A stretch of 63,656 nucleotides of DNA from a virus (IMGVR_UViG_3300042992_000919:1-63656); one strand, 5' to 3'; counted from the first letter of the stretch, positions 1 to 63,656 are shown. A program made the numbers and translations. The notes: generated by a model not told the origin, from the letters alone.

Positions 1-92
1 TCTAAATCTCCTGCTTTACCTGTTACTTGATAAGTAAACACTGTTTTACCTGATTGAGAACGGTAACTTCTTTTGAAACGCAATTTTAGCAT
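1..92 (-). CDS. Hypothetical early protein, 5' part only (runs off the window): MLKLRFKRSYRSQSGKTVFTYQVTGKAGDL...
   Basis: Hand translation; ATG at 92 lies about 30 nt downstream of the conserved motif at 123-143, as for neighbouring genes. Confidence 0.7.
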   Translation of the reverse strand, partial: MLKLRFKRSYRSQSGKTVFTYQVTGKAGDL

Positions 93-122
93 GGCTTTGT
101 TATTTAAATTATTATGTGAATT

Positions 123-143
123 ACAAGAGTTTTATTTGATTGT
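123..143 (-). promoter_or_regulatory. Conserved early-gene motif, copy 1 (minus strand ACAATCAAATAAAACTCTTGT); putative phage promoter
   Basis: One of five near-identical copies, each 17-30 nt upstream of a minus-strand ATG. Confidence 0.75.
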
Positions 144-195
144 TTTTGGAGTAGGAAAATAATTTAGTATTAATCAAGGGAATTCAAAGGCTTGA

Positions 196-230
196 TAAAA
201 ATAAAGGGAGAGCATTACACTCCCCCCTTA
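196..230 (-). terminator. Rho-independent terminator
   Basis: Minus strand GGGGGGAG-loop-CTCTCCCT followed by TTATTTTT, downstream of the 250..654 stop. Confidence 0.7.
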
Positions 231-249
231 TCCACTCTATGAAACAATC

Positions 250-654
250 TTAATGAGCCATAAGATATGCAGGAGCCAATTTATCTGCTTCTACATCTGC
301 AACACGGATTTCAATTTCACCACGTAAATTTATCCATTGGTAGTTTACCTTATAGATATTGGTGTAAGGATTGAATCCTACAATTAAACAAGGGCCCATT
401 TCTCTCATGATTGTGTCTGCTTTTTCCCTAGATTCTTCTGTGGAATAATCCCACATTCTTTCAGTGGAAATAGCATCTGTACCCATTGATAGTGTTTGAG
501 GATGTTGGTAATCAAATATCCCTTTTAACACAATACCGAGATTAGCACCTGAATTAATGATGGCATTAGCAATTGCTTTGTTTGACTTTTCTGCAATTAA
601 ATGTGCAATGAAGTCTGTGTCAAATGACACTACTGTTGAATTTTGTTTTTTCAT
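250..654 (-). CDS. Hypothetical early protein (134 aa)
   Basis: ORF flanked by the upstream motif (678-698) and a downstream terminator. Confidence 0.8.
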   Translation of the reverse strand: MKKQNSTVVSFDTDFIAHLIAEKSNKAIANAIINSGANLGIVLKGIFDYQHPQTLSMGTDAISTERMWDYSTEESREKADTIMREMGPCLIVGFNPYTNIYKVNYQWINLRGEIEIRVADVEADKLAPAYLMAH

Positions 655-677
655 AGTTTTTGTGTATTTAGACTATA

Positions 678-698
678 ACAAGAGTTTCATTTGATTGT
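678..698 (-). promoter_or_regulatory. Conserved early-gene motif, copy 2
   Basis: Plus strand ACAAGAGTTTCATTTGATTGT. Confidence 0.75.
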
Positions 699-740
699 AA
701 TTTGAGGAAGATTGTAACCCATTATAAAACAGTGGGATTT

Positions 741-766
741 AAAGGGGAAGTTAGACTCCCCCTTTT
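741..766 (-). terminator. Terminator-like hairpin
   Basis: AAAGGGGAAG/CTCCCCCTTT inverted repeat at the stop of 751..1044. Confidence 0.6.
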
Positions 767-1044
767 CTACACCTAAATTCATTCCACAGAAAACATACAT
801 ATTCACCACGTTTCTTTATGGTAAAACCATATTTATTAACGTTATGAACATTATAGCATCCTTCCCATTTATGGATATGAATTTTCATTCCTGGCAGGCA
901 AGGCTTTCTTTCCTTGATTAGCACACCATTTAGTATGTAGTACCAAGGTGAATATTTAGGTAATTCTTGTTCTATTATATAATCAATAGTTTCCATAAGC
1001 AAAAAATTAAGCGGGCTATTACACCCGCTAATTGTTATTTGCAT
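751..1044 (-). CDS. Hypothetical early protein (97 aa)
   Basis: ORF overlapping the end of the upstream gene by 10 nt (operon-like). Confidence 0.6.
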   Translation of the reverse strand: MQITISGCNSPLNFLLMETIDYIIEQELPKYSPWYYILNGVLIKERKPCLPGMKIHIHKWEGCYNVHNVNKYGFTIKKRGEYVCFLWNEFRCRKGGV

Positions 1045-1310
1045 TGCTCAAGGATTTTGATTGATTTCTCTATATCCCGTAATGCAACTGCCCTTAATCT
1101 TGATTTGCCAAAGTTGATAACATTAGATAAATGGAAAGAGCCAGCATAATAATAGTATGTTTTGCCTTTATATTCTGTCTTCCATTTGTCAAGCCAATAA
1201 GTATATCGGCCTATTTCTCTTTCAAAGTTTGGCATTTCCTCTGCAAAACGCAGTTTGAAAATTGCTGATTGTCCTTGCATGGATACACCATGCTTCATTG
1301 TTTTGTACAT
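1035..1310 (-). CDS. Hypothetical early protein (91 aa)
   Basis: ORF preceded by an ATCCACTCTT leader and motif copy 3. Confidence 0.75.
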   Translation of the reverse strand: MYKTMKHGVSMQGQSAIFKLRFAEEMPNFEREIGRYTYWLDKWKTEYKGKTYYYYAGSFHLSNVINFGKSRLRAVALRDIEKSIKILEQCK

Positions 1311-1337
1311 AAGAGTGGATTTTGAATTATTAAGATT

Positions 1338-1358
1338 ACAAGAGTTTCATTTAATTGT
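1338..1358 (-). promoter_or_regulatory. Conserved early-gene motif, copy 3
   Basis: Plus strand ACAAGAGTTTCATTTAATTGT. Confidence 0.75.
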
Positions 1359-1364
1359 ACTTGG

Positions 1365-1392
1365 AAAATGGGAGACTATTCATCCCCCATTT
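1365..1392 (-). terminator. Terminator-like hairpin
   Basis: Minus strand AAATGGGGGA...TCTCCCATTTT spanning the stop of 1376..1552. Confidence 0.55.
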
Positions 1393-1552
1393 CTTCATCA
1401 TACTCAAACTTGCCTGTAATAACAAAGTTCTTTACTTCCTCTTTGTAAGAGTATTCAATTACTTTATCATTAACTAATACGTGATAGGTGGCCCTACCAT
1501 CCACATCCCCTGCTGGTATTAACAGGAGAGTGGAAGTAATAAGTGAATACAT
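1376..1552 (-). CDS. Small hypothetical protein (58 aa, MYSLITSTLLLIPAGDVDGRATYHVLVNDKVIEYSYKEEVKNFVITGKFEYDEEMGDE), not in the ORF track
   Basis: Hand translation; TGATG stop/start coupling with 1552..1806. Confidence 0.75.
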   Translation of the reverse strand: MYSLITSTLLLIPAGDVDGRATYHVLVNDKVIEYSYKEEVKNFVITGKFEYDEEMGDE

Positions 1553-1806
1553 CAATCAACATCATATGGTATAGACTCTGGTCTTTCAAAGTATCTCCAC
1601 CAAAACTCTTGGTCTTCCTCTGATAGCATTTCAAATTCCTCTTTAAACCTAGCTTCCGCTATTATAAGTTTATCATTGATCATATCTCTATAATCATAGA
1701 TATCCTGGTTATTATCTGGAACAGGATCAAACCATAGTCTGGTCAATTTGTCTAGCTCTTCCTGTATATATACAAGATTCGCAAATTTGGGGTTTGTTTG
1801 TAACAT
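1552..1806 (-). CDS. Acidic hypothetical early protein (84 aa)
   Basis: ORF with ATCCACT leader and motif copy 4 upstream. Confidence 0.8.
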   Translation of the reverse strand: MLQTNPKFANLVYIQEELDKLTRLWFDPVPDNNQDIYDYRDMINDKLIIAEARFKEEFEMLSEEDQEFWWRYFERPESIPYDVD

Positions 1807-1823
1807 AGTGGATTATTTAGAAT

Positions 1824-1844
1824 ACAAGAGTTTTATTTTATTGT
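1824..1844 (-). promoter_or_regulatory. Conserved early-gene motif, copy 4
   Basis: Plus strand ACAAGAGTTTTATTTTATTGT. Confidence 0.75.
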
Positions 1845-1851
1845 TTGTAAG

Positions 1852-1888
1852 AGTGAACAAGGCTGGGAAACCCCAACACTTGTCCACT
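1852..1888 (-). terminator. Stem-loop between early cassettes
   Basis: AGTGAACAAG...CTTGTCCACT imperfect inverted repeat just after the 1895 stop; weak U-tract. Confidence 0.45.
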
Positions 1889-1894
1889 TGCTTT

Positions 1895-2095
1895 TTAGAA
1901 GTCTGACTCATCAATTGCTTGACCTAATAGAAATCCCCCAGCTAGAGATAGCATACCTCCAAGGAATAACATTGCTGGGAACTGTGCTACCTCCTTATAG
2001 GATAGACAGAATACCAAGGCTATAAGAGAAGAGAACAGAGCATAGGCTAGTGTTGTACCAAACACCACACCCAAGAAACTTAAAACATTTTTCAT
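1895..2095 (-). CDS. Small membrane protein with two predicted TM segments (66 aa, start corrected to MKNVLSFLG)
   Basis: Two hydrophobic stretches; ATG at 2095 has the ATCCACT leader, and motif copy 5 lies inside the longer track ORF. Confidence 0.75.
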   Translation of the reverse strand: MKNVLSFLGVVFGTTLAYALFSSLIALVFCLSYKEVAQFPAMLFLGGMLSLAGGFLLGQAIDESDF

Positions 2096-2112
2096 AGTGG
2101 ATTGAAATACAT

Positions 2113-2133
2113 ACAAGAGTTTTATTTGATAGT
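2113..2133 (-). promoter_or_regulatory. Conserved early-gene motif, copy 5
   Basis: Plus strand ACAAGAGTTTTATTTGATAGT. Confidence 0.75.
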
Positions 2134-2358
2134 CCATCACATAGATAGATAGATATTCTCTCTCAAAATATTTTTCTCATTCTAGATTACCTAATAGGTG
2201 ATATGCACTCTGTCAAGTGATAGGGGGTACACCAGTGGAGTGAGTTAGGCCGGGGGTCGTTTGGTATATCACCACTAACATTCTCTTCTATAGTTGAATT
2301 TTTATATGGAAAAAAATTATGTTTATCAACACGGATGTTTATAAGATGTTATCCGAAA

Positions 2359-2389
2359 TTTGTTTGTTATTATATTATTCCTAACTTTG
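2359..2389 (+). promoter_or_regulatory. Bacteroidota primary-sigma-type promoter (-33 TTTG, -7 TAACTTTG)
   Basis: TTTG at 2359-2362, 19-nt spacer, TAnnTTTG at 2382-2389, ATG at 2394. Confidence 0.65.
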
Positions 2390-2393
2390 TGAT

Positions 2394-2570
2394 ATGGATA
2401 ATAAACTACTACTTGTTAAAGCTTATATGGCTTGGGAGAAAGTTGGATTTGCTCCCGGTCCTGAGAAAGATGAATATGATAGACTATCTAAGTTAGATAT
2501 TCAGGATAATATTGTTGTTTCCCCATCGTGTAATTTAGATGATGAGGATTGTCTTAGTTGTGGAAGTTGA
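2394..2570 (+). CDS. Small protein (58 aa) ending CNLDDEDCLSCGS, not in the ORF track
   Basis: Hand translation; follows the promoter and ends 1 nt before the next ATG. Confidence 0.75.
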   Translation: MDNKLLLVKAYMAWEKVGFAPGPEKDEYDRLSKLDIQDNIVVSPSCNLDDEDCLSCGS

Positions 2571-2571
2571 T

Positions 2572-2736
2572 ATGAACGATAACACTGTTAGGCAACAATT
2601 AAATATTTATTTAGCCCAAGGAAAAATCAATTTCTACCAACTTCAATCCCTCATTAGGGAAGTCGAACAAAATAAATTAATGAAAGATCTCTCCAACCAA
2701 GAGAGAGATTTGATATTACAAACAATTAATAAATAA
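2572..2736 (+). CDS. Hypothetical helical protein (54 aa; start corrected to MNDNTVRQ)
   Basis: Tight packing between 2570 and 2740. Confidence 0.6.
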   Translation: MNDNTVRQQLNIYLAQGKINFYQLQSLIREVEQNKLMKDLSNQERDLILQTINK

Positions 2737-2739
2737 CAC

Positions 2740-3030
2740 ATGTGTAAATTTGAACCAATTCCTACAGGAATTATTGTTGAACTTGTTGAGGTGGAAGAAA
2801 CCTCTTCTGGAATTATTCTACCTGATGGTAGAAAAGCCTCGGATCTTGATGATTATAAAGGTGAGATTATCCTTAAAGTGGGAAGTGATGTACAGAGATT
2901 TAAAGAAGGAGATAGAGTGTATTTCTTTCCTTATGCTCAACCCTCTCTTATTAAAGATATGGATGCTAATGGTAAAGTGGTTACCTATATGTTTTTCAGG
3001 GAATCTGATATCATGGCAAAAGTTATTTAA
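2740..3030 (+). CDS. groES: Co-chaperonin GroES/Cpn10-like protein
   Basis: Mobile loop ETSSGIILP, KVG...FKEGDRV and FRESDIMA match the Cpn10 pattern; 96 aa. Confidence 0.85.
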   Translation: MCKFEPIPTGIIVELVEVEETSSGIILPDGRKASDLDDYKGEIILKVGSDVQRFKEGDRVYFFPYAQPSLIKDMDANGKVVTYMFFRESDIMAKVI

Positions 3031-3057
3031 TAATCGGAATCTGTCATATTTTTAAAT

Positions 3058-3087
3058 AAAGCCTATAGTTTTCTATGGGCTTTTTTT
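3058..3087 (+). terminator. Rho-independent terminator
   Basis: GCCTATAG-TTTT-CTATGGGC plus T7. Confidence 0.85.
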
Positions 3088-3136
3088 GTATATTGTTTCT
3101 ATAATAGAATTACTAACTATAATAAAAATAAAAGAG

Positions 3137-3367
3137 ATGCAAGGAATTAATATTTTTAATTTTAAGAAGTATTTTAAACGTAGTGGTGATAATCAAAATG
3201 CTAGAATTGGTCATGTAAATAGTTTGCTGCCCTTAGTAATTGAAGATTCACCTAATACTTTAGGATTAGTGCCAGCATTTATTGGACAAATTGCAGTTCA
3301 ACCAAATAATAGTAGAGTATGGGTTGCATATAATGCCACTAGTTGGACTTACATTATACTTGATTAA
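3137..3367 (+). CDS. Small virion fibre/decoration-like protein (76 aa; start MQGINIFNF)
   Basis: N-terminal KKYF...ARIGHVNSL motif shared with the next two genes; the track's TTG start lies inside the terminator. Confidence 0.65.
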   Translation: MQGINIFNFKKYFKRSGDNQNARIGHVNSLLPLVIEDSPNTLGLVPAFIGQIAVQPNNSRVWVAYNATSWTYIILD

Positions 3368-3369
3368 TT

Positions 3370-4287
3370 ATGTTAAAAAAATTTTTACCAGAAACACCAG
3401 ATAAATTTCTTAATACATCCACTGATTTACCATTAGCAAGATTTGGACATATTAATCAGCTTGTAAATGCTATTAATAATTTAGAAGAGTCTTCTGGTGG
3501 TGGAACTATTCAATCAATAGTTGAAGGAGATAACATTTCTATTGACAATACAGATCCCGCAAATCCAATTATATCAGCAGATATATCAGAGGTAACTGGA
3601 TTTGTACGCACTATTTCTGGGGATAGTATTATCTCAGTAGATGACACTGATCCAGAAAATATTACTTTAAGTGCAACAGTTACAGGATTTATTTCTAGTA
3701 TTTTTAGCAAAGATAATACAATTTCAGTGGATGATACTGATCCTGAAAATCTAGATTTATCAGTGACAGGATTTATTCCGTTAACTGGAACAGGAAGTGA
3801 ATCTATCACTGGAGATATTGAAATGAATGGTACTGCTAGTATTAAAAGCGAAGGGAGTTTGACTAATAATTCACTTCGAGTGGGTACTGCAAATAATATT
3901 TTAAAAACAGTGGAAAAAAGTGGAACAACATCTTCTGAATTTATCACTACATTTAGTGCTATTGAAGGTGGAAAATGTTTAATGCAAGCCACTGATAGTG
4001 CTAGTAATACAACTTTAGTTTCAGTGAGAGCATCCGCTTCAAGTCATTCAATTGAAGTGGATAGTGAAAAATCAACTTTTCAAGGTATTGAATATGCACA
4101 AGATTTTTCTGGAAAATATTCTAGTAATAGTTTAATTGCTAGAAAAGATGCTCCTGCTATTTTTGTAGATTCAAGATCTCCTTCAGTTGGAGCAAATAAA
4201 ATTGGAGATATATATATAGATACAAATGCAATTGCTATTTATATAGCAGTGGGAATAACATTATCAGACTGGAAACAAATATTTTAA
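3370..4287 (+). CDS. Fibre-like structural protein with three ISxDxTDPxN repeats
   Basis: Repeats ISIDNTDPAN, ISVDDTDPEN x2; C-terminal IGDIYID fibre motif. Confidence 0.7.
   Translation: MLKKFLPETPDKFLNTSTDLPLARFGHINQLVNAINNLEESSGGGTIQSIVEGDNISIDNTDPANPIISADISEVTGFVRTISGDSIISVDDTDPENITLSATVTGFISSIFSKDNTISVDDTDPENLDLSVTGFIPLTGTGSESITGDIEMNGTASIKSEGSLTNNSLRVGTANNILKTVEKSGTTSSEFITTFSAIEGGKCLMQATDSASNTTLVSVRASASSHSIEVDSEKSTFQGIEYAQDFSGKYSSNSLIARKDAPAIFVDSRSPSVGANKIGDIYIDTNAIAIYIAVGITLSDWKQIF
3535..3775 (+). repeat. Three ~90-96 bp intragenic tandem repeats
   Basis: atttctattgacaatacagatcc / atctcagtagatgacactgatcc / atttcagtggatgatactgatcc. Confidence 0.75.
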
Positions 4288-4353
4288 TATTCTATAATAT
4301 CATTATATTATATAGTATAGGTCTTTAAAAAATAAATTTAACATTTAAAATAT

Positions 4354-6219
4354 ATGTCACTATTAAAAAAATTTTATCCAAGATCTCCACAACCATTTAT
4401 TGGAACATCCTTAGGAGACAATTATATTGCAAAACTTGCTGATCTTAATCGTTTGATTGATGAAATTGAGGAATTGTATGCTAATACACCTCCTGGTTCC
4501 GGATTGTCAAGTGTAGCGGTAAGTGCTCCATTAGCTGGAACTGGAACTATTGGAGATCCATTAACATTAAATGGAAGTGTTGCCGGCACTAATTTTAATG
4601 TGGCAGTATCTGGTAGTGGTATTACAATTGGAAAAAATTCAGGAACTTTTTCTGGTGGTACACAAACTATTACTACAAATGACACTTTAAAAATTTTAGT
4701 ACAGAATGTACCAAATGGTTTGAATTGGGAAGGTGAACACAGTACTTCCACTGCATATGGTTTAAATGATGTAGTATATAAAACTATTGGTGGAATTTAT
4801 TACACATATTGGTGTCTTAATCCATCAGGTGTTCCAATAGGACAAGGTTTACCAGCACTTCCAGCAGTAGCTAATACATTTTGGGCACAATTAGGTCTTC
4901 AAGGACCAGCTGGAACTGCTGGAGCCACTTGGACTGGTGGAGCTACAGTACCTTCATCTGGTACTGGAAATGTTAATGATTTTCATTTAATAACTAGCGG
5001 TGTAAATACAGGAGATATTTATAAGAAAACTGGTGCAGGATGGGGTACAGCATTATTTAACACTAAAGGTGCTACCGGATCAAATGGAGCTAATGGTGCT
5101 GCATGGTATTCTGGTGTAGGAGTTCCAACTGGTGGGTTAGGAGTTATTGATGATTATTATCTTAAATCAGATGATGGAATTGTTTATAAAAAGACTGGAG
5201 CAACTACATGGGCATCTCAATTATTTAGTTTAAAAGGTGCAGCAGGTGCTGCTTCAACTGTTCCTGGACCTACAGGTGGTGCTGGTCCTAAAGGTGACAC
5301 AAATACTATTGTAAAATTATATATAAGAACTGTTACAAATGGAACACCATCTGTTGCTACATCAGGTATTACATCATACACTTTTGCAACAGGTGCAGTA
5401 AGTAGTCAACCTAGTGGTTGGTCAAATTCAATTCCCACTAGTCCTGCTACAAGTAAATATATTTGGGAAATTCAAGCAGTGGCTAATGCTACTGGTACAG
5501 TAGCTTCAATTCCTAATACCGGATGGTCATCACCATCATTACTTGCTCAACCAGGAGATCAAGGTAATAACGGTACTGCTGCAGGATTTGGAACACCAAC
5601 AGCATCTGCATTACCATCAGGTAGTACTCCCACTGTTACAGCATCAGGTCCAGATACAGCTAGAGTATTTGCATTTGGTATTCCAGCTGGAGCTGCTGGA
5701 GCAGCAGGTCCTAGTGGTAAAACAGTGTTAAATGGAACAGCAGTTCCAACTAGTGGAACAGGTGCTGAAGGAGATTTTTATATTAAAACAGACACTAATC
5801 AAATTTATGGACCTAAATCAGCTTTAGGATCATGGGGTTCACCAACAAATCTTGTAGGTCCTGCAGGTGTTGCTAAAACAGTGATTGCATTTACTGTTGA
5901 TGGTTACGGTGCTCCTATTACATTACCAACTACTAAAACTGTATTTAGTGTAACATTACCTTATACAGGTGGTGTTGTGTATGATTCACTTACGGTTACA
6001 AGTGATGTCAATGGTGGTGGTGTTGGTGTTGCTACTTTAACTGTTAGTGGTGGTGGTGGCACTAATTTTACTGCAACATTAAATAACACTACAACAGCAG
6101 CTATAACTGGTGGTCCTAAAACATTTACAGCTGGTCAAACAATAACTTTTACATTATCTACTACAGTATCTATGCAAGCTACTTACTTATACGTATCACT
6201 ATCTGGAACTAGATCATGA
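4354..6219 (+). CDS. Gly/Thr-rich fibre protein with short collagen-like segments
   Basis: Three G-x-x-P-x-x-G-x-G-x-x-x-D-F/Y modules separated by GXY runs. Confidence 0.75.
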   Translation: MSLLKKFYPRSPQPFIGTSLGDNYIAKLADLNRLIDEIEELYANTPPGSGLSSVAVSAPLAGTGTIGDPLTLNGSVAGTNFNVAVSGSGITIGKNSGTFSGGTQTITTNDTLKILVQNVPNGLNWEGEHSTSTAYGLNDVVYKTIGGIYYTYWCLNPSGVPIGQGLPALPAVANTFWAQLGLQGPAGTAGATWTGGATVPSSGTGNVNDFHLITSGVNTGDIYKKTGAGWGTALFNTKGATGSNGANGAAWYSGVGVPTGGLGVIDDYYLKSDDGIVYKKTGATTWASQLFSLKGAAGAASTVPGPTGGAGPKGDTNTIVKLYIRTVTNGTPSVATSGITSYTFATGAVSSQPSGWSNSIPTSPATSKYIWEIQAVANATGTVASIPNTGWSSPSLLAQPGDQGNNGTAAGFGTPTASALPSGSTPTVTASGPDTARVFAFGIPAGAAGAAGPSGKTVLNGTAVPTSGTGAEGDFYIKTDTNQIYGPKSALGSWGSPTNLVGPAGVAKTVIAFTVDGYGAPITLPTTKTVFSVTLPYTGGVVYDSLTVTSDVNGGGVGVATLTVSGGGGTNFTATLNNTTTAAITGGPKTFTAGQTITFTLSTTVSMQATYLYVSLSGTRS

Positions 6220-7286
6220 TAATAATACCTGGGATATATAATGCTCAAACTCACATCCCTGGAGGAAGTGTTCAAGGGCAAACTATATCCGTAGGTGCTA
6301 TATTAAAAGTAACTGAAAGAGATAGAAGACCATATCCAACAGATCCTGGAATACCAAGTGAGATCTGGATTGATAATAGTTCAGCTGTTGGATATATATG
6401 TAAAGAAGTGGGTCCTAATGGAACCGTATGGGATAGACTTGATGTATTAGGTGATTATATAGCATTTGGTGACAGTAACCCTGGATCAAATGCTGATATA
6501 ACTTGGGGATATAGACCAGGATCATTAAGATATGCAAGAAATACACAAACTCTTTGGATATGTACTGATAATGCTCAAGGTGCAGCAGCATGGACCCAAT
6601 TAGGTTCTGGTGGATCTGGAATAACACTTAAAACAAATAATACTAATAATCCTAACCAATCAGTATTAAATCTTGTACAAGGTACTAGTATGACTATCAC
6701 TGATGATGGTCTTGGTAATATTACATTTGATGCTACAGGAGGAAGTGGTGGAACTTATACAGCAGATAATGGTATTACTGAAAATCCTGCAAATAACTTT
6801 CAATTAGGAGGTCCATTAACTAAACATACTACAATTAATGGTGCTGGATATACTTATGATTTATTTTTTACAAATCTAAGATTATTTAGAGTTAATTCAT
6901 TAGGTAAAAGTTGGATTCAAAATACTACATTTCCGGGTGTTGTTAATAGTGTAATTATAGATAGTCAATTTACAAGTATAACAGCTGAAGTTAACAGTAA
7001 TGCTTATAGAGCATCTGTTAGTACTGATGGAGATAGCACATCTGGTTCAGAGTTAGTAAGAATGCAATCATTTATCACTTATCCTGGAGGTACTATTGGT
7101 TTTGGTGCTTATAAAATTGAACCTGCAGCAGCATTTTTACAAATTAGAACTCCTAATGTAAATGCTAGTATAGCAACAGTAGGTCAAGTATTAGCATTAG
7201 CAAATGTTAATGGTGAAGTAGAATTTATAAATGCTTCAACAACAACAGGTGATTCTATATCACCATTCTTATTAATGGGAGGATAA
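6216..7286 (+). CDS. Fibre/structural protein
   Basis: ATGA overlap; LWICTD...AAAW fibre motif; C-terminus SPFLLMGG. Confidence 0.65.
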   Translation: MIIIPGIYNAQTHIPGGSVQGQTISVGAILKVTERDRRPYPTDPGIPSEIWIDNSSAVGYICKEVGPNGTVWDRLDVLGDYIAFGDSNPGSNADITWGYRPGSLRYARNTQTLWICTDNAQGAAAWTQLGSGGSGITLKTNNTNNPNQSVLNLVQGTSMTITDDGLGNITFDATGGSGGTYTADNGITENPANNFQLGGPLTKHTTINGAGYTYDLFFTNLRLFRVNSLGKSWIQNTTFPGVVNSVIIDSQFTSITAEVNSNAYRASVSTDGDSTSGSELVRMQSFITYPGGTIGFGAYKIEPAAAFLQIRTPNVNASIATVGQVLALANVNGEVEFINASTTTGDSISPFLLMGG

Positions 7287-7289
7287 AAT

Positions 7290-7622
7290 ATGGCAACAGT
7301 TTACAAAGTATTAGGACAAAAAATTCCAACAGCATCATCAACAGAAACAGAATTATACGCAGTACCTTCTGCTACATCAGCAATAGGAAGTTCTATAATC
7401 ATAGCTAATAGAGGAACATCTGTAGCTACGTTTAGGATTAGTATTGCAGTAAATAATGCAGCAACAACAGCAAAAGACTATATTTACTATGATTTACCGA
7501 TTGGTGCTAATGATACGTTCATAGCAACGATAGGTATTACATTAGGTTTTAATGATAGAGTAAGGGTTTATGCATCAAACACAAATCTTAGCTTCTCATT
7601 ATACGGATCAGAAATAACATAA
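7290..7622 (+). CDS. Small beta-rich structural protein (MATVYKVLGQ type)
   Basis: 110-aa ORF tightly packed in the fibre cluster; resembles a common aquatic-phage virion protein family (from recollection). Confidence 0.6.
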   Translation: MATVYKVLGQKIPTASSTETELYAVPSATSAIGSSIIIANRGTSVATFRISIAVNNAATTAKDYIYYDLPIGANDTFIATIGITLGFNDRVRVYASNTNLSFSLYGSEIT

Positions 7623-7623
7623 C

Positions 7624-8889
7624 ATGGCACAAGGATACTCATCATACAATATAATCAGTAGTGAGATTTCATTTAAGAACTCTCCTAACATAGATGCGTT
7701 TGGTAGGCTAAGGGTTAGTAGTCCATTCACATTGTTTGATTCAAGTCATAGATTTGCTGACAACGGACTTTGGTCAACAGGGACTGTAACAGGAGGTGCA
7801 ACATTAGGGAGTGCCACATTTAATGCATCTCAAGGTCTTATTGACTTGACTGTAACTACTGCATCAGGCTCGGAGGTGGTTAGAGAAACCACTAAGGTGT
7901 TCTCGTATCAACCAGGAAAGAGTTTATTGGTACTAAGCACATTTGTAATGAGTCCTGCTAAAACAGGTCTTAGACAAAGGGTTGGATATTATGGAGCTCA
8001 AAATGGTTTATATGTTCAACTAAATAACTCTACTCTTAGCTTTGTTGAGAGAAGTTTAGTTACTGGTTTTGTTAGTGAAACTGAAGTAAATCAATCAGCA
8101 TGGAATGTTGATAAAATGGATGGAACAGGTGTTAGTGGTATTACACTTGATATTACAAAAGCTCAAATATTGTTTATGGATATTGAGTGGTTAGGTCTTG
8201 GAACCGTTAGAATGGGGTTTGTTATAGATGGTAACTTCTATGTTTGCCATAAGTTTCACCATGCTAATTTAATTGCTTCTACATACATAACTACAGCATC
8301 TCTTCCTTTAAGGTATGAAATAACAAATACAGGTGTTACAAGTAGTGCAAGTACATTAAAACAAATATGTTCTACTGTATTGTCTGAAGGAGGTTATCAG
8401 CTTACTGGTCTTCAACAAGCAGTTGGTACTCCTGTAACTACTCCAAAAAACCTACCAGTAGCAGGAACATTTTATCCTGTAGTAAGTTTGCGTCTTAAAA
8501 CATCTCCTGATAGATTAGATGCTATAATTATATGTACAGCAATTTCTATAATAGCAACATCTTCAGCAGATTATAACTGGCAAGTAATAGCAACTGGAGC
8601 TACTACAGGAGGTACTTGGGTGAGTGCAGGAACAGGTTCTTCTGTAGAATACAATATTACTGGAACAAGTTTTACAGGAGGTAGAATACTTGCAAGTGGA
8701 TTTTTTAGTGTATCAAACCAAGGTTCAACTCAGGTTGATATCCTCAAAGAAGCACTCTTTAAAACACAGCTTGAAAGAAATGGATTAACAGGAGTTCCAT
8801 TTGAACTTACTGTTGTAGTTGCTTCTAACACTGGAGGTGGTGGAGGAAATGTTCTTGCATCAATGGACTGGGAGGAAATAAGCAGATAA
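7624..8889 (+). CDS. Putative virion structural protein (DAFGRLRVS family)
   Basis: 421-aa beta-rich ORF; N-terminal DAFGRLRVS motif recalled from aquatic phages. Confidence 0.6.
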   Translation: MAQGYSSYNIISSEISFKNSPNIDAFGRLRVSSPFTLFDSSHRFADNGLWSTGTVTGGATLGSATFNASQGLIDLTVTTASGSEVVRETTKVFSYQPGKSLLVLSTFVMSPAKTGLRQRVGYYGAQNGLYVQLNNSTLSFVERSLVTGFVSETEVNQSAWNVDKMDGTGVSGITLDITKAQILFMDIEWLGLGTVRMGFVIDGNFYVCHKFHHANLIASTYITTASLPLRYEITNTGVTSSASTLKQICSTVLSEGGYQLTGLQQAVGTPVTTPKNLPVAGTFYPVVSLRLKTSPDRLDAIIICTAISIIATSSADYNWQVIATGATTGGTWVSAGTGSSVEYNITGTSFTGGRILASGFFSVSNQGSTQVDILKEALFKTQLERNGLTGVPFELTVVVASNTGGGGGNVLASMDWEEISR

Positions 8890-8890
8890 C

Positions 8891-10240
8891 ATGGCACAGG
8901 GATTCACAAGAGGTACACCGATAGATACAGACCCTAACTTAGCATTAGATAGTGACTTGGTTGTTCCTTCCCAAAAGGCTGTAAAGGATTATATAGACAC
9001 AGGGTTAGCTGATAAGGTAGACAGGGCAGGTGATACGATGTCAGGGAATCTTATCCTAAACACCAACCCTACACTTCCATTACAAGCTGCCACAAAGGAC
9101 TACGTTGATACACTCATAAATGGTTTAGATTGGAAGCAAGCTGCTGATGCAGGTACTGTTGCTGTTCTTCCTGCATATACTGTAACAGGTTCAGGTCAAA
9201 TACTTACAGGAAATGTTAATGGTGCTATACCTTCTGCTACAACTGATAATGTTACTCTTACTGCAAACCAAAGGTTATTAGTAAAGAATGAAACTTCTAC
9301 TCTTACTCCCAACAACGGTATCTATGTAGTAACACAGGTAGGTAGTGGCTCTCTTCCTTTTATACTTACAAGGTCAGCCGATGCTAACACATCTGCGTTA
9401 TTATCTGAGGCTACATTAGGTGTTAAGAATGGAACTACGCTTGCTAATACACAATGGCATTGTAATCCTGCTGCTATACCTATAATTATAGGAACAACAA
9501 ATATTACATTTGCTCAGATAGGTGGAGGCAATTATACATTTAGCCCTCCGTTAGCGGTAGCAGGAAACATTGTTTCTATACCACCTGCAACATCTTCTGT
9601 AGATGGATATTTAACAGCTTCTGACCATTTACTTTTTAGTGGTAAGCAAGATGCTCTTACAGATACAAAGTCAGTTAAAATTGTATCTAATAATGTTGAA
9701 CTTGATGGAGATTTAACAACTCCATTAGCTAACTATGTATATGGTACTAATGGATCAGGAACAAGAGGATGGAAACCAGACCCTACAGGTGGTGGTAATT
9801 CAATAGGTGAATTAACTGGTGATGTAACAGCAGGTCCTGCATCATCTCCAAGTCAATCTGTAGCATCTACATTAAAAGCCAATCTAAAAACAGGCTCTTG
9901 CGGTGTTACATTTGATGGTCAAGGAGGAACAATCAGCAATGGTAAAACTGCTTATGTGCAAGTGCCATATGCAGGTACAATAACAGGATGGACATTGGTT
10001 GCTAATGTGGCAGGAAATTGTACTGTAACTGTGTTTAAAGATACCTATATTAACTATCCACCTACATCACCAACAGATAATATATTTGTTACACAACCTG
10101 CTTTATTGGGCGTAAATAAACAACAAAATCCAAGTGCAATATCTGTAGCAGTTACAGCAGGAGATTACATAGGATTCACTATATCAGGTGTGCTTACAGT
10201 TAGTTGGGTGAACTTAACATTGACAATCAATAAAACATGA
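8891..10240 (+). CDS. Tail fibre protein
   Basis: AATKDYVD...GLDWK...RLLVKNE...NGIYVV...LTRSADA tail-fibre domain pattern. Confidence 0.75.
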   Translation: MAQGFTRGTPIDTDPNLALDSDLVVPSQKAVKDYIDTGLADKVDRAGDTMSGNLILNTNPTLPLQAATKDYVDTLINGLDWKQAADAGTVAVLPAYTVTGSGQILTGNVNGAIPSATTDNVTLTANQRLLVKNETSTLTPNNGIYVVTQVGSGSLPFILTRSADANTSALLSEATLGVKNGTTLANTQWHCNPAAIPIIIGTTNITFAQIGGGNYTFSPPLAVAGNIVSIPPATSSVDGYLTASDHLLFSGKQDALTDTKSVKIVSNNVELDGDLTTPLANYVYGTNGSGTRGWKPDPTGGGNSIGELTGDVTAGPASSPSQSVASTLKANLKTGSCGVTFDGQGGTISNGKTAYVQVPYAGTITGWTLVANVAGNCTVTVFKDTYINYPPTSPTDNIFVTQPALLGVNKQQNPSAISVAVTAGDYIGFTISGVLTVSWVNLTLTINKT

Positions 10241-10479
10241 CGTATAAAATACTTTCTTCAAGACAGGCAGATATTACTCTTATTACTACAGTAGAGTATA
10301 ACTTAGATGGTACTATTGTTACCACAGAAGTGCCTCATTTCATGCCTAAATCTCAAGAGGAGATTGAGCAGAACATCATCAACAGAGCAGCTTCTGAAAT
10401 GGCAAGGCTACAAGCAGAGCAAGAGATTGCTAACCTAATACCATCACTTCCTATTAACGAGGAAAAGCCTATTGAGTAA
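10237..10479 (+). CDS. 80-aa fibre-associated protein, copy A (chaperone/connector?)
   Basis: Paralog of 15402..15644; TAATG-coupled to the next gene. Confidence 0.7.
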   Translation: MTYKILSSRQADITLITTVEYNLDGTIVTTEVPHFMPKSQEEIEQNIINRAASEMARLQAEQEIANLIPSLPINEEKPIE

Positions 10480-12167
10480 TGGCAACTAAAACATGGACAG
10501 GAGCTGGCGCTAATGAACTATGGAATACTGCGGCTAATTGGAGTGGTGGAACTATTCCTGTTACAGGAGATGACATTATTTTTGATGGTGTTGCTGCTAA
10601 TGGAAAAAAGAATTGCACATTAAATGTTGGATTTACAGCTTTATCTGTAACATTTACATCAGGATATAGCAACACTGGAGTATCTCCATTTAATGGCACT
10701 TTTACCTTTGGAAACAATTTAGTTATAGGAACTGGAGGTCTTACTTTAGGTATAAATAGTACATATGCAACCAATGCTACACCTACTTCATATAGTATAA
10801 CATTTAATGCTACTTGTACATTTACGGCTAATGGAAAAATACTTCCTACAAATGTGACACTTGGTGCAAGTGCAACAACTTTAACAATAAATGGAAACGC
10901 TGATTTTGGGGGAAATATATTGCAACAAACTACCAGTCATACAATAAAATCAGCAGTTGGAGTTCCATGTGATTTAAAAATTGGTGGCAATATAGTTTTG
11001 GGAGCTATGACAACAAATGTCACAGACCATGTTACAATTAAAGGATATGGAGGAACACTTGTTTCTCCAAAAACATTTAGTTCAAATTCCGCATCATCTA
11101 ATGCAAGAGTTTCTTTTATTAGTGGAAGTTTTTATACATCATCAGGTAGTTCTGCTCTTAGTGGTGCAAGTTTTTTAACAGTAGAAATAGGTGGGCAGTT
11201 TAATGCTAATGCTGCTCATACTTTTAATAATACAACAACAACTGTTTCTGGTTTTAATTCATCTAATAATTCTGACTTTTTTGCATATATAGGAGGAACA
11301 CTTGTATTATCTACTGATACAGTAATAAAATCTTTTATACAAATACAAACAGTAGCTATTACAATAACCTCAGGTGCTTCAAAATTATTATTAGAGGGGA
11401 ATTTAACATCTACAAGTTCAGCAACTACTATAATAGATAGATTAGAGTTTTCTGGAACAACAGCAAGTACTGTATCAGCGGTAACTACAACAAGTAATTT
11501 ACGAATAATAAATCTTTCATTTAATAAAACAGGAGCTGGTTCTGTAAATTTTACATCAACTGAATTTAGACTATTTATTCCTTCTGCTACAACATACACA
11601 TGGACTCATACATCAGGAGCAATTACCTATTCACCTACCTCTGTTATAAGGATTCAATATAATACAACAAGCTCAACTTTGGTGTATTCTGAGTCAGGTT
11701 CATTATCAACACTATCTACAATTAACTCACTAATTTTATCTGCTGGCATACTGCAAATTAATTCACCATTGAGGGCAACTACACTTACAATATTAGGAAC
11801 TTCAATTGTGTTTACTGGTTCAGCAGGATGGACTTGTGATAACTTAATCTGTTCAACACAAGGAACTACTATAACACTACAAAGCCTAATTACATATACC
11901 ACAACTACATCTGTGAATATGTTAGGAGCTAATGCTTCAAGAATACTTATGAGGTCAAGTGATTTAACAATACCTTATGACTTGGCTATTTGGACTTTTA
12001 ATGGCAATACTCAATCTATGGTATATGTAAATGCAACAGCAATAAATAGTTCATTAGGTCAAACAATATGGAGTTTTCAAGGAACAACAAATGGTATTGA
12101 TCCTTCAACACTAAATTGGAATCCAGGAACAAAACCTGAAACACAGGGGATAACATTTGTTAATTAA
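10479..12167 (+). CDS. Beta-helix adhesin-like protein 1 (WTGAG N-terminus, TFVN C-terminus)
   Basis: WTGAGANELWNTAANW start; Thr/Ser/Gly/Asn-rich, like an autotransporter passenger domain. Confidence 0.7.
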   Translation: MATKTWTGAGANELWNTAANWSGGTIPVTGDDIIFDGVAANGKKNCTLNVGFTALSVTFTSGYSNTGVSPFNGTFTFGNNLVIGTGGLTLGINSTYATNATPTSYSITFNATCTFTANGKILPTNVTLGASATTLTINGNADFGGNILQQTTSHTIKSAVGVPCDLKIGGNIVLGAMTTNVTDHVTIKGYGGTLVSPKTFSSNSASSNARVSFISGSFYTSSGSSALSGASFLTVEIGGQFNANAAHTFNNTTTTVSGFNSSNNSDFFAYIGGTLVLSTDTVIKSFIQIQTVAITITSGASKLLLEGNLTSTSSATTIIDRLEFSGTTASTVSAVTTTSNLRIINLSFNKTGAGSVNFTSTEFRLFIPSATTYTWTHTSGAITYSPTSVIRIQYNTTSSTLVYSESGSLSTLSTINSLILSAGILQINSPLRATTLTILGTSIVFTGSAGWTCDNLICSTQGTTITLQSLITYTTTTSVNMLGANASRILMRSSDLTIPYDLAIWTFNGNTQSMVYVNATAINSSLGQTIWSFQGTTNGIDPSTLNWNPGTKPETQGITFVN

Positions 12168-12185
12168 GAATAAAACTATTAAGTA

Positions 12186-15100
12186 ATGCCTATTTGGACA
12201 GGAGCAGGAGTAGATAATAATTATAGTACAGCAGCTAATTGGGATACTGGTGTTCCAACAGCAACTTCAGATGCTATATTTGATGGTAATACTGGATTAT
12301 ATCCTAATGCTAATAAGAATTGTATCATAACACCATCTGCACAATGTAGGTCATTAAACTGTACAGGATATGCAGGTCAAATAAATTTTACTAATAACTT
12401 AACTGTAGCTGCAAATGTTACATTAGGGAGTGGTATGACTACCACTGGAACGGCTAATCTTATAATAACTGGAACAAGCACTTTAACTTCTGCTGGCGTT
12501 CAATTAAGTGGAGGGCTACAATTTACTCCATCTACTTTTGGTCTTACTGGTACTATTGCAGACAATTGGACTATTGTAGGCTCTCTATCAAGAACAGGAG
12601 GAAATGCATATACAATTACAGGAAGTGGTGGAGTTAGAACCATAAGTGTACAGGGAAGTTTTACTGGTGGTTTGACTATTAATAACATAACTATAAGAAT
12701 GACTGGCACTGGAAATTTATCAGGAGGTGCAGGATCTGGAGGTGGTGGTTCTATTGAAATTGATACAGCAGGTACAATATCTCATAATGGAACATTCTCA
12801 CTTAACGGGATAGTTTTTACATATATAAATGGTACATTTAATTCAACAGCTACATTAGCCTGTGGAGCCAATACTTCTGTATTTAATAATTGGGGGAATA
12901 TTAGTAGAGCTTTTTTTGCATTTGATTGGAATGTTAATCTCGGAGGTCAATCTGTAAATCTAAACTCAGATATATATATTACCACTAATTTGACGTTTAG
13001 TGCTGGTCCTGGAAATTTTAATGGAGTAGGAAGAACAGTATTTATTTACGGAAACATTTCAGGAGCAGGTAATGGATTAGGTGGTACTGCAACAGTACAA
13101 ATGGAAGGCTCTACAAATGCATCTATTAACATAAGTTCCATTTTAAACAATCTAAACATTAATAAAAGCGGAGCTGCAACAGTTACTATTCTAAATCCTT
13201 TAAATTGGGGAGCAGCAGGTAGAACCCTTAATATAATCACAGGGAATAATTTAATACTTTCTGCTGTCTTAAATGTATTAGGAGGCACAGTAACTGCTGT
13301 TGGTATTATTACAGGACCATCAAATCTTGTAATTATTGGAACATCTACATTAGATATTGCTACTGGTGTTACTATACCAAATCTTAGAGCAAATCCTGGA
13401 GCATCTATTACAATAACATTGATAAGAACTACTGTTGTCACAAATTTCTCTAAAACAGGAACAAATTTTTCAAATGTTACATTTTCTTCAAGCACAGCAG
13501 GAACTGAATTAAGGATAACAAACTATACATCTCATACTTTTAACCTTGGTACTACCATAATGGGTACAAATACTACATTACGCTTTATGGGTACTTGTAG
13601 CTTTGACAGCTTTAGAATTGCAGGTAATGTAGTACTTGATACAGGAGCAACATTAACACCATTAGCTGTAAGTTCCCTACTTACATCAATAACTTTTGAT
13701 GGCAATACTACACTTAATTTTTCTGCTGGAACTCTTGTATTACCTGCTATATCTAACTCTAATAAATTAGGAACTGGCTTCGTATTTCAAGCAGGTACAG
13801 CTCATACAATTAATCTTGGAAACTCTAATGCTATTGACTGGGTTGCTTGTAATAATGGGCCAACTATAACTCTTGGCTCAACACTTACAATTAATAAAGC
13901 AATTAATCAAGGTACAAGTGCCCCTGCTTTTGCAGGAGGGTTTAATGTTATAGTTAAAGAATCTTTAGCAACATCTTCAATAGCAAATTGGTATCAATTA
14001 AATATTTCTGGAGGTGGAAGATTTATATATCAAAGTAGTGCTACAGGGTTTATAGGAACTGGTTATATTGTAGGAACAACACTGTTTATTACATCAGTTA
14101 TTCAAGGGACACTTGGATATTTTTCTATTGTTCATGTTCCATCATCAACATCTACATTATACACCCAAATAACAAACTGTACAACTTTTCCAACAGCAGG
14201 AACTGGCCAATATACAGTTCAAACATCAATGACTGTTGGAAGTGTTGGTTCTCCTGTTACAATATATGGTTTTGGGATAGGGTTTTTAGGAACAAATGGT
14301 GTAGTTGAAATAGATGCAGGTTCAAACCCAGTTTATTTACACCAAATTAGTTTATTTGCAAGCACTTCAGAATTAAGATACCTTTCAACAAATACAGGTA
14401 CTTTTGATGGTTCAAAAGCAAGGATTTTAAATTCAGTAGGAGGAGTTGGTGGTTCTGTTGATTTTCAAGGTCAAAGCAGTCCTACTAAATTTATTAATCG
14501 TTTTAGCCCTGGTTATAGTACTAATGGTCTATTAAACTTAAAAAGCGATTTATATGTAAATGATTTTGAGTGTCAAAATTCAAGTGGATTAACTCAATCA
14601 GGAGGCACTCGGACACTTTATGTATATAGAGATTTTTTAGTGAATAATGATGGAATAAGAGTTCTTGTTCCTAACATAAGATTAGAAGGTTCATCTCCTG
14701 CTAATTTTACCTGTACAAATTTGTATGGTAATGTTGTAATTGCAAAAAGTGGAGGAGCTACTGTAACAGTTACTCAAAATTTCAACTATGGTTATGCTAC
14801 CCCAACTACCTTTACATACACATCTGGCATTGTAAACAACACAGGAAGAACAATAACAATAACAGGTAATTCTACATTTAATACAAGTGGGATGACTGGC
14901 AGCAGTGCTTGGAATAATTTTACAATAAATTCAGGTATTACACTTACGCTTAGTTCAACATTAAATATAAATGGAAATTTACTTTGTAATGGTTCTGCAA
15001 CATTTACTGGAACTGCTGGATGGGATTGTGCAAACTTAGTTTCTACAGCAGCAGGTACATTTATTATAACATTACAGCAAGCTGTTACATATAGAACAAG

Positions 15101-15368
15101 ACTACAAGCATTTATTACAGGAGGTGTAAGCACGACAGTTGGCACTACAATAATTTCATCAGGGGCATCAACAAGGGCTATATGGACATTAGACCAAGGA
15201 GCATCTCAATCATTGATATATGTCAATGGAACAAGGATAGATTCTTCACAAGGGCAAACTGTATGGACATTTGGAGGTTTAATTAGCACAACTCCTGTTG
15301 GAGCAGAAACTCTTAACTGGAATATAGGCTCACCTCCAGGTACTTTTGCATACACATTTGTAAATTAA
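12186..15368 (+). CDS. Beta-helix adhesin-like protein 2 (1060 aa)
   Basis: Same N-terminal and C-terminal motifs as 10479..12167. Confidence 0.7.
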   Translation: MPIWTGAGVDNNYSTAANWDTGVPTATSDAIFDGNTGLYPNANKNCIITPSAQCRSLNCTGYAGQINFTNNLTVAANVTLGSGMTTTGTANLIITGTSTLTSAGVQLSGGLQFTPSTFGLTGTIADNWTIVGSLSRTGGNAYTITGSGGVRTISVQGSFTGGLTINNITIRMTGTGNLSGGAGSGGGGSIEIDTAGTISHNGTFSLNGIVFTYINGTFNSTATLACGANTSVFNNWGNISRAFFAFDWNVNLGGQSVNLNSDIYITTNLTFSAGPGNFNGVGRTVFIYGNISGAGNGLGGTATVQMEGSTNASINISSILNNLNINKSGAATVTILNPLNWGAAGRTLNIITGNNLILSAVLNVLGGTVTAVGIITGPSNLVIIGTSTLDIATGVTIPNLRANPGASITITLIRTTVVTNFSKTGTNFSNVTFSSSTAGTELRITNYTSHTFNLGTTIMGTNTTLRFMGTCSFDSFRIAGNVVLDTGATLTPLAVSSLLTSITFDGNTTLNFSAGTLVLPAISNSNKLGTGFVFQAGTAHTINLGNSNAIDWVACNNGPTITLGSTLTINKAINQGTSAPAFAGGFNVIVKESLATSSIANWYQLNISGGGRFIYQSSATGFIGTGYIVGTTLFITSVIQGTLGYFSIVHVPSSTSTLYTQITNCTTFPTAGTGQYTVQTSMTVGSVGSPVTIYGFGIGFLGTNGVVEIDAGSNPVYLHQISLFASTSELRYLSTNTGTFDGSKARILNSVGGVGGSVDFQGQSSPTKFINRFSPGYSTNGLLNLKSDLYVNDFECQNSSGLTQSGGTRTLYVYRDFLVNNDGIRVLVPNIRLEGSSPANFTCTNLYGNVVIAKSGGATVTVTQNFNYGYATPTTFTYTSGIVNNTGRTITITGNSTFNTSGMTGSSAWNNFTINSGITLTLSSTLNINGNLLCNGSATFTGTAGWDCANLVSTAAGTFIITLQQAVTYRTRLQAFITGGVSTTVGTTIISSGASTRAIWTLDQGASQSLIYVNGTRIDSSQGQTVWTFGGLISTTPVGAETLNWNIGSPPGTFAYTFVN

Positions 15369-15375
15369 TTTTAAG

Positions 15376-15383
15376 TATATTTG
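15376..15383 (+). promoter_or_regulatory. Possible Bacteroidota -7 element TATATTTG
   Basis: TAnnTTTG in a short intergenic gap, 18 nt before the ATG. Confidence 0.45.
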
Positions 15384-15401
15384 TAAAGAAAGTAATAAGC
15401 T

Positions 15402-15644
15402 ATGACATACAAAATTATTTCTACAAGACAGTCAAAAGAAATATTATTTACTACAGTTGAATATAACTTTGATGGTGAAATTATTTCTAATGATGTTGCT
15501 CACTTTATGCCTCAATCACAAGAGGAAGTTGAACAAACTATTGTAAATAATGCTCAATCTATTTTAGCTCAAAAAGAAGCTGAAGATAGAATTGCTACTA
15601 TTATTCCATCATTATCTATTAACGAAATTAAAACTATATTATAA
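15402..15644 (+). CDS. 80-aa fibre-associated protein, copy B
   Basis: MTYKI..RQ...TTVEYN.DG...HFMP.SQEE.EQ shared with 10237..10479. Confidence 0.7.
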   Translation: MTYKIISTRQSKEILFTTVEYNFDGEIISNDVAHFMPQSQEEVEQTIVNNAQSILAQKEAEDRIATIIPSLSINEIKTIL

Positions 15645-16858
15645 TGCCAACTTGGACAGGAGCAGGAGCAAATAATAATTGGAGTACAGGATTAAACTGG
15701 GATACTTTATCAGCACCAACGGCAGCTCAACCTGCTATATTTGATGGAGTTACAGGAGTACTTCCTAATAAAAATGTAACTATAACATCAGGAGCAACTT
15801 GTGCTTCTATAACATTTGTTGGATATACAGGAGAAGCTAACTTTACAAACAATTTAACTGTAGCAGGTAACATTACTTTTGGAACAGGAATGAGTTTCAA
15901 TAATGCTGGAACAGCTAATTTAGTTTGCACAGGTAACAATGGTGTATTAACATCTAATAATAAAACATTTCCAGGGGGTATTGTAATAGGTCACACAGGA
16001 ATAAATTGGACAACTTTTTTAGCTGATAATTGGACTATACTTGGTAGTATTAGCAGACAATCAACCGCAGACCTTTTAAGAGGCCAAACAACAACAAGAA
16101 CATTAACAGTTGGAGGCAGCGTTTTATTTAGCACAGGGTTAAGGATACAAGATATAGTTATAAAATTAAATAATACAGGAAACTTATCTGGAATTGTTAC
16201 GGGTATCGGTGGAACCACAAGAATAGAAATAGACACTCCTTCTGGAGCAATAACACATAATGCGGCATTGCGATTAAATGGAGTTGTGTTTAGATGGATT
16301 CAAGGAACATTTACATCAACGGCAGCATTGGAATTAGGGTCTGCTGGAAATGTTTTAGATAATGTTGGTTCTATATCATTTTCAAGTTTGAGTTTTGTTG
16401 CCGCTGCTGGCGGTGTAAGTGCAACAATACTATCGAATGTCAATGTGACAAATAACATGATATCAAATGCAAATGGATATACAATAAATGGATTGTTCAA
16501 TATTTTTGTTGGAGGAAGTATTCTGCTTGGAAGCAGTACACCATTTATTGATGGAACATCAACTATTGTAATGAATGGAGCTATTGCAGCCAATATTGGT
16601 ACTGCTGGATATAATACAACAATAAGAAATAATTTAACTATAAGTAAAACATTACCTGCGACAGTTTCTATATTGAGTCCAACTTTTACTTGGGGTGCAG
16701 CAGGAAGAACATTGAATTTAAATTCAACTGCAAATTTTGCAACTAATAGTACAACATTAACATTAGTAGGAACTCCATTAACTATATTAAATGCAAGTAA
16801 TAGTCAATTTTGGAATTTAACAACAGCAGCAGTAGCTCAAACAATTAATATAAATTAA
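15644..16858 (+). CDS. Adhesin-like protein 3, N-terminal part (lacks the family C-terminal domain)
   Basis: WTGAG start; segments collinear with 12186 (TNNLTVA, WGAAGRTLN). Confidence 0.7.
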   Translation: MPTWTGAGANNNWSTGLNWDTLSAPTAAQPAIFDGVTGVLPNKNVTITSGATCASITFVGYTGEANFTNNLTVAGNITFGTGMSFNNAGTANLVCTGNNGVLTSNNKTFPGGIVIGHTGINWTTFLADNWTILGSISRQSTADLLRGQTTTRTLTVGGSVLFSTGLRIQDIVIKLNNTGNLSGIVTGIGGTTRIEIDTPSGAITHNAALRLNGVVFRWIQGTFTSTAALELGSAGNVLDNVGSISFSSLSFVAAAGGVSATILSNVNVTNNMISNANGYTINGLFNIFVGGSILLGSSTPFIDGTSTIVMNGAIAANIGTAGYNTTIRNNLTISKTLPATVSILSPTFTWGAAGRTLNLNSTANFATNSTTLTLVGTPLTILNASNSQFWNLTTAAVAQTININ

Positions 16859-16860
16859 CA

Positions 16861-17547
16861 ATGGCTATAACTATAACAAATATATTAACAATAAGTAATA
16901 GTACAACATTTAGTGGTACAGAAGGTTTTACAACTAAAGATTATATACAGATAGTTCCTAATAGTACAGTTACATTAAAATCAGGAGTTACTTATACTGT
17001 AACAGGACAATTAACCATTACAGGAACATCAAGTCAAAGATGTGTTTTAAGATCAGATACTCCAATATCAACTACTGGTTCTATATCAACTCCTTTTACT
17101 TTAAATACTACATCTATTACAGTACCTACACCTCCAGTAGGATTTAATTATATAATGAGTCAATCTTCATTAAATGTTGGAATATTAAGAAGACCTGTTG
17201 TTGCAATGAATGGTACTGACCCTTCTCTTCTTACTTCATTTCCAGTAGTAAGTCCAGGTACTGGTACAAGTTTTACTTTATCTAGAACTTTTTCTTTAAG
17301 TCCAAGAGGAGTACAAATAGGATTAAGTGCAAAATTTATTCATACTGCTAGTGGAGGTGATACTGCTAGAAATATTAATTTTGTAAATACTTTTGATATA
17401 GATAGTTTAGGAAGTGTTGGTACAATTAAAGCAGATAATTCTTATCAAAATAGAGTGGGAATTCCTAATCCTAATCTATGGAGAACACTTAATTGGGATT
17501 CACTAAATCAATTATTACCAAATATTATTGAAGGATATATTGAATAA
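16861..17547 (+). CDS. Adhesin-like protein 3, C-terminal part or separate tip protein
   Basis: Begins where paralogs enter their C-terminal domain; C-terminus close to that of 17616..19871. Confidence 0.65.
   Translation: MAITITNILTISNSTTFSGTEGFTTKDYIQIVPNSTVTLKSGVTYTVTGQLTITGTSSQRCVLRSDTPISTTGSISTPFTLNTTSITVPTPPVGFNYIMSQSSLNVGILRRPVVAMNGTDPSLLTSFPVVSPGTGTSFTLSRTFSLSPRGVQIGLSAKFIHTASGGDTARNINFVNTFDIDSLGSVGTIKADNSYQNRVGIPNPNLWRTLNWDSLNQLLPNIIEGYIE
17389..17547 (+). repeat. Dispersed repeat, homologous to 19716..19871
   Basis: Both encode TFDIDS.G...TIKADNSYQNRVGIP.PN.WRT.NWD.LN.LLPNIIEGY.E. Confidence 0.85.
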
Positions 17548-17615
17548 TCTTTATTATACTAATATATTATATATAATATGTATGAAATTATAGATTTTAA
17601 AAAATAAAAAAAAAT

Positions 17616-19871
17616 ATGCCAGTATATTATTTAAGAACGGGATCTGCAAGTTCAACTACAACTGTAAATTTAAATTCAACAAGTTTATGGGCTGCAGAAA
17701 TAAGTGGTTTTGCTCCTCCTGCAACTACAACAGGAACATTATCCCCCTCATATACAGATATAAATAATGAATTTGTAATTGATTCAAATAGTGGAGGTGT
17801 TGGTACTATTACTGCTAATTCATTACCATTAACTGTAACTAGTAATTTAACTATTGCTAATTTATCATTTGGTGCTAAAAATACTAGTACAGCAGTTGGA
17901 ACATTTACAAAAGCTTATTTAAATATATCAGCAGGAATTACTTTAGCAATTACTGGAACATTACAATTAAATAATGGTACAATGGTACTTGGTAGTACTG
18001 GAGGTGTTGGTGCATTGCGACTTAATACAAATAATACTGGTAAATTAAGTATACAAGGTAATTTAAACTTAGGTTATCATAATACTACTTCTCAAAATTT
18101 AGGTAGCACTATAAATGCAAATATTTCTGTAGATGGTGGAGCAAAATCAATTATTGAATTTGCAGGTTCAAGTGTTTGTTTTATTAAAGTAAGTTCTGTA
18201 TCTGGGGCAAGTACTACTGCTGCTTATTTAACAATTAGTGTTGCAGCAAATGGTCCAGTTGATCCATTATCTGTTGTTCAAATTGATTTTAATAAAACAA
18301 CTGCTTCAAATCCAGCATTTGTTGTATCAAATATTGGGTCAACAGGAATTAGAATTTGGTCACAAGGAGCTGGAGTTCCAACTTTTGTAACATTAAATTC
18401 AAATTATGATAGTGCTGCAAAACTTAGTTCTCCGGCTAGATATAATGCTCCAGGATTTCTTAATTTTACAATTGGAGGTTTTGCATTTAATACTCTTACA
18501 GATACAAAAGAATTAATTTTTGAAGCTTTAAGTTTTATTGTTAGTGAACTTAATTATATAGTTATATCAAATACAATTTCTTCTTTTAAAGTTAATAATA
18601 TAACTAATGCAAATACTAATAGTTCAGGATTTTTATCTATTTCTGAAAATTCAATTATTGAAATAAATAAAAATTTAATACTATCTGGTGTTGGACCTAT
18701 GTCAACTAATATTAATGGTGGAATTGGAGTTTTAAGAGGTGGAGGTACAATTAAATTTGTTGGAACATCAAATAGTACTTTAACATTAAGACCTTATACT
18801 GAAAATGAATATAAAACATTTTGGGCAAGAGTATGTTTTATAGATGTAAATATTGAAATAAATAAAACTGGTGGATCTACATTAGATATAAGTAATAATA
18901 TTACTGATTTACTTACTAGTAGATTAACGTTATATAAAGGTAGTGTAAATACTATTAATATTACACATACAGCAGGTGCTATTGATTGTGATCAAATTTA
19001 TTGTTTAAATACAATATCTACTAGATTATTTAATTTTATTGGAAATTCAACATTTAATACAGCATCAAAATTAGTAATAGCAACAGGTACTGGTAATAAT
19101 CCTGGTATATCAATTAATACAACTACATTAAAATTAAATGAAATTGAATTTAGACCTGCTGGAACTTTAACAGGAGGAATAACTCCTACAGCTAATACTT
19201 ATGGTGCTACTTTAACAGGAGATAAAGGTTTTACAGTTAATAATTTTATTCATACTAATAATGAAGATAATATTGCAGGTAGAATAAGTTCTGTTATATT
19301 ATCAAATGATCTTACTGCAGTTTATACAGTAAATAATAGTATTACTATGCTTGGATTATCTAATCGTAGAGCAATTCTTAGAGGTAATATATCTTCTGTA
19401 ATTAATTTACCTAGTACATCAGCTTCAAGTACTACTTTAACAACTACTACATCTCCAGCTTTAACTACTAGACATTATATTAGTCAAAGTCCAACAGCTG
19501 GTGGAGTTTCAAAAAGAACTCCAAGTGTTTTATTTACAGGTAGTGATGTTACTCTACAAAGTTCTTTTACTAAAATTGATGCTAATCTATCTCCAAATAC
19601 TTGGAGATTAAATAGAGATGTAGGAACAATAAATACTAGACCTTTTGAAGCAGGTATTCCAGCTATATTTAGATTTACAGGTTCTGCTAGTAATTTAAAT
19701 ATTAATTATGCTACTACTTTTGATATAGATAGTAGCGGGGCTACAACAATTAAAGCAGATAATTCATATCAAAATAGAGTTGGAATACCATTACCCAATA
19801 TGTGGAGAACTATAAATTGGGATGCTCTTAATCCACTTTTACCAAATATCATTGAAGGTTATGTCGAATAA
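17616..19871 (+). CDS. Beta-helix adhesin-like protein 4 (751 aa)
   Basis: Thr/Ser/Asn-rich; C-terminal domain shared with 16861..17547. Confidence 0.7.
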   Translation: MPVYYLRTGSASSTTTVNLNSTSLWAAEISGFAPPATTTGTLSPSYTDINNEFVIDSNSGGVGTITANSLPLTVTSNLTIANLSFGAKNTSTAVGTFTKAYLNISAGITLAITGTLQLNNGTMVLGSTGGVGALRLNTNNTGKLSIQGNLNLGYHNTTSQNLGSTINANISVDGGAKSIIEFAGSSVCFIKVSSVSGASTTAAYLTISVAANGPVDPLSVVQIDFNKTTASNPAFVVSNIGSTGIRIWSQGAGVPTFVTLNSNYDSAAKLSSPARYNAPGFLNFTIGGFAFNTLTDTKELIFEALSFIVSELNYIVISNTISSFKVNNITNANTNSSGFLSISENSIIEINKNLILSGVGPMSTNINGGIGVLRGGGTIKFVGTSNSTLTLRPYTENEYKTFWARVCFIDVNIEINKTGGSTLDISNNITDLLTSRLTLYKGSVNTINITHTAGAIDCDQIYCLNTISTRLFNFIGNSTFNTASKLVIATGTGNNPGISINTTTLKLNEIEFRPAGTLTGGITPTANTYGATLTGDKGFTVNNFIHTNNEDNIAGRISSVILSNDLTAVYTVNNSITMLGLSNRRAILRGNISSVINLPSTSASSTTLTTTTSPALTTRHYISQSPTAGGVSKRTPSVLFTGSDVTLQSSFTKIDANLSPNTWRLNRDVGTINTRPFEAGIPAIFRFTGSASNLNINYATTFDIDSSGATTIKADNSYQNRVGIPLPNMWRTINWDALNPLLPNIIEGYVE

Positions 19872-20322
19872 AATTACTAAAACAAGCAAAAAAGGTATTG
19901 ATCTAATCAAAAAGTATGAAGGATTTAAATCAGAACCATATCTCTGCCCGGCTAATGTGGCTACAATTGGATTCGGAACAACTTTTTATCCAGATGGAAG
20001 AAAAGTAAAATTAACGGATTCACCTGTTTCAGAAACAATAGCAGAGGTTATATTAAAAAGACAATTAGAAAAATTTGAGCAATACGTTGATAGTTATTGT
20101 ATTGATACTATTAATCAAAATCAATTTGATGCATTAGTTTCTTTTTGTTATAACCTTGGCCCCACTAATTTAAAAAATAGTACTCTACTAAAGAAAGTAA
20201 ATAAGAATCCAAATGATCCATCAATAAAAGATGAATTTATGAAATGGGTTAAGGCTGGAGGAAAAACACTAAAAGGATTAGTAAGAAGAAGAGAAGAAGA
20301 AGCTCAATTATATTTTTCTTAA
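19861..20322 (+). CDS. Phage lysozyme/endolysin (GH24)
   Basis: GIDLIKKYEG...YLCPANVATIGFG, QNQFDALVSFCYNLG, GLVRRREEE; start corrected to MSNKITKT. Confidence 0.92.
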   Translation: MSNKITKTSKKGIDLIKKYEGFKSEPYLCPANVATIGFGTTFYPDGRKVKLTDSPVSETIAEVILKRQLEKFEQYVDSYCIDTINQNQFDALVSFCYNLGPTNLKNSTLLKKVNKNPNDPSIKDEFMKWVKAGGKTLKGLVRRREEEAQLYFS

Positions 20323-20344
20323 TCTGATTGTATATATTTTATAG

Positions 20345-20375
20345 AAAGTGCTGGTATAATACTAGCACTTTTTTT
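20345..20375 (+). terminator. Rho-independent terminator
   Basis: AAAGTGCTGGTA-TAA-TACTAGCACTTT plus T-run. Confidence 0.85.
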
Positions 20376-20391
20376 ATTTCAAAACTTTTTT

Positions 20392-20399
20392 TAAATTTG
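20392..20399 (+). promoter_or_regulatory. Bacteroidota -7 element TAAATTTG
   Basis: After the terminator, upstream of a new operon at 20428. Confidence 0.55.
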
Positions 20400-20427
20400 T
20401 AATGTTTAACTTTTAAAAATTATACAA

Positions 20428-20691
20428 ATGGAAGAAACTCTTGAAAAAGAACCAAGATTGTCTCAAGAAGAAATTGAAAGCAATCGTCAAAAATTAATGG
20501 AATACTATGAACTGAATATTCCATTCTTAAAACTTCAATCTGAATATGAAGAATTAATTACAAAGATTCAAGAATCTAAAACACGTAGATTAATTGCTCA
20601 ACTTCAGTTTGCTCAAATCATGTCACCTTCACAAGAAGAAGAAACAGAAAAAGAAGAATCTCCAGTTAGAAAACTTAAAAGAGAGGAATAA
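20428..20691 (+). CDS. Hypothetical coiled-coil protein
   Basis: 87-aa ORF, TAATG-coupled to the next gene. Confidence 0.75.
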   Translation: MEETLEKEPRLSQEEIESNRQKLMEYYELNIPFLKLQSEYEELITKIQESKTRRLIAQLQFAQIMSPSQEEETEKEESPVRKLKREE

Positions 20692-21065
20692 TGGCTAAAC
20701 TCACACTTATTGATAAAAAGGCACAAGTAGATTCTTGGACTATTGTAAAACTCCAATTAATGCTTCATTGTGAACTTAATAAAATCAATATTAGTGAGGC
20801 TGATACCAATGCTTTAGTTCAATTGGTTAAACAGGGGGAAACCGAACTTAGTTCATTCTGTATAGATGCTAGTTCGGATTCCCGCATGTTTAAATCTGCA
20901 CAGAGTGTTAGAAATTTTGTATCTAAAGCAGAAAAACAAAACTTAATTGTTAAATCCGGCAACACTAAAAAAAGAATTAAGATAAATCCGGAATTAGGTA
21001 TAGTAACAAATGCGGATAATATAATGTTAGATTATAAGTTGTTGTGTAGAGACTTTAAATTATGA
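20691..21065 (+). CDS. Putative winged-helix DNA-binding protein
   Basis: SAQSVRNFVSKAEKQNLIVK...RIKINP has a wHTH recognition-helix/wing pattern. Confidence 0.5.
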   Translation: MAKLTLIDKKAQVDSWTIVKLQLMLHCELNKINISEADTNALVQLVKQGETELSSFCIDASSDSRMFKSAQSVRNFVSKAEKQNLIVKSGNTKKRIKINPELGIVTNADNIMLDYKLLCRDFKL

Positions 21066-21451
21066 TTCCAAAAAAATATAAAAATGTACTAGCAGAATAT
21101 TCAGAACAATTTGAAAATCCTGAAATAATATCTGATATAGTTAATTTTTTTTGGGATGATGTAGCTACAAATCTTAGAAATATAAATTATCCATCAATAT
21201 ATATTGAACAATTAGGTGAGTTTAACATCAAGCACTGGATCCTCACTAAAAAAATTTTAGAATATACTGGATTGATAGAAAGAAATCCAGGTCAAACATT
21301 TAATCAAAGAATTAAAAAACAAGATTCAAAACTTCAACTTGAGAAAATGATAAAACTGCAGAAAGAACTTGCAGATGAATATTCAAAAAAACTAAATAAA
21401 AAACAACAGAGAAATGACTACAGAAGATCTAAAAAAGATTTGGAACAATAA
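21062..21451 (+). CDS. IHF/HU-like DNA-binding protein
   Basis: IVNFFWDDVATNL...SIYIEQLGEFNIK resembles the HU/IHF core; such genes are typical of crAss-like phages. Confidence 0.6.
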   Translation: MIPKKYKNVLAEYSEQFENPEIISDIVNFFWDDVATNLRNINYPSIYIEQLGEFNIKHWILTKKILEYTGLIERNPGQTFNQRIKKQDSKLQLEKMIKLQKELADEYSKKLNKKQQRNDYRRSKKDLEQ

Positions 21452-21701
21452 AGAAAAGATTCTTGAAGGTTTCAAAAATGCAATTATTAAAGATGAATAT
21501 GTTGAGTCTATTGCATCTATTAGAAATGAGATTTGTAAAGGATGTGAAAAGTATGATACACAAGGATTATCTTGTTTAGTACCTGGTACAAAACCTTGTT
21601 GTGGAGAATGTGGATGTTCTTTACATCTTAAACAACGTAGTTTAACATCATATTGTGATTTAGGAAAATGGAACGCAATAACAGAAGAAAGCGAGAATTA
21701 A
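21414..21701 (+). CDS. Cys-rich zinc-finger-like protein
   Basis: RxxICxxC...CCxxCGC...CxxGKW. Confidence 0.65.
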   Translation: MTTEDLKKIWNNKEKILEGFKNAIIKDEYVESIASIRNEICKGCEKYDTQGLSCLVPGTKPCCGECGCSLHLKQRSLTSYCDLGKWNAITEESEN

Positions 21702-22081
21702 GAATTAAAGAATTTTATAGTCGCAAAAGAGTGGATTATAAAGATCTTGATTTAGAATGTTTAACTTCCGATAGATTAGGTACTGGTACTATTAGTTTAA
21801 TTGATATAAATAATTATACCACTACTATTAGTGGAAATTCTTATGTTACAACAACTAGTACAGGTATATTCTATAATAATTATAATCCATATACAATAGC
21901 TCAAGAAACAAAACTTGAAGTAAAAAAACGTATGAGTAGATTATTTTTAGAAGAATATCATAAAAGAAAACAGATTGAATCAGATAATTATGAAACATTA
22001 AAACAAATGCTTAATTCAGAATTAGATTGTGATGCTGAATTAGCATGTAGTATTATTGATACTTATCCAGAATTTGAATGA
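21668..22081 (+). CDS. Hypothetical protein
   Basis: 137-aa ORF within the operon. Confidence 0.6.
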   Translation: MERNNRRKRELRIKEFYSRKRVDYKDLDLECLTSDRLGTGTISLIDINNYTTTISGNSYVTTTSTGIFYNNYNPYTIAQETKLEVKKRMSRLFLEEYHKRKQIESDNYETLKQMLNSELDCDAELACSIIDTYPEFE

Positions 22082-22422
22082 AGAAAACTAAAATTTATAT
22101 AGAGAATGATTATATATCTTTTACAATAGTTCATGTCACTGTAAAAAAGAAAACAAAAAATACAATTGCAGTAGATGAAAATGGTGAAAAGATGATTATT
22201 CCTGTAGAGTATGAAATAAAGGGAAAAACTCTATACTTAAATTATACTTGCAGAACTGATGCAATTTCAGCAATATCCTCTCATATAAATGATAGAAATC
22301 AAGTGGTAAAATCTAAGTGTATAATCTTTGATAGATATAGTGGTAGAGATTACTTAGTCAATAATTCAATGGATGAAGTTAAAAGTGCAGTTATTAGACA
22401 AAATAAAAAAATGGGTTATTAA
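22078..22422 (+). CDS. Hypothetical protein
   Basis: ATGA overlap; 114 aa. Confidence 0.7.
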   Translation: MKKTKIYIENDYISFTIVHVTVKKKTKNTIAVDENGEKMIIPVEYEIKGKTLYLNYTCRTDAISAISSHINDRNQVVKSKCIIFDRYSGRDYLVNNSMDEVKSAVIRQNKKMGY

Positions 22423-22423
22423 T

Positions 22424-23254
22424 ATGTCAGTATTTTTTAGAGCAGAAGACCACTCATATAAGAGTGTTAATTCTGAAGATAATATAAAATGGATTAGTGT
22501 TACATCATTTGTATCAAAATTTAAAGAAAAATTTGATCCAATTTCTGTTTCACAAAAAGCTTCAAAAAATAAAAAATCTAAATGGTATGGAATGACACCA
22601 GAAGATATACAGAAAGCTTGGTCCAAAGAAACAGATAGAGCACTTACATTAGGTACATGGTATCATAATGAAAGAGAATCTGATTTATTAAGTCTTGAAA
22701 CTTTAACGCAAGGTGGTGAACCTCTAAAAATTATTACCCCAATTATTGATGAAGAAGGAATTAAATATGCTCCTGAACAAAAACTTGAGAATGGTATATA
22801 TCCTGAACATTTTGTTTATTTAAAATCTGCAGGATTATGTGGACAATCTGATAGAGTTGATATTATAAATGGTGTGGTCAATATAATTGACTACAAAACA
22901 AATAAAGAAATTAAAACAGAAGGATATAAGAATTGGGAAGGTATTTCTAAGAAGATGTTATCACCTGTTGCTCATCTGGATGACTGTAATTTAAACCATT
23001 ATAGCCTACAATTGAGTTTTTATATGTATATTATACTTAAGCACAATCCTAAATTAAAACCAGGAAAAATGAGTTTACATCATGTGATTTTTCAAGATTC
23101 TGGAACAGATGGCTTTGGAAATCCAATTAATAAACTCGATGAAAATAATAATCCTATTGTAAAAGAAGTGGTGGTATATGATATCCCATATATGAAGGAT
23201 GAAGTAATTACATTAATTAAACATCTTAATGATAACCGTGATTTTTTAATATAG
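22424..23254 (+). CDS. PD-(D/E)XK exonuclease (Cas4/RecB-like fold)
   Basis: GTxxH, E, GQSDRV, IIDYKT and HYSLQLSFY motifs; start corrected to MSVFF. Confidence 0.85.
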   Translation: MSVFFRAEDHSYKSVNSEDNIKWISVTSFVSKFKEKFDPISVSQKASKNKKSKWYGMTPEDIQKAWSKETDRALTLGTWYHNERESDLLSLETLTQGGEPLKIITPIIDEEGIKYAPEQKLENGIYPEHFVYLKSAGLCGQSDRVDIINGVVNIIDYKTNKEIKTEGYKNWEGISKKMLSPVAHLDDCNLNHYSLQLSFYMYIILKHNPKLKPGKMSLHHVIFQDSGTDGFGNPINKLDENNNPIVKEVVVYDIPYMKDEVITLIKHLNDNRDFLI

Positions 23255-23256
23255 AT

Positions 23257-23904
23257 ATGAGAGAACGTAAAAATGATATAAAGTATTTATTGCAATTAAA
23301 CGAAGAGCAAAAAAAGGCAAAAGCAGAAATCCTTGATAATGTAATTAGTGCTATATATGGTGCTGCCGGTTCTGGTAAATCATTATTAGCTGCTCAAATA
23401 GCATTAGATCAATTATTCTTATATGAAAAGAAGATAATTATAATTAGACCTGCTGTTACTGCACATGAAGATATTGGTTATTTAAAAGGTTCTGCAGATG
23501 AAAAGATGGCTCTATTTACTCAACCAACACATCAAAATATGTATAAACTTTATAACAAAGACAAGATTGATAAAGAGATTACTGCTGGTAATATTATTAT
23601 CATTCCTGTTGGTTATACTAGAGGCTACACTTTTAACGACTGTACAGTGATTGTTGAAGAAGCACAAAACTTAACTTTTTCTCAAACAGAATTATTATTA
23701 GGAAGAGTGGGTAAAGATAATTGCAGAATGATACTTTGTGGTGACTCTGCTCAAATTGACTTAAAAAATAAAAAAGATTCAGGTTTTGATTTTATTTGCA
23801 AACACTTGAAAGATATAGAAGGATTTTCTGTAATTAGATTAAAAGCAAATCATAGACATCCAATTGTGGAAAATGTACTAGAGATATTTAAAAACTACGC
23901 TTAA
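23257..23904 (+). CDS. phoH: PhoH-family ATPase
   Basis: LNEEQK, Walker A GAAGSGKS, RPAV, IGYLKG, RGYTF, EEAQN, GDSAQID, RHPIV. Confidence 0.92.
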   Translation: MRERKNDIKYLLQLNEEQKKAKAEILDNVISAIYGAAGSGKSLLAAQIALDQLFLYEKKIIIIRPAVTAHEDIGYLKGSADEKMALFTQPTHQNMYKLYNKDKIDKEITAGNIIIIPVGYTRGYTFNDCTVIVEEAQNLTFSQTELLLGRVGKDNCRMILCGDSAQIDLKNKKDSGFDFICKHLKDIEGFSVIRLKANHRHPIVENVLEIFKNYA

Positions 23905-24422
23905 TGATTGTAAAACTATTCGATATAGAGAATGGTGTTGTAAAACCAACAGAACACTGTTTTGTAATTAAATTTTTAAAGGATGTCATGGAGACATATC
24001 CAGATGAGTATTTAATAATTTATGCTTATCTATTTTATATGACATGTCCTAATAATGATATAAATCCTTTTTTTAATCTCCCAGAATCTGAAAAAGAAGA
24101 TATAATTCTAGAGCAAATAAATGCTGAGTTTAGTACAGAAGATTCTTTAATTCTTGATGCTGTAAAGATGTGTGAGAAATTATATGAAACTCCTACATCA
24201 AGAGCATACAATGGGATTAAAATTGCTTTAGATAATATGGCAACTTTTATGGCAACAGAAAAACCAACATCTGGTAGAGATGGTTCTGCATCCGCATTAT
24301 TAAGAATTGCTGAAAGATTTGATCAAGTTAGACAATCATTCAAAGGTGTTTATAATGATTTAAAAGATGAACAAAAAAGCCACGTTAGAGGTGGTATAGG
24401 ACTATCATACGATCAAGAATAA
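23904..24422 (+). CDS. Phage protein upstream of the terminase (possible small terminase subunit)
   Basis: 172 aa, helical C-terminus ending VRGG; the function call is positional only. Confidence 0.45.
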   Translation: MIVKLFDIENGVVKPTEHCFVIKFLKDVMETYPDEYLIIYAYLFYMTCPNNDINPFFNLPESEKEDIILEQINAEFSTEDSLILDAVKMCEKLYETPTSRAYNGIKIALDNMATFMATEKPTSGRDGSASALLRIAERFDQVRQSFKGVYNDLKDEQKSHVRGGIGLSYDQE

Positions 24423-24423
24423 T

Positions 24424-24600
24424 ATGGAAAAAGAACTTTACTATGATTGGTTGTTTCAATACAATCCATATGAAAAAGCATGGTATGCTTTTGAAAGAGA
24501 TAATTTTATTGGATATTTTTCTGATAAAGAAAATACAAAGTATTTAAAAGGATCGTCTATTGATGAACTTATAGAAATTATTGAAGTGATTAATGGATAG
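24424..24600 (+). CDS. Small hypothetical protein (58 aa, MEKELYYDWLFQYNPYEKAWYAFERD...), not in the ORF track
   Basis: Hand translation; fills the gap exactly and overlaps the terminase start. Confidence 0.7.
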   Translation: MEKELYYDWLFQYNPYEKAWYAFERDNFIGYFSDKENTKYLKGSSIDELIEIIEVING

Positions 24601-26788
24601 TTATCTAGAAATACCCACTTATAATAATGGTGAATGGGAATCTACAATCTTCTATACTAAAGAAGGTTTTTTAGATTTTATTAAATCTATATTTAAAGAA
24701 CCTGGTCAATATGAATTTGATGAGACCTCATTAATATTTAATGAAGAAGCTCGTAAATTTAATAAATTACAATTCTATTGTTCAGCACCATATAAAAGTA
24801 AGGATTTTAGAAATTATTGGGATGACCAAAAGAATAAGTGTAGAAATGGTGTAATATATAAAAATGGAGATAAGGTTTGGTATCTTACTCGTGATTATTA
24901 CATGTGGCTTAATTTCTTACCAATATTTGATAAGGAACAAAATAAATTTGGATTTGCTAAAGTACGTGATGCACAATATCATATGGCATTATATGAATTA
25001 CTTGCTGAGTTAAGTAATAAACATTGTGCTATTTTAAAGAAACGTCAGATTGCTAGTTCTTATTTTCATTGTGCTAAACTTATAAATCAAATATGGTTTG
25101 AAGAAGGGGTGACATTAAAAGTGGGTGCTGAACTTAAAGATTATATAAATGATAAAGGTTCTTGGGCTTTCTTTAATGAATATAGAGACTTTTTAAATTC
25201 TCACACCGGATGGTATAGACCATTTACACCAGATAAAACTCTCAACTGGGAACAAAAGATTCAAGTGAGAGAAAATAACCAAAACAAAACTAGAGGTTTA
25301 AAAGGAAGATTAATTGGATTATCTTTTGAAAAGAATCCAACAAATGGTGTAGGGGGACCTTGTAAATATTTCTTTCATGAAGAGGCCGGTATTGCTCCTA
25401 AAATGAATGTAACATATGAGTTCATTAGACCAGCATTAAGTTCTGGATTTATGACTACAGGTACATTTATAGCAGCAGGATCTGTTGGTGATTTAGATCA
25501 ATGTGAACCACTAAAGAAATTAATATTATATCCAGAATCAAATGATATTTATTCAGTAGATACAGATCTACTTGATGATAAAGGTACTTTAGGTAAGTCT
25601 GGATTATTTATTCCTGAACAGTGGTCTATGCCACCATATATAGATGAGTATGGTAACTCACTTGTACAAGAAGCATTAGATGCATTAGATAATCAATTTG
25701 AAATTTGGAAGAAAGAACTAGATCCTGAAGACTATCAACTACGTATTTCACAGAGACCTAGAAATATTGCAGAAGCATTTGCTGCAAGAAAAGAATCTAA
25801 ATTTCCACCACATCTTGTCACTAATCAAATTAGAAGAATAGAAGATAAAGAATATGGTTATGAACTTATTGATTTATCTAGACAAGAAGATGGTATAGTA
25901 GCCACTAAATCTAATAAGCTTCCGATTAAATCATTTCCTATTAGAAAGAATGAAGATGATAAAGAAGGAGCATTAGTGGTGTGGAAAAGACCTGCAGAAA
26001 ATCCAACATTTGGAATGTATTATGCATCTATTGACCCTGTATCTGAAGGAAAGACAACTACTTCAGAATCATTGTGTTCTATATATGTATATAAAGCTCC
26101 AATTGAAGTGATTAAAGAAACACCTAATGGTAAAGAAACATACTACGAAAGAGATGAAATTGTTGCAGCATGGTGTGGTAGATTTGATGACTTAAAAAAA
26201 ACTCATGAAAAATTAGAGTTGATAATCGAGTGGTATAATGCTTGGACAATTATTGAAAATAACGTTTCTCTTTTTATTCAATATATGATTGAAAAAAGGA
26301 AACAAAAGTATTTAGTACCAAAAAGCCAGATATTATTTCTAAAAGATTTAAATGCAAATGCTAACGTATATCAGGAGTATGGTTGGAAAAATACTGGAAC
26401 ACTATTTAAATCACATTTACTTTCTTATTTAATACAGTATATTAGTGAAGAAATTGACCATCAAACAAAAACAGATGGTACAATTGTTAAAACTACATAT
26501 GGTATTGAGAGAATTCCAGATATTATGGCAATGAAGGAAATGCAAGCATATCAAGATGGATTAAACGTTGACCGTTTGGTTTCTTTAGCTGCATTAATAG
26601 CTTTTGCTAAAATCCAAACATCTAATAGAGGATATACAAGAAAATATGAAAGAGATAGGTCATTAGAATTGGAGAATTCAAATAATTTATATAAATTAAA
26701 TAATAACCCTTTTAAGTTTATAGGAGGCTCGAAATCTGCATTTTCAAATATTAAAGTTAAACGTAATCCATTTAAAAACTTTAGATAA
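24593..26788 (+). CDS. terL: Terminase large subunit
   Basis: LKKRQIASSY Walker A-like, FFHEEAG Walker B, YASIDP nuclease and NVDRLVS motifs; upstream of the portal. Confidence 0.92.
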   Translation: MDSYLEIPTYNNGEWESTIFYTKEGFLDFIKSIFKEPGQYEFDETSLIFNEEARKFNKLQFYCSAPYKSKDFRNYWDDQKNKCRNGVIYKNGDKVWYLTRDYYMWLNFLPIFDKEQNKFGFAKVRDAQYHMALYELLAELSNKHCAILKKRQIASSYFHCAKLINQIWFEEGVTLKVGAELKDYINDKGSWAFFNEYRDFLNSHTGWYRPFTPDKTLNWEQKIQVRENNQNKTRGLKGRLIGLSFEKNPTNGVGGPCKYFFHEEAGIAPKMNVTYEFIRPALSSGFMTTGTFIAAGSVGDLDQCEPLKKLILYPESNDIYSVDTDLLDDKGTLGKSGLFIPEQWSMPPYIDEYGNSLVQEALDALDNQFEIWKKELDPEDYQLRISQRPRNIAEAFAARKESKFPPHLVTNQIRRIEDKEYGYELIDLSRQEDGIVATKSNKLPIKSFPIRKNEDDKEGALVVWKRPAENPTFGMYYASIDPVSEGKTTTSESLCSIYVYKAPIEVIKETPNGKETYYERDEIVAAWCGRFDDLKKTHEKLELIIEWYNAWTIIENNVSLFIQYMIEKRKQKYLVPKSQILFLKDLNANANVYQEYGWKNTGTLFKSHLLSYLIQYISEEIDHQTKTDGTIVKTTYGIERIPDIMAMKEMQAYQDGLNVDRLVSLAALIAFAKIQTSNRGYTRKYERDRSLELENSNNLYKLNNNPFKFIGGSKSAFSNIKVKRNPFKNFR

Positions 26789-26958
26789 TGTCAAATATAA
26801 AAATTCAAATTATTAAAGAGCTCCTAGATAAAAAAGAAATAACATTTGAGCAAGCCTTATTATTACTCGATATAAAAATTGAAGGATTGAGTTCTCCTAT
26901 AAACTTGGGTATTACTAATTGTCAAGGTAATTGTGATAATTGTACTTGTAAAAAATAA
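26788..26958 (+). CDS. Small protein (56 aa) with C-terminal CxxxCxxCxC, not in the ORF track
   Basis: Hand translation MSNIKIQIIKELLDKKEITFEQALLLLD...NCQGNCDNCTCKK; TAATG-coupled to terL. Confidence 0.65.
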   Translation: MSNIKIQIIKELLDKKEITFEQALLLLDIKIEGLSSPINLGITNCQGNCDNCTCKK

Positions 26959-26966
26959 AGATAGAT

Positions 26967-29720
26967 ATGCAAATATATAACGCTCTTCAATTGAAAAATG
27001 GTGCTAAAGTAGAGTACAACAAAATGGGTACTCTAACTCAGCCAATTCAATTTTTACCGAGAGATAAGAAAGATCAGGAATGGGCAGCATGGAACTTAGA
27101 TTGGTTGGAGTTACAAGGACAAAAACAATTGAGAAGAAATGCTAGAAGATTACTTAAGAATTATAAATTAGCAAAAGGTCTAATTGATAAAACAGATTAT
27201 ATTATTGAAGAAGATAATGACTATGCAGATCTAGTAGAAACTTTAACTAAACAAGATGAGTCTGCATTAGAATTAAAGTTTTATCCAATTATTCCAAATG
27301 TAATTAATGTTTTAACTGCTGAATTTTCTAAGAGAGCTACAAAAGTTGCATATAGAGCAGTTGATGAATTATCATATAATGAACTTTTAGAAGAGAAAAG
27401 ATTACAGGTTGAAGAAGTATTGCTAAAAGAAGCAGAACAAAAATTAATGGCTTCTTTAATGGCAATGGGTGCAGATCTAGAAAATGAACAAGTACAACAA
27501 CAATTATCTCCAGATAATTTAAAAAGTCTACCAGAAATTGAACAATTCTTTAAAAAAGATTATCGTTCAATGATTGAACAATGGGCATGGCATCAACATT
27601 TAGTAGATGAGGAAAGATTCAAGATGCAGGAACTTGAAGAGACTGCATTTAGAGATATGCTTATTACAGATAGAGAATTCTGGCATTTTAAAATGATGGA
27701 AGATGACTATGATGTTGAATTATGGAATCCGTTATTAACATTCTATCACAAGTCTCCAGATACAAGATATATCTCACAAGGAAATTGGGTGGGTAAATGC
27801 GAAATGCTAACTGTAGCAGATGTTATTGATAAATATGGATATCTAATGACAGAAGAACAATTGCAGTCATTAGAAGCTGTTTATCCAGTTAGATCTTCTG
27901 CATATCCAATTGAAGGGTATCAAAATGATGGTACATATTATGATCCTACAAGATCACATGCTTGGAACACTAATTCTCCTTCATTACACTATCGTCAATT
28001 TACTTCTATGTATGATAATTACATATCAGATGGTAATGATATTGTAAATATGATTTTATCAGAAGGAGAAGATTTATTTGATTTAGGTAGTTCACATTAT
28101 TTAAGAGCTACAACATGTTACTGGAAATCTCAAAGAAGAGTGGGTCATCTTACAAAAATTGATGAACTTGGGGATGTCATAGAAGAAATTATAGATGAAA
28201 GTTATATAATAACTATTAAGCCAGAATATGATACAATGCTCTATAAGCAAAAGACTAAAGAAAATTTAGTGTATGGTGAGCATATTGAATGGATCTGGAT
28301 TAATGAGGTTTGGGGTGGTGTAAAGATTGGTCCTAATAGACCATCATATTGGGGTATGGAAAATCCAGGTGGTTTAACTCCAATTTATCTTGGTGTAACT
28401 AATAATCAGATTAAAAGATTACCATTCCAATTTAAAGGGGATTCATCTTTATATGGTTGTAAACTTCCAGTGGAAGGATCTGTATTTTCAGATAGAAATA
28501 CAAAATCCACTTCATTGGTGGATTTAATGAAACCATTCCAAATTGCATATAACATTGTAAATAATCAAATTGCTGATATTCTTGTAGATGAACTTGGTAC
28601 AGTAATTTTATTAGATCAAAATGCTATTCCAAGACATTCTCTTGGAGAAGATTGGGGTAAACATAATCTTGCAAAAGCTTATGTAGCAATGAAAACATTC
28701 CAAATGCTACCATTGGATTCATCTATTACAAATACTGAGAATCCATTAGCATTTCAACATTATCAAGTATTGAGTTTAGAGCAAACACAAAGATTGCTTT
28801 CTCGTATTCAACTTGCAAGTTATTTTAAGAACCAAGCTTTTGAAACTATTGGTATTACACCTCAACGTTTAGGTTCTGCAGTAGAGCAACCAACTGCTGA
28901 AGGTATCAGAGTGGCATTAAGTAATTCATATGCTCAAACAGAAGTATACTTTACACAACACTGTGATAATTTAATGCCAAGAGTACATACAATGCGTACA
29001 GATTTGGCTCAATACTATCATTCTAAAAAACCATCTATTAGATTACAATATTTAACATCTAATGATGAAAAGGTTGCTTTTAATATTAATGGTACAGATC
29101 TCTTACTAAGAGATATTAATATTTTCTGTACAACAAAAGCAAATCATAGAAATACTATTGAACAACTAAAACAACTAGCATTAAATAATAATACTTCTGG
29201 TGCATCTATCTATGATCTAGCAAATATTATTAAATCTCAATCAATTCCTGAGATTGAACATGTTCTTAAATCTGCTGAACAAAAACAACAAGCAGTTAAA
29301 CAACAAGAACAACAATCACAACAAGAATTACTTGATAAACAATTGCAAGCTCAAGCTCAAGAAAAACAAGCTCAAAGAGACTTTGATGCTGGAGAAAAAC
29401 AAAAGGATAGAGAAACAAATATCATTGAAGCTCAAATTAGGGCTGCGGGATATGGAGCTATGCAAGATCAGAATCAAAATCAACAGAGTGATTATATTGA
29501 TGCTTTAAGAGAAATAAGAGCTTCAGATGAATATCGTGCTAAAATGTCTATGCAAGAAGAAGCAATGTTGAATAAAAATAATACCGATAGAGAAAAAGCA
29601 AACATTAAGCGTGAAGAACTCGGTGTTAAAAGAGATATTGCTGATAAACAATTACAAATAGCAAGAGAGAATAAGAATAAGTACGATGATAAAAAATCTA
29701 CTAGCAAAAAGAAAGATTGA
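26967..29720 (+). CDS. Portal protein (crAss-like)
   Basis: 917 aa, YPIIPNVINVL and GITPQRLG, Q-rich coiled-coil C-terminus; lies between terminase and capsid genes. Confidence 0.88.
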   Translation: MQIYNALQLKNGAKVEYNKMGTLTQPIQFLPRDKKDQEWAAWNLDWLELQGQKQLRRNARRLLKNYKLAKGLIDKTDYIIEEDNDYADLVETLTKQDESALELKFYPIIPNVINVLTAEFSKRATKVAYRAVDELSYNELLEEKRLQVEEVLLKEAEQKLMASLMAMGADLENEQVQQQLSPDNLKSLPEIEQFFKKDYRSMIEQWAWHQHLVDEERFKMQELEETAFRDMLITDREFWHFKMMEDDYDVELWNPLLTFYHKSPDTRYISQGNWVGKCEMLTVADVIDKYGYLMTEEQLQSLEAVYPVRSSAYPIEGYQNDGTYYDPTRSHAWNTNSPSLHYRQFTSMYDNYISDGNDIVNMILSEGEDLFDLGSSHYLRATTCYWKSQRRVGHLTKIDELGDVIEEIIDESYIITIKPEYDTMLYKQKTKENLVYGEHIEWIWINEVWGGVKIGPNRPSYWGMENPGGLTPIYLGVTNNQIKRLPFQFKGDSSLYGCKLPVEGSVFSDRNTKSTSLVDLMKPFQIAYNIVNNQIADILVDELGTVILLDQNAIPRHSLGEDWGKHNLAKAYVAMKTFQMLPLDSSITNTENPLAFQHYQVLSLEQTQRLLSRIQLASYFKNQAFETIGITPQRLGSAVEQPTAEGIRVALSNSYAQTEVYFTQHCDNLMPRVHTMRTDLAQYYHSKKPSIRLQYLTSNDEKVAFNINGTDLLLRDINIFCTTKANHRNTIEQLKQLALNNNTSGASIYDLANIIKSQSIPEIEHVLKSAEQKQQAVKQQEQQSQQELLDKQLQAQAQEKQAQRDFDAGEKQKDRETNIIEAQIRAAGYGAMQDQNQNQQSDYIDALREIRASDEYRAKMSMQEEAMLNKNNTDREKANIKREELGVKRDIADKQLQIARENKNKYDDKKSTSKKKD

Positions 29721-29928
29721 CAAAAAAAAGTCAAATAATAATTGGATCACAATAATACTAGTGGATGATTCAATTAATGAATTTTGCTTAGAAGATATAC
29801 CGAATGATAGTACTGAAATGAATTTCTTACAACTAAAAGAATATTTAGAAAAAAATAGATATAGTTTAAGAAAATCAAAAGGAAAAAATATAGCGATATA
29901 TTTAGCTTTTAAAGAAAAAAATATGTGA
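29686..29928 (+). CDS. Possible hypothetical protein
   Basis: ORF filling the gap; start uncertain. Confidence 0.35.
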   Translation: MIKNLLAKRKIDKKKSNNNWITIILVDDSINEFCLEDIPNDSTEMNFLQLKEYLEKNRYSLRKSKGKNIAIYLAFKEKNM

Positions 29929-29988
29929 GTTTACAACTATTGTAGATTTACTTTTTTTATATTATATTATTATTAAAACCAAATTAAT

Positions 29989-31209
29989 ATGTCACAAGAA
30001 AGCACAATGCAAACAGAAGTTAAAGAAGTGGATGTAAATTTAGATGATATCTTTGGATCTGCTCCTGGAGCTGAAAGTATTTTACTTCCAGAAACAGAAG
30101 CAAAACCAAGTATCTTTTCTTCTCCAAAAACTGATTTAACATTTCTAGAACCTCAATCTAAAACTCAAAAGAAAGAGGAAAAAAACGAAGAATCAACAAT
30201 TACTACTGAACAAGAAGTGACTGAACTTTTAGAGTCCACTTTAAATCAGTTGGAAAATGAAACTGGAAAAGGTAGACCAAAAGTTGATAAGAGTGGTTTG
30301 GTGGAGACATTCACTAAACTTATTGATGATGGTTTAATTATGCCATTTGATGATGATAAGGATCTATCTGATTATTCTGTAAAAGATTGGAAAGAACTTA
30401 TTGAAGCTAATTTCAGCGAAAGAGAAAAAAAGATTAAAGAAGAAACTCCAAGAGAATTTTTTCAAGCTTTACCTCAAGAATTACAGATTGCTGCAAAATA
30501 TGTATCAGATGGAGGACAAGATCTAAAAGGTTTATTTAAAGCATTAGCACAAGTAGAAGAAGTGAGAGAACTTGATGTTGATGATGAACATGATCAAGAA
30601 ACTATTGTACGTCAATATTTACGTGCCACACAATTTGGTAGTGAAGATGAAATTGATGAAGAAATTGATAGTTGGAAGGATATGGATAAACTTGGTGAAA
30701 AAGCGGGTAAATTCAAACCAAAGTTGGATAAAATGCAAGAGCAAATTATTGCTCAACAACTTGCAGAACAAGAATATAGAAAGGAACAACAAAGAGTGGC
30801 TGCAGAAACATATATGGAAAATGTATATGAAACTCTTAAACCAGGTGAACTTAATGGAATTAAGATTGATAAAAAAACTCAATCTCAACTTTATTCTGGT
30901 TTAGTGCAGCCTAGCTATCCTTCTATTTCTGGTAAACCAACAAATCTATTAGGACATCTTCTTGAGAAATATCAGTTTATTGAACCTAAGCATGATCTTA
31001 TTGCAGAAGTTCTTTGGTTATTATCTGATCCAGATAATTACAAAAATGAGATTAGAAAACATGCCAAAACTGAAGCTACACAAGAAACTGTTCGTAATTT
31101 AAAAACAGAACAAGCTAAGAGTAAATCTTCATTCTCTTCTGTAGAAGATAAAGAAGATAGAAAAGCTCCTAAGATTTCACGTAACAATAATTTTTTCAAA
31201 AGATTTTAA
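29989..31209 (+). CDS. Acidic scaffold-like protein upstream of the MCP
   Basis: 406 aa, E/D/K-rich and helical; conserved position in the crAss-like capsid module. Confidence 0.7.
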   Translation: MSQESTMQTEVKEVDVNLDDIFGSAPGAESILLPETEAKPSIFSSPKTDLTFLEPQSKTQKKEEKNEESTITTEQEVTELLESTLNQLENETGKGRPKVDKSGLVETFTKLIDDGLIMPFDDDKDLSDYSVKDWKELIEANFSEREKKIKEETPREFFQALPQELQIAAKYVSDGGQDLKGLFKALAQVEEVRELDVDDEHDQETIVRQYLRATQFGSEDEIDEEIDSWKDMDKLGEKAGKFKPKLDKMQEQIIAQQLAEQEYRKEQQRVAAETYMENVYETLKPGELNGIKIDKKTQSQLYSGLVQPSYPSISGKPTNLLGHLLEKYQFIEPKHDLIAEVLWLLSDPDNYKNEIRKHAKTEATQETVRNLKTEQAKSKSSFSSVEDKEDRKAPKISRNNNFFKRF

Positions 31210-31259
31210 TATAAATAAACAATCAATTAATAACTATAAACAATTAAATTAAATTCAAA

Positions 31260-32876
31260 ATGGCAACTCCAGTTTTAAACAATGGTATTTTTCTACGTGA
31301 TACCAGCTACCAAGCTAGCTCACACGTAGATTCTTATCACCTGGTAAACATGATGAAAAGTGCAGAACCTATGGATATGGGTCCAGTTGATATCTGGGCA
31401 ATGTCTCAAAAGGTTGAAATGCCACTTTATCAAATGTCTTCTTTCGGTGGTAAGAATGTAATTATGGTTGACAATGCTCGTGGGGAGTGGAAATGGCAAA
31501 CACCAATTGCTCAGGACCTTCCTTATATCGTTGAAGACATTGACTCTGGCACTGATAACAAAGGTGTAGATGGACGTAGTTTTCAAATCAAATTGAACAA
31601 GCGTGTATTTGGTCATGGTGATATTATCACTTATGATAAATACAATGGTGCTGAGATGTACATTACTGCAGAAGATATTCTTCCTACAGGTGATGGTTTC
31701 ATTTACACTGTTCAACTTGTGAACAATGACAATACTAAATTCTTGGATAACGCATATCTTGCTTCAGGAACAAAAGTATTTCGTAAAGGTTCTGCAAGAG
31801 GTGAATATGGTGAACGTTTCTCAGATCTTTCTACTAGTTCAGGATTCCGTGAATTCTATAACTATGTAGGTGGTGCAGAAGCTCACGTACACTATTCAAT
31901 TTCATCTAGAGCAGATTTGATGATCAAAGGTGGTTTGAATGCTGATGGTACTGTACCTGTAACAGAAATCTGGAGAAACTTTGATAACAATGTTGATCCT
32001 TCTGTAACTTCATTGGAATCAATGGTATCTAGAATGGGTAAAGATTATGCAAAAAGAGCTATGGAAAATGGTTCTCTTAGCCGTACTTTCTTAACTCGTC
32101 TTGAAGCTGCTCACCTTAGCAAAGTTGCTAATGACATTGAAACTTACTTGATGTGGGGTCATGGTGGTAAGATTAAGCAAGATGGTCCAGATGATATGCG
32201 TTTATCTGTAGGTCTTTGGAAACAACTTGATAACTCTTTCAAGCGTATCTACAACAAAGCATCTTTCAATCTTGATGTATTCCGTAATGAGATTTATAAC
32301 TTCTATAACGGTAAAGTTGAATTCAAAGGACCAGATCCTCAGCGTCAACTTATTGTACAAACCGGTATGGGTGGTATGAAGTTGGTTAATGAAGCAATTA
32401 AGAAAGAAGCAATCAATTCTGGTCTAGTTATCCAAGCTTCTGATATTGGAGCTATTACTGGAAAAGGTATGGATCTTAATTTTGGTTTTGCTTACACTTC
32501 TTACGTTATTCCATTCTTAGCTAACGTTAAATTTGTACTTAACCCTGCTTTTGATAATATCCACACTAATGACATTGAAAACCCAATTATTGATGGTTAT
32601 CCTTTGTCTTCATATAACTTCATCGTATTTGATATCACTGATAACACTAATGACAATATCTTCTTGTTGAAGTTGTCTTGGGATAATCAATTGAAGTGGT
32701 GGTATCAGAACGGTACTATGGATTATATGGGTAGATCACAAGGTTTCCAATCTTCTGGTCAATTCAATGGTTACCGTGTAATGATGACACAAACAATGCC
32801 TGCAGTATGGGTAAAAGACCCAACTAAAGTGTTGAAGATTGTTATGAAGAATCCTATTACTGGAGGATCATTCTAA
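31260..32876 (+). CDS. Major capsid protein
   Basis: 538 aa; codon usage typical of high expression (cgt, ttc, aac); strong downstream terminator; crAss-like order portal-scaffold-MCP. Confidence 0.9.
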   Translation: MATPVLNNGIFLRDTSYQASSHVDSYHLVNMMKSAEPMDMGPVDIWAMSQKVEMPLYQMSSFGGKNVIMVDNARGEWKWQTPIAQDLPYIVEDIDSGTDNKGVDGRSFQIKLNKRVFGHGDIITYDKYNGAEMYITAEDILPTGDGFIYTVQLVNNDNTKFLDNAYLASGTKVFRKGSARGEYGERFSDLSTSSGFREFYNYVGGAEAHVHYSISSRADLMIKGGLNADGTVPVTEIWRNFDNNVDPSVTSLESMVSRMGKDYAKRAMENGSLSRTFLTRLEAAHLSKVANDIETYLMWGHGGKIKQDGPDDMRLSVGLWKQLDNSFKRIYNKASFNLDVFRNEIYNFYNGKVEFKGPDPQRQLIVQTGMGGMKLVNEAIKKEAINSGLVIQASDIGAITGKGMDLNFGFAYTSYVIPFLANVKFVLNPAFDNIHTNDIENPIIDGYPLSSYNFIVFDITDNTNDNIFLLKLSWDNQLKWWYQNGTMDYMGRSQGFQSSGQFNGYRVMMTQTMPAVWVKDPTKVLKIVMKNPITGGSF

Positions 32877-32890
32877 TCTAAATGATAATT

Positions 32891-32923
32891 ATCTAGGGGG
32901 TGTAATAGCCCCCTAGATTTTTT
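32891..32923 (+). terminator. Rho-independent terminator
   Basis: ATCTAGGGGGT-GTAATA-GCCCCCTAGAT plus T-run. Confidence 0.9.
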
Positions 32924-32937
32924 ATCTAAATAATTTT

Positions 32938-32945
32938 TACATTTG
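32938..32945 (+). promoter_or_regulatory. Bacteroidota -7 element TACATTTG
   Basis: Between the terminator and the ATG at 32971. Confidence 0.55.
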
Positions 32946-32970
32946 CTAATAAACTAAAACCAAAATTAAA

Positions 32971-33987
32971 ATGAGTGAAATAACAATGATAGAAAAGTAT
33001 CAGACTAGTAAGTCTAATGCTGTATCAATTAAACCATATTTTGATTCAAGCATATCAAATATGGGATTAGAAAAATATGGAATGAATGTTTTTGAAGGCG
33101 TATTCCATGAAGAGCAATTAACCTGTATAGAAGTAAATGGTATTAAGAGATATCTTACAGGATTAAATGAATTTGCTCCAGAAGTTAAGTTACTTCCAGA
33201 AACTGAAAAAGAAGCAAAAATCAAACAAATTAGAGCAGTGGTAGCAGAACTTGAAAGAGAGTTAGCTGCTAATGTTATTGAAATTGATGATAAAGAATTT
33301 TGGAATAAAGTAAAACTTCTTAAACCAGATAATCATCCTTTTTGGGAAAAGATTACTATTAGAGTGGGAAATGAACCCACCTTTTTAGATCCTAAAAAAG
33401 ATCCTTATGATTTAATTAAATTGTATGCAATAGAAGCAGGTGCATTTTCTTTGATTGCTAAAAGTTATGAAGCAGCAAAAAAAATGGCTAAACCACCTAA
33501 GTTCTACTTAGATAGAATTGAATCTACAGTTAGTACAAAAACTGAATATAAAAAGCTACGTAATAAAGCACTTGGAGAACTTCAAAAAATGTTTGATAAA
33601 AACACTAATAAATTGTTCTTAGTTGCTAAAGTAGTGGATATGGATTCAATCCAATATAGAAAGTCTACACCAAATGATATTTTATTTGAAAATATGGATA
33701 GACATATTAATGGTGATGGTTCCGAAGATAATAAAAAAAGATCAGCTGAAAGATTTTTAGAAGTAGCTGCAATGGATATGGAAACTTTAAAACTTAAATC
33801 ACTTGTTAAAGATGCAAACTATCATAAAGTAATTGTTTCAAAATCTGATGGATTTATCTATCATATTGAAAGTAGTACTATGTTAGGACGTAATCAAACA
33901 GATGTTGTAGAGTTTTTAAGAAATCCATTGAATGACCAGATTCTTTTAGACATCACTAAAAAAGTTGAAAAATACTGGAATTCTTAG
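32971..33987 (+). CDS. Conserved crAss-like protein downstream of the MCP
   Basis: 338 aa; gene order. Confidence 0.7.
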   Translation: MSEITMIEKYQTSKSNAVSIKPYFDSSISNMGLEKYGMNVFEGVFHEEQLTCIEVNGIKRYLTGLNEFAPEVKLLPETEKEAKIKQIRAVVAELERELAANVIEIDDKEFWNKVKLLKPDNHPFWEKITIRVGNEPTFLDPKKDPYDLIKLYAIEAGAFSLIAKSYEAAKKMAKPPKFYLDRIESTVSTKTEYKKLRNKALGELQKMFDKNTNKLFLVAKVVDMDSIQYRKSTPNDILFENMDRHINGDGSEDNKKRSAERFLEVAAMDMETLKLKSLVKDANYHKVIVSKSDGFIYHIESSTMLGRNQTDVVEFLRNPLNDQILLDITKKVEKYWNS

Positions 33988-34026
33988 TATATTATATATA
34001 TCTATAAATATATAAAAATACATCTT

Positions 34027-34797
34027 ATGGCAAAATTTAACTACGTCTGGAATTATTTTAATAAATCACTAAAAGATTTTGGTAATACTATATCTCCTTA
34101 TATTACTGGTACAGGATCTGATGGATTAAGAGCTGGTACAAGAGAAGTTACACTAACTGATAATGATGGTACAACAACGTTAGTATTTAGTGCAGGCACA
34201 TCAGCAATAGAAACTACTGGTATTGGATCAGATTTATATATTAGAACAATAGGTGGAGATGATATTAGAATTGAAGCTGGAGATGATATTAGACTAACAG
34301 GTGGTCAAGGTATTTTTAATGATATATCAGAAGGAGGAGATATAAATATTTATGGTGGAGATGGTTCTGATGGTGATACAGAAGATGCAGGTTCTGGTGG
34401 AGATGTTAGGATTGAAGGTGGAGATGGTGGTATTAGTACAGATGGTATTGGAGGATATGGTGGATCAGTAAATATTTATGGTGGTTATAGTCAACAAGCT
34501 AATACTCAAGGAGGAGACATAAATCTACTACCAGGTGGTAGTATAGATAATATAACTGGTTATGTTTATATTGGAGGAACCACTCAATGGTCATTTGATA
34601 CACACAAGGGTATTATTTATTCTCCAATATTAAGATTTATTGAATTACCTTCTCCTGGAGCTGCAATTGGTGTACGATCAATGATTAGTGATTCTACTGT
34701 AGCTATATCTGGAAACTTTGGTACTCCTGTTACTGTAGGTGATGGTAATAAGTTAGTACCTGTATTTTCAGATGGTACAAATTGGATAATCGGATAA
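34027..34797 (+). CDS. Gly-rich fibre/decoration protein
   Basis: Repeated GGDI/VxIxGGxG units; C-terminal VPVFSDGTNWIIG. Confidence 0.65.
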   Translation: MAKFNYVWNYFNKSLKDFGNTISPYITGTGSDGLRAGTREVTLTDNDGTTTLVFSAGTSAIETTGIGSDLYIRTIGGDDIRIEAGDDIRLTGGQGIFNDISEGGDINIYGGDGSDGDTEDAGSGGDVRIEGGDGGISTDGIGGYGGSVNIYGGYSQQANTQGGDINLLPGGSIDNITGYVYIGGTTQWSFDTHKGIIYSPILRFIELPSPGAAIGVRSMISDSTVAISGNFGTPVTVGDGNKLVPVFSDGTNWIIG

Positions 34798-34809
34798 AAT
34801 ATAAAAATA

Positions 34810-34962
34810 ATGGCAACTAAAAAAAGTTCTTGTGCAAAACCTAAAATGAAACAAGGTGGATCTTTTCCTGATCTTAATAAAGATGGTAAAGTAACACAAG
34901 CTGATATCCTTAAGGGACGCGGTGTTTTTAAAAAAGGTGGTTCAACTAAAAAGAAAAAATAA
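34810..34962 (+). CDS. Lys-rich microprotein 1 (50 aa) with an EF-hand-like DLNKDGKVTQAD loop
   Basis: Hand translation MATKKSSCAKPKMKQGGSFPDLNKDGKVTQADILKGRGVFKKGGSTKKKK. Confidence 0.75.
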   Translation: MATKKSSCAKPKMKQGGSFPDLNKDGKVTQADILKGRGVFKKGGSTKKKK

Positions 34963-35126
34963 TGGCTACTAAAAAACATCCTGGCTTTAAAGCTGTACAA
35001 AAGAAAATAGCACAACAACAAGGTGTATCTATGGAATCTGCAGGAGCAATCCTTGCAAGTTCAAGTAGAAATGCATCTGCTGCAGCTAAAAAGAAAAATC
35101 CCCGTCTAAAAAAAGTAAGGGGGTAA
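34962..35126 (+). CDS. Lys/Ala-rich microprotein 2 (54 aa)
   Basis: MATKKHPGFKAVQKKIAQQQGVSMESAGAILASSSRNASAAAKKKNPRLKKVRG; TAATG coupling. Confidence 0.75.
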   Translation: MATKKHPGFKAVQKKIAQQQGVSMESAGAILASSSRNASAAAKKKNPRLKKVRG

Positions 35127-35151
35127 TTACTAACAATTAATTTTTATAACA

Positions 35152-35295
35152 ATGGCAACTAAAGTAAAAATGGCTCCAGCATCAAAAGGAGCTAAAAAAA
35201 TGAAAGAAGAAAAAATGATGATGCCTCCTATGAAAAAAGGTGGTTCAACACCTTCTTACAAAAAAGGTGGTTCAATGGGTAAAAAAATGAAGTAA
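35152..35295 (+). CDS. Lys/Met-rich microprotein 3 (47 aa)
   Basis: MATKVKMAPASKGAKKMKEEKMMMPPMKKGGSTPSYKKGGSMGKKMK. Confidence 0.75.
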   Translation: MATKVKMAPASKGAKKMKEEKMMMPPMKKGGSTPSYKKGGSMGKKMK

Positions 35296-35298
35296 TAG

Positions 35299-36003
35299 AT
35301 GAATACATCAACTATACAGATTAAAGTTAAGCAAAGACTTAACAAGTTAGCTTCTAATGATTATGATAACATTGAATGCTGGCAAATTGTAGAGGCTTTT
35401 AATAAAGCTCAACTACAATGGTGTCGTAGGCAACTTCATGGTTCTAATCTATTAAAAGAAGGTGACGAACAATCTAAACGTAGAGTTGATGATTTACAGA
35501 TTCTATTAACTCAAACTCCAACAAATGTAACAAATAGACAATTGTTTTTTGAAACAACAAATTGGCCTTCTGATTATATGGAGTTTAAAAAAGTGGTGGC
35601 ATTTGCTGATAGTAGTTGTTGCCCAGAACCCAGAAAACTCATGATTTACTTAACTGAAGAAGCAAATGTTGACCTTCATTTAACAGATCAAACTAGAAAA
35701 CCTAGTTTAGAATGGGGAGAAACATTTGCTACTTTAGTAGGTAATACAATTAGAATTTATACAAATAATGAATTTGATATTAATGATTGTTCTATAATGT
35801 ATTATAGAAAACCAGTGAATATTCAAATTCAAGGTTGTATAGATCCTTACACAGGTGTTGTATCTGGAGTAGAAATAAATCCTGAATTTAAAGATGATAT
35901 TGTTGAAGTTTTAATAGATGAAACAGTATCAATTTTAGCAGGAGATATAGAAGCTGTAATACAATATCAAAGAATGAATAATGAAACAGAAAAAAATAAT
36001 TAA
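35299..36003 (+). CDS. Tail ring/adaptor-like structural protein
   Basis: FNKAQ, MYYRKP and EVLIDETV patterns; crAss-like gene order. Confidence 0.65.
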   Translation: MNTSTIQIKVKQRLNKLASNDYDNIECWQIVEAFNKAQLQWCRRQLHGSNLLKEGDEQSKRRVDDLQILLTQTPTNVTNRQLFFETTNWPSDYMEFKKVVAFADSSCCPEPRKLMIYLTEEANVDLHLTDQTRKPSLEWGETFATLVGNTIRIYTNNEFDINDCSIMYYRKPVNIQIQGCIDPYTGVVSGVEINPEFKDDIVEVLIDETVSILAGDIEAVIQYQRMNNETEKNN

Positions 36004-36069
36004 AATTTGGATTTTAAATAAAAATCCCTTATAATATAATATTGTCTAACATTTTAAATTTTTGTAACT

Positions 36070-37266
36070 ATGTCTTATTTTAATCACGCTTTTCAAAAAG
36101 TATTTATTACAGAATCAGCATTGAATTCTGGAAATACTACAAATTTAACACCTGAGAACAATGTCTTTGGTATTTTTAATCCAAAAACATATGCTGCATT
36201 TGATACTGCAGTATCTCCTACTGTTCCCACTAATTTTATGATTGCCACTTCTTCAATTTATGGAGAAGATAAAATTGGTCCTTTTCATGGTGGGTATCAA
36301 GAATCTAACAAATCAAAAATTATTAACCCACGTTACATTAGTAAATTCTGGAAAGTAGAACAGGACGATTCTCAACAAGCACTTACAATTATTGGTAAAA
36401 CTGATGATGCATCAACTGATGCTTGTGCATGTCCAGTATTTTCTTGTGGAAAAACTTATCGTTTAAGAATTGATATTAAGGGTTCTCCTGCACTTCGTTT
36501 TTTAAATCACCAAGTTTACACTACACTTGATGCAAATACAGGATGTTGTGCTGACCCAGCTCTACCTGATAATGTTGATCCAGTAACTGTATTTATTCAA
36601 TGGGCTAAACAAATTATTGAGCATCCTTATCTTTCTCAATTTGTTTCTCCAACAGTTATCTATAGTTTAGATGGTGGTTCAACTTGGGAAACTCCATTGA
36701 CTACAGTTGCAGCAATGGATGCATATACACCTGTAGCTGCAGGAGATATTGATGATGTATGTGTAGGTGTTGAACTTCTTGGAGCATATCTAGATACAAA
36801 ATTTGGTAATTGTTCTTTCAAACCTACAGATCATTTTGAAAAAGAACCTATTCAAATTTATGCATCATTCGTAGATGATATTAATGATCCTTGTCAGAGT
36901 GAATCATTGTGTGTAACACAAGCAGTATTGGGAAGACAAGGTTGGGGATATGGTGAAACTATTATTCGTGAATTGATTCTTTCTGAATCTTATTCTCAAA
37001 ACTATTTTAATTGTGATCCACGTATCCGTGAAATTACTCAAGGTGATGCAATTTTTGATGTAGTTAATCGTAATGATAAATATGATGTATATTATTTACA
37101 ACATAGTGTACCACGTTTCAATAATCCAACTGGAACATTTGATAATGATCAATATTTATTGAAAATTGTAGTTCCTGATGGTGCAACATATCTTAATAAT
37201 TTTGTTACCTGGGTTGAAGATAACTGCGCATTAGCAGGTAATCCAGTAACTCTTGAAAATTTCTAA
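36070..37266 (+). CDS. Abundant structural protein (auxiliary capsid protein-like)
   Basis: 398 aa with its own terminator; position matches the auxiliary capsid gene of crAss-like phages. Confidence 0.6.
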   Translation: MSYFNHAFQKVFITESALNSGNTTNLTPENNVFGIFNPKTYAAFDTAVSPTVPTNFMIATSSIYGEDKIGPFHGGYQESNKSKIINPRYISKFWKVEQDDSQQALTIIGKTDDASTDACACPVFSCGKTYRLRIDIKGSPALRFLNHQVYTTLDANTGCCADPALPDNVDPVTVFIQWAKQIIEHPYLSQFVSPTVIYSLDGGSTWETPLTTVAAMDAYTPVAAGDIDDVCVGVELLGAYLDTKFGNCSFKPTDHFEKEPIQIYASFVDDINDPCQSESLCVTQAVLGRQGWGYGETIIRELILSESYSQNYFNCDPRIREITQGDAIFDVVNRNDKYDVYYLQHSVPRFNNPTGTFDNDQYLLKIVVPDGATYLNNFVTWVEDNCALAGNPVTLENF

Positions 37267-37287
37267 GTGCTACCTTAGACTAACATT

Positions 37288-37324
37288 AAAGGGGAGAGGG
37301 AGTTTTACTCTCCTCCCTTTTTTT
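37288..37324 (+). terminator. Rho-independent terminator
   Basis: GGGGAGAGGGAG-TTTTA-CTCTCCTCCC plus T7. Confidence 0.85.
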
Positions 37325-37351
37325 GTTAAATAAAAATTTGTAAATTATAAT

Positions 37352-37882
37352 ATGGAACAGCACAGACTAGGTTTACACATTCCTGATATATTAAATCAAT
37401 GTGTAATGAAAATTGAAGATGTAAGTGACTATAGTGATCTAATGACTATAGATTGTGAACTATTACAGATCACTCCTCCTGGTTTTACTTTTGCTGTTCA
37501 TCTTAGAGATATCACTGAAGGATTTACAAAGATTATTAATGCTGAAGATCTAGAGTTAGGAATTGCTGGTGATCCTTTACCAGATGGTGTATATGTTATT
37601 AGATATAGTGTATCACCTAATGATAAAGTATATGTTGAATATAACTATCTTAGAACTTCAGTATTTCTTGATAAATATCATGCAGTATTATGTGATCTAG
37701 AATTAGCATCATGTGAACCTGAAAGAGAAATGAAAGAAAAGTTTAAAGAACTTAGAGATATTAAAATGATGTTAGATGCAGCCAAAGCAAAAGTTGAGGT
37801 TTGTCATTACATCACTGAAGGAATGGATCTCTATAATTATGCTTTAAAACTTCTTAATAAATTTGAATGTAAAAACTGTTAA
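37352..37882 (+). CDS. Structural protein (tail hub/fibre-docking-like)
   Basis: LPDGVYVIRYSVSP Ig-like part followed by helices with CxxC. Confidence 0.55.
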   Translation: MEQHRLGLHIPDILNQCVMKIEDVSDYSDLMTIDCELLQITPPGFTFAVHLRDITEGFTKIINAEDLELGIAGDPLPDGVYVIRYSVSPNDKVYVEYNYLRTSVFLDKYHAVLCDLELASCEPEREMKEKFKELRDIKMMLDAAKAKVEVCHYITEGMDLYNYALKLLNKFECKNC

Positions 37883-37894
37883 AACCAAATAGCT

Positions 37895-38092
37895 ATGAGT
37901 ACATGTCCAAATTGTGGTAAAAAATTATCATGCGGATGCCAAAAGACAAAAGCATCAGATGGTAGATTATGTTGTAATGGTTGTGTAGGATCATACAACA
38001 AAGCTTTAAGAGATAAAACTCCAAATACTAAAAGAGCAATATCATCAGTATCTGTTAATAGAAGAATAATTGATAGTCTAGATAATTTATAA
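37895..38092 (+). CDS. Small Cys-rich zinc-binding protein
   Basis: CPNC...CGC...CCxxC. Confidence 0.65.
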   Translation: MSTCPNCGKKLSCGCQKTKASDGRLCCNGCVGSYNKALRDKTPNTKRAISSVSVNRRIIDSLDNL

Positions 38093-38301
38093 TGGATAAT
38101 AAAACAATACATATCAATACAAAATTTGCTTCTGAAGTATATAAATATTTCTTAAGTAGGAGATATGGTATTGGTAGATGTTGTGATGATGAATTAGATA
38201 GATATTATACTAAGAAAGAAAATTGTGATCTATCTGATAAAATATTACCAGATTATTGTCAAGAAGAAATAGTTCCCCCTACACCTCCAGATTGTGGTTA
38301 A
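38092..38301 (+). CDS. Small Cys-containing protein
   Basis: 69 aa, TAATG-coupled. Confidence 0.65.
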   Translation: MDNKTIHINTKFASEVYKYFLSRRYGIGRCCDDELDRYYTKKENCDLSDKILPDYCQEEIVPPTPPDCG

Positions 38302-38341
38302 TTAATTAAAAGTTTTTGTATATTATAATATATATTATAGC

Positions 38342-39877
38342 ATGTTACCAACTAAATCAAATCATACTAAAGACGGATGTGTAGCAACTTCATCTAATTG
38401 TGTAATCTGGCAAGGTCCAGATATCACATGTATTAATTTATGTAAAGGAGATACCGTAAGTGATGTAGTAGCAAAACTTGCCACTGAACTTTGTGAGATA
38501 TTAGATTATGTAAATATTAGTACATATGATTTATCTTGTTTAGATTTATCTGTACAACCAACAACATTTGATGCATTAATTCAGTTAATAATTACAAGAT
38601 TATGTAATGCTGAAACTGCTATTGATAATATTAGTGGTGGTGGATCTGGTGGAAATGGAGGAAGTTCATCAATTTGTCCTGATAACTGCTTAGTAAATTT
38701 ACCTTCATGTTTAAGATATACAAATCCATCTACTGGTAGTTTGGTTACCACTAGTAGTCTGACAAATTTTGTTCAGCTATTAGGTAATAAAATATGTGAT
38801 TTACAAAATATAGTTGGAGCACAAGCTGATAGTATTGAAGATATATATAATACGCTTACAGAAATAGATGTAAGAATAGATAGTATTGAATCAAATATTA
38901 GCACTGTAAATATTAGTTGTATAAATAATCAAACAAGTACACAACTTGATACAGCTGTTGAATTAATTGCAAGTGCTCTTTGTGATTTAGAAGATAGTGT
39001 AGATTCACTAGGTGGATCAAATGTTGAAAGTGCTATTTTAAAAGAATGTAGTGGATTAGAATCTTCTTCTGTTTTAGTGGGTAGTGGAACAATGGGTGGA
39101 CTTAGTGGTTGGGTAAGTAATCCAACAACTATTGCAGATAGTTTATCAAATCTTTGGTTAACTGTTTGTGATATGAGAACAGCTATTCAAAATGTATTAA
39201 CAAATTGTTGTACATCTATTTGTAATGGACTTAGTGTATCAGTGGATGTAATATATAATTCCACCAATAATACTATTGAATTAAGTTTTACTGGAACAAT
39301 TCCAGTTGGATTAACAGCAAATCCTGCTATTACACAACTTACAATTACACAACCAGGCTATACAACAAGTGTTATATCTATAAATATTCAGAGTATAATA
39401 AATACTGCTAATATATATTCATTTATAAAACCAGCAGGATTGAATGAAAATGCAACATTTACTGTTTCAGGTTCATTTACTGCTCAATCTGCAGAAGATA
39501 ATTGTTCTACAGCAATAGTTGGAATGTATACTCCAACTTCTGGATGTCCAACTTTAACAGTAACACCTTCAAATACTTCTGTGGCATATTCATTCTTAAG
39601 AACTTCTTCTGTAACAGCATATGTAGTTACAGTTAGAAATTTAACTAATATAATTATAGCTCAACAAACATATCCAACTGGAGGATCTGTAGGAACTACA
39701 TCTAATACAGTTTCTGGATTAAGTTCTGGTCAAACATATACTATACAAATTGGTTATGATACAAGTGGTGGAGCTCGTTGGACATTTTGCCCAACATCTG
39801 AATTCACTACAACAATAAGTGACTGTGTATCAATAGCTACTGCAGATTCTTCAATAACAGTAACATTAAATCCATAA
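38342..39877 (+). CDS. Cys-rich segmented coiled-coil fibre with C-terminal Ig/FN3-like domains
   Basis: Repeated L-x-C-L...L-x-x-x-L-C-D units; VSGLSSGQTYTIQI FN3 signature. Confidence 0.65.
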   Translation: MLPTKSNHTKDGCVATSSNCVIWQGPDITCINLCKGDTVSDVVAKLATELCEILDYVNISTYDLSCLDLSVQPTTFDALIQLIITRLCNAETAIDNISGGGSGGNGGSSSICPDNCLVNLPSCLRYTNPSTGSLVTTSSLTNFVQLLGNKICDLQNIVGAQADSIEDIYNTLTEIDVRIDSIESNISTVNISCINNQTSTQLDTAVELIASALCDLEDSVDSLGGSNVESAILKECSGLESSSVLVGSGTMGGLSGWVSNPTTIADSLSNLWLTVCDMRTAIQNVLTNCCTSICNGLSVSVDVIYNSTNNTIELSFTGTIPVGLTANPAITQLTITQPGYTTSVISINIQSIINTANIYSFIKPAGLNENATFTVSGSFTAQSAEDNCSTAIVGMYTPTSGCPTLTVTPSNTSVAYSFLRTSSVTAYVVTVRNLTNIIIAQQTYPTGGSVGTTSNTVSGLSSGQTYTIQIGYDTSGGARWTFCPTSEFTTTISDCVSIATADSSITVTLNP

Positions 39878-39889
39878 TAAATTAAAAAT

Positions 39890-40924
39890 ATGAGTACAGG
39901 AACATGTAATCACGATCAACCTTGTGGATGTAACAATGATGAATTAACAACATTACCAGATCCATGTGATACCACTGATTGTACAGGTGAAGAATGTGAT
40001 CAGATAATTTATTGTAATTGTGTTAGATATGATGGAGATCCGATTCCTCAAATTGGTGCTCAACCAGGTGATTCATTATGTGATATTATTGCAGGTTTAG
40101 TTGATTTAGGTGGAGTACCTGGACAAAGAGGTGATGATGGAAGTGTAGGTGCTCAAGGTCCAGTTGGACCACAAGGTCCTATTGGTTTAACAGGACCTCC
40201 AGGTGATGATGGGGCAGATGGTGCAGATGGGGCAGATGGGGCTACAGGTCCAATAGGATTAACTGGTCCACAAGGTGATGCTGGTGATTATATTGTACAA
40301 ACTGTAGAACCACCTAGTAATAATTGTCCATCAGGAGGAATTAAAATTCAAGTAAAAGATGGTGTAACAAATAGTGTATTAAGTACACAATATTTATGTA
40401 ACCCATATTATAAAGGTTTATTTCTTGCAAGAGTTGGTAGTGCAAATCCAGTGGCTTCATTACCTAGTTTACCTGTTCCATCTACTCCAGAACAAACTGC
40501 TGTAATTGAAGGAACAATACAATTATTTCCAGGTTCAAATATTTCTCCATATACTGGAACAACATTAACTGGATACGATCCTGCAACAGGAATTTGGACT
40601 TGTCCAGCAACAGGTAGATACGATATAACTTTTTATGTACATTATACAGCTGCTACTGATTGGGATCCAAATCCTCATCGTGGGTATTTTGTTGCAGGAA
40701 TTTGTGGAGGTCCAGTTAATTCAAATGATGTTTATGTAGCTTCTACACATTATATTGGTTTAGATACTAAATATATTGAAATTTCTGGAGCCGTAGATTA
40801 TCAACCAATTAATGCAGGTAAACAATTATGTTTAAAAGTGATAAACTATTCAGATCAAGATTATACATCAAGAAATACTGATGTAGTTAAAATGTCAATT
40901 AGACAAGTACAAGTTGGATTATAA
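39890..40924 (+). CDS. Collagen-like fibre with a Cys-rich N-terminus and C1q/TNF-like head
   Basis: 20 uninterrupted GXY triplets; YDPATGIWTCPATGRYDITFYV resembles the gC1q signature. Confidence 0.7.
   Translation: MSTGTCNHDQPCGCNNDELTTLPDPCDTTDCTGEECDQIIYCNCVRYDGDPIPQIGAQPGDSLCDIIAGLVDLGGVPGQRGDDGSVGAQGPVGPQGPIGLTGPPGDDGADGADGADGATGPIGLTGPQGDAGDYIVQTVEPPSNNCPSGGIKIQVKDGVTNSVLSTQYLCNPYYKGLFLARVGSANPVASLPSLPVPSTPEQTAVIEGTIQLFPGSNISPYTGTTLTGYDPATGIWTCPATGRYDITFYVHYTAATDWDPNPHRGYFVAGICGGPVNSNDVYVASTHYIGLDTKYIEISGAVDYQPINAGKQLCLKVINYSDQDYTSRNTDVVKMSIRQVQVGL
40112..40291 (+). repeat. Collagen (GXY)20 repeat
   Basis: GVPGQRGDDGSV...GPQGDAGDY. Confidence 0.9.
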
Positions 40925-40956
40925 ATGAATTAAATAACCAAACAAAAAAATAAATC

Positions 40957-42012
40957 ATGATTATAGAATTAGATATAAATTGGACTTTTACAACTCCACT
41001 ACCAGTAACACCATATCCTATCGATATCTATTATAGATTAGTGGGTGAAACTGTTTATACTGTAACTTCTATTTCTAATGGAGAAAGTGAATCAGCTACA
41101 ATTACAGTATTATCAGATACATCTAATACAATCTCAAATAGAGACATTTCTTGTATATTAGATTATGAAGGTTATGTTGTACCAGTTTGTGCAAATAATG
41201 CTGTTGGTGAACGAGTGCCATTTTCTACAGTAGAAGAAGATCTTACAGATTTAATGCAATGTAGACAAATTAGAGGTACATGTGATGCTGGTGGTGTATT
41301 TTCAATTATACCAGATCCAAATCCATTATTAATATTTTCAACAGATGGTTCTGTTGAACCTGAATTAAATTATATATCAGGATCTGGAAATGCTACAAGT
41401 ATACCAGCAATTGATATTATTTGGACAACTCCTGCAGCTAGTTCTTCTACAATACAAGAAATTATTGTATATCCAAGTGGATGGCCTACTGTCCCTTCTT
41501 CTCCATATTATGATAATACCACTGTATTTTCAATAACCGGAGTTGCTGGTGATAAAATTACTCCAGTTACTATGACACCAACAGTTGGAATTGGATGTTG
41601 GGGAGAATATAATAGTTGCTATACTAATGATCCTGTAGATTCAGGAGTAACAAGAATTGATGAAGGTATAGTTTTATGTGTTGATAATCAAACTATTTTA
41701 GATTATGAAACATTGCTTACTTTTGGTGATGTAGCTGTAAATTCTGAATATTTTTGTTGTCAAAATTCAGAATGTAGAACATATCAGTTAATATGGGTTG
41801 GATCAGATAATTATCCATCTATAACAAGTATACAAATGCAATATATATCTGGAACAACAGGTGAAATTGCATTTCAATTTATAACTAGTAGTTCAGGATC
41901 TGTAAATATTAATGCAATTCCAGGAACAATAACAACTACTCTAAATTCTGGATTTATAGGTGCTTTTGCTGATGGTGCAGTAACAGTTCTTGAAATAGGC
42001 GTATGTTCTTAA
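40957..42012 (+). CDS. Acidic beta-rich structural protein
   Basis: 351 aa, last gene of the fibre operon. Confidence 0.6.
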   Translation: MIIELDINWTFTTPLPVTPYPIDIYYRLVGETVYTVTSISNGESESATITVLSDTSNTISNRDISCILDYEGYVVPVCANNAVGERVPFSTVEEDLTDLMQCRQIRGTCDAGGVFSIIPDPNPLLIFSTDGSVEPELNYISGSGNATSIPAIDIIWTTPAASSSTIQEIIVYPSGWPTVPSSPYYDNTTVFSITGVAGDKITPVTMTPTVGIGCWGEYNSCYTNDPVDSGVTRIDEGIVLCVDNQTILDYETLLTFGDVAVNSEYFCCQNSECRTYQLIWVGSDNYPSITSIQMQYISGTTGEIAFQFITSSSGSVNINAIPGTITTTLNSGFIGAFADGAVTVLEIGVCS

Positions 42013-42043
42013 TAATGTTACGTTTTGTTGGTTTTTCGTAACA

Positions 42044-42077
42044 AAGAATCCCCGGTTTTTCCGGGGTTTTCTTTTTT
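42044..42077 (+). terminator. Rho-independent terminator, preceded by a second hairpin at 42016-42043
   Basis: CCCCGG-TTTTT-CCGGGG plus TTTTCTTTTTT. Confidence 0.88.
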
Positions 42078-42088
42078 GATAAAAATCC

Positions 42089-42096
42089 TATATTTG
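42089..42096 (+). promoter_or_regulatory. Bacteroidota -7 element TATATTTG
   Basis: Between the terminator and the ATG at 42116. Confidence 0.55.
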
Positions 42097-42115
42097 TTTA
42101 ACCAAATATTTAAAA

Positions 42116-43294
42116 ATGAAAAATTTAGAACAAAATCTTTTAAAAATGATGAGGTGGAAGAAATCAAATGCTTACATCGCTAAAAAATTAAATATCACTG
42201 AATCTGAAGCAAAAAAGATTATGAGTGATTTTAAACTTAAAAGAAAAACATCCGAAGGTGTTATTGAATCTAAAGTTGATCTAGATAAGAATCAAACAGA
42301 ATTAAAAGGTATATCATTTGATGAACCTAAAACTCCAGAAGAAATAATAAAATTATTAAAGATAGATACATCAAAGTGGAAACTATCTTCTTATTGGAAT
42401 AAACAACAATCTGATCATTGGATAATATCTGCTCTAGTTACACAGAAGACACTTAGTAAAGAAGAAATCTTAACTGAGTGTCTTTCTAGTTTTAATCCAG
42501 AATATACTCCCTTAAAAAAATCAGATATTCATATAAATGATTCTAAAGAAGAAGTGTGTGCAGTAATATCATTACAAGATTTACATTTTGGAAAAACTGG
42601 TAATGAAGATGTTAAACATAGAATAAAATCTGTACTTAATAATCTATGTTCTACTCTCTACACTAATTATAAAGTAGATAAGATAATATACGTACTAGGA
42701 GGAGATCTATTAAATACAGATACATTTAATGGAACTACAACTTCAGGAACTGTTGTTGATTCATCTTATACAGCAGTTAAGATGTATGAAGAAGCATTTA
42801 ATACAATGTATTATACTATTCATAATCTAAAACAATTCTGTGATGTTCTTCATGTGGTATATATACCAGGTAATCATGATAGACTTAGTTCATTCCATTT
42901 AGCTCATGCATTAGAAAATTCTATTAGAGATGAGAAGATAGATTGGGATTGTCAATATTCAGAAAGAAAAGTGGCAACATATGGTATTAATATGTTTGGT
43001 GTTGAGCATGGTGATGTAAAAATAAATCCATTGATATATGCAACAGAGTTTCCAGAAATATGGGGACTCACTAAAAATAGAATAATATATACAGGACACT
43101 ATCATATTAAGAAAACAACAACATATATTACAGAAAATGAAATACATGGTGTTAGTGTAAAAGTCATTCCATCACTATCTAATGTAGATTATTGGCATTA
43201 TCATAATAAATATACAGGTGCTAAGAAAACAGCAGTGATGGATATTTATAGTCCCACTGAAGGAAAGATTGCAGAATACACAGTTTCATTTTAA
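42116..43294 (+). CDS. Calcineurin-like metallophosphoesterase with an N-terminal HTH
   Basis: DLHFG, GGDLLN, GNHD, EHGD and GHYH motifs; IAKKLNITE HTH-like start. Confidence 0.85.
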   Translation: MKNLEQNLLKMMRWKKSNAYIAKKLNITESEAKKIMSDFKLKRKTSEGVIESKVDLDKNQTELKGISFDEPKTPEEIIKLLKIDTSKWKLSSYWNKQQSDHWIISALVTQKTLSKEEILTECLSSFNPEYTPLKKSDIHINDSKEEVCAVISLQDLHFGKTGNEDVKHRIKSVLNNLCSTLYTNYKVDKIIYVLGGDLLNTDTFNGTTTSGTVVDSSYTAVKMYEEAFNTMYYTIHNLKQFCDVLHVVYIPGNHDRLSSFHLAHALENSIRDEKIDWDCQYSERKVATYGINMFGVEHGDVKINPLIYATEFPEIWGLTKNRIIYTGHYHIKKTTTYITENEIHGVSVKVIPSLSNVDYWHYHNKYTGAKKTAVMDIYSPTEGKIAEYTVSF

Positions 43295-43322
43295 AATATC
43301 CCTGTTTTTTAGTACATTATAT

Positions 43323-43904
43323 ATGAGATATTATAGCAAACCAGATCTTAATGCTCCTAGATATAGACATAAAAGATATAACATAATTAATGATGATTTT
43401 ATTAAAAGATTATATGAAAAATATCCTGAAGCAAAAAAATATAAATCAAAAGAAATAAGAAAAATTATAGGAGATTTAAATGAAAAGATGTGGAACACAA
43501 TAATAGATACAAGAGATGGTGTAGAATTACCAAGTAATCTCGGATGCATATTTATTGGTTCATGCCAAAGACCTACTAAATATAACAAAGACTTTAACAA
43601 ATCAAATTCTTATGATACAGATATAAGACATAGAAATTATGAAAGTGATGAAAAACTAGCTAAAATATTTTATAGCAACTATGCTAAAAAATATCTATTT
43701 AAAAATAGAGATCTATGGACTTTTACAGCTCATAGAAATTTTTCTAGAACTACATCAAAAAAATTTAAAGATAACTGGAATAGATACATACAAATAGATA
43801 AAACAAAACATATTACTTCAATAATGAAAAAAGAAAAATATAAGGAGTTGATTGCTAAGAGTAGTATTATTCCTGATGATTATAATGAATTTAAACTAGA
43901 TTAA
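43323..43904 (+). CDS. IHF/HU-like protein, second copy (start corrected to MRYYSKP)
   Basis: IIGDLNEKMWNTII...GVELPSNLGCIFI; precedes the tail genes as in crAss-like phages. Confidence 0.6.
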   Translation: MRYYSKPDLNAPRYRHKRYNIINDDFIKRLYEKYPEAKKYKSKEIRKIIGDLNEKMWNTIIDTRDGVELPSNLGCIFIGSCQRPTKYNKDFNKSNSYDTDIRHRNYESDEKLAKIFYSNYAKKYLFKNRDLWTFTAHRNFSRTTSKKFKDNWNRYIQIDKTKHITSIMKKEKYKELIAKSSIIPDDYNEFKLD

Positions 43905-43905
43905 A

Positions 43906-44580
43906 ATGACAACAATAGGTGATATTGTATCTAGACTAAGAGGTGTATTTAAAGCTAATACTGAAGATGCTTTCATAACAGATCGTTTATTCTATAGTAT
44001 TGTTTTAAAGTATGCTCATCTATATATAAAAAGAGATAAGCAAATAGATAAACTATTAGCATTTAGCTCAATGGTTCAAACTATTCCATGTTTAGAATTA
44101 ATTGAAGTAGATAAAGTAAGTGATAGATGTTGTGCTGGAATTAAAAGTAATTGTATAATAATGAGGAGTAAAGAAAGGATTCCAGATATTATTGAATCAA
44201 CAGTAGGTCCTCTATTTAGATCAGTGGCTAGTTTAGATAATTCAGTGGAGTTTACATTTACAACAGCTACAACTTTTACATCAATAAGTAAGACTACAAC
44301 TTTTAAATATAATTCTACAAAGTATTACTGGTATGTGGATGGTTATCTATATTTTCCTAATGTAAATTTTGATTTTGTAAAAGTAGAAGGATTATTTCAA
44401 AATGATCTAGGATTAATTTCTTGTGATGAAAAAGAAAATTGTCTAATAAAACAAGAAAATACAACATTTATTCCTGAGTATTTATTAGCAGAAATAGAAA
44501 ATTCTGTAATAAAAGAACTCTCAGTTAGATTACAAATACCAACGGATCAAGCAGATGATAAACAAAATGTAAATAGATAA
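43906..44580 (+). CDS. Tail ring/tubular protein
   Basis: 224 aa, YWYVDGYLY...VEGLF pattern; gene order. Confidence 0.65.
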   Translation: MTTIGDIVSRLRGVFKANTEDAFITDRLFYSIVLKYAHLYIKRDKQIDKLLAFSSMVQTIPCLELIEVDKVSDRCCAGIKSNCIIMRSKERIPDIIESTVGPLFRSVASLDNSVEFTFTTATTFTSISKTTTFKYNSTKYYWYVDGYLYFPNVNFDFVKVEGLFQNDLGLISCDEKENCLIKQENTTFIPEYLLAEIENSVIKELSVRLQIPTDQADDKQNVNR

Positions 44581-45449
44581 TGAGCAGCTTATATAATTAT
44601 ACAATTAAGTATAGAACAATTGACGATTTGTTGGAAGACATTAATGTAGATTTAATGAATCCAGCAATGGATAAGACAATTGAACCTCAACAACTTATTA
44701 AAGTTGCCATTAGGGTAAATTATGACTTAGGTTTAAGAATTCAAGAAACAAGAGAAAGAGTGCTTGAGATTGAAAATGGTAAAACCAAGTTACCCACTAA
44801 TTTTTACACTTTAAATTTTGCTGTATTATGTGGATCATATACAGTAACATCTCCAGTTATTCAAGGAACACAAGTGGAAGAAATATTAGTGGATCAAGGT
44901 AATTGTGGTGCTGATCCAGATTGTTCTGCACCTTATACTTGTTTAAATGACTGTGGAGGTTATGTACAATTAATTCAGAGATTTAAAACTGAAACTAGAA
45001 CTTATAATACAGTGTTTCCATTACATCTTACTTCATCTAAAGAAATAAGTTGTGATTGTCCTAATACTAAATTATCTGTTCAAACAAATAGCGGATATAT
45101 TAAAGATGGTTTTTTATATGTAAACTTTGATACAGGTAATGTATATATTAACTATCAAAGTACAATGGAAGATGAAGAAGGTAATCTATTAGTAGCGGAT
45201 CATCCTATTCTAAATGAATACTATGAATATGCTTTAAAACAAAGAATTATTGAGAATAGAATAATGATGGGAGATCAAACTTCCGTACCTCAATTACAAT
45301 TAGTGGAACAGAGATTAAGAGCTGCAAGAAACAATGCTTTATCATTAGTGAATACACCAAATTTTGCAGAATTAAAAAAGATTTGGGAAATGAATAGAGG
45401 AGCAATGTACAATAGATATTACGATATGTTTAAATCATATAAACCATGA
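44580..45449 (+). CDS. Tail ring/tubular protein
   Basis: YIKDGFLYVNFDTGNVYINY...DEEG pattern; upstream of the tail stabilisation gene. Confidence 0.7.
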   Translation: MSSLYNYTIKYRTIDDLLEDINVDLMNPAMDKTIEPQQLIKVAIRVNYDLGLRIQETRERVLEIENGKTKLPTNFYTLNFAVLCGSYTVTSPVIQGTQVEEILVDQGNCGADPDCSAPYTCLNDCGGYVQLIQRFKTETRTYNTVFPLHLTSSKEISCDCPNTKLSVQTNSGYIKDGFLYVNFDTGNVYINYQSTMEDEEGNLLVADHPILNEYYEYALKQRIIENRIMMGDQTSVPQLQLVEQRLRAARNNALSLVNTPNFAELKKIWEMNRGAMYNRYYDMFKSYKP

Positions 45450-45808
45450 GAATCTCAAAACTTTTTAATATAGACATATATTCTTGTAAAGTTCAACTTA
45501 TTGTAACAGATGATGTATATAATGAAGAAAAAACATTATATGCAAAGTATGGTGAAGACCCTGAAGAATATATTGCATCAGATGGTATTACATTAAATTT
45601 TGAAAATGATATCTATTATGTAGTTTTCTCCACTAATTCTGTATCGCATAATTTGATTGCTCATGAATTATATCATTTAGTATGTTCTATTTGTGATTAT
45701 AGAAATATTGAAGAAGAAGAAAGTAGAGCCTGGTTATGTGGATACCTTACAGAAATGTTTTATAAATTCTTAGATAAGAAAAATATCACTATTAAACATG
45801 GCTTCTAA
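45446..45808 (+). CDS. Small zincin-like metallopeptidase
   Basis: IAHELYH (HExxH) plus downstream EESRAW glutamate. Confidence 0.7.
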   Translation: MRISKLFNIDIYSCKVQLIVTDDVYNEEKTLYAKYGEDPEEYIASDGITLNFENDIYYVVFSTNSVSHNLIAHELYHLVCSICDYRNIEEEESRAWLCGYLTEMFYKFLDKKNITIKHGF

Positions 45809-48800
45809 AGATAAAAATACTGGACAAAATCTAAATATAGAATCAGCTGTATTTAATAAGGGAATGATGATGGACTTTGATGATCTCATTGTTCCAGAAG
45901 GTGTATGGATTAGAGCTAGAAATGCGGTTAATAATTCCCAAAATGGGAACATTGGTGTTATTGGAAATGAACCATCTAATCAATTATGTCAAACTATTAG
46001 TTATACAGTAATTGGATTAATATATATTTCAGATGGAGTTTGGGCAGTATTTAGTACAGATGATCAAAATCACCAAATAGGAATATACAGAGAAGATAGT
46101 TGTTCATATACAGCTATACATACAGAACTTGTTGGAAGAAAAGGGTGCTTAAATTTTAGAAGAACAAATTTAATAAAGGGTGTTTCAAGAGAAAGATTTG
46201 ATTGTACAAGACAATTATATTGGGATGATGGATTTAATACATCAAGAACAATTGCTTTAAGACAAGATCTAACAAGATTTACAGATGAATATTATGTTAG
46301 AACAATTACAAATCAACAGACTGGAGAAGATGCTGATGAAGATTGTGAAATTCCAACATATGACTATACAACATTAAACTGTGAAAATCTTAGATTAAAT
46401 CCTTTATTTAATCCACCATGCGTTAAACTTAAAAGAGCTAGTTATTCTGGGACACTTTTAAATGGTACATATCAAGTGGCAATTGCATACGCAATTGATG
46501 GGCAAAAAGTCACTGATTATATAGCTTTAAGTAATCCACAATCTTTATATAAACACGAGAATTCTAATTCATCATTAGAAGTTGTTATTGAATCAATAGA
46601 TGAAAGATTTGAGCAATTTGAATTAGTGGTAATTAGTTTTTATAATGGACAGACTCAAGCAAAAAAAATGGGTTTATACAGTACTCAAACGGGTTCTGTT
46701 TTTATAGATATTATTTCAAATGAATTAGAAGCTGTACCAACTTCATTAATTCCATTAATATCTACTATATATGAAAAATCAGAAGGTATGTATAAAAATG
46801 GAGATTACTTATTAAGAGTGGCTCCAACATCATACTTTGATTTTAATTATCAACCTTTAGCAAATTTAATTGAAACAGAATGGTATGCAGCAGCATATCC
46901 AGAAGATTATTATTACAAAGGTGGAAATAAAACTACATATCTAAGAGACGAAGTATATTCATTCTTTATTAGATGGGTATATAACACAGGACAAAAATCA
47001 CCATCATTTCATATTCCAGGTAGAGCTAAAAATAGTAATGATTCTCAAATATTATCAGGATCAGCATTAAATACTGTTACAAATAATCCTGATGAAATTG
47101 ATAATCAAAGATGGAGATATGTTAATACTGCAACAAGAACATTTCCTACACCATCAAATTCTATAAATTATAATGTAGGATTTGATACAACAGATGATGG
47201 TGGAATTATTGTTGCAAAAGGAGACATGGCTTATTGGGAATCTACAGAAGAATATCCTAATTTTAGACCTGATATCTGGAATTCAAGTGCACATACTTGG
47301 ACTGGAGTAAATGGTACAAATCCAGAATATGATTTATGTGGTCAAAGAATTAGACATCATAAATTTCCAGATATGGATGTCATTCCACATTTTACAGCAG
47401 ATTATAGTGCAAATGGAGATTTAGTACCAGCATATTCATCTGCCAATCTTCAAGTATTACCCGGACTTAATGTACCAATAAATCCTGAAACATTTGTTTC
47501 TCCAACATGTGGAGAAGATGGAATGCCTAATGTATATAGAGTTTCAACAGGAACAAATTATAAAATAATATTACTTGGAGTTAATTTTAATAATATAAAA
47601 CCACCAGTAGATAATAACGGAGATCCTATTCCTGGAATTATTGGATATGAAATATTAAGAGGTAATAGATTAGGAAATAAAACTATTCTTGCAAAAGGTA
47701 TATTTAATACTTTAAGAGAATATGATTTACCAGAATACGCTTTAAATCCAAATTCTACATATAGAAGAAAAGGTTTATTTTATAATTATCCTTTTAATGA
47801 TCAAAGAGCAGATACATTATTATCTAGAATTAAAGTGGATGGTGGTTGTAAACCCTCTTGTGATTTTAATGAATATCCTTCATTAAATATTATTAGTACA
47901 GATTTTCTAGGATTTGATTCACCAGAAACAGAATTCTTTAATTCATTTTTAGATGTAGATGAGTTTAAAATAAATTGTACATATGTTGGATCTGCAGAAG
48001 GTAAATTTACAGAAGTAAAAGATCATCCAAAGCATGCATTACCAAATGATTTAGCATTAATTATATCTGGTATATTTGGAATTATAACAGCAGCTAATAC
48101 TACTATATTAAGTGGATTTTTATCAGGAACACCTGAATTTTCAACACAAGTTGGAAGTAACGCAACAGCAACAGATTCAAAACCTCCCATTGATAGTTTA
48201 CCTGCTGGAGTTGATGAAGTAGTTTCAGTGTTTATGAAACCTATTGCATTTATGTATTATACTATTCAAATTACACAAGGATACATAGATGCAATATTAG
48301 CTTTATTAGGAACTAGACAATATGCTTTACAACATAAAGCTTATTGTTTTTATTCAAGTATTGCTGACACATTTGGAACATCGGGTAAATTATTTAAAAT
48401 AAAAGATAGTAGATATATTGGACCAACAAGAGCTGAAATAAATGAAAAGTATATTATTAATAATCTATACAGAAATAATTTTACATTAATTCAAACAATG
48501 GGAGGGATCCCAAATGTAAGTACTATATATAAAGATACATCTAGATATAGTATTCATAAAGCAAATCTTTTTCCAATTACAAATACAAATATTTTAAAAT
48601 CAGATGGTATAACTTATGATGATCCAGTAAATAAAATTATAAATACTAGATCATCTACTTTATATGGATCATTAAAATTTAAAATAAGAAATATATATGG
48701 TCAATTAAATCAAATTAGACAAGTACCTATTTCAAATTGTTTACATCCAGCTCCAGCTATAAACTCTACAACATCAACAAGTTATACAATATTTGGTGGA

Positions 48801-50849
48801 GATAATTATGTAGGACGCTATACTAAAAAGAATACATTTTTCTTTTTCTATGATTGGTTGAATAAACAACCTGATGAATTTGAATATGACTATAGAAAAT
48901 ATGCAATGATTCCATATCCAAGATATTGGATCAATACACAAAAATATAATACTAGTCAATTAATTAATAATTTATTTCCAGGAATTATATGTAATGATTT
49001 TGATGATTCTGGAATTTTTCGTAATGAGAATCAAGAAATATTTGGAGAAATATTAGAAGATGCAACATATGAAGAAAGATTTCCAAGCGATAATGCATCT
49101 TTAACTAGAGATCAAGCCTTATGTTATACGGGCGGAGATATTAAAGAAATTTTATGTGGTAATGGTGATGCTTTATTAAGAATAGATGGTTGGTTCTATT
49201 TATTTTATTCAGGTGTTAAAGACTTTTTTGTTGAATCAGAAATTAATCTTGCTCAAAGAGATTATGATGATAAAATAGAAACTAAGCACTATGATAAATA
49301 TAATAGTATAGTTGACTATAATGATATGTTTAATTCCGATATTATAAAGGAAAGAAACTATTATAAATATGATCAAGCATTATCTGTAGATAGATTTTAT
49401 AATATCTATACAACATTTGGTGCATTACAACCAGTATGGTATGATCCTCAAGTTGCAGAAACATGTTATACATATTCTCCTAAGAGAGTTATATATTCTT
49501 TACCTGGAACAAAAGAAACTATCAAAGATTACTGGAGATATTTCTTGGCAAATAATTTTAAAGAATTCGGATCTAGAATTACATCTATAAGTCCAATATC
49601 TAAAAATGGTACAATGATCCATTTTAAAGATATTAGTCCAGTGCAATTTGTAGGTGTTGATACTCTCCAAACAGATCTAGGTACAAAAATTACAGTGGGT
49701 GATGGGGGTTTGTTTAATCAACCATTACAAAATATTGTAAATACAGATTCACCATATGAATATGGATCTTGTCAAGATAGATTATCAATTATAAATACAC
49801 CATTTGGAATATTTTGGATATCTCAAGAACAAGGTAAAATATTTAATTACTCTGGACAATTAGCAGAAATTTCTGCATCAGGTATGCGTTGGTGGTTTGC
49901 AAATAATTTACCATATCAACTTACTAAGTATTATCCAGATTTTGAATTAAGAGATAATCCAGTAATTGGTGTTGGTTGCCAAGCAATCTATGATAATAAG
50001 AATCAAATTATATACTTTACTAAGAAAGATTATATACCACGAGATACAAGTTTAATAACATATGTGAGTGGTAATATATTTAGAAAAGTTGGTACTAATC
50101 AACAAATTGAACTTGGTGATAAATTATATTTTGAAGAAGCTTCATGGACAATATCATACGATCCTAAATTAAAAATTTGGGTGTCGTTCCATGATTGGCA
50201 TCCACAATTAATGATTCCTGAACGTAACACTTTTGTTACAATTAAAAATAAAGGTTTCTGGAAACATAATAATACTTGCACTAGTTTCTGTAATTTCTAT
50301 GGTACAAATTATCCATTTGAAATTGAGAAAGCATTATCTACTGGACAATCTATAACAACATTAAGAAATGTTGAATATATGCTTGAGTCATATAGATATA
50401 CAGATAATTGTTTAGATAATCATCATTTACTAGATCATAACTTTGATAATATGATTGTCTATAATAGTGAGCAAATTTCTGGTGTACTCAATCTTATACC
50501 TCACACTAAAAATGATCCTATTACAATGCTAACATATCCGAGGATTAATCCGGATAGTATTGATGTATTATTTAGTAAAGAAGAAAATAAATATAGAGTA
50601 AATCAGTTTTGGGATATTACCTCTGATAGAGGAGAGTTTTCTGGTAATACAAATATATTATGGGAAACTGCAGCTAACGGATATTCTAAAGCTATTAGAC
50701 CAGGATCAGTGAATTATGCTAAATCTCCGTTAGAAAGAAAGAAGTTTAGACATTATGCCACCAGAGTTGTTCTAAGAAAAAATATTTCTAATGATGTTAA
50801 AATGTTTTATAAAGTGTTTAATCTTAAGCAAGCACAGTCTTACCGATGA
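45798..50849 (+). CDS. Tail stabilisation/muzzle-like protein (1683 aa)
   Basis: FNKGM..D...A.N N-terminus, beta-propeller-like repeats, WTISYDP...WVSFH; crAss-like gene order. Confidence 0.8.
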   Translation: MASKDKNTGQNLNIESAVFNKGMMMDFDDLIVPEGVWIRARNAVNNSQNGNIGVIGNEPSNQLCQTISYTVIGLIYISDGVWAVFSTDDQNHQIGIYREDSCSYTAIHTELVGRKGCLNFRRTNLIKGVSRERFDCTRQLYWDDGFNTSRTIALRQDLTRFTDEYYVRTITNQQTGEDADEDCEIPTYDYTTLNCENLRLNPLFNPPCVKLKRASYSGTLLNGTYQVAIAYAIDGQKVTDYIALSNPQSLYKHENSNSSLEVVIESIDERFEQFELVVISFYNGQTQAKKMGLYSTQTGSVFIDIISNELEAVPTSLIPLISTIYEKSEGMYKNGDYLLRVAPTSYFDFNYQPLANLIETEWYAAAYPEDYYYKGGNKTTYLRDEVYSFFIRWVYNTGQKSPSFHIPGRAKNSNDSQILSGSALNTVTNNPDEIDNQRWRYVNTATRTFPTPSNSINYNVGFDTTDDGGIIVAKGDMAYWESTEEYPNFRPDIWNSSAHTWTGVNGTNPEYDLCGQRIRHHKFPDMDVIPHFTADYSANGDLVPAYSSANLQVLPGLNVPINPETFVSPTCGEDGMPNVYRVSTGTNYKIILLGVNFNNIKPPVDNNGDPIPGIIGYEILRGNRLGNKTILAKGIFNTLREYDLPEYALNPNSTYRRKGLFYNYPFNDQRADTLLSRIKVDGGCKPSCDFNEYPSLNIISTDFLGFDSPETEFFNSFLDVDEFKINCTYVGSAEGKFTEVKDHPKHALPNDLALIISGIFGIITAANTTILSGFLSGTPEFSTQVGSNATATDSKPPIDSLPAGVDEVVSVFMKPIAFMYYTIQITQGYIDAILALLGTRQYALQHKAYCFYSSIADTFGTSGKLFKIKDSRYIGPTRAEINEKYIINNLYRNNFTLIQTMGGIPNVSTIYKDTSRYSIHKANLFPITNTNILKSDGITYDDPVNKIINTRSSTLYGSLKFKIRNIYGQLNQIRQVPISNCLHPAPAINSTTSTSYTIFGGDNYVGRYTKKNTFFFFYDWLNKQPDEFEYDYRKYAMIPYPRYWINTQKYNTSQLINNLFPGIICNDFDDSGIFRNENQEIFGEILEDATYEERFPSDNASLTRDQALCYTGGDIKEILCGNGDALLRIDGWFYLFYSGVKDFFVESEINLAQRDYDDKIETKHYDKYNSIVDYNDMFNSDIIKERNYYKYDQALSVDRFYNIYTTFGALQPVWYDPQVAETCYTYSPKRVIYSLPGTKETIKDYWRYFLANNFKEFGSRITSISPISKNGTMIHFKDISPVQFVGVDTLQTDLGTKITVGDGGLFNQPLQNIVNTDSPYEYGSCQDRLSIINTPFGIFWISQEQGKIFNYSGQLAEISASGMRWWFANNLPYQLTKYYPDFELRDNPVIGVGCQAIYDNKNQIIYFTKKDYIPRDTSLITYVSGNIFRKVGTNQQIELGDKLYFEEASWTISYDPKLKIWVSFHDWHPQLMIPERNTFVTIKNKGFWKHNNTCTSFCNFYGTNYPFEIEKALSTGQSITTLRNVEYMLESYRYTDNCLDNHHLLDHNFDNMIVYNSEQISGVLNLIPHTKNDPITMLTYPRINPDSIDVLFSKEENKYRVNQFWDITSDRGEFSGNTNILWETAANGYSKAIRPGSVNYAKSPLERKKFRHYATRVVLRKNISNDVKMFYKVFNLKQAQSYR

Positions 50850-53515
50850 AAAAACTATTTAGAAAAAATACAAAAGAGGGTTTATCAAATGGACCTAATG
50901 AAATAAAAACAACAGAATCTGGATTTATTATTTCAGAAAGAGGTCAATGGGATTTTCCAGGATCTCCTACAATGATTCCTTCTAATAATATTACAATGAA
51001 GGATGTACCATATCCTGTATTTGGATTTGATGATCTAGGATATAGTCAAATGATGTATCCTAATATGAATTATAAATTTCCAGGAAATCAAGTGTATGAG
51101 TTACCTATGGTAGAAAATGGTGGACAGTATAACCCAGATACAGATGAAATAATTGAATTTATAGATAATCTACCTAAAGCACAAGATGGTTTTGAAATGC
51201 AAGAGTTTAATCCATCAAAAGTAATACTTAGAGAAGTAGGTAATATTAGTAGGTATAATAATAATGAAGAGGGTATTATAAAAGAACCATATAAAAATTC
51301 ACATGAAGTTTATATGGATGATAAAAAAGGTTGGAGAAAAGTTTCATATGATGAATATGAAAACTATAAAAAATTATATCCTGGAGCAGATACAAAAAAA
51401 GGTTGGATAAGAAATCCAAAAAAAGAAACTAAAGGAAATTTATATCAAGGAGGTGGTAGTAAATATACTAATAAAGAAGGAGTCATAATGGGACCTATAA
51501 GAAATCCAGATGGTTCTTACACATTACCGGTTAGTACAAAAGGATTACCTCAAGTAAATTTACCCGAATATAATTTAAATTTAAATGCAGATCCTAATTA
51601 TGGACCAATTACTTTAGATGAGTATTTAAATAGTGGATTTAATCCTCTAAATTTATTATTACCAAATCCCGAACAAGGTGTAATAATTAGAGATGCAGAA
51701 GGTAATATAAGAGGTGAATCACCACTTAGTGCTTCACATCCTGAAATGTTAATGCTTCCAGCAAGTATTGGTTTAAAAAATAATCTTGGTAAATTTATAG
51801 ATGCTGTAAATCCTATAAGTGGATTTGGCCAAGTAGGAAGAAATGCAATTGGATCAGCATTAATTAGAAATGCAGTTAAGAAAGGAAAAATTAAATCAAA
51901 TGATGTTCCTAAAATACAACGTATTGATCCTATAAATAGAAGTACTGTTGGAAAACAAAATGATATTATTGCCAATATGTCAAAAGATGAATATGATACT
52001 TTTATTAAACAAATATATACACAAAATAGAGAAGCATTTGATAATCCATTAATAGAGTTTAAATCAAGTCAACCATCAAGTTTTATTAAAGGTATAGGTG
52101 CAGATGAAAAACAAGGATTATTATTTAAAGAAAAATTTTGTCTGCCAGGAAGTGAATGTGCTAAAACAGCAAATTCAGTGGCAAATAGAATCTACACTGA
52201 TATAACAGGTAAAGAATTTGATGTAATGGGTAATGCTCATAATGCTTGGCATACAGAAGATCAAATGACAAGATCTGGTGCTATACCGGTTTATGGTAGA
52301 GATGAATTAAAAGTAGGTGATAGATTATTAATGGGTAATGGTGTTGATCAATCAACATATATGCCTGGATATAATGCAGATCCAACTATAAGACATGCTG
52401 GAACTTATGCTGGAATAATGATGCATGAAGGAAAACCTTATCAAATGTTATTTGAAAGTGGTAGAAATAATCCAATGCTTATAAATAGTATTGATTATCC
52501 AATCACTGGACCAAATTCATTAAAAAAAGCATTTAGATCTGAGCAATTTACTGGAGATGAATTTGGAGCAAATCTTGTAGATAAAAATATTAGATATGCA
52601 TATAGAGATAAACCATCAGTAGCTACATATAGTTCTAAAAATAAAACTGCACAAGATGTTTTATCAGAAGGTCAAAACTATAGAGAAACTATTAAAAGAC
52701 AATATGATATTACTAATGATGAGTTTGATGAATTATTAAATAGTTTAGTTGGTATTGGTGCACAAGAAACAAAACTTAATTCAGCATTACCTGCTTCAAA
52801 ATTAACGAAAGCAAAAATTACATTACAAAACAAATTAGTGGATGCAGGTTTATCTAAACCAATTAAACAAGCAATTAATACTGGAAAAAAAGCATTAAAC
52901 AGTTTATCAACTAAATCAAATTTACCTAGTTATCCTGGTTCAGCTAAAATTGAAATGGATGCAGCTAAACTTGCACAGCAGGAAGGTATACCATTTAATG
53001 AAGCATTAGAAACTATAAAAAATCAGTATGCTCCAAAACAAAAATTTACACCTAGTACAGTTGAACCATCTAAAGGAATGTTTAGACAAAAATTTCAAAC
53101 TGAATCTGATAGATTAGCAGATGTAAATAAAAATATAGGATCAAAAGAATCATTAAGAAATGCATTAGGATTAATGTCTGAAAACTATGATAAAGTAAGA
53201 AAGATGTATCCAGATGCTTCACCAAGACAATTAGTAGATTTAACTACACTAATGTGGAATAGTCCTGGTAAAGTAAAGAATAAAGAACTAGTTGATTTTT
53301 ATTTATTTGGAAAAAATAATCCAGATCCAAGCAGATTTAATTTTGATTATTTAAGAAAAGTAAATGACTATAGAAATAATCTAATAGATATTCAACCTAA
53401 AGGTGTAGAAGATTATACGAGATTATTTAGAAATAATGAATATCCAGAAATTCAATATCAATCTGGTGGCAGTTATAATGCTAATACTGATGAATTTTTA
53501 GGTTTTATAGACTGA
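50846..53515 (+). CDS. Virion cargo protein with putative CHAP/NlpC-P60-like and lytic-transglycosylase-like domains
   Basis: ECAKTAN...RHAGTY...FESG; GAQET...SKGMF...MWNSPG...YLRKV. Confidence 0.6.
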   Translation: MKKLFRKNTKEGLSNGPNEIKTTESGFIISERGQWDFPGSPTMIPSNNITMKDVPYPVFGFDDLGYSQMMYPNMNYKFPGNQVYELPMVENGGQYNPDTDEIIEFIDNLPKAQDGFEMQEFNPSKVILREVGNISRYNNNEEGIIKEPYKNSHEVYMDDKKGWRKVSYDEYENYKKLYPGADTKKGWIRNPKKETKGNLYQGGGSKYTNKEGVIMGPIRNPDGSYTLPVSTKGLPQVNLPEYNLNLNADPNYGPITLDEYLNSGFNPLNLLLPNPEQGVIIRDAEGNIRGESPLSASHPEMLMLPASIGLKNNLGKFIDAVNPISGFGQVGRNAIGSALIRNAVKKGKIKSNDVPKIQRIDPINRSTVGKQNDIIANMSKDEYDTFIKQIYTQNREAFDNPLIEFKSSQPSSFIKGIGADEKQGLLFKEKFCLPGSECAKTANSVANRIYTDITGKEFDVMGNAHNAWHTEDQMTRSGAIPVYGRDELKVGDRLLMGNGVDQSTYMPGYNADPTIRHAGTYAGIMMHEGKPYQMLFESGRNNPMLINSIDYPITGPNSLKKAFRSEQFTGDEFGANLVDKNIRYAYRDKPSVATYSSKNKTAQDVLSEGQNYRETIKRQYDITNDEFDELLNSLVGIGAQETKLNSALPASKLTKAKITLQNKLVDAGLSKPIKQAINTGKKALNSLSTKSNLPSYPGSAKIEMDAAKLAQQEGIPFNEALETIKNQYAPKQKFTPSTVEPSKGMFRQKFQTESDRLADVNKNIGSKESLRNALGLMSENYDKVRKMYPDASPRQLVDLTTLMWNSPGKVKNKELVDFYLFGKNNPDPSRFNFDYLRKVNDYRNNLIDIQPKGVEDYTRLFRNNEYPEIQYQSGGSYNANTDEFLGFID

Positions 53516-53553
53516 GAAAATTTTTGTAAATTGTACAATTATACTATATAATA

Positions 53554-56500
53554 ATGAGAAAAGCATTAGTTAAAAGAGGTGATAAAATTGTTGAGGTAAC
53601 AATTGATGAAAACTCCTATAAAACAGGTGGTTCTAATCTTATTAAAAGAAAAGATGGATCATATTCACAAAGAGGACTCTGGGATAATATTAGAGCAAAT
53701 AAAGGTTCTGGTAAAAAACCCACTAAACAAATGCTTGAACAAGCAAGAAAAATTAAAAATAAAAAACAAACTGGTGGAGAAGAAATGTATATACCAGATA
53801 CTGGTGTAGAACAATTCGCTCCAGATTATAGTTGGTTTGAAGGTAATCCTAATACTGCTGCTCCAGGTAATATTGTATCTTGGCCATCATATCCTATTAA
53901 AGTTTCCGGAGCTACTCAAAATCAACCACCAATAGTTGAAGATGAAGTTCCACAAAATATGATGCCACAAAGAGTGGCACCAAGTCGTGGCTCTGTATAT
54001 TTTAATAGAGGACAGTATCCCGGAAATTCAATGATCTATTTAGATAAACCAAGTTATCAATATGAAGAATTTGAACCTAATAGAAATTCTAGATTATCTC
54101 AATGGTTTAATAATTTAGCTAATAATGTAGGTGACGGAGTTGAAAATTTTGGAGACTTTATTGGAAATATAGAAATGCCTAAAAGAAAAAGAAGAGGTTT
54201 TCTAAAAAAATTATTTAGAGGTAAAGGTAAAGGTTTATTAAATTGTAAACCTGGAACAGCTTGTGCTAGATTTCAAGAAGGTGGTGAGGAAAATCAATTT
54301 GAAGAATTACTTGATCAAATAGAAGATGCTTTAGAACAAGATGCAAATCCACAAGAAATACTAGACCAACTAGTAGGAATGGGTGTGGATCAAAACCAAG
54401 CTCAAGAATTAATTCAAGAAGCAATGCAAGATCTTCAAGAAGATGCAAAAGAAAAAGAAGGTAATGAAGAAGAGGAGGATAATGGTGAAGAAAAAGAAAT
54501 GGGAGAAGATGATGAAATGTATGCAAGTGGAGGTTCTTATAGAGTATCTAAAACTAATGAACGTAAAGGTAAAACTCATAAGGTAGTGGGTCCTGGTGGT
54601 GTTACTAAATACTTTGGAGATCCAAAACTTGGAGAAAAAAGTAAATCTAAATATGGTAAAAAAGGTTTTTATGCTAGACATAAAAAGAATCTAGCTAAGA
54701 ATCCATTCTTTAGAGCATATGCTAGAGCAACATGGGCAGAAGGTGGTGAACCTTCATACATGAATGAACCAGAATATAAAACAAATTCATTCATTTCTAA
54801 AGTAAAAGAAATGGGTCAAATGGAAAATGACAGGAATTTGTATAATGATATTATGGAACAATCTCAACAGATGCTAATGCAAATGGGAGGATCTCCAGAT
54901 AATTATGGTTATGTAGGTAATCCGCAATTAGATATGTATCAACAGGCTTTTAATGAATTTAATTCAAAAGGAAATGTTGAAGGAGCAGTATTTGGGGCAT
55001 TAAATAATGCCGGATTAAAATTAGAAAAAGGAGTTGAAATGGCTGCTAATGTAATAGTGCCAGGTAGTGGAAAACTTGTTAAAGCAGGTTTTGATGCACA
55101 AAGACCCAAGTCAATGACTGATTCAACATCACAAGGTATATCAGGTGATATGTTAGGCTCTATGTTACAAGGTGCTATTAGCGATCCATCACAACTTGCA
55201 GGTCTTATAGTAAGAAGAGGCGGTACACTAAATAGATTTCAAATTGCAGGATCTGTTCCTGGATATGTTTCTCCTTATACCACTGATCCATTCACAAATC
55301 AAGGAATATCTACAAATTTAACATTAGAAGAATTCGTTAAAAAATTTGAAAAACAAAATCCTTCTTATGGTAAACAAGTTATTCCTCAACAACCTCAACA
55401 ATATGGTATTACAAATCAAAGTTTAAATACACCTGCACTTGAACCAATAAACTATTTTGATGAACAAGGAAATTATACAAATTTTCAAGGACCATTAAAT
55501 CAAGCAGAACAATCTGAAATTACAACAGAATCAACTAATCCTGTAAAAGACCCATTATTAAAACCACCGGTTCAAAAAAATAATAATATATCATTCCAAA
55601 ATGTAGTATCTGGTTTACCTGCAGTTGCTTCAATTATTACATCAATGGGTAATAGAGGTAAAACTAAAAAATTAGAGGCTCAAATGTCTGATATGACAAT
55701 GGCTAATAATGTATTTACAGCAGATGATACATTAGATAGAGGAGACTTTGAAAGAAATACTGGTAGACGAAAACCTAATCAATATATAATGGGATCACTT
55801 CAAGGTGTACCAGCATTGTCATCTGCTAAATATGGGGGTATTCAAAAACCTGGAGTATATATGTCTTATCCTACTGCCACTCCAGAATCTGTAGTATATG
55901 GTAAACCAGATAAAAAAATGTCTAATACATTATCACCAGTAGATAGAGATAAAGCAAATCTAGAAGCTGAAGTTGGTGAAACAGTTATGACACCTGCAGG
56001 TGATGATGGTATTCCTAAATTTTTTAAAGTTGGCGGTAAAAGACATAGTGAAGGAGGAACACCTTTATATCTTCCAGAAAATTCATTTATATTCTCAGAT
56101 ACTAGATCAATGCTATTAGGAAAGAATATGCTTGAAGAATTTGGTATTATAGGTAAAAAGAAAAAGACACCTGCAGAAGTTGCTAAAACTCTTGGTAAAG
56201 GTTATGAGAAATATGTAAAAACTATTCAAGATCCTAACTCAGATTCTATTGAAAGAAAAACAGCAGAGATGATGATACAAACTCAAATAAATAATTTGGG
56301 TAAATTAGCATTAGCTCAAGAATCTAAAAAAGGATTTCCACAAGGTATCCCAATGATATCTGTTCCATATATGGCATCAATAGGTGTAAATGCAGAACAA
56401 GTGTTACCACAGCAAGAACAAATACCGCAAGGTATGCCACAAGGTAATATGATACCTCCTGAAATGATGCAACAAATGCCTATGGCTAAATATGGTTTAC

Positions 56501-57666
56501 AGAAATATCAAACTGGAAGAGAAAAGCAAACTGATATATTAGGTATGGATCCTAATGCTCCATTTCCTACATCTAGTCCTTCAGCTCCAGGAGAAAGAAA
56601 TATAGCACAGAAAATTCTTGGACCATTAGCAAATTATTTTACATCTAATCCAGAAGAAGAAACACCTATTGAAACAAATGTTCAAACTGTTGAAGTTATT
56701 TCTCCAGTAAAAGGATTTAAATCAATGGAAGATTTGGATGAATTTATCACAAAAGGTGATGAATTTGGACAAGATTTTAATGCATTATACAATGATTATT
56801 CTCAAACAATTAAAACAATTGATGAGTTAAGAACAGGATTAATTGAAGGTTGGATTCCATTAGATGTATATGAACAATATAAAGAAGGAATTGATAGTAG
56901 AATTGGAGAAATAAAAACTGAAATTGATGAAAGTCAAAAACGAATTCCTTGGTATAAAAGCTGGACTGGAAATCCTGGATCAACAGCTGATAAACTACAA
57001 GATATAGCTGGAATTTTAGATGAAGAAAAAGAAAAGTTAAAATTTAGAGCATCTGATTTAAGAAAATTTAAAGATTTTCAAAATAATGTTTCTTTTCTTG
57101 AAACAGAAAAACAAAATATTATTCAACTTTTAAATTCAGATATCGATAACTTAGAAAAAGTACGTCTTAAAAGAAGATTGACAGACCTTAATGATGCTTT
57201 AAATTATGAAACTGATAGAACAAATCAGTTTGGAAATAGAGCATTTAATAGAAGTAAACCTATGGAAAATGTAGGTTATACAAATGAAGGACCAATATAT
57301 AGAGGATTAAAAGAAGCTAATAGAAGTAAATATAAAAGATATTATGAACCAGATGTATATAGACAGTATGGTGATATAGGAATCAGAAAATTTACATATG
57401 ATGATTATTTAAAACAATATGAAAGTAAACCTATTGGTACTACAGTTAAACCAGCATATGAATCACAACAAGGTTCTTTAAATGGTAATTTATCAGATGA
57501 TATATTATCTACTGCTCCTGAACAACAAGATACTGTTCCAGTAGAAACTGCACCCGTAAGTACTCCAAGTAAACAAACTAAATCAGATACTCCTAAATCT
57601 AAAACTAATCAATCAGTTCCATCTAAATTTAAAAAAATAGAAGGTGACGATTTAAATTTATTTTAA
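53554..57666 (+). CDS. Large modular low-complexity virion cargo protein (1370 aa)
   Basis: ANLEAEVGE...GGKRHSEGG...IFSD motif recalled from crAss-like cargo proteins; many xxxGG motifs. Confidence 0.7.
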   Translation: MRKALVKRGDKIVEVTIDENSYKTGGSNLIKRKDGSYSQRGLWDNIRANKGSGKKPTKQMLEQARKIKNKKQTGGEEMYIPDTGVEQFAPDYSWFEGNPNTAAPGNIVSWPSYPIKVSGATQNQPPIVEDEVPQNMMPQRVAPSRGSVYFNRGQYPGNSMIYLDKPSYQYEEFEPNRNSRLSQWFNNLANNVGDGVENFGDFIGNIEMPKRKRRGFLKKLFRGKGKGLLNCKPGTACARFQEGGEENQFEELLDQIEDALEQDANPQEILDQLVGMGVDQNQAQELIQEAMQDLQEDAKEKEGNEEEEDNGEEKEMGEDDEMYASGGSYRVSKTNERKGKTHKVVGPGGVTKYFGDPKLGEKSKSKYGKKGFYARHKKNLAKNPFFRAYARATWAEGGEPSYMNEPEYKTNSFISKVKEMGQMENDRNLYNDIMEQSQQMLMQMGGSPDNYGYVGNPQLDMYQQAFNEFNSKGNVEGAVFGALNNAGLKLEKGVEMAANVIVPGSGKLVKAGFDAQRPKSMTDSTSQGISGDMLGSMLQGAISDPSQLAGLIVRRGGTLNRFQIAGSVPGYVSPYTTDPFTNQGISTNLTLEEFVKKFEKQNPSYGKQVIPQQPQQYGITNQSLNTPALEPINYFDEQGNYTNFQGPLNQAEQSEITTESTNPVKDPLLKPPVQKNNNISFQNVVSGLPAVASIITSMGNRGKTKKLEAQMSDMTMANNVFTADDTLDRGDFERNTGRRKPNQYIMGSLQGVPALSSAKYGGIQKPGVYMSYPTATPESVVYGKPDKKMSNTLSPVDRDKANLEAEVGETVMTPAGDDGIPKFFKVGGKRHSEGGTPLYLPENSFIFSDTRSMLLGKNMLEEFGIIGKKKKTPAEVAKTLGKGYEKYVKTIQDPNSDSIERKTAEMMIQTQINNLGKLALAQESKKGFPQGIPMISVPYMASIGVNAEQVLPQQEQIPQGMPQGNMIPPEMMQQMPMAKYGLQKYQTGREKQTDILGMDPNAPFPTSSPSAPGERNIAQKILGPLANYFTSNPEEETPIETNVQTVEVISPVKGFKSMEDLDEFITKGDEFGQDFNALYNDYSQTIKTIDELRTGLIEGWIPLDVYEQYKEGIDSRIGEIKTEIDESQKRIPWYKSWTGNPGSTADKLQDIAGILDEEKEKLKFRASDLRKFKDFQNNVSFLETEKQNIIQLLNSDIDNLEKVRLKRRLTDLNDALNYETDRTNQFGNRAFNRSKPMENVGYTNEGPIYRGLKEANRSKYKRYYEPDVYRQYGDIGIRKFTYDDYLKQYESKPIGTTVKPAYESQQGSLNGNLSDDILSTAPEQQDTVPVETAPVSTPSKQTKSDTPKSKTNQSVPSKFKKIEGDDLNLF

Positions 57667-57667
57667 T

Positions 57668-59275
57668 ATGTATACTCCATATAATATTTTTGATTATAAC
57701 TTACCTAATTATCAAACTGCTGGTGAAACTGGTAAACCTGATCCAGGTAGATTTAAACCTGGAGATCTTGTTGAAGTAAATGGTGAAAAAAAAGTTGTAA
57801 CTGGTTGGGATCCGGTAAATGGTAAATATATTACTGAAGTTTCAGATGGTAAAACAAATGTTGCAGTAGATAAAGGCTCAGTTAAAAAATATACAGATCA
57901 GGGTATTAATATAGATTTTGGTAATGTTGGTGAAACTAGATATGTTGATACACAACCAGCTGAAACTACAGCAGGTAGATTTGGTGATGCCACTAAAAAC
58001 GAACAAGGATGGAAAGACACTTGGAAAGGAGCATATCCAGATTATGATAATTTAGTAGCATCACTACCTAAATATGGTAATAAAGAAAATCCTGAAGTTA
58101 AAAAATTTCAGAAATGGTTAAATGAAAATTATATACCAAGTAGTGTTAAAACAATTAATGAACAAAGAGTAAAAGCAGGATATAAACCATTTACTGCAGA
58201 TGAAACACAAAAACTTGAAAATGATTTAAAAACAGATTATGGTTTTAATCCATCTAAAAGAGGTAAAGCATATGATGGTTTATGGGGAACATTTACTTCA
58301 TCTAGAAGACCATTAAATTATAATATTGATCCATTAGATAAACCTACACCACCACAACCTACAATAGTACAGACACCACCACAACAAACTACTCAACCAA
58401 TAATACCTGGTAAACTTGGTAGAAAAGGAACTATACCACCTAAAGAATGGTTTTCACAAGATGTGATGAATTTCATGAATACTTTAGCAGTTCCACCTAA
58501 AAAATATTTACCTTGGGCTCCCACTGTTGATTTACAAGAACCAGAATATACATTGCTAGATCCTACTTGGCAATTACAAAATAATGCTGCATTAATGAAT
58601 CAGCAATTACAAGGACTTGGAGCATTTGGTAATTCACAATCTTATCTTGCTAATGCAACAAGTTTAGCTGGTAAAGCATCTGAACAATCTCAAAATGTTT
58701 TAGCAGAATATGATGCTAGAAATGCAATGATTCAAAATCAAGGTGAACAAGCTAAAACAGCAGTAAGAAATCAAGAGAATCTTGCAAACGCAGAAAGAAC
58801 AAAAAATCTATATGATGGAACTACTATTGCTAATCAGCAATATGATAATTCAAGAAGACAATATCTAGATAGAATTAATAAAGCTTTAGTTACAGGAACA
58901 ACAAATGCTGCTATGGCTTATAATACTAATTTCTTGAATCCTTATGAATATTATATTGATCCTAGTTCTGGAGGTATGATATTAGGAAATCCTCAAAATT
59001 ACCAAGATTTAATACCGAGTGAAACAGATGAGGTAAAAATTAGAGAAGGTAATTTAGATAGAATATTAATAGATCCAAGATATAAAAATTTTTCTCCTGA
59101 AGACAAATTAAAAATATTTGAAGATTTATATCCAACACAAACATATCCATCAGGTACATATCCATCTCAAAGAAGATCTAGAAGACAACCATCTATTGAT
59201 GATAATTATATGAGAATGATGCAACAGATGATGTATGGAAATCAAACATATCCAAACTATAATACATTTGGATAA
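57668..59275 (+). CDS. Putative ejected cargo protein
   Basis: Q/N/A-rich coiled-coil C-terminal half; position. Confidence 0.65.
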   Translation: MYTPYNIFDYNLPNYQTAGETGKPDPGRFKPGDLVEVNGEKKVVTGWDPVNGKYITEVSDGKTNVAVDKGSVKKYTDQGINIDFGNVGETRYVDTQPAETTAGRFGDATKNEQGWKDTWKGAYPDYDNLVASLPKYGNKENPEVKKFQKWLNENYIPSSVKTINEQRVKAGYKPFTADETQKLENDLKTDYGFNPSKRGKAYDGLWGTFTSSRRPLNYNIDPLDKPTPPQPTIVQTPPQQTTQPIIPGKLGRKGTIPPKEWFSQDVMNFMNTLAVPPKKYLPWAPTVDLQEPEYTLLDPTWQLQNNAALMNQQLQGLGAFGNSQSYLANATSLAGKASEQSQNVLAEYDARNAMIQNQGEQAKTAVRNQENLANAERTKNLYDGTTIANQQYDNSRRQYLDRINKALVTGTTNAAMAYNTNFLNPYEYYIDPSSGGMILGNPQNYQDLIPSETDEVKIREGNLDRILIDPRYKNFSPEDKLKIFEDLYPTQTYPSGTYPSQRRSRRQPSIDDNYMRMMQQMMYGNQTYPNYNTFG

Positions 59276-59280
59276 ACCTA

Positions 59281-59309
59281 TAAAGTTTATTAAACTTTAA
59301 TTATTTTTG
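59281..59309 (+). promoter_or_regulatory. Palindrome TAAAGTTTA-T-TAAACTTTA next to the -7 element TATTTTTG
   Basis: Perfect 9-bp inverted repeat at 59281-59299; TAnnTTTG at 59302-59309. Confidence 0.55.
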
Positions 59310-59322
59310 CATATATTGAATT

Positions 59323-62007
59323 ATGGCTACATACTTACCAGGAGTTACAGATATATTTCCAGAGTTTCAACCTTTTACTCCAAACTTTGATTTTTATAAT
59401 CAGGCATTACAAATTAAACATGCACAATATCAACAAGGATATAAAAAGTTAAGTGGATTATATAACACTCTTCTTAATTCTCCTATGACTAGAGATGAGA
59501 ATATTGATAGAAGAGAAAAATATTTTAAAGATATTGAGGGAGAGATCAAAAAAATTTCTGGATTAGATTTATCTCTACCACAAAATGTAAGTGCTGCGGG
59601 TGAAATCTTTAAACCATTCTATGAAGATCAGGATATCAAGAATGATATGTATGTAACCAAGACTGCAAGAGATTCAATGACAGCACATGAGATTTTAAAA
59701 AACTGTGTTGGTGCAGATTGTGGTGAAGCAAAAGCATGGGATGAAGGTATAAAATCAATTAATTATAAACTTCAAGAGTTTAAGAATGCTTCAACAGATG
59801 AAGCAAGAAATTTTGGTAAAATTGGATATACACCATATGTTAAATATGCAGATGATGTAGTTAAATTCTTGAAAGACAATAAGATTGAGATTACCCAAGA
59901 AACAAAAAATGGGAGATATAACATAACCACTACAAATGGCCCATTGCTTGAAGGTCCTTTATATAATATGATTAAAACATTATATGAAGATGATATTAAT
60001 GTACAAGATATGTACAAAACAAAAGCATATGTAGAAAGAAAAGATTTTGCGTTAGGTAGAGCTCAAGAATTTGGTGGAATAGATCAAGCAGAACAAGCTT
60101 ATATATCTGAAAAATTTCAGAATTATTCAGGAATAATTGATAGGCAAGTAGAACAAATAAATGATCAATTAGCTTTATTTAATGGTCAAAGAGAAGGTCT
60201 CCTTAAAAAATCAAAACTTACAAGTAAAGAACAAGAAAGTCTAAGCCAATTAGAAATGGCTATTCCATTACTTGAAAGAAGTGTACAGTCATTAGGAACT
60301 GCAAAAAGTAATTATGAAAATCTTGATCAAGTAGATATTAAAACATTAAGATCAAGAGTTGATGCTATATCGAGTGGAGTATTATTTGAAAATGATGTAA
60401 AAGGTATGGCAAAAGATTATTCTAAGATTGGATATAAGCAAACATTTGATGAAGATAAATATGAATTAGCAGCTTATACAAGTGGATTAGACTATAATAA
60501 ACAAATTGCATTAGCTAAGTTTAAACACGGTCTTGATTTAGAAGGATTTGTTAAAAAAGAAACTTTTAAATATAAATTAGAACTTGAAAAAGAATTAAAG
60601 TTAAGAGGATATAATGACCCTCTTTCAATTATCCCAGGAGAATCTAATGTAGAAAATGTAGAAAAAGTAAATGCTTATGAATATAATGTTAAAACCATTA
60701 ATGGTGTTAACCAAGAATTTATGGGTACATTAAAAACAAAATTAAATACTATCTATTTATCATTAAAAAATGATCCTTCTCCTGAAGCACAAGCGTTAGT
60801 AAAAACAATATTTGGTGGGGGAGATAATCAGAATTATACTGGTTATGATGAATGGAGAGGTTATCCTGCTCATCTTGCAACTTGGGAAAGAGCTAAAACT
60901 CAATTAGAAAAACAACCTAACTTTAAAAATCTTGTAGATGCTCAAAGTGAAGGCATGATTAATAAACAAAGATTAATGGTTGAATCAGGTCTTAAGCTTA
61001 GTAGAGCAAATAATTTAAAAGTTAAAAATGCATTAGTTACTAGTAATGATTTTGGTGATGAAGAAAAATTAGATATTAGAACATTAATAACTTCTAATGG
61101 TGATGTGCTAAGTAAAGATCAATTCATCACTCAAACTAAATCTAGATATGATGCAGAAGATGCTGCAAATGTATATGATGAATTAATTCAATCTTATAAA
61201 ACTCAATATGCTAATCCTGAAGCAGTGGAAGGATTAAGAACTAAAATGTTTATTGGTGGTCCATTTGAAGATAGAACTGGTGCTACTGGAATTAGACCAG
61301 GTATAGTATCTGCAGATCCATTAAGAAATTTATCAGATAATTTTTCATTAGTCAATTCTGTATTAACTAATGGGATGAGTTCTGGTGAATTTGCATCTGA
61401 TGATGATAGATCTTTATTTATGGAATTATATAGAGATTTCAATACAAATCTAGATCCTAAAAAAGAGAATGCAAATAGAGCATCTGTTAGTATGCAATAT
61501 GAAGCAGTTTCAGATAAAGATGGTTATGCAAAAGTCACTATAAATCCAAGTAGAGAATGGTTGGAAAAATCAATAGTGGGAGGAGATAAGAAAGAAGAAG
61601 CTTCTAAGTTTGAACAATATAAGAATGGATTATCATTTTATATTGAAAATGGTAAAGTCCAGAATTCTTTTGATAGCGAGATTAAAGGATTTGGAGATTT
61701 AATCTTTGAAGCTAATGGTGGAAATATAAATATTGGAGATAATAAAAATCCAGAGAATGGTGGATTTGTAAATGTTACAAAAAATGGAAATAGCTACACT
61801 GTAAGTTCTAGATCTATATCAGTTGATCCTAATACTGGAGAAGCATCTTTTAATCCTATGAGTACAACTACAGCAACAGGAATAGATGCTGAAAAAATTA
61901 TTGATCAAGCTATCTCAGTTATTTATGGGAATAAAGATAATTATACTAAAATTCTAGAACAGATTGATATAAAAAATAAAGAACTTTTAGGTAAAGAAAC
62001 TAGATAA
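59323..62007 (+). CDS. Putative ejected virion protein (894 aa)
   Basis: Helical ORF with N-terminal FQPFTPNF; precedes the very large gene. Confidence 0.7.
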   Translation: MATYLPGVTDIFPEFQPFTPNFDFYNQALQIKHAQYQQGYKKLSGLYNTLLNSPMTRDENIDRREKYFKDIEGEIKKISGLDLSLPQNVSAAGEIFKPFYEDQDIKNDMYVTKTARDSMTAHEILKNCVGADCGEAKAWDEGIKSINYKLQEFKNASTDEARNFGKIGYTPYVKYADDVVKFLKDNKIEITQETKNGRYNITTTNGPLLEGPLYNMIKTLYEDDINVQDMYKTKAYVERKDFALGRAQEFGGIDQAEQAYISEKFQNYSGIIDRQVEQINDQLALFNGQREGLLKKSKLTSKEQESLSQLEMAIPLLERSVQSLGTAKSNYENLDQVDIKTLRSRVDAISSGVLFENDVKGMAKDYSKIGYKQTFDEDKYELAAYTSGLDYNKQIALAKFKHGLDLEGFVKKETFKYKLELEKELKLRGYNDPLSIIPGESNVENVEKVNAYEYNVKTINGVNQEFMGTLKTKLNTIYLSLKNDPSPEAQALVKTIFGGGDNQNYTGYDEWRGYPAHLATWERAKTQLEKQPNFKNLVDAQSEGMINKQRLMVESGLKLSRANNLKVKNALVTSNDFGDEEKLDIRTLITSNGDVLSKDQFITQTKSRYDAEDAANVYDELIQSYKTQYANPEAVEGLRTKMFIGGPFEDRTGATGIRPGIVSADPLRNLSDNFSLVNSVLTNGMSSGEFASDDDRSLFMELYRDFNTNLDPKKENANRASVSMQYEAVSDKDGYAKVTINPSREWLEKSIVGGDKKEEASKFEQYKNGLSFYIENGKVQNSFDSEIKGFGDLIFEANGGNINIGDNKNPENGGFVNVTKNGNSYTVSSRSISVDPNTGEASFNPMSTTTATGIDAEKIIDQAISVIYGNKDNYTKILEQIDIKNKELLGKETR

Positions 62008-63656
62008 TGGAAAGTATTCTTGATAACTTACAAAACAATATATCACCAGAATTATTTGACTTTTATAATAAGTCATTTATGGTTAACGGTGATCCTAATA
62101 TTGAAAATATTTTACCATCAACAAATCTAAATACTAGTGGTGAAGATGATATTAAAAAACTTGCCACTAAAATAAATAATGATAATAAGTTATTTCAAGA
62201 TAGAGTAACAAATCTACAAGGTAGTTTTAATGATCCATTCAAAGAAGTGAAGGTATATGGTTTTAATCCTTCATTTAAAGGATTAAACATGGATCGTTAT
62301 GATGATAAAGAATTAGGATTTGATCCATTTAGGGATAATGAAAAATTCTATAATGAAAACACTTCCATATTTTATGATTTTGGAAGAGCTTTTAATGGAA
62401 TGGGTAGACTAGCTGGTGCTGCATTTGTAGATAATGCCACTAGTTTAGGTAGAATGGTGCAAGGAGATTTTGATGTATCTCCTGAATTTGCTTTAGATAG
62501 TGAAAGAATCATGGCAGAAAGCATGTCTACAAAAAATGGATTCTTACCTGGTGTAGCTAATTTTATGGTTAACACAGGATTTACTGTAGGTATGTTAGCT
62601 GAAATGGTAGCAGAAGAAGCAATAATTGCAGGAGCATCTATGCTACTAACTCCAGAAACAGGAGGAGCTTCACTTGGTGCTGGTGGATATTTAGCAGCAT
62701 TAAGAGCTCAAATGGGTGCAACAAGAATTGCATCTGCTTGGAAAGGAATGGGAGCTTTAAAAAAAGCACTTACAAATCTTGATGATGTAAATGAAGCAAG
62801 AAGATATTTTACACAATTTGGAAAAGGAACAGTAGACTTTTTAAATCCATTACGTAATACAACAGATTTATTTGCTGATGGAAATAAACTAAAAGGCTTA
62901 GGTCAAATGGCTGCAGTATCTAAAGGATTTGGTGCGTTCTTTAGAGATGTAAGAGATATGAATAGATCTTTATCTGAAGCTAGATTAGAAGGTGGTTTTG
63001 TTGAAAATAAAATGTTTGAAGATCTTGTTAGTGAACATATTGAAAGAACAGGTCAAGATCCAACAGAATCAGAATTACAAGGAATTAAGAACATGGCTCA
63101 TACTGCAGGTATGACCACACAACTTATAAATCTTCCAGTTATTCATTACACCAATAATATAGTATTTGGAAATCTAAGTAAACCACTAACAAAATTTATT
63201 GGTGGAACAAATGATCTAAGATTCTTAAAGAGTAAATTTGGATGGGTGGGAGATACCTTCCAAGAATTAGATAAGGGATTTATACAATCTGCTAGAAGAT
63301 CTTTAAATCCAAGAAACATTAGTAGGAATAGTTTAAACTATTTTTCTGCAAATCTAGCAGAAGGTTTACAAGAAGTTTTTCAAGAAGCTACAGCAGTAGC
63401 AACAGAAGACTATTATAAAAATCTATACTTTAATGAAAACAGTATAGCCAGAAAAATGAATGAATTAAGTTGGCTAGATAGTTATGGAAAAGGTGTAGGT
63501 ACACAACTAAGCGGTCAAGGTCTTGAAGTATTTGCTTCTGGATTCTTTATGGGAGGTGTCATTAACACTGTTTCTAAAAATCTATTCAAAACAATTGATT
63601 ATGTACATGAATCAGTTAATGATAAAAGATTAGAAGCAAAAGCTAAAAAGGATCCC
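62007..63656 (+). CDS. 5' part of a very large virion protein (ejectosome/virion RNA polymerase gene block), truncated by the window
   Basis: TAATG-coupled start MESILDNLQ; frame appears open to the window end; Gly/Ala-rich hydrophobic segments; no polymerase motif visible in this part. Confidence 0.65.
   Translation, partial: MESILDNLQNNISPELFDFYNKSFMVNGDPNIENILPSTNLNTSGEDDIKKLATKINNDNKLFQDRVTNLQGSFNDPFKEVKVYGFNPSFKGLNMDRYDDKELGFDPFRDNEKFYNENTSIFYDFGRAFNGMGRLAGAAFVDNATSLGRMVQGDFDVSPEFALDSERIMAESMSTKNGFLPGVANFMVNTGFTVGMLAEMVAEEAIIAGASMLLTPETGGASLGAGGYLAALRAQMGATRIASAWKGMGALKKALTNLDDVNEARRYFTQFGKGTVDFLNPLRNTTDLFADGNKLKGLGQMAAVSKGFGAFFRDVRDMNRSLSEARLEGGFVENKMFEDLVSEHIERTGQDPTESELQGIKNMAHTAGMTTQLINLPVIHYTNNIVFGNLSKPLTKFIGGTNDLRFLKSKFGWVGDTFQELDKGFIQSARRSLNPRNISRNSLNYFSANLAEGLQEVFQEATAVATEDYYKNLYFNENSIARKMNELSWLDSYGKGVGTQLSGQGLEVFASGFFMGGVINTVSKNLFKTIDYVHESVNDKRLEAKAKKDP

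Follow-up and report, generated by a model that had tools for sequence, protein, structure and literature searches.

The cargo-like proteins of a distant crAss-like phage are, as judged from their sequences, chains of small exchangeable modules, each of which is closed by a short conserved Gly-Gly peptide. Modules of this kind are found in the genes that follow the muzzle gene and in two microproteins of the head module. The window, i.e. the whole stretch of DNA that was analysed, is a 63.6-kb contig of an uncultured phage. All features described below lie on its + strand.

Tags in the genes behind the muzzle gene

Pfam places Ring_2, Ring_1 and crAss_MUZ at 43906-50849, and these are followed by three genes termed c1, c2 and c3. 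The muzzle protein (45798..50849, 1683 aa; crAss_MUZ, E 2.8e-36) contains 7 GG dipeptides versus 6.8 expected, and tag-rich genes begin immediately 3' of its gene. The first of them, c1 (50846..53515, 889 aa), is cargo-like. It combines a conserved N-terminal domain with the tags VENGG, LPKAQDG, YQGGG and YQSGG and with a 14-aa C-terminal peptide beyond its last tag. Residues ~420-575 are a possible NlpC/P60/CHAP-like part, for which there are leads only (TM 0.43-0.56). c2 (53554-57666) contains YKTGG (53617-53631), FQEGG (54271-54285), YASGG (54520-54534) and WAEGG (54733-54747), along with KQTGG, MQMGG, VRRGG, AKYGG, FQIAG and YQTG. c3 (57668..59275, 535 aa) has the variant YQTAG at residues 15-19 (57710-57724), in place of which its counterpart in the relative G001 carries YNPGG.

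Three microproteins, each with a net charge of +12, are encoded further upstream. Microprotein 1 (34810..34962, 50 aa) consists of a leader ending in MKQGG (34846-34860), a 27-aa cassette, FKKGG (34927-34941) and the tail STKKKK. Its cassette contains an EF-hand/dockerin-like loop, and the Dockerin_1 match is weak (E 0.0086, below the cut-off of that family). Microprotein 2 (34962..35126, 54 aa) is devoid of tags and almost identical in G001. Microprotein 3 (35152..35295, 47 aa), also conserved in G001, has MKKGG (35230-35244) and YKKGG (35257-35271), separated by 4 residues. Fifteen nucleotides, AAA AAA GGT GGT TCA, are common to three microprotein tags. The leaders and tails beyond the outermost tags are short, with 26 aa for c2, 17 aa for microprotein 1, 19 aa for c3 and 14 aa for the c1 C-terminus; microprotein tails beyond the last tag measure 6-7 aa.

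Every pentapeptide listed in an earlier, sequence-only reading of this DNA was located in the ORF to which it had been assigned. Absent from that list were SSGGM of c3 and three c2 peptides, VGPGG, FKVGG and HSEGG. FKVGG and HSEGG lie inside the modelled c2 fold and VGPGG inside the conserved basic module of c2 (see below). The consensus reads aromatic/Met, A/Q/K/E, any residue, Gly-Gly, any residue, aliphatic, with a longer form, LPKAQxGG, in some cases. Information amounts to 0.65, 0.40 and 0.30 bits at positions -3 to -1 and to 0.21 and 0.28 bits at +1 and +2 of GG. The share of Y, M and F is highest three places before the first Gly (-3; 47%, ~4-fold enriched), A, Q, K or E occupy -2, and hydrophobic residues flank GG on both sides, at -3 and +2.

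Plain GG is not enriched in the cargo set of the window (20 versus 21.3 expected; c2, 11 versus 11.4; c1, 4 versus 5.8). By contrast, [FYWM]xxGG occurs 12 times in the same 2891 aa versus 2.7 expected, a count reached by none of 500 shuffles, and [FYWM][KQRAE]xGG, a pattern defined post hoc after inspection of the data, likewise occurs 12 times versus 0.9 expected. The corresponding figures for the other 57 ORFs of the window (17445 aa) are 11 versus 13.0 and 1 versus 2.6. The excess of the narrower pattern is repeated in G001 (15 versus 1.1) and in 18 independent crAss-like loci. In post-muzzle ORFs of these 18 loci, the tag is found 128 times versus 13.2 expected, while upstream of the muzzle gene of the same loci (51,254 aa) it is found twice versus 5.6 expected. 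Gly content, which the sequence-only reading had named among the points that together would undo its proposal, accounts for plain GG but not for the tag context, and the enrichment in cargo over other proteins that it had called for is present both in the window and in the 18 loci. The tag is, by these counts, under selection and specific to cargo proteins, being confined to the cargo block.

Modules as units of exchange

The capsid protein of G001 (84 kb of sequence, estimated 70% complete) is 98% identical to that of the window, while its cargo proteins are just 65% and 31% identical. The differences consist of whole cassettes with tags at their bounds. c2 opens with a 26-aa leader ending in YKTGG (53554..53631). 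Twelve of the 13 closest homologues keep this leader nearly unchanged, even where the following module differs; the thirteenth, P0004, starts further in. Basic module 1 (53632..53778, 49 aa, residues 27-75, net +11), closed by KQTGG, is replaced after the same tag in four of the 13 (P0002, P0005, P0006 and P0010). The replacing module is Pfam DUF5872 in P0002 and P0010, and P0005 and P0006 are also flagged with PF19197 in the homologue search. The variable module that follows (53779..54285, 169 aa), closed by FQEGG, is missing in P0003, P0008, P0009 and P0012, with the two flanking tags merged into one.

Next come an acidic module (54286..54534, 83 aa, residues 245-327, net -28), closed by YASGG, at the seam of which G001 has ~345 additional residues between MAYGG and FKEGG, and a conserved basic module (54535..54747, 71 aa, residues 328-398, net +15), closed by WAEGG. 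The three charge values bear out the claim that sharp compositional borders coincide with c2 tags. The conserved basic module, as a 67-aa unit, recurs in 283 protein cluster representatives (E <= 0.001) of 125-2409 aa, in which it can sit anywhere along the chain. Identity is 57-95%, mostly 60-79%, among the 150 matches listed, and x-x-GG follows the module in all 147 examined. Basic modules also turn up in small proteins elsewhere, in support of the sequence-only reading. Further c2 modules (54748..55839) are closed by MQMGG, the double tag VRRGG / FQIAG and AKYGG, and conservation between the window and G001 toggles on and off at these tags.

The same is seen outside c2. The c1 homologue of G001 (2007 aa) has ~480 aa inserted immediately before a GG-x-YNPxTDE peptide and retains the same C-terminus, GG plus 14 aa. 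In microprotein 1 of G001 the leader and tail tags are retained and the intervening cassette is replaced. Among internal BLAST boundaries of the 13 homologues, 95 of 222 fall within 6 aa of GG, versus 14% of random positions. The 345-aa insert, the loss of the variable module and the swaps of DUF5872 and of the microprotein 1 cassette answer in the affirmative a check proposed in the sequence-only reading, namely whether inter-tag modules are gained, lost or exchanged as units in relatives.

Comparison with crAss001 gp45

Within the virion block, c1, c2 and c3 come straight after the muzzle gene, which is the position of crAss_CARG1 proteins. In Bacteroides phage crAss001 (gene order gp43, gp44, gp45, gp46) it is taken by gp45, cargo protein 1 (C1; PDB 7QOG chain M; PF25725, crAss_CARG1). 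Behind its tagged modules, c2 has a core (55840..56553) that is shared by 1401 proteins at E <= 0.001. The AF2 model of this core (pLDDT 76.3; 139 residues >= 90), in which GG pairs lie between strands, has as its best PDB match the portal-bound domain of gp45 (7qog_M residues 425-546; Z 5.8, rmsd 3.8, 95/126 residues aligned, 20% identity). The runner-up row has Z 4.5, the Foldseek E is 1.5, and hhalign relates the same stretch to gp45 weakly (E 0.025). Unlike gp45 (PF25725 at 2.3e-66, domain at residues 424-555), c2 gave no crAss_CARG1 match, either whole at E <= 10 or as core at E <= 1, and neither did family members P0015, P0025, P0040 and P0058 at E <= 1. c2 further differs from gp45 by ~760 extra N-terminal residues of tagged modules. 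It is also separate from the c3 part, which is fused behind the core in most relatives (97 of 120 family members), with KQTAG or KQKAG upstream of it in some fused forms. Position after the muzzle gene, together with the modelled fold match, suggests that c1, c2 and c3 are plausibly cargo proteins.

gp45 has a GG excess of its own (21 versus 13.3 expected), which is not seen in the neighbouring gp44, gp46 and gp47. Its tag-like peptides FDTGG, SAYGG, FAEGG, KAFGG, FAYGG and KAKGG flank its resolved segments: GG at 209 and 263 bracket residues 214-245, and GG at 562 follows residues 425-552. Tags of gp45 lie near residues 20, 209, 263, 332, 373, 562, 821 and 828. All are outside resolved segments except AFGG, which borders on the portal-bound segment. 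The model 7qog_M runs from 425 through A-F-G-G, and this GG looks to be part of the fold. According to the parts of the structure paper covered here, gp45 is one chain, of which one part sits in the tail and another in the capsid, and it is held by the portal and the ring proteins R1/R2 (Bayfield et al. 2023, PMC10172136).

Possible roles of the tags

Maturation cleavage is the most likely single reading of the tags, with a probability of roughly 0.38. Cargo would be made and loaded as precursors, the short N-terminal leaders possibly acting as signals for loading. A protease that the phage carries or makes would then cut at or just past the tag, either inside the capsid or following injection, releasing basic, acidic and enzymatic pieces, and the acidic module may neutralise the basic ones until it is removed by cutting. 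This reading is favoured by the specificity of tag enrichment for the cargo block, by the tags on both flanks of every module and the ending of indels, swaps and BLAST boundaries at them, by information lying mostly N-terminal of GG, as in protease sites, by the short leaders and tails beyond first and last tags and by the opposite charges of neighbouring modules. That the two gp45 segments observed separately, in tail and capsid, have tags on their flanks points in the same direction.

In adenovirus, ASFV, T4 and phiKZ-like phages, internal virion proteins are cut at short motifs that recur where one module meets the next, which also argues for cleavage. Adenovirus protease cuts (M/L/I)xGG-X and ASFV pS273R cuts GG-X; T4 gp21 and phiKZ-type prohead proteases have codes of this sort too. 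In these systems, as in the window, precursors of internal virion proteins, some of them very basic, are punctuated by a short motif that ends in Gly-Gly or some other fixed dipeptide, and short leaders and tails likewise extend beyond the first and last sites. A short conserved Gly-Gly-ending motif where modules of internal virion proteins meet is a feature that the tags share with maturation systems. The register of adenovirus is different, with M/L/I two places before GG (P4), whereas the hydrophobic residue of the tag is at -3, one place further out.

Fused virion proteins of crAss-like phages were proposed to be 'likely cleaved' in the portion of Drobysheva et al. covered here (bioRxiv 10.1101/2020.03.07.982082), which lends the cleavage reading further support. 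That proposal cites a packaged protein with a zincin-like protease domain; it concerns virion RNA polymerase proteins and, in the same portion, names no cleavage motif. The giant ORFs of G001, which encode RNA polymerase proteins, show no GG excess (7 versus 8.7 and 4 versus 5.2 expected). They contain HExxH motifs, and one such region shows a weak match to giant proteins of crAss-like phages from the gut.

No adenain-, pS273R-, Ulp-like or other Gly-Gly-type protease was found in the window and the 84 kb of G001, and no clan CE/CA or other named peptidase in Pfam, PHROGs and NCBIfam scans of window ORFs and of G001 ORFs for cargo and giant proteins; the sequence covered is a fragment in the case of the window and an estimated 70% of the genome in that of G001, and many ORFs belong to no family. 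A protease acting on the tags might instead be of zincin type rather than a Gly-Gly cysteine protease, with two candidates: the HExxH motifs of the G001 giant proteins encoded after the cargo genes, and a 120-aa HExxH protein encoded beside the muzzle gene (45446..45808, between ring-1 and muzzle genes). In the latter, H73, E74, H77, E91 and E92 show no variation among 9 sequences. Its AF2 model (pLDDT 92.1) places HExxH on helix 68-85 and EE at the opening of helix 91-111, i.e. a third ligand on the next helix, as in zincins. Fold search returned unrelated chains at best (Z 5.3), the zincin-like rows 1oz9 (Z 4.3) and 1yqy (Z 4.0) being within noise, and the Atlas lead to Peptidase_M78 (0.88) is under the 0.9 bar. 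On motif and model, this protein is a candidate small metallopeptidase. Its 90 relatives in IMG/VR occur in crAss-like loci and in another gene context, where the sequence covered contains neither a muzzle-sized large ORF nor tag-rich ORFs; this weighs against the cleavage reading.

Cleavage is also disfavoured by the lack of cleavage products on record, by the absence of a named protease in the scans and by tandem tags with just 4-8 residues between them, which would yield tiny products. Gly-Gly cysteine proteases are not known to cut before Pro, whereas the tags tolerate it: Pro follows GG in 76 of 1209 contexts (6.3% versus 5.9% background) and in 6% of 499 strong tags. In crAss001, gp45 is treated as one chain and its model is continuous through A-F-G-G. 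The main texts of the crAss001 papers, as far as covered, contain no cleavage data or mention, and 'cleav', 'proteoly' and 'protease' are never used in the covered text of the atlas (PMC10172136). Virion bands at 85 and 100 kDa, taken without their band assignments, are compatible with uncut gp45 (90.8 kDa).

Much of this would be expected if the tag were an uncut seam, which we regard as possible though doubtful. It would act as a short cap plus Gly-Gly hinge, so that each module folds and unfolds independently, chains pack densely and thread unfolded through portal and tail, and any cassettes can be joined harmlessly, selection keeping the joint while cassettes turn over. Toleration of Pro, the protease scans and the single gp45 chain spanning tail and capsid, with cleavage unmentioned in the covered text (PMC10172136), fit this; so do hydrophobic residues at -3 and +2 as a local capping structure, GG pairs between strands of the c2 core model and the absence of crAss001 tags from resolved density, as of flexible linkers. 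A passive hinge, however, needs neither the conserved aromatic/Met nor A/Q/K/E, the motif is almost missing from other phage proteins, and tags at the extreme ends (microproteins 1 and 3, c2 leader, c1 tail) link nothing sizeable.

Docking is unlikely: each tag would bind a site that recurs on inner capsid, portal, ring or scaffold proteins or on a loading factor, and several tags per chain would jointly load and order the cargo. The cargo specificity of the tag, the avidity suggested by tandem tags, the adjoining conserved N-terminal leaders and C-terminal peptides and the hold of portal and R1/R2 on gp45 (PMC10172136, in the parts covered) would suit it. Yet the bound parts of gp45 are modules, with tags, AFGG excepted, just outside density, which argues against ordered tag docking in the mature particle; moreover, there is no known partner, and tags on both sides of every module exceed the needs of loading. 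A DNA-level recombination signal or composition effect with no protein role is very improbable, for although tags coincide with cassette borders and three microprotein tags have a 15-nt word in common, the remaining tags vary in codons and share no long DNA word, the amino-acid motif is kept across phages whose HExxH proteins are 34-47% identical to that of the window, and composition-keeping shuffles give 0.9-2.7 occurrences versus 12.

The Gly-Gly seam pattern itself is real and apparently undescribed; the covered parts of the crAss001 structure paper (PMC10172136) give no description of such a peptide. Like podovirus ejection proteins (T7 gp14-16, P22 gp7/16/20), which are internal and exit before DNA, the cargo proteins are probably packed in the particle and injected. 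Among the cargo proteins, c1 may include a part that resembles cell-wall hydrolases, and neither modular cassettes nor a seam peptide are reported for ejection proteins in those parts of the paper. As far as sequence comparison tells, the tags mark the points at which cassettes are swapped between phages with nearly identical capsids.

A Gly-Gly tag confined to the cargo block

The window spans the entire 63,656-base record, a piece of the genome of a distant crAss-like phage. Pfam and PHROGs matches place in it a large terminase (24593-26788), a portal (26967-29720), a Crassvirus-type major capsid protein (31260-32876), tail ring proteins 2 and 1 (43906-45449) and a muzzle protein (45798-50849). 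The muzzle gene is followed by three cargo-like genes, c1 (50846-53515; 889 aa), c2 (53554-57666; 1370 aa) and c3 (57668-59275; 535 aa), and three small basic microproteins are encoded in the head module (34810-35295).

A GroES-like co-chaperonin (2740-3030; phrog_3188, E 9e-11) and a PhoH-like protein (23257-23904; Pfam, E 2.1e-48) are also encoded. Upstream of the packaging genes (3370-19871) lies a series of large Gly-rich ORFs (8-16% Gly), two of them with weak tail-fibre PHROG matches; GG pairs are abundant in these ORFs and the tag context is almost absent. Another Gly-rich ORF (34027-34797; 256 aa, 19.9% Gly, repeats of GGD/GGS type) separates a 338-aa ORF from microprotein 1. It is missing from G001, an 84-kb IMG/VR relative, where microprotein 1 directly follows the 338-aa ORF.

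Cargo modules are closed by a tag, or seam: a pentapeptide ending in Gly-Gly, with an aromatic residue or Met at position -3 from the first Gly. All peptides named in the sequence-only reading were found where it had placed them, and the compositional borders it described in c2 are sharp (net charge +11, -28 and +15 in residues 27-75, 245-327 and 328-398, respectively). It had also allowed that Gly content might explain the motif. This holds for GG dipeptides in the window's cargo set (20 vs 21.3 expected) but not for the tag context, which is far above expectation. The pattern [FYWM]xxGG occurs 12 times in the cargo set (2891 aa) against 2.7 expected, a count reached by none of 500 shuffles, and 11 times in the remaining 57 ORFs (17,445 aa; 13.0 expected). 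The narrower [FYWM][KQRAE]xGG is found 12 times in the cargo set (0.9 expected) and once in the other 57 ORFs (2.6 expected).

Since the narrower pattern was defined post hoc from the same data, replication was sought. In the cargo set of G001, [FYWM]xxGG occurs 16 times (3.4 expected) and [FYWM][KQRAE]xGG 15 times (1.1 expected). An independent set was obtained by searching with a 120-aa ORF that adjoins the muzzle gene and carries an HExxH motif. Eighty loci were retrieved, of which 18 were retained as distinct sequences with the HExxH ORF directly before a muzzle-sized ORF. In these 18 loci, [YMFW][AQKERG]xGG was counted twice upstream of the muzzle gene (51,254 aa; 5.6 expected), 9 times in muzzle proteins (28,989 aa; 5.7 expected) and 128 times downstream (29,379 aa; 13.2 expected), none of the loci lacking a downstream tag. 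Among 119 c2 homologues, GG itself is in excess (1257 vs 789 expected). Enrichment in cargo is present in the window, in G001 and in the 18 loci, and on these counts the tag is a real feature under selection and is restricted to the cargo block. A search of the literature found no description of such a seam peptide.

The motif was profiled on 1209 de-duplicated GG contexts from 267 proteins, with the conserved core and the c3-like part of 120 c2-family proteins excluded. Position -3 is Y, M or F in 47% of contexts (about 4-fold enriched) and position -2 is A, Q, K or E in 62%. Position +2 favours the residues I, V, L and M, by about 1.5- to 2.8-fold, and a weaker L-P-K signal at -6 to -4 yields an LPKAQxGG form of the tag. 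Pro right after GG stays at background (76/1209, 6.3% vs 5.9%; 6% of 499 strong tags). A strong tag within the first 45 residues occurs in 6 of 34 post-muzzle ORFs vs none of 180 upstream ORFs, so that an N-terminal leader with tag is frequent and not a general rule. A signal for recombination at the DNA level was rejected, as tag codons vary.

Post-muzzle proteins of different phages (loci L010-L088) share a few recurring C-terminal peptides. After a last GG these include EIEFID and EIEYLD, and c1 of the window ends in GFID (53471-53512). Additional endings are QGYQFEIL and NWL-x-x-Y-L/N, and relatives of about 800 aa frequently end in GG-MFVIGSNLMPQLFL. Such peptides may represent a second class of conserved end signal.

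Cassettes between tags

Between the window and G001, identity is 98% for the capsid protein (31260-32876), 65% for c2 and 31% for c1; c2 has 1370 vs 1728 aa and c1 889 vs 2007 aa. Judged from these identities, cargo is renewed much more quickly than the shell. Rescanning viral contigs with the c2 alignment gave no relative beyond the same single one.

The suggestion that modules are gained or lost as units between tags was borne out: differences between the window and G001 are tag-bounded cassettes. In c2 of G001, about 345 additional residues are flanked by MAYGG and FKEGG; at this point the window has a lone YASGG. Conservation of c2 is lost straight after MQMGG and regained before VRRGG and AKYGG. 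Four relatives lack the KQTGG-FQEGG module, and there the flanking tags merge into one. Among homologues, the invariant c2 leader ends in Y/F-K-x-GG and is followed either by the basic module of the window or by a different one. In the homologues P0002 and P0010 the replacing module is Pfam DUF5872; a supposed resemblance of c2 module 1 to DUF5872 is true only of this alternative module. In c1 of G001, an insertion of about 480 residues stands immediately before a GG-x-YNPxTDExxxFxD peptide, and c1 ends in GG plus a related 14-residue peptide in both genomes. Microprotein 1 keeps its leader PKMKxGG and its tail KKGG-S-x-KKKK, with the cassette between them replaced. Of 222 distinct internal BLAST boundaries among the 13 homologues closest to c2, 95 fall within 6 residues of a GG, against 14% at random positions; the boundaries share ancestry, and the figure is therefore descriptive and not a probability. 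The alignments support tags as module boundaries.

One cassette could be followed far beyond these relatives. The 71-residue basic module of c2 (residues 328-398), compared with 1.84 billion representatives, gave 283 protein matches at E up to 0.001. The best 150 of these are 57-95% identical (mostly 60-79%); they range from 125 to 2409 residues in length, and the module has no fixed place in them. Directly after the module, x-x-GG stands in 147 of 147 representatives (the 150 minus three already in the set). Upstream peptides include EYGKGG, MMANGG and LPEAGSG, given as examples and not as an exact count. Pfam searches with the two basic modules alone and with the three microproteins gave no match at or above cut-off. 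The inter-tag cassette of microprotein 1 (residues 18-44; 34861-34941) contains DLNKDGKVTQAD, which resembles an EF-hand/dockerin calcium loop; Pfam Dockerin_1 matches it below cut-off (E 0.0086).

Cargo proteins and their likeness to crAss001 gp45

The c2 core defines a family of at least 1401 proteins, most of which have about 800 aa and carry the core close to the N-terminus. A c3-like part follows the core as a fusion in 97 of 120 family proteins. In the clade of the window, c3 is split off (57668-59275, with a 19-residue leader ending in YQTAG) and about 760 residues of tagged modules are added ahead of the c2 core.

An AF2 model of the c2 core (pLDDT 76.3) has its best PDB match in residues 425-546 of 7QOG chain M (Z 5.8, rmsd 3.8, 95 aligned residues, 20% identity), the next row having Z 4.5. 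According to the available text of the crAss001 atlas (Bayfield et al. 2023, PMC10172136), this chain is the portal-bound domain of gp45, cargo protein 1 (C1) of Bacteroides phage crAss001. Profile comparison of c2 with gp45 is weak (E 0.025) and concerns the same stretch as the fold match; the Pfam model of the gp45 portal-bound domain did not match c2. We take c2 for a likely distant counterpart of C1, short of demonstrated membership. GG is also in excess in gp45 (21 vs 13.3 expected), in contrast to gp44, gp46 and gp47, and tag-like peptides flank both of the gp45 segments that the atlas gives as resolved by cryo-EM (PMC10172136).

For c1, matches of NlpC/P60/CHAP type are at lead level only. 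Sequence searches of solved structures with c1, c2 and the family profile returned nothing useful. Neither the c2 core nor ORF 36070-37266 had a tblastn match among 50,697 records of isolated phages.

Possible cleavage at the seams and its alternatives

We give roughly two chances in five to the reading that tags are sites of maturation cleavage. Every module is bracketed by tags, with short leaders and tails outside the first and last ones, motif information is concentrated N-terminal of GG, and acidic modules take turns with basic ones, a layout seen in cationic-peptide precursors. The presence of gp45 parts on both sides of the portal would also be accounted for. In its available portion, a preprint on phage phi14:2 (Drobysheva et al., bioRxiv 10.1101/2020.03.07.982082) suggests cleavage of fused crAss-like virion proteins and cites a zincin-like protease domain that is packaged. 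Several points weigh against cutting: no cleavage products are known, Pro is tolerated after GG, and tandem tags stand only 4-8 residues apart. The window and the cargo and giant ORFs of G001 yielded no Gly-Gly-type protease and no other named one. The accessible text of the crAss001 atlas (PMC10172136) never mentions cleavage, and gel bands of 85 and 100 kDa listed in the first crAss001 paper could be uncut gp45.

Candidate proteases, picked by motif, are of zincin type. The 120-aa ORF beside the muzzle gene has an invariant HExxH...EE and a confident model (pLDDT 92.1), for which Foldseek against PDB and VIA-align wide gave no match above noise. Compared by sequence with solved structures, the protein had a capsid-protein chain as its sole match (E 1e-4), taken as chance. 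The gene also occurs in another context at about 36% identity (L019, L021-L045 and other loci), preceded there by a 332-aa ORF and followed by ORFs of about 308 and 286 aa; in the available sequence no muzzle-sized ORF comes after it and no tag-rich ORFs are present. After its cargo genes G001 has two giant ORFs, of 3616 aa (64325-75175; L006) and 2515 aa (75178-82725; L007), each with one HExxH motif (residues 626 and 841, respectively) and neither enriched in GG pairs. The HExxH region of the first has weak matches (E 1e-4 to 9e-4) among giant proteins from gut crAss-like phages. ORF 29989-31209, between the portal and capsid genes, was rejected as a protease: it is acidic, E/K/Q-rich by eye and without family, and is read as scaffold-like.

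A tentative and rather doubtful form of the cleavage reading is a Gly-Gly seam code, by which a non-canonical virion-carried protease, probably a zincin, would cut cargo polyproteins at aromatic-x-x-GG seams. The cut may fall one residue past GG, ahead of the conserved aliphatic residue; speculatively, a zincin cutting before this +2 residue would be compatible with Pro at +1. The products would be a mixture of small effectors: basic, acidic and enzymatic ones. Universal seams would then permit quick swaps of effector cassettes among phages with near-identical capsids, a plug-and-play injected arsenal.

Seams that stay intact as a cap and hinge are a reading that we hold less likely than cleavage. 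Still less probable is a docking handle. The small remainder goes to some other role or to none at protein level.

Crassvirales are among the most abundant gut phages and are common in the sea. The crAss001 structure raised the question how crAss-like phages load, store and eject several megadaltons of protein. A universal seam peptide offers a handle on all three steps and predicts how cargo proteins divide into functional units. It also gives metagenome searches a simple sequence criterion for cargo genes (128 tags vs 13.2 expected after the muzzle gene, 2 vs 5.6 before it), and the seam pattern shows cargo evolving through exchange of cassettes, at a pace well above that of the capsid (98% identity, vs 65% and 31% for cargo). 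Should the seams prove to be cut, they would be, to our knowledge, the first Gly-Gly maturation code in tailed phages, and this could explain why a single gene product has parts on either side of the portal.
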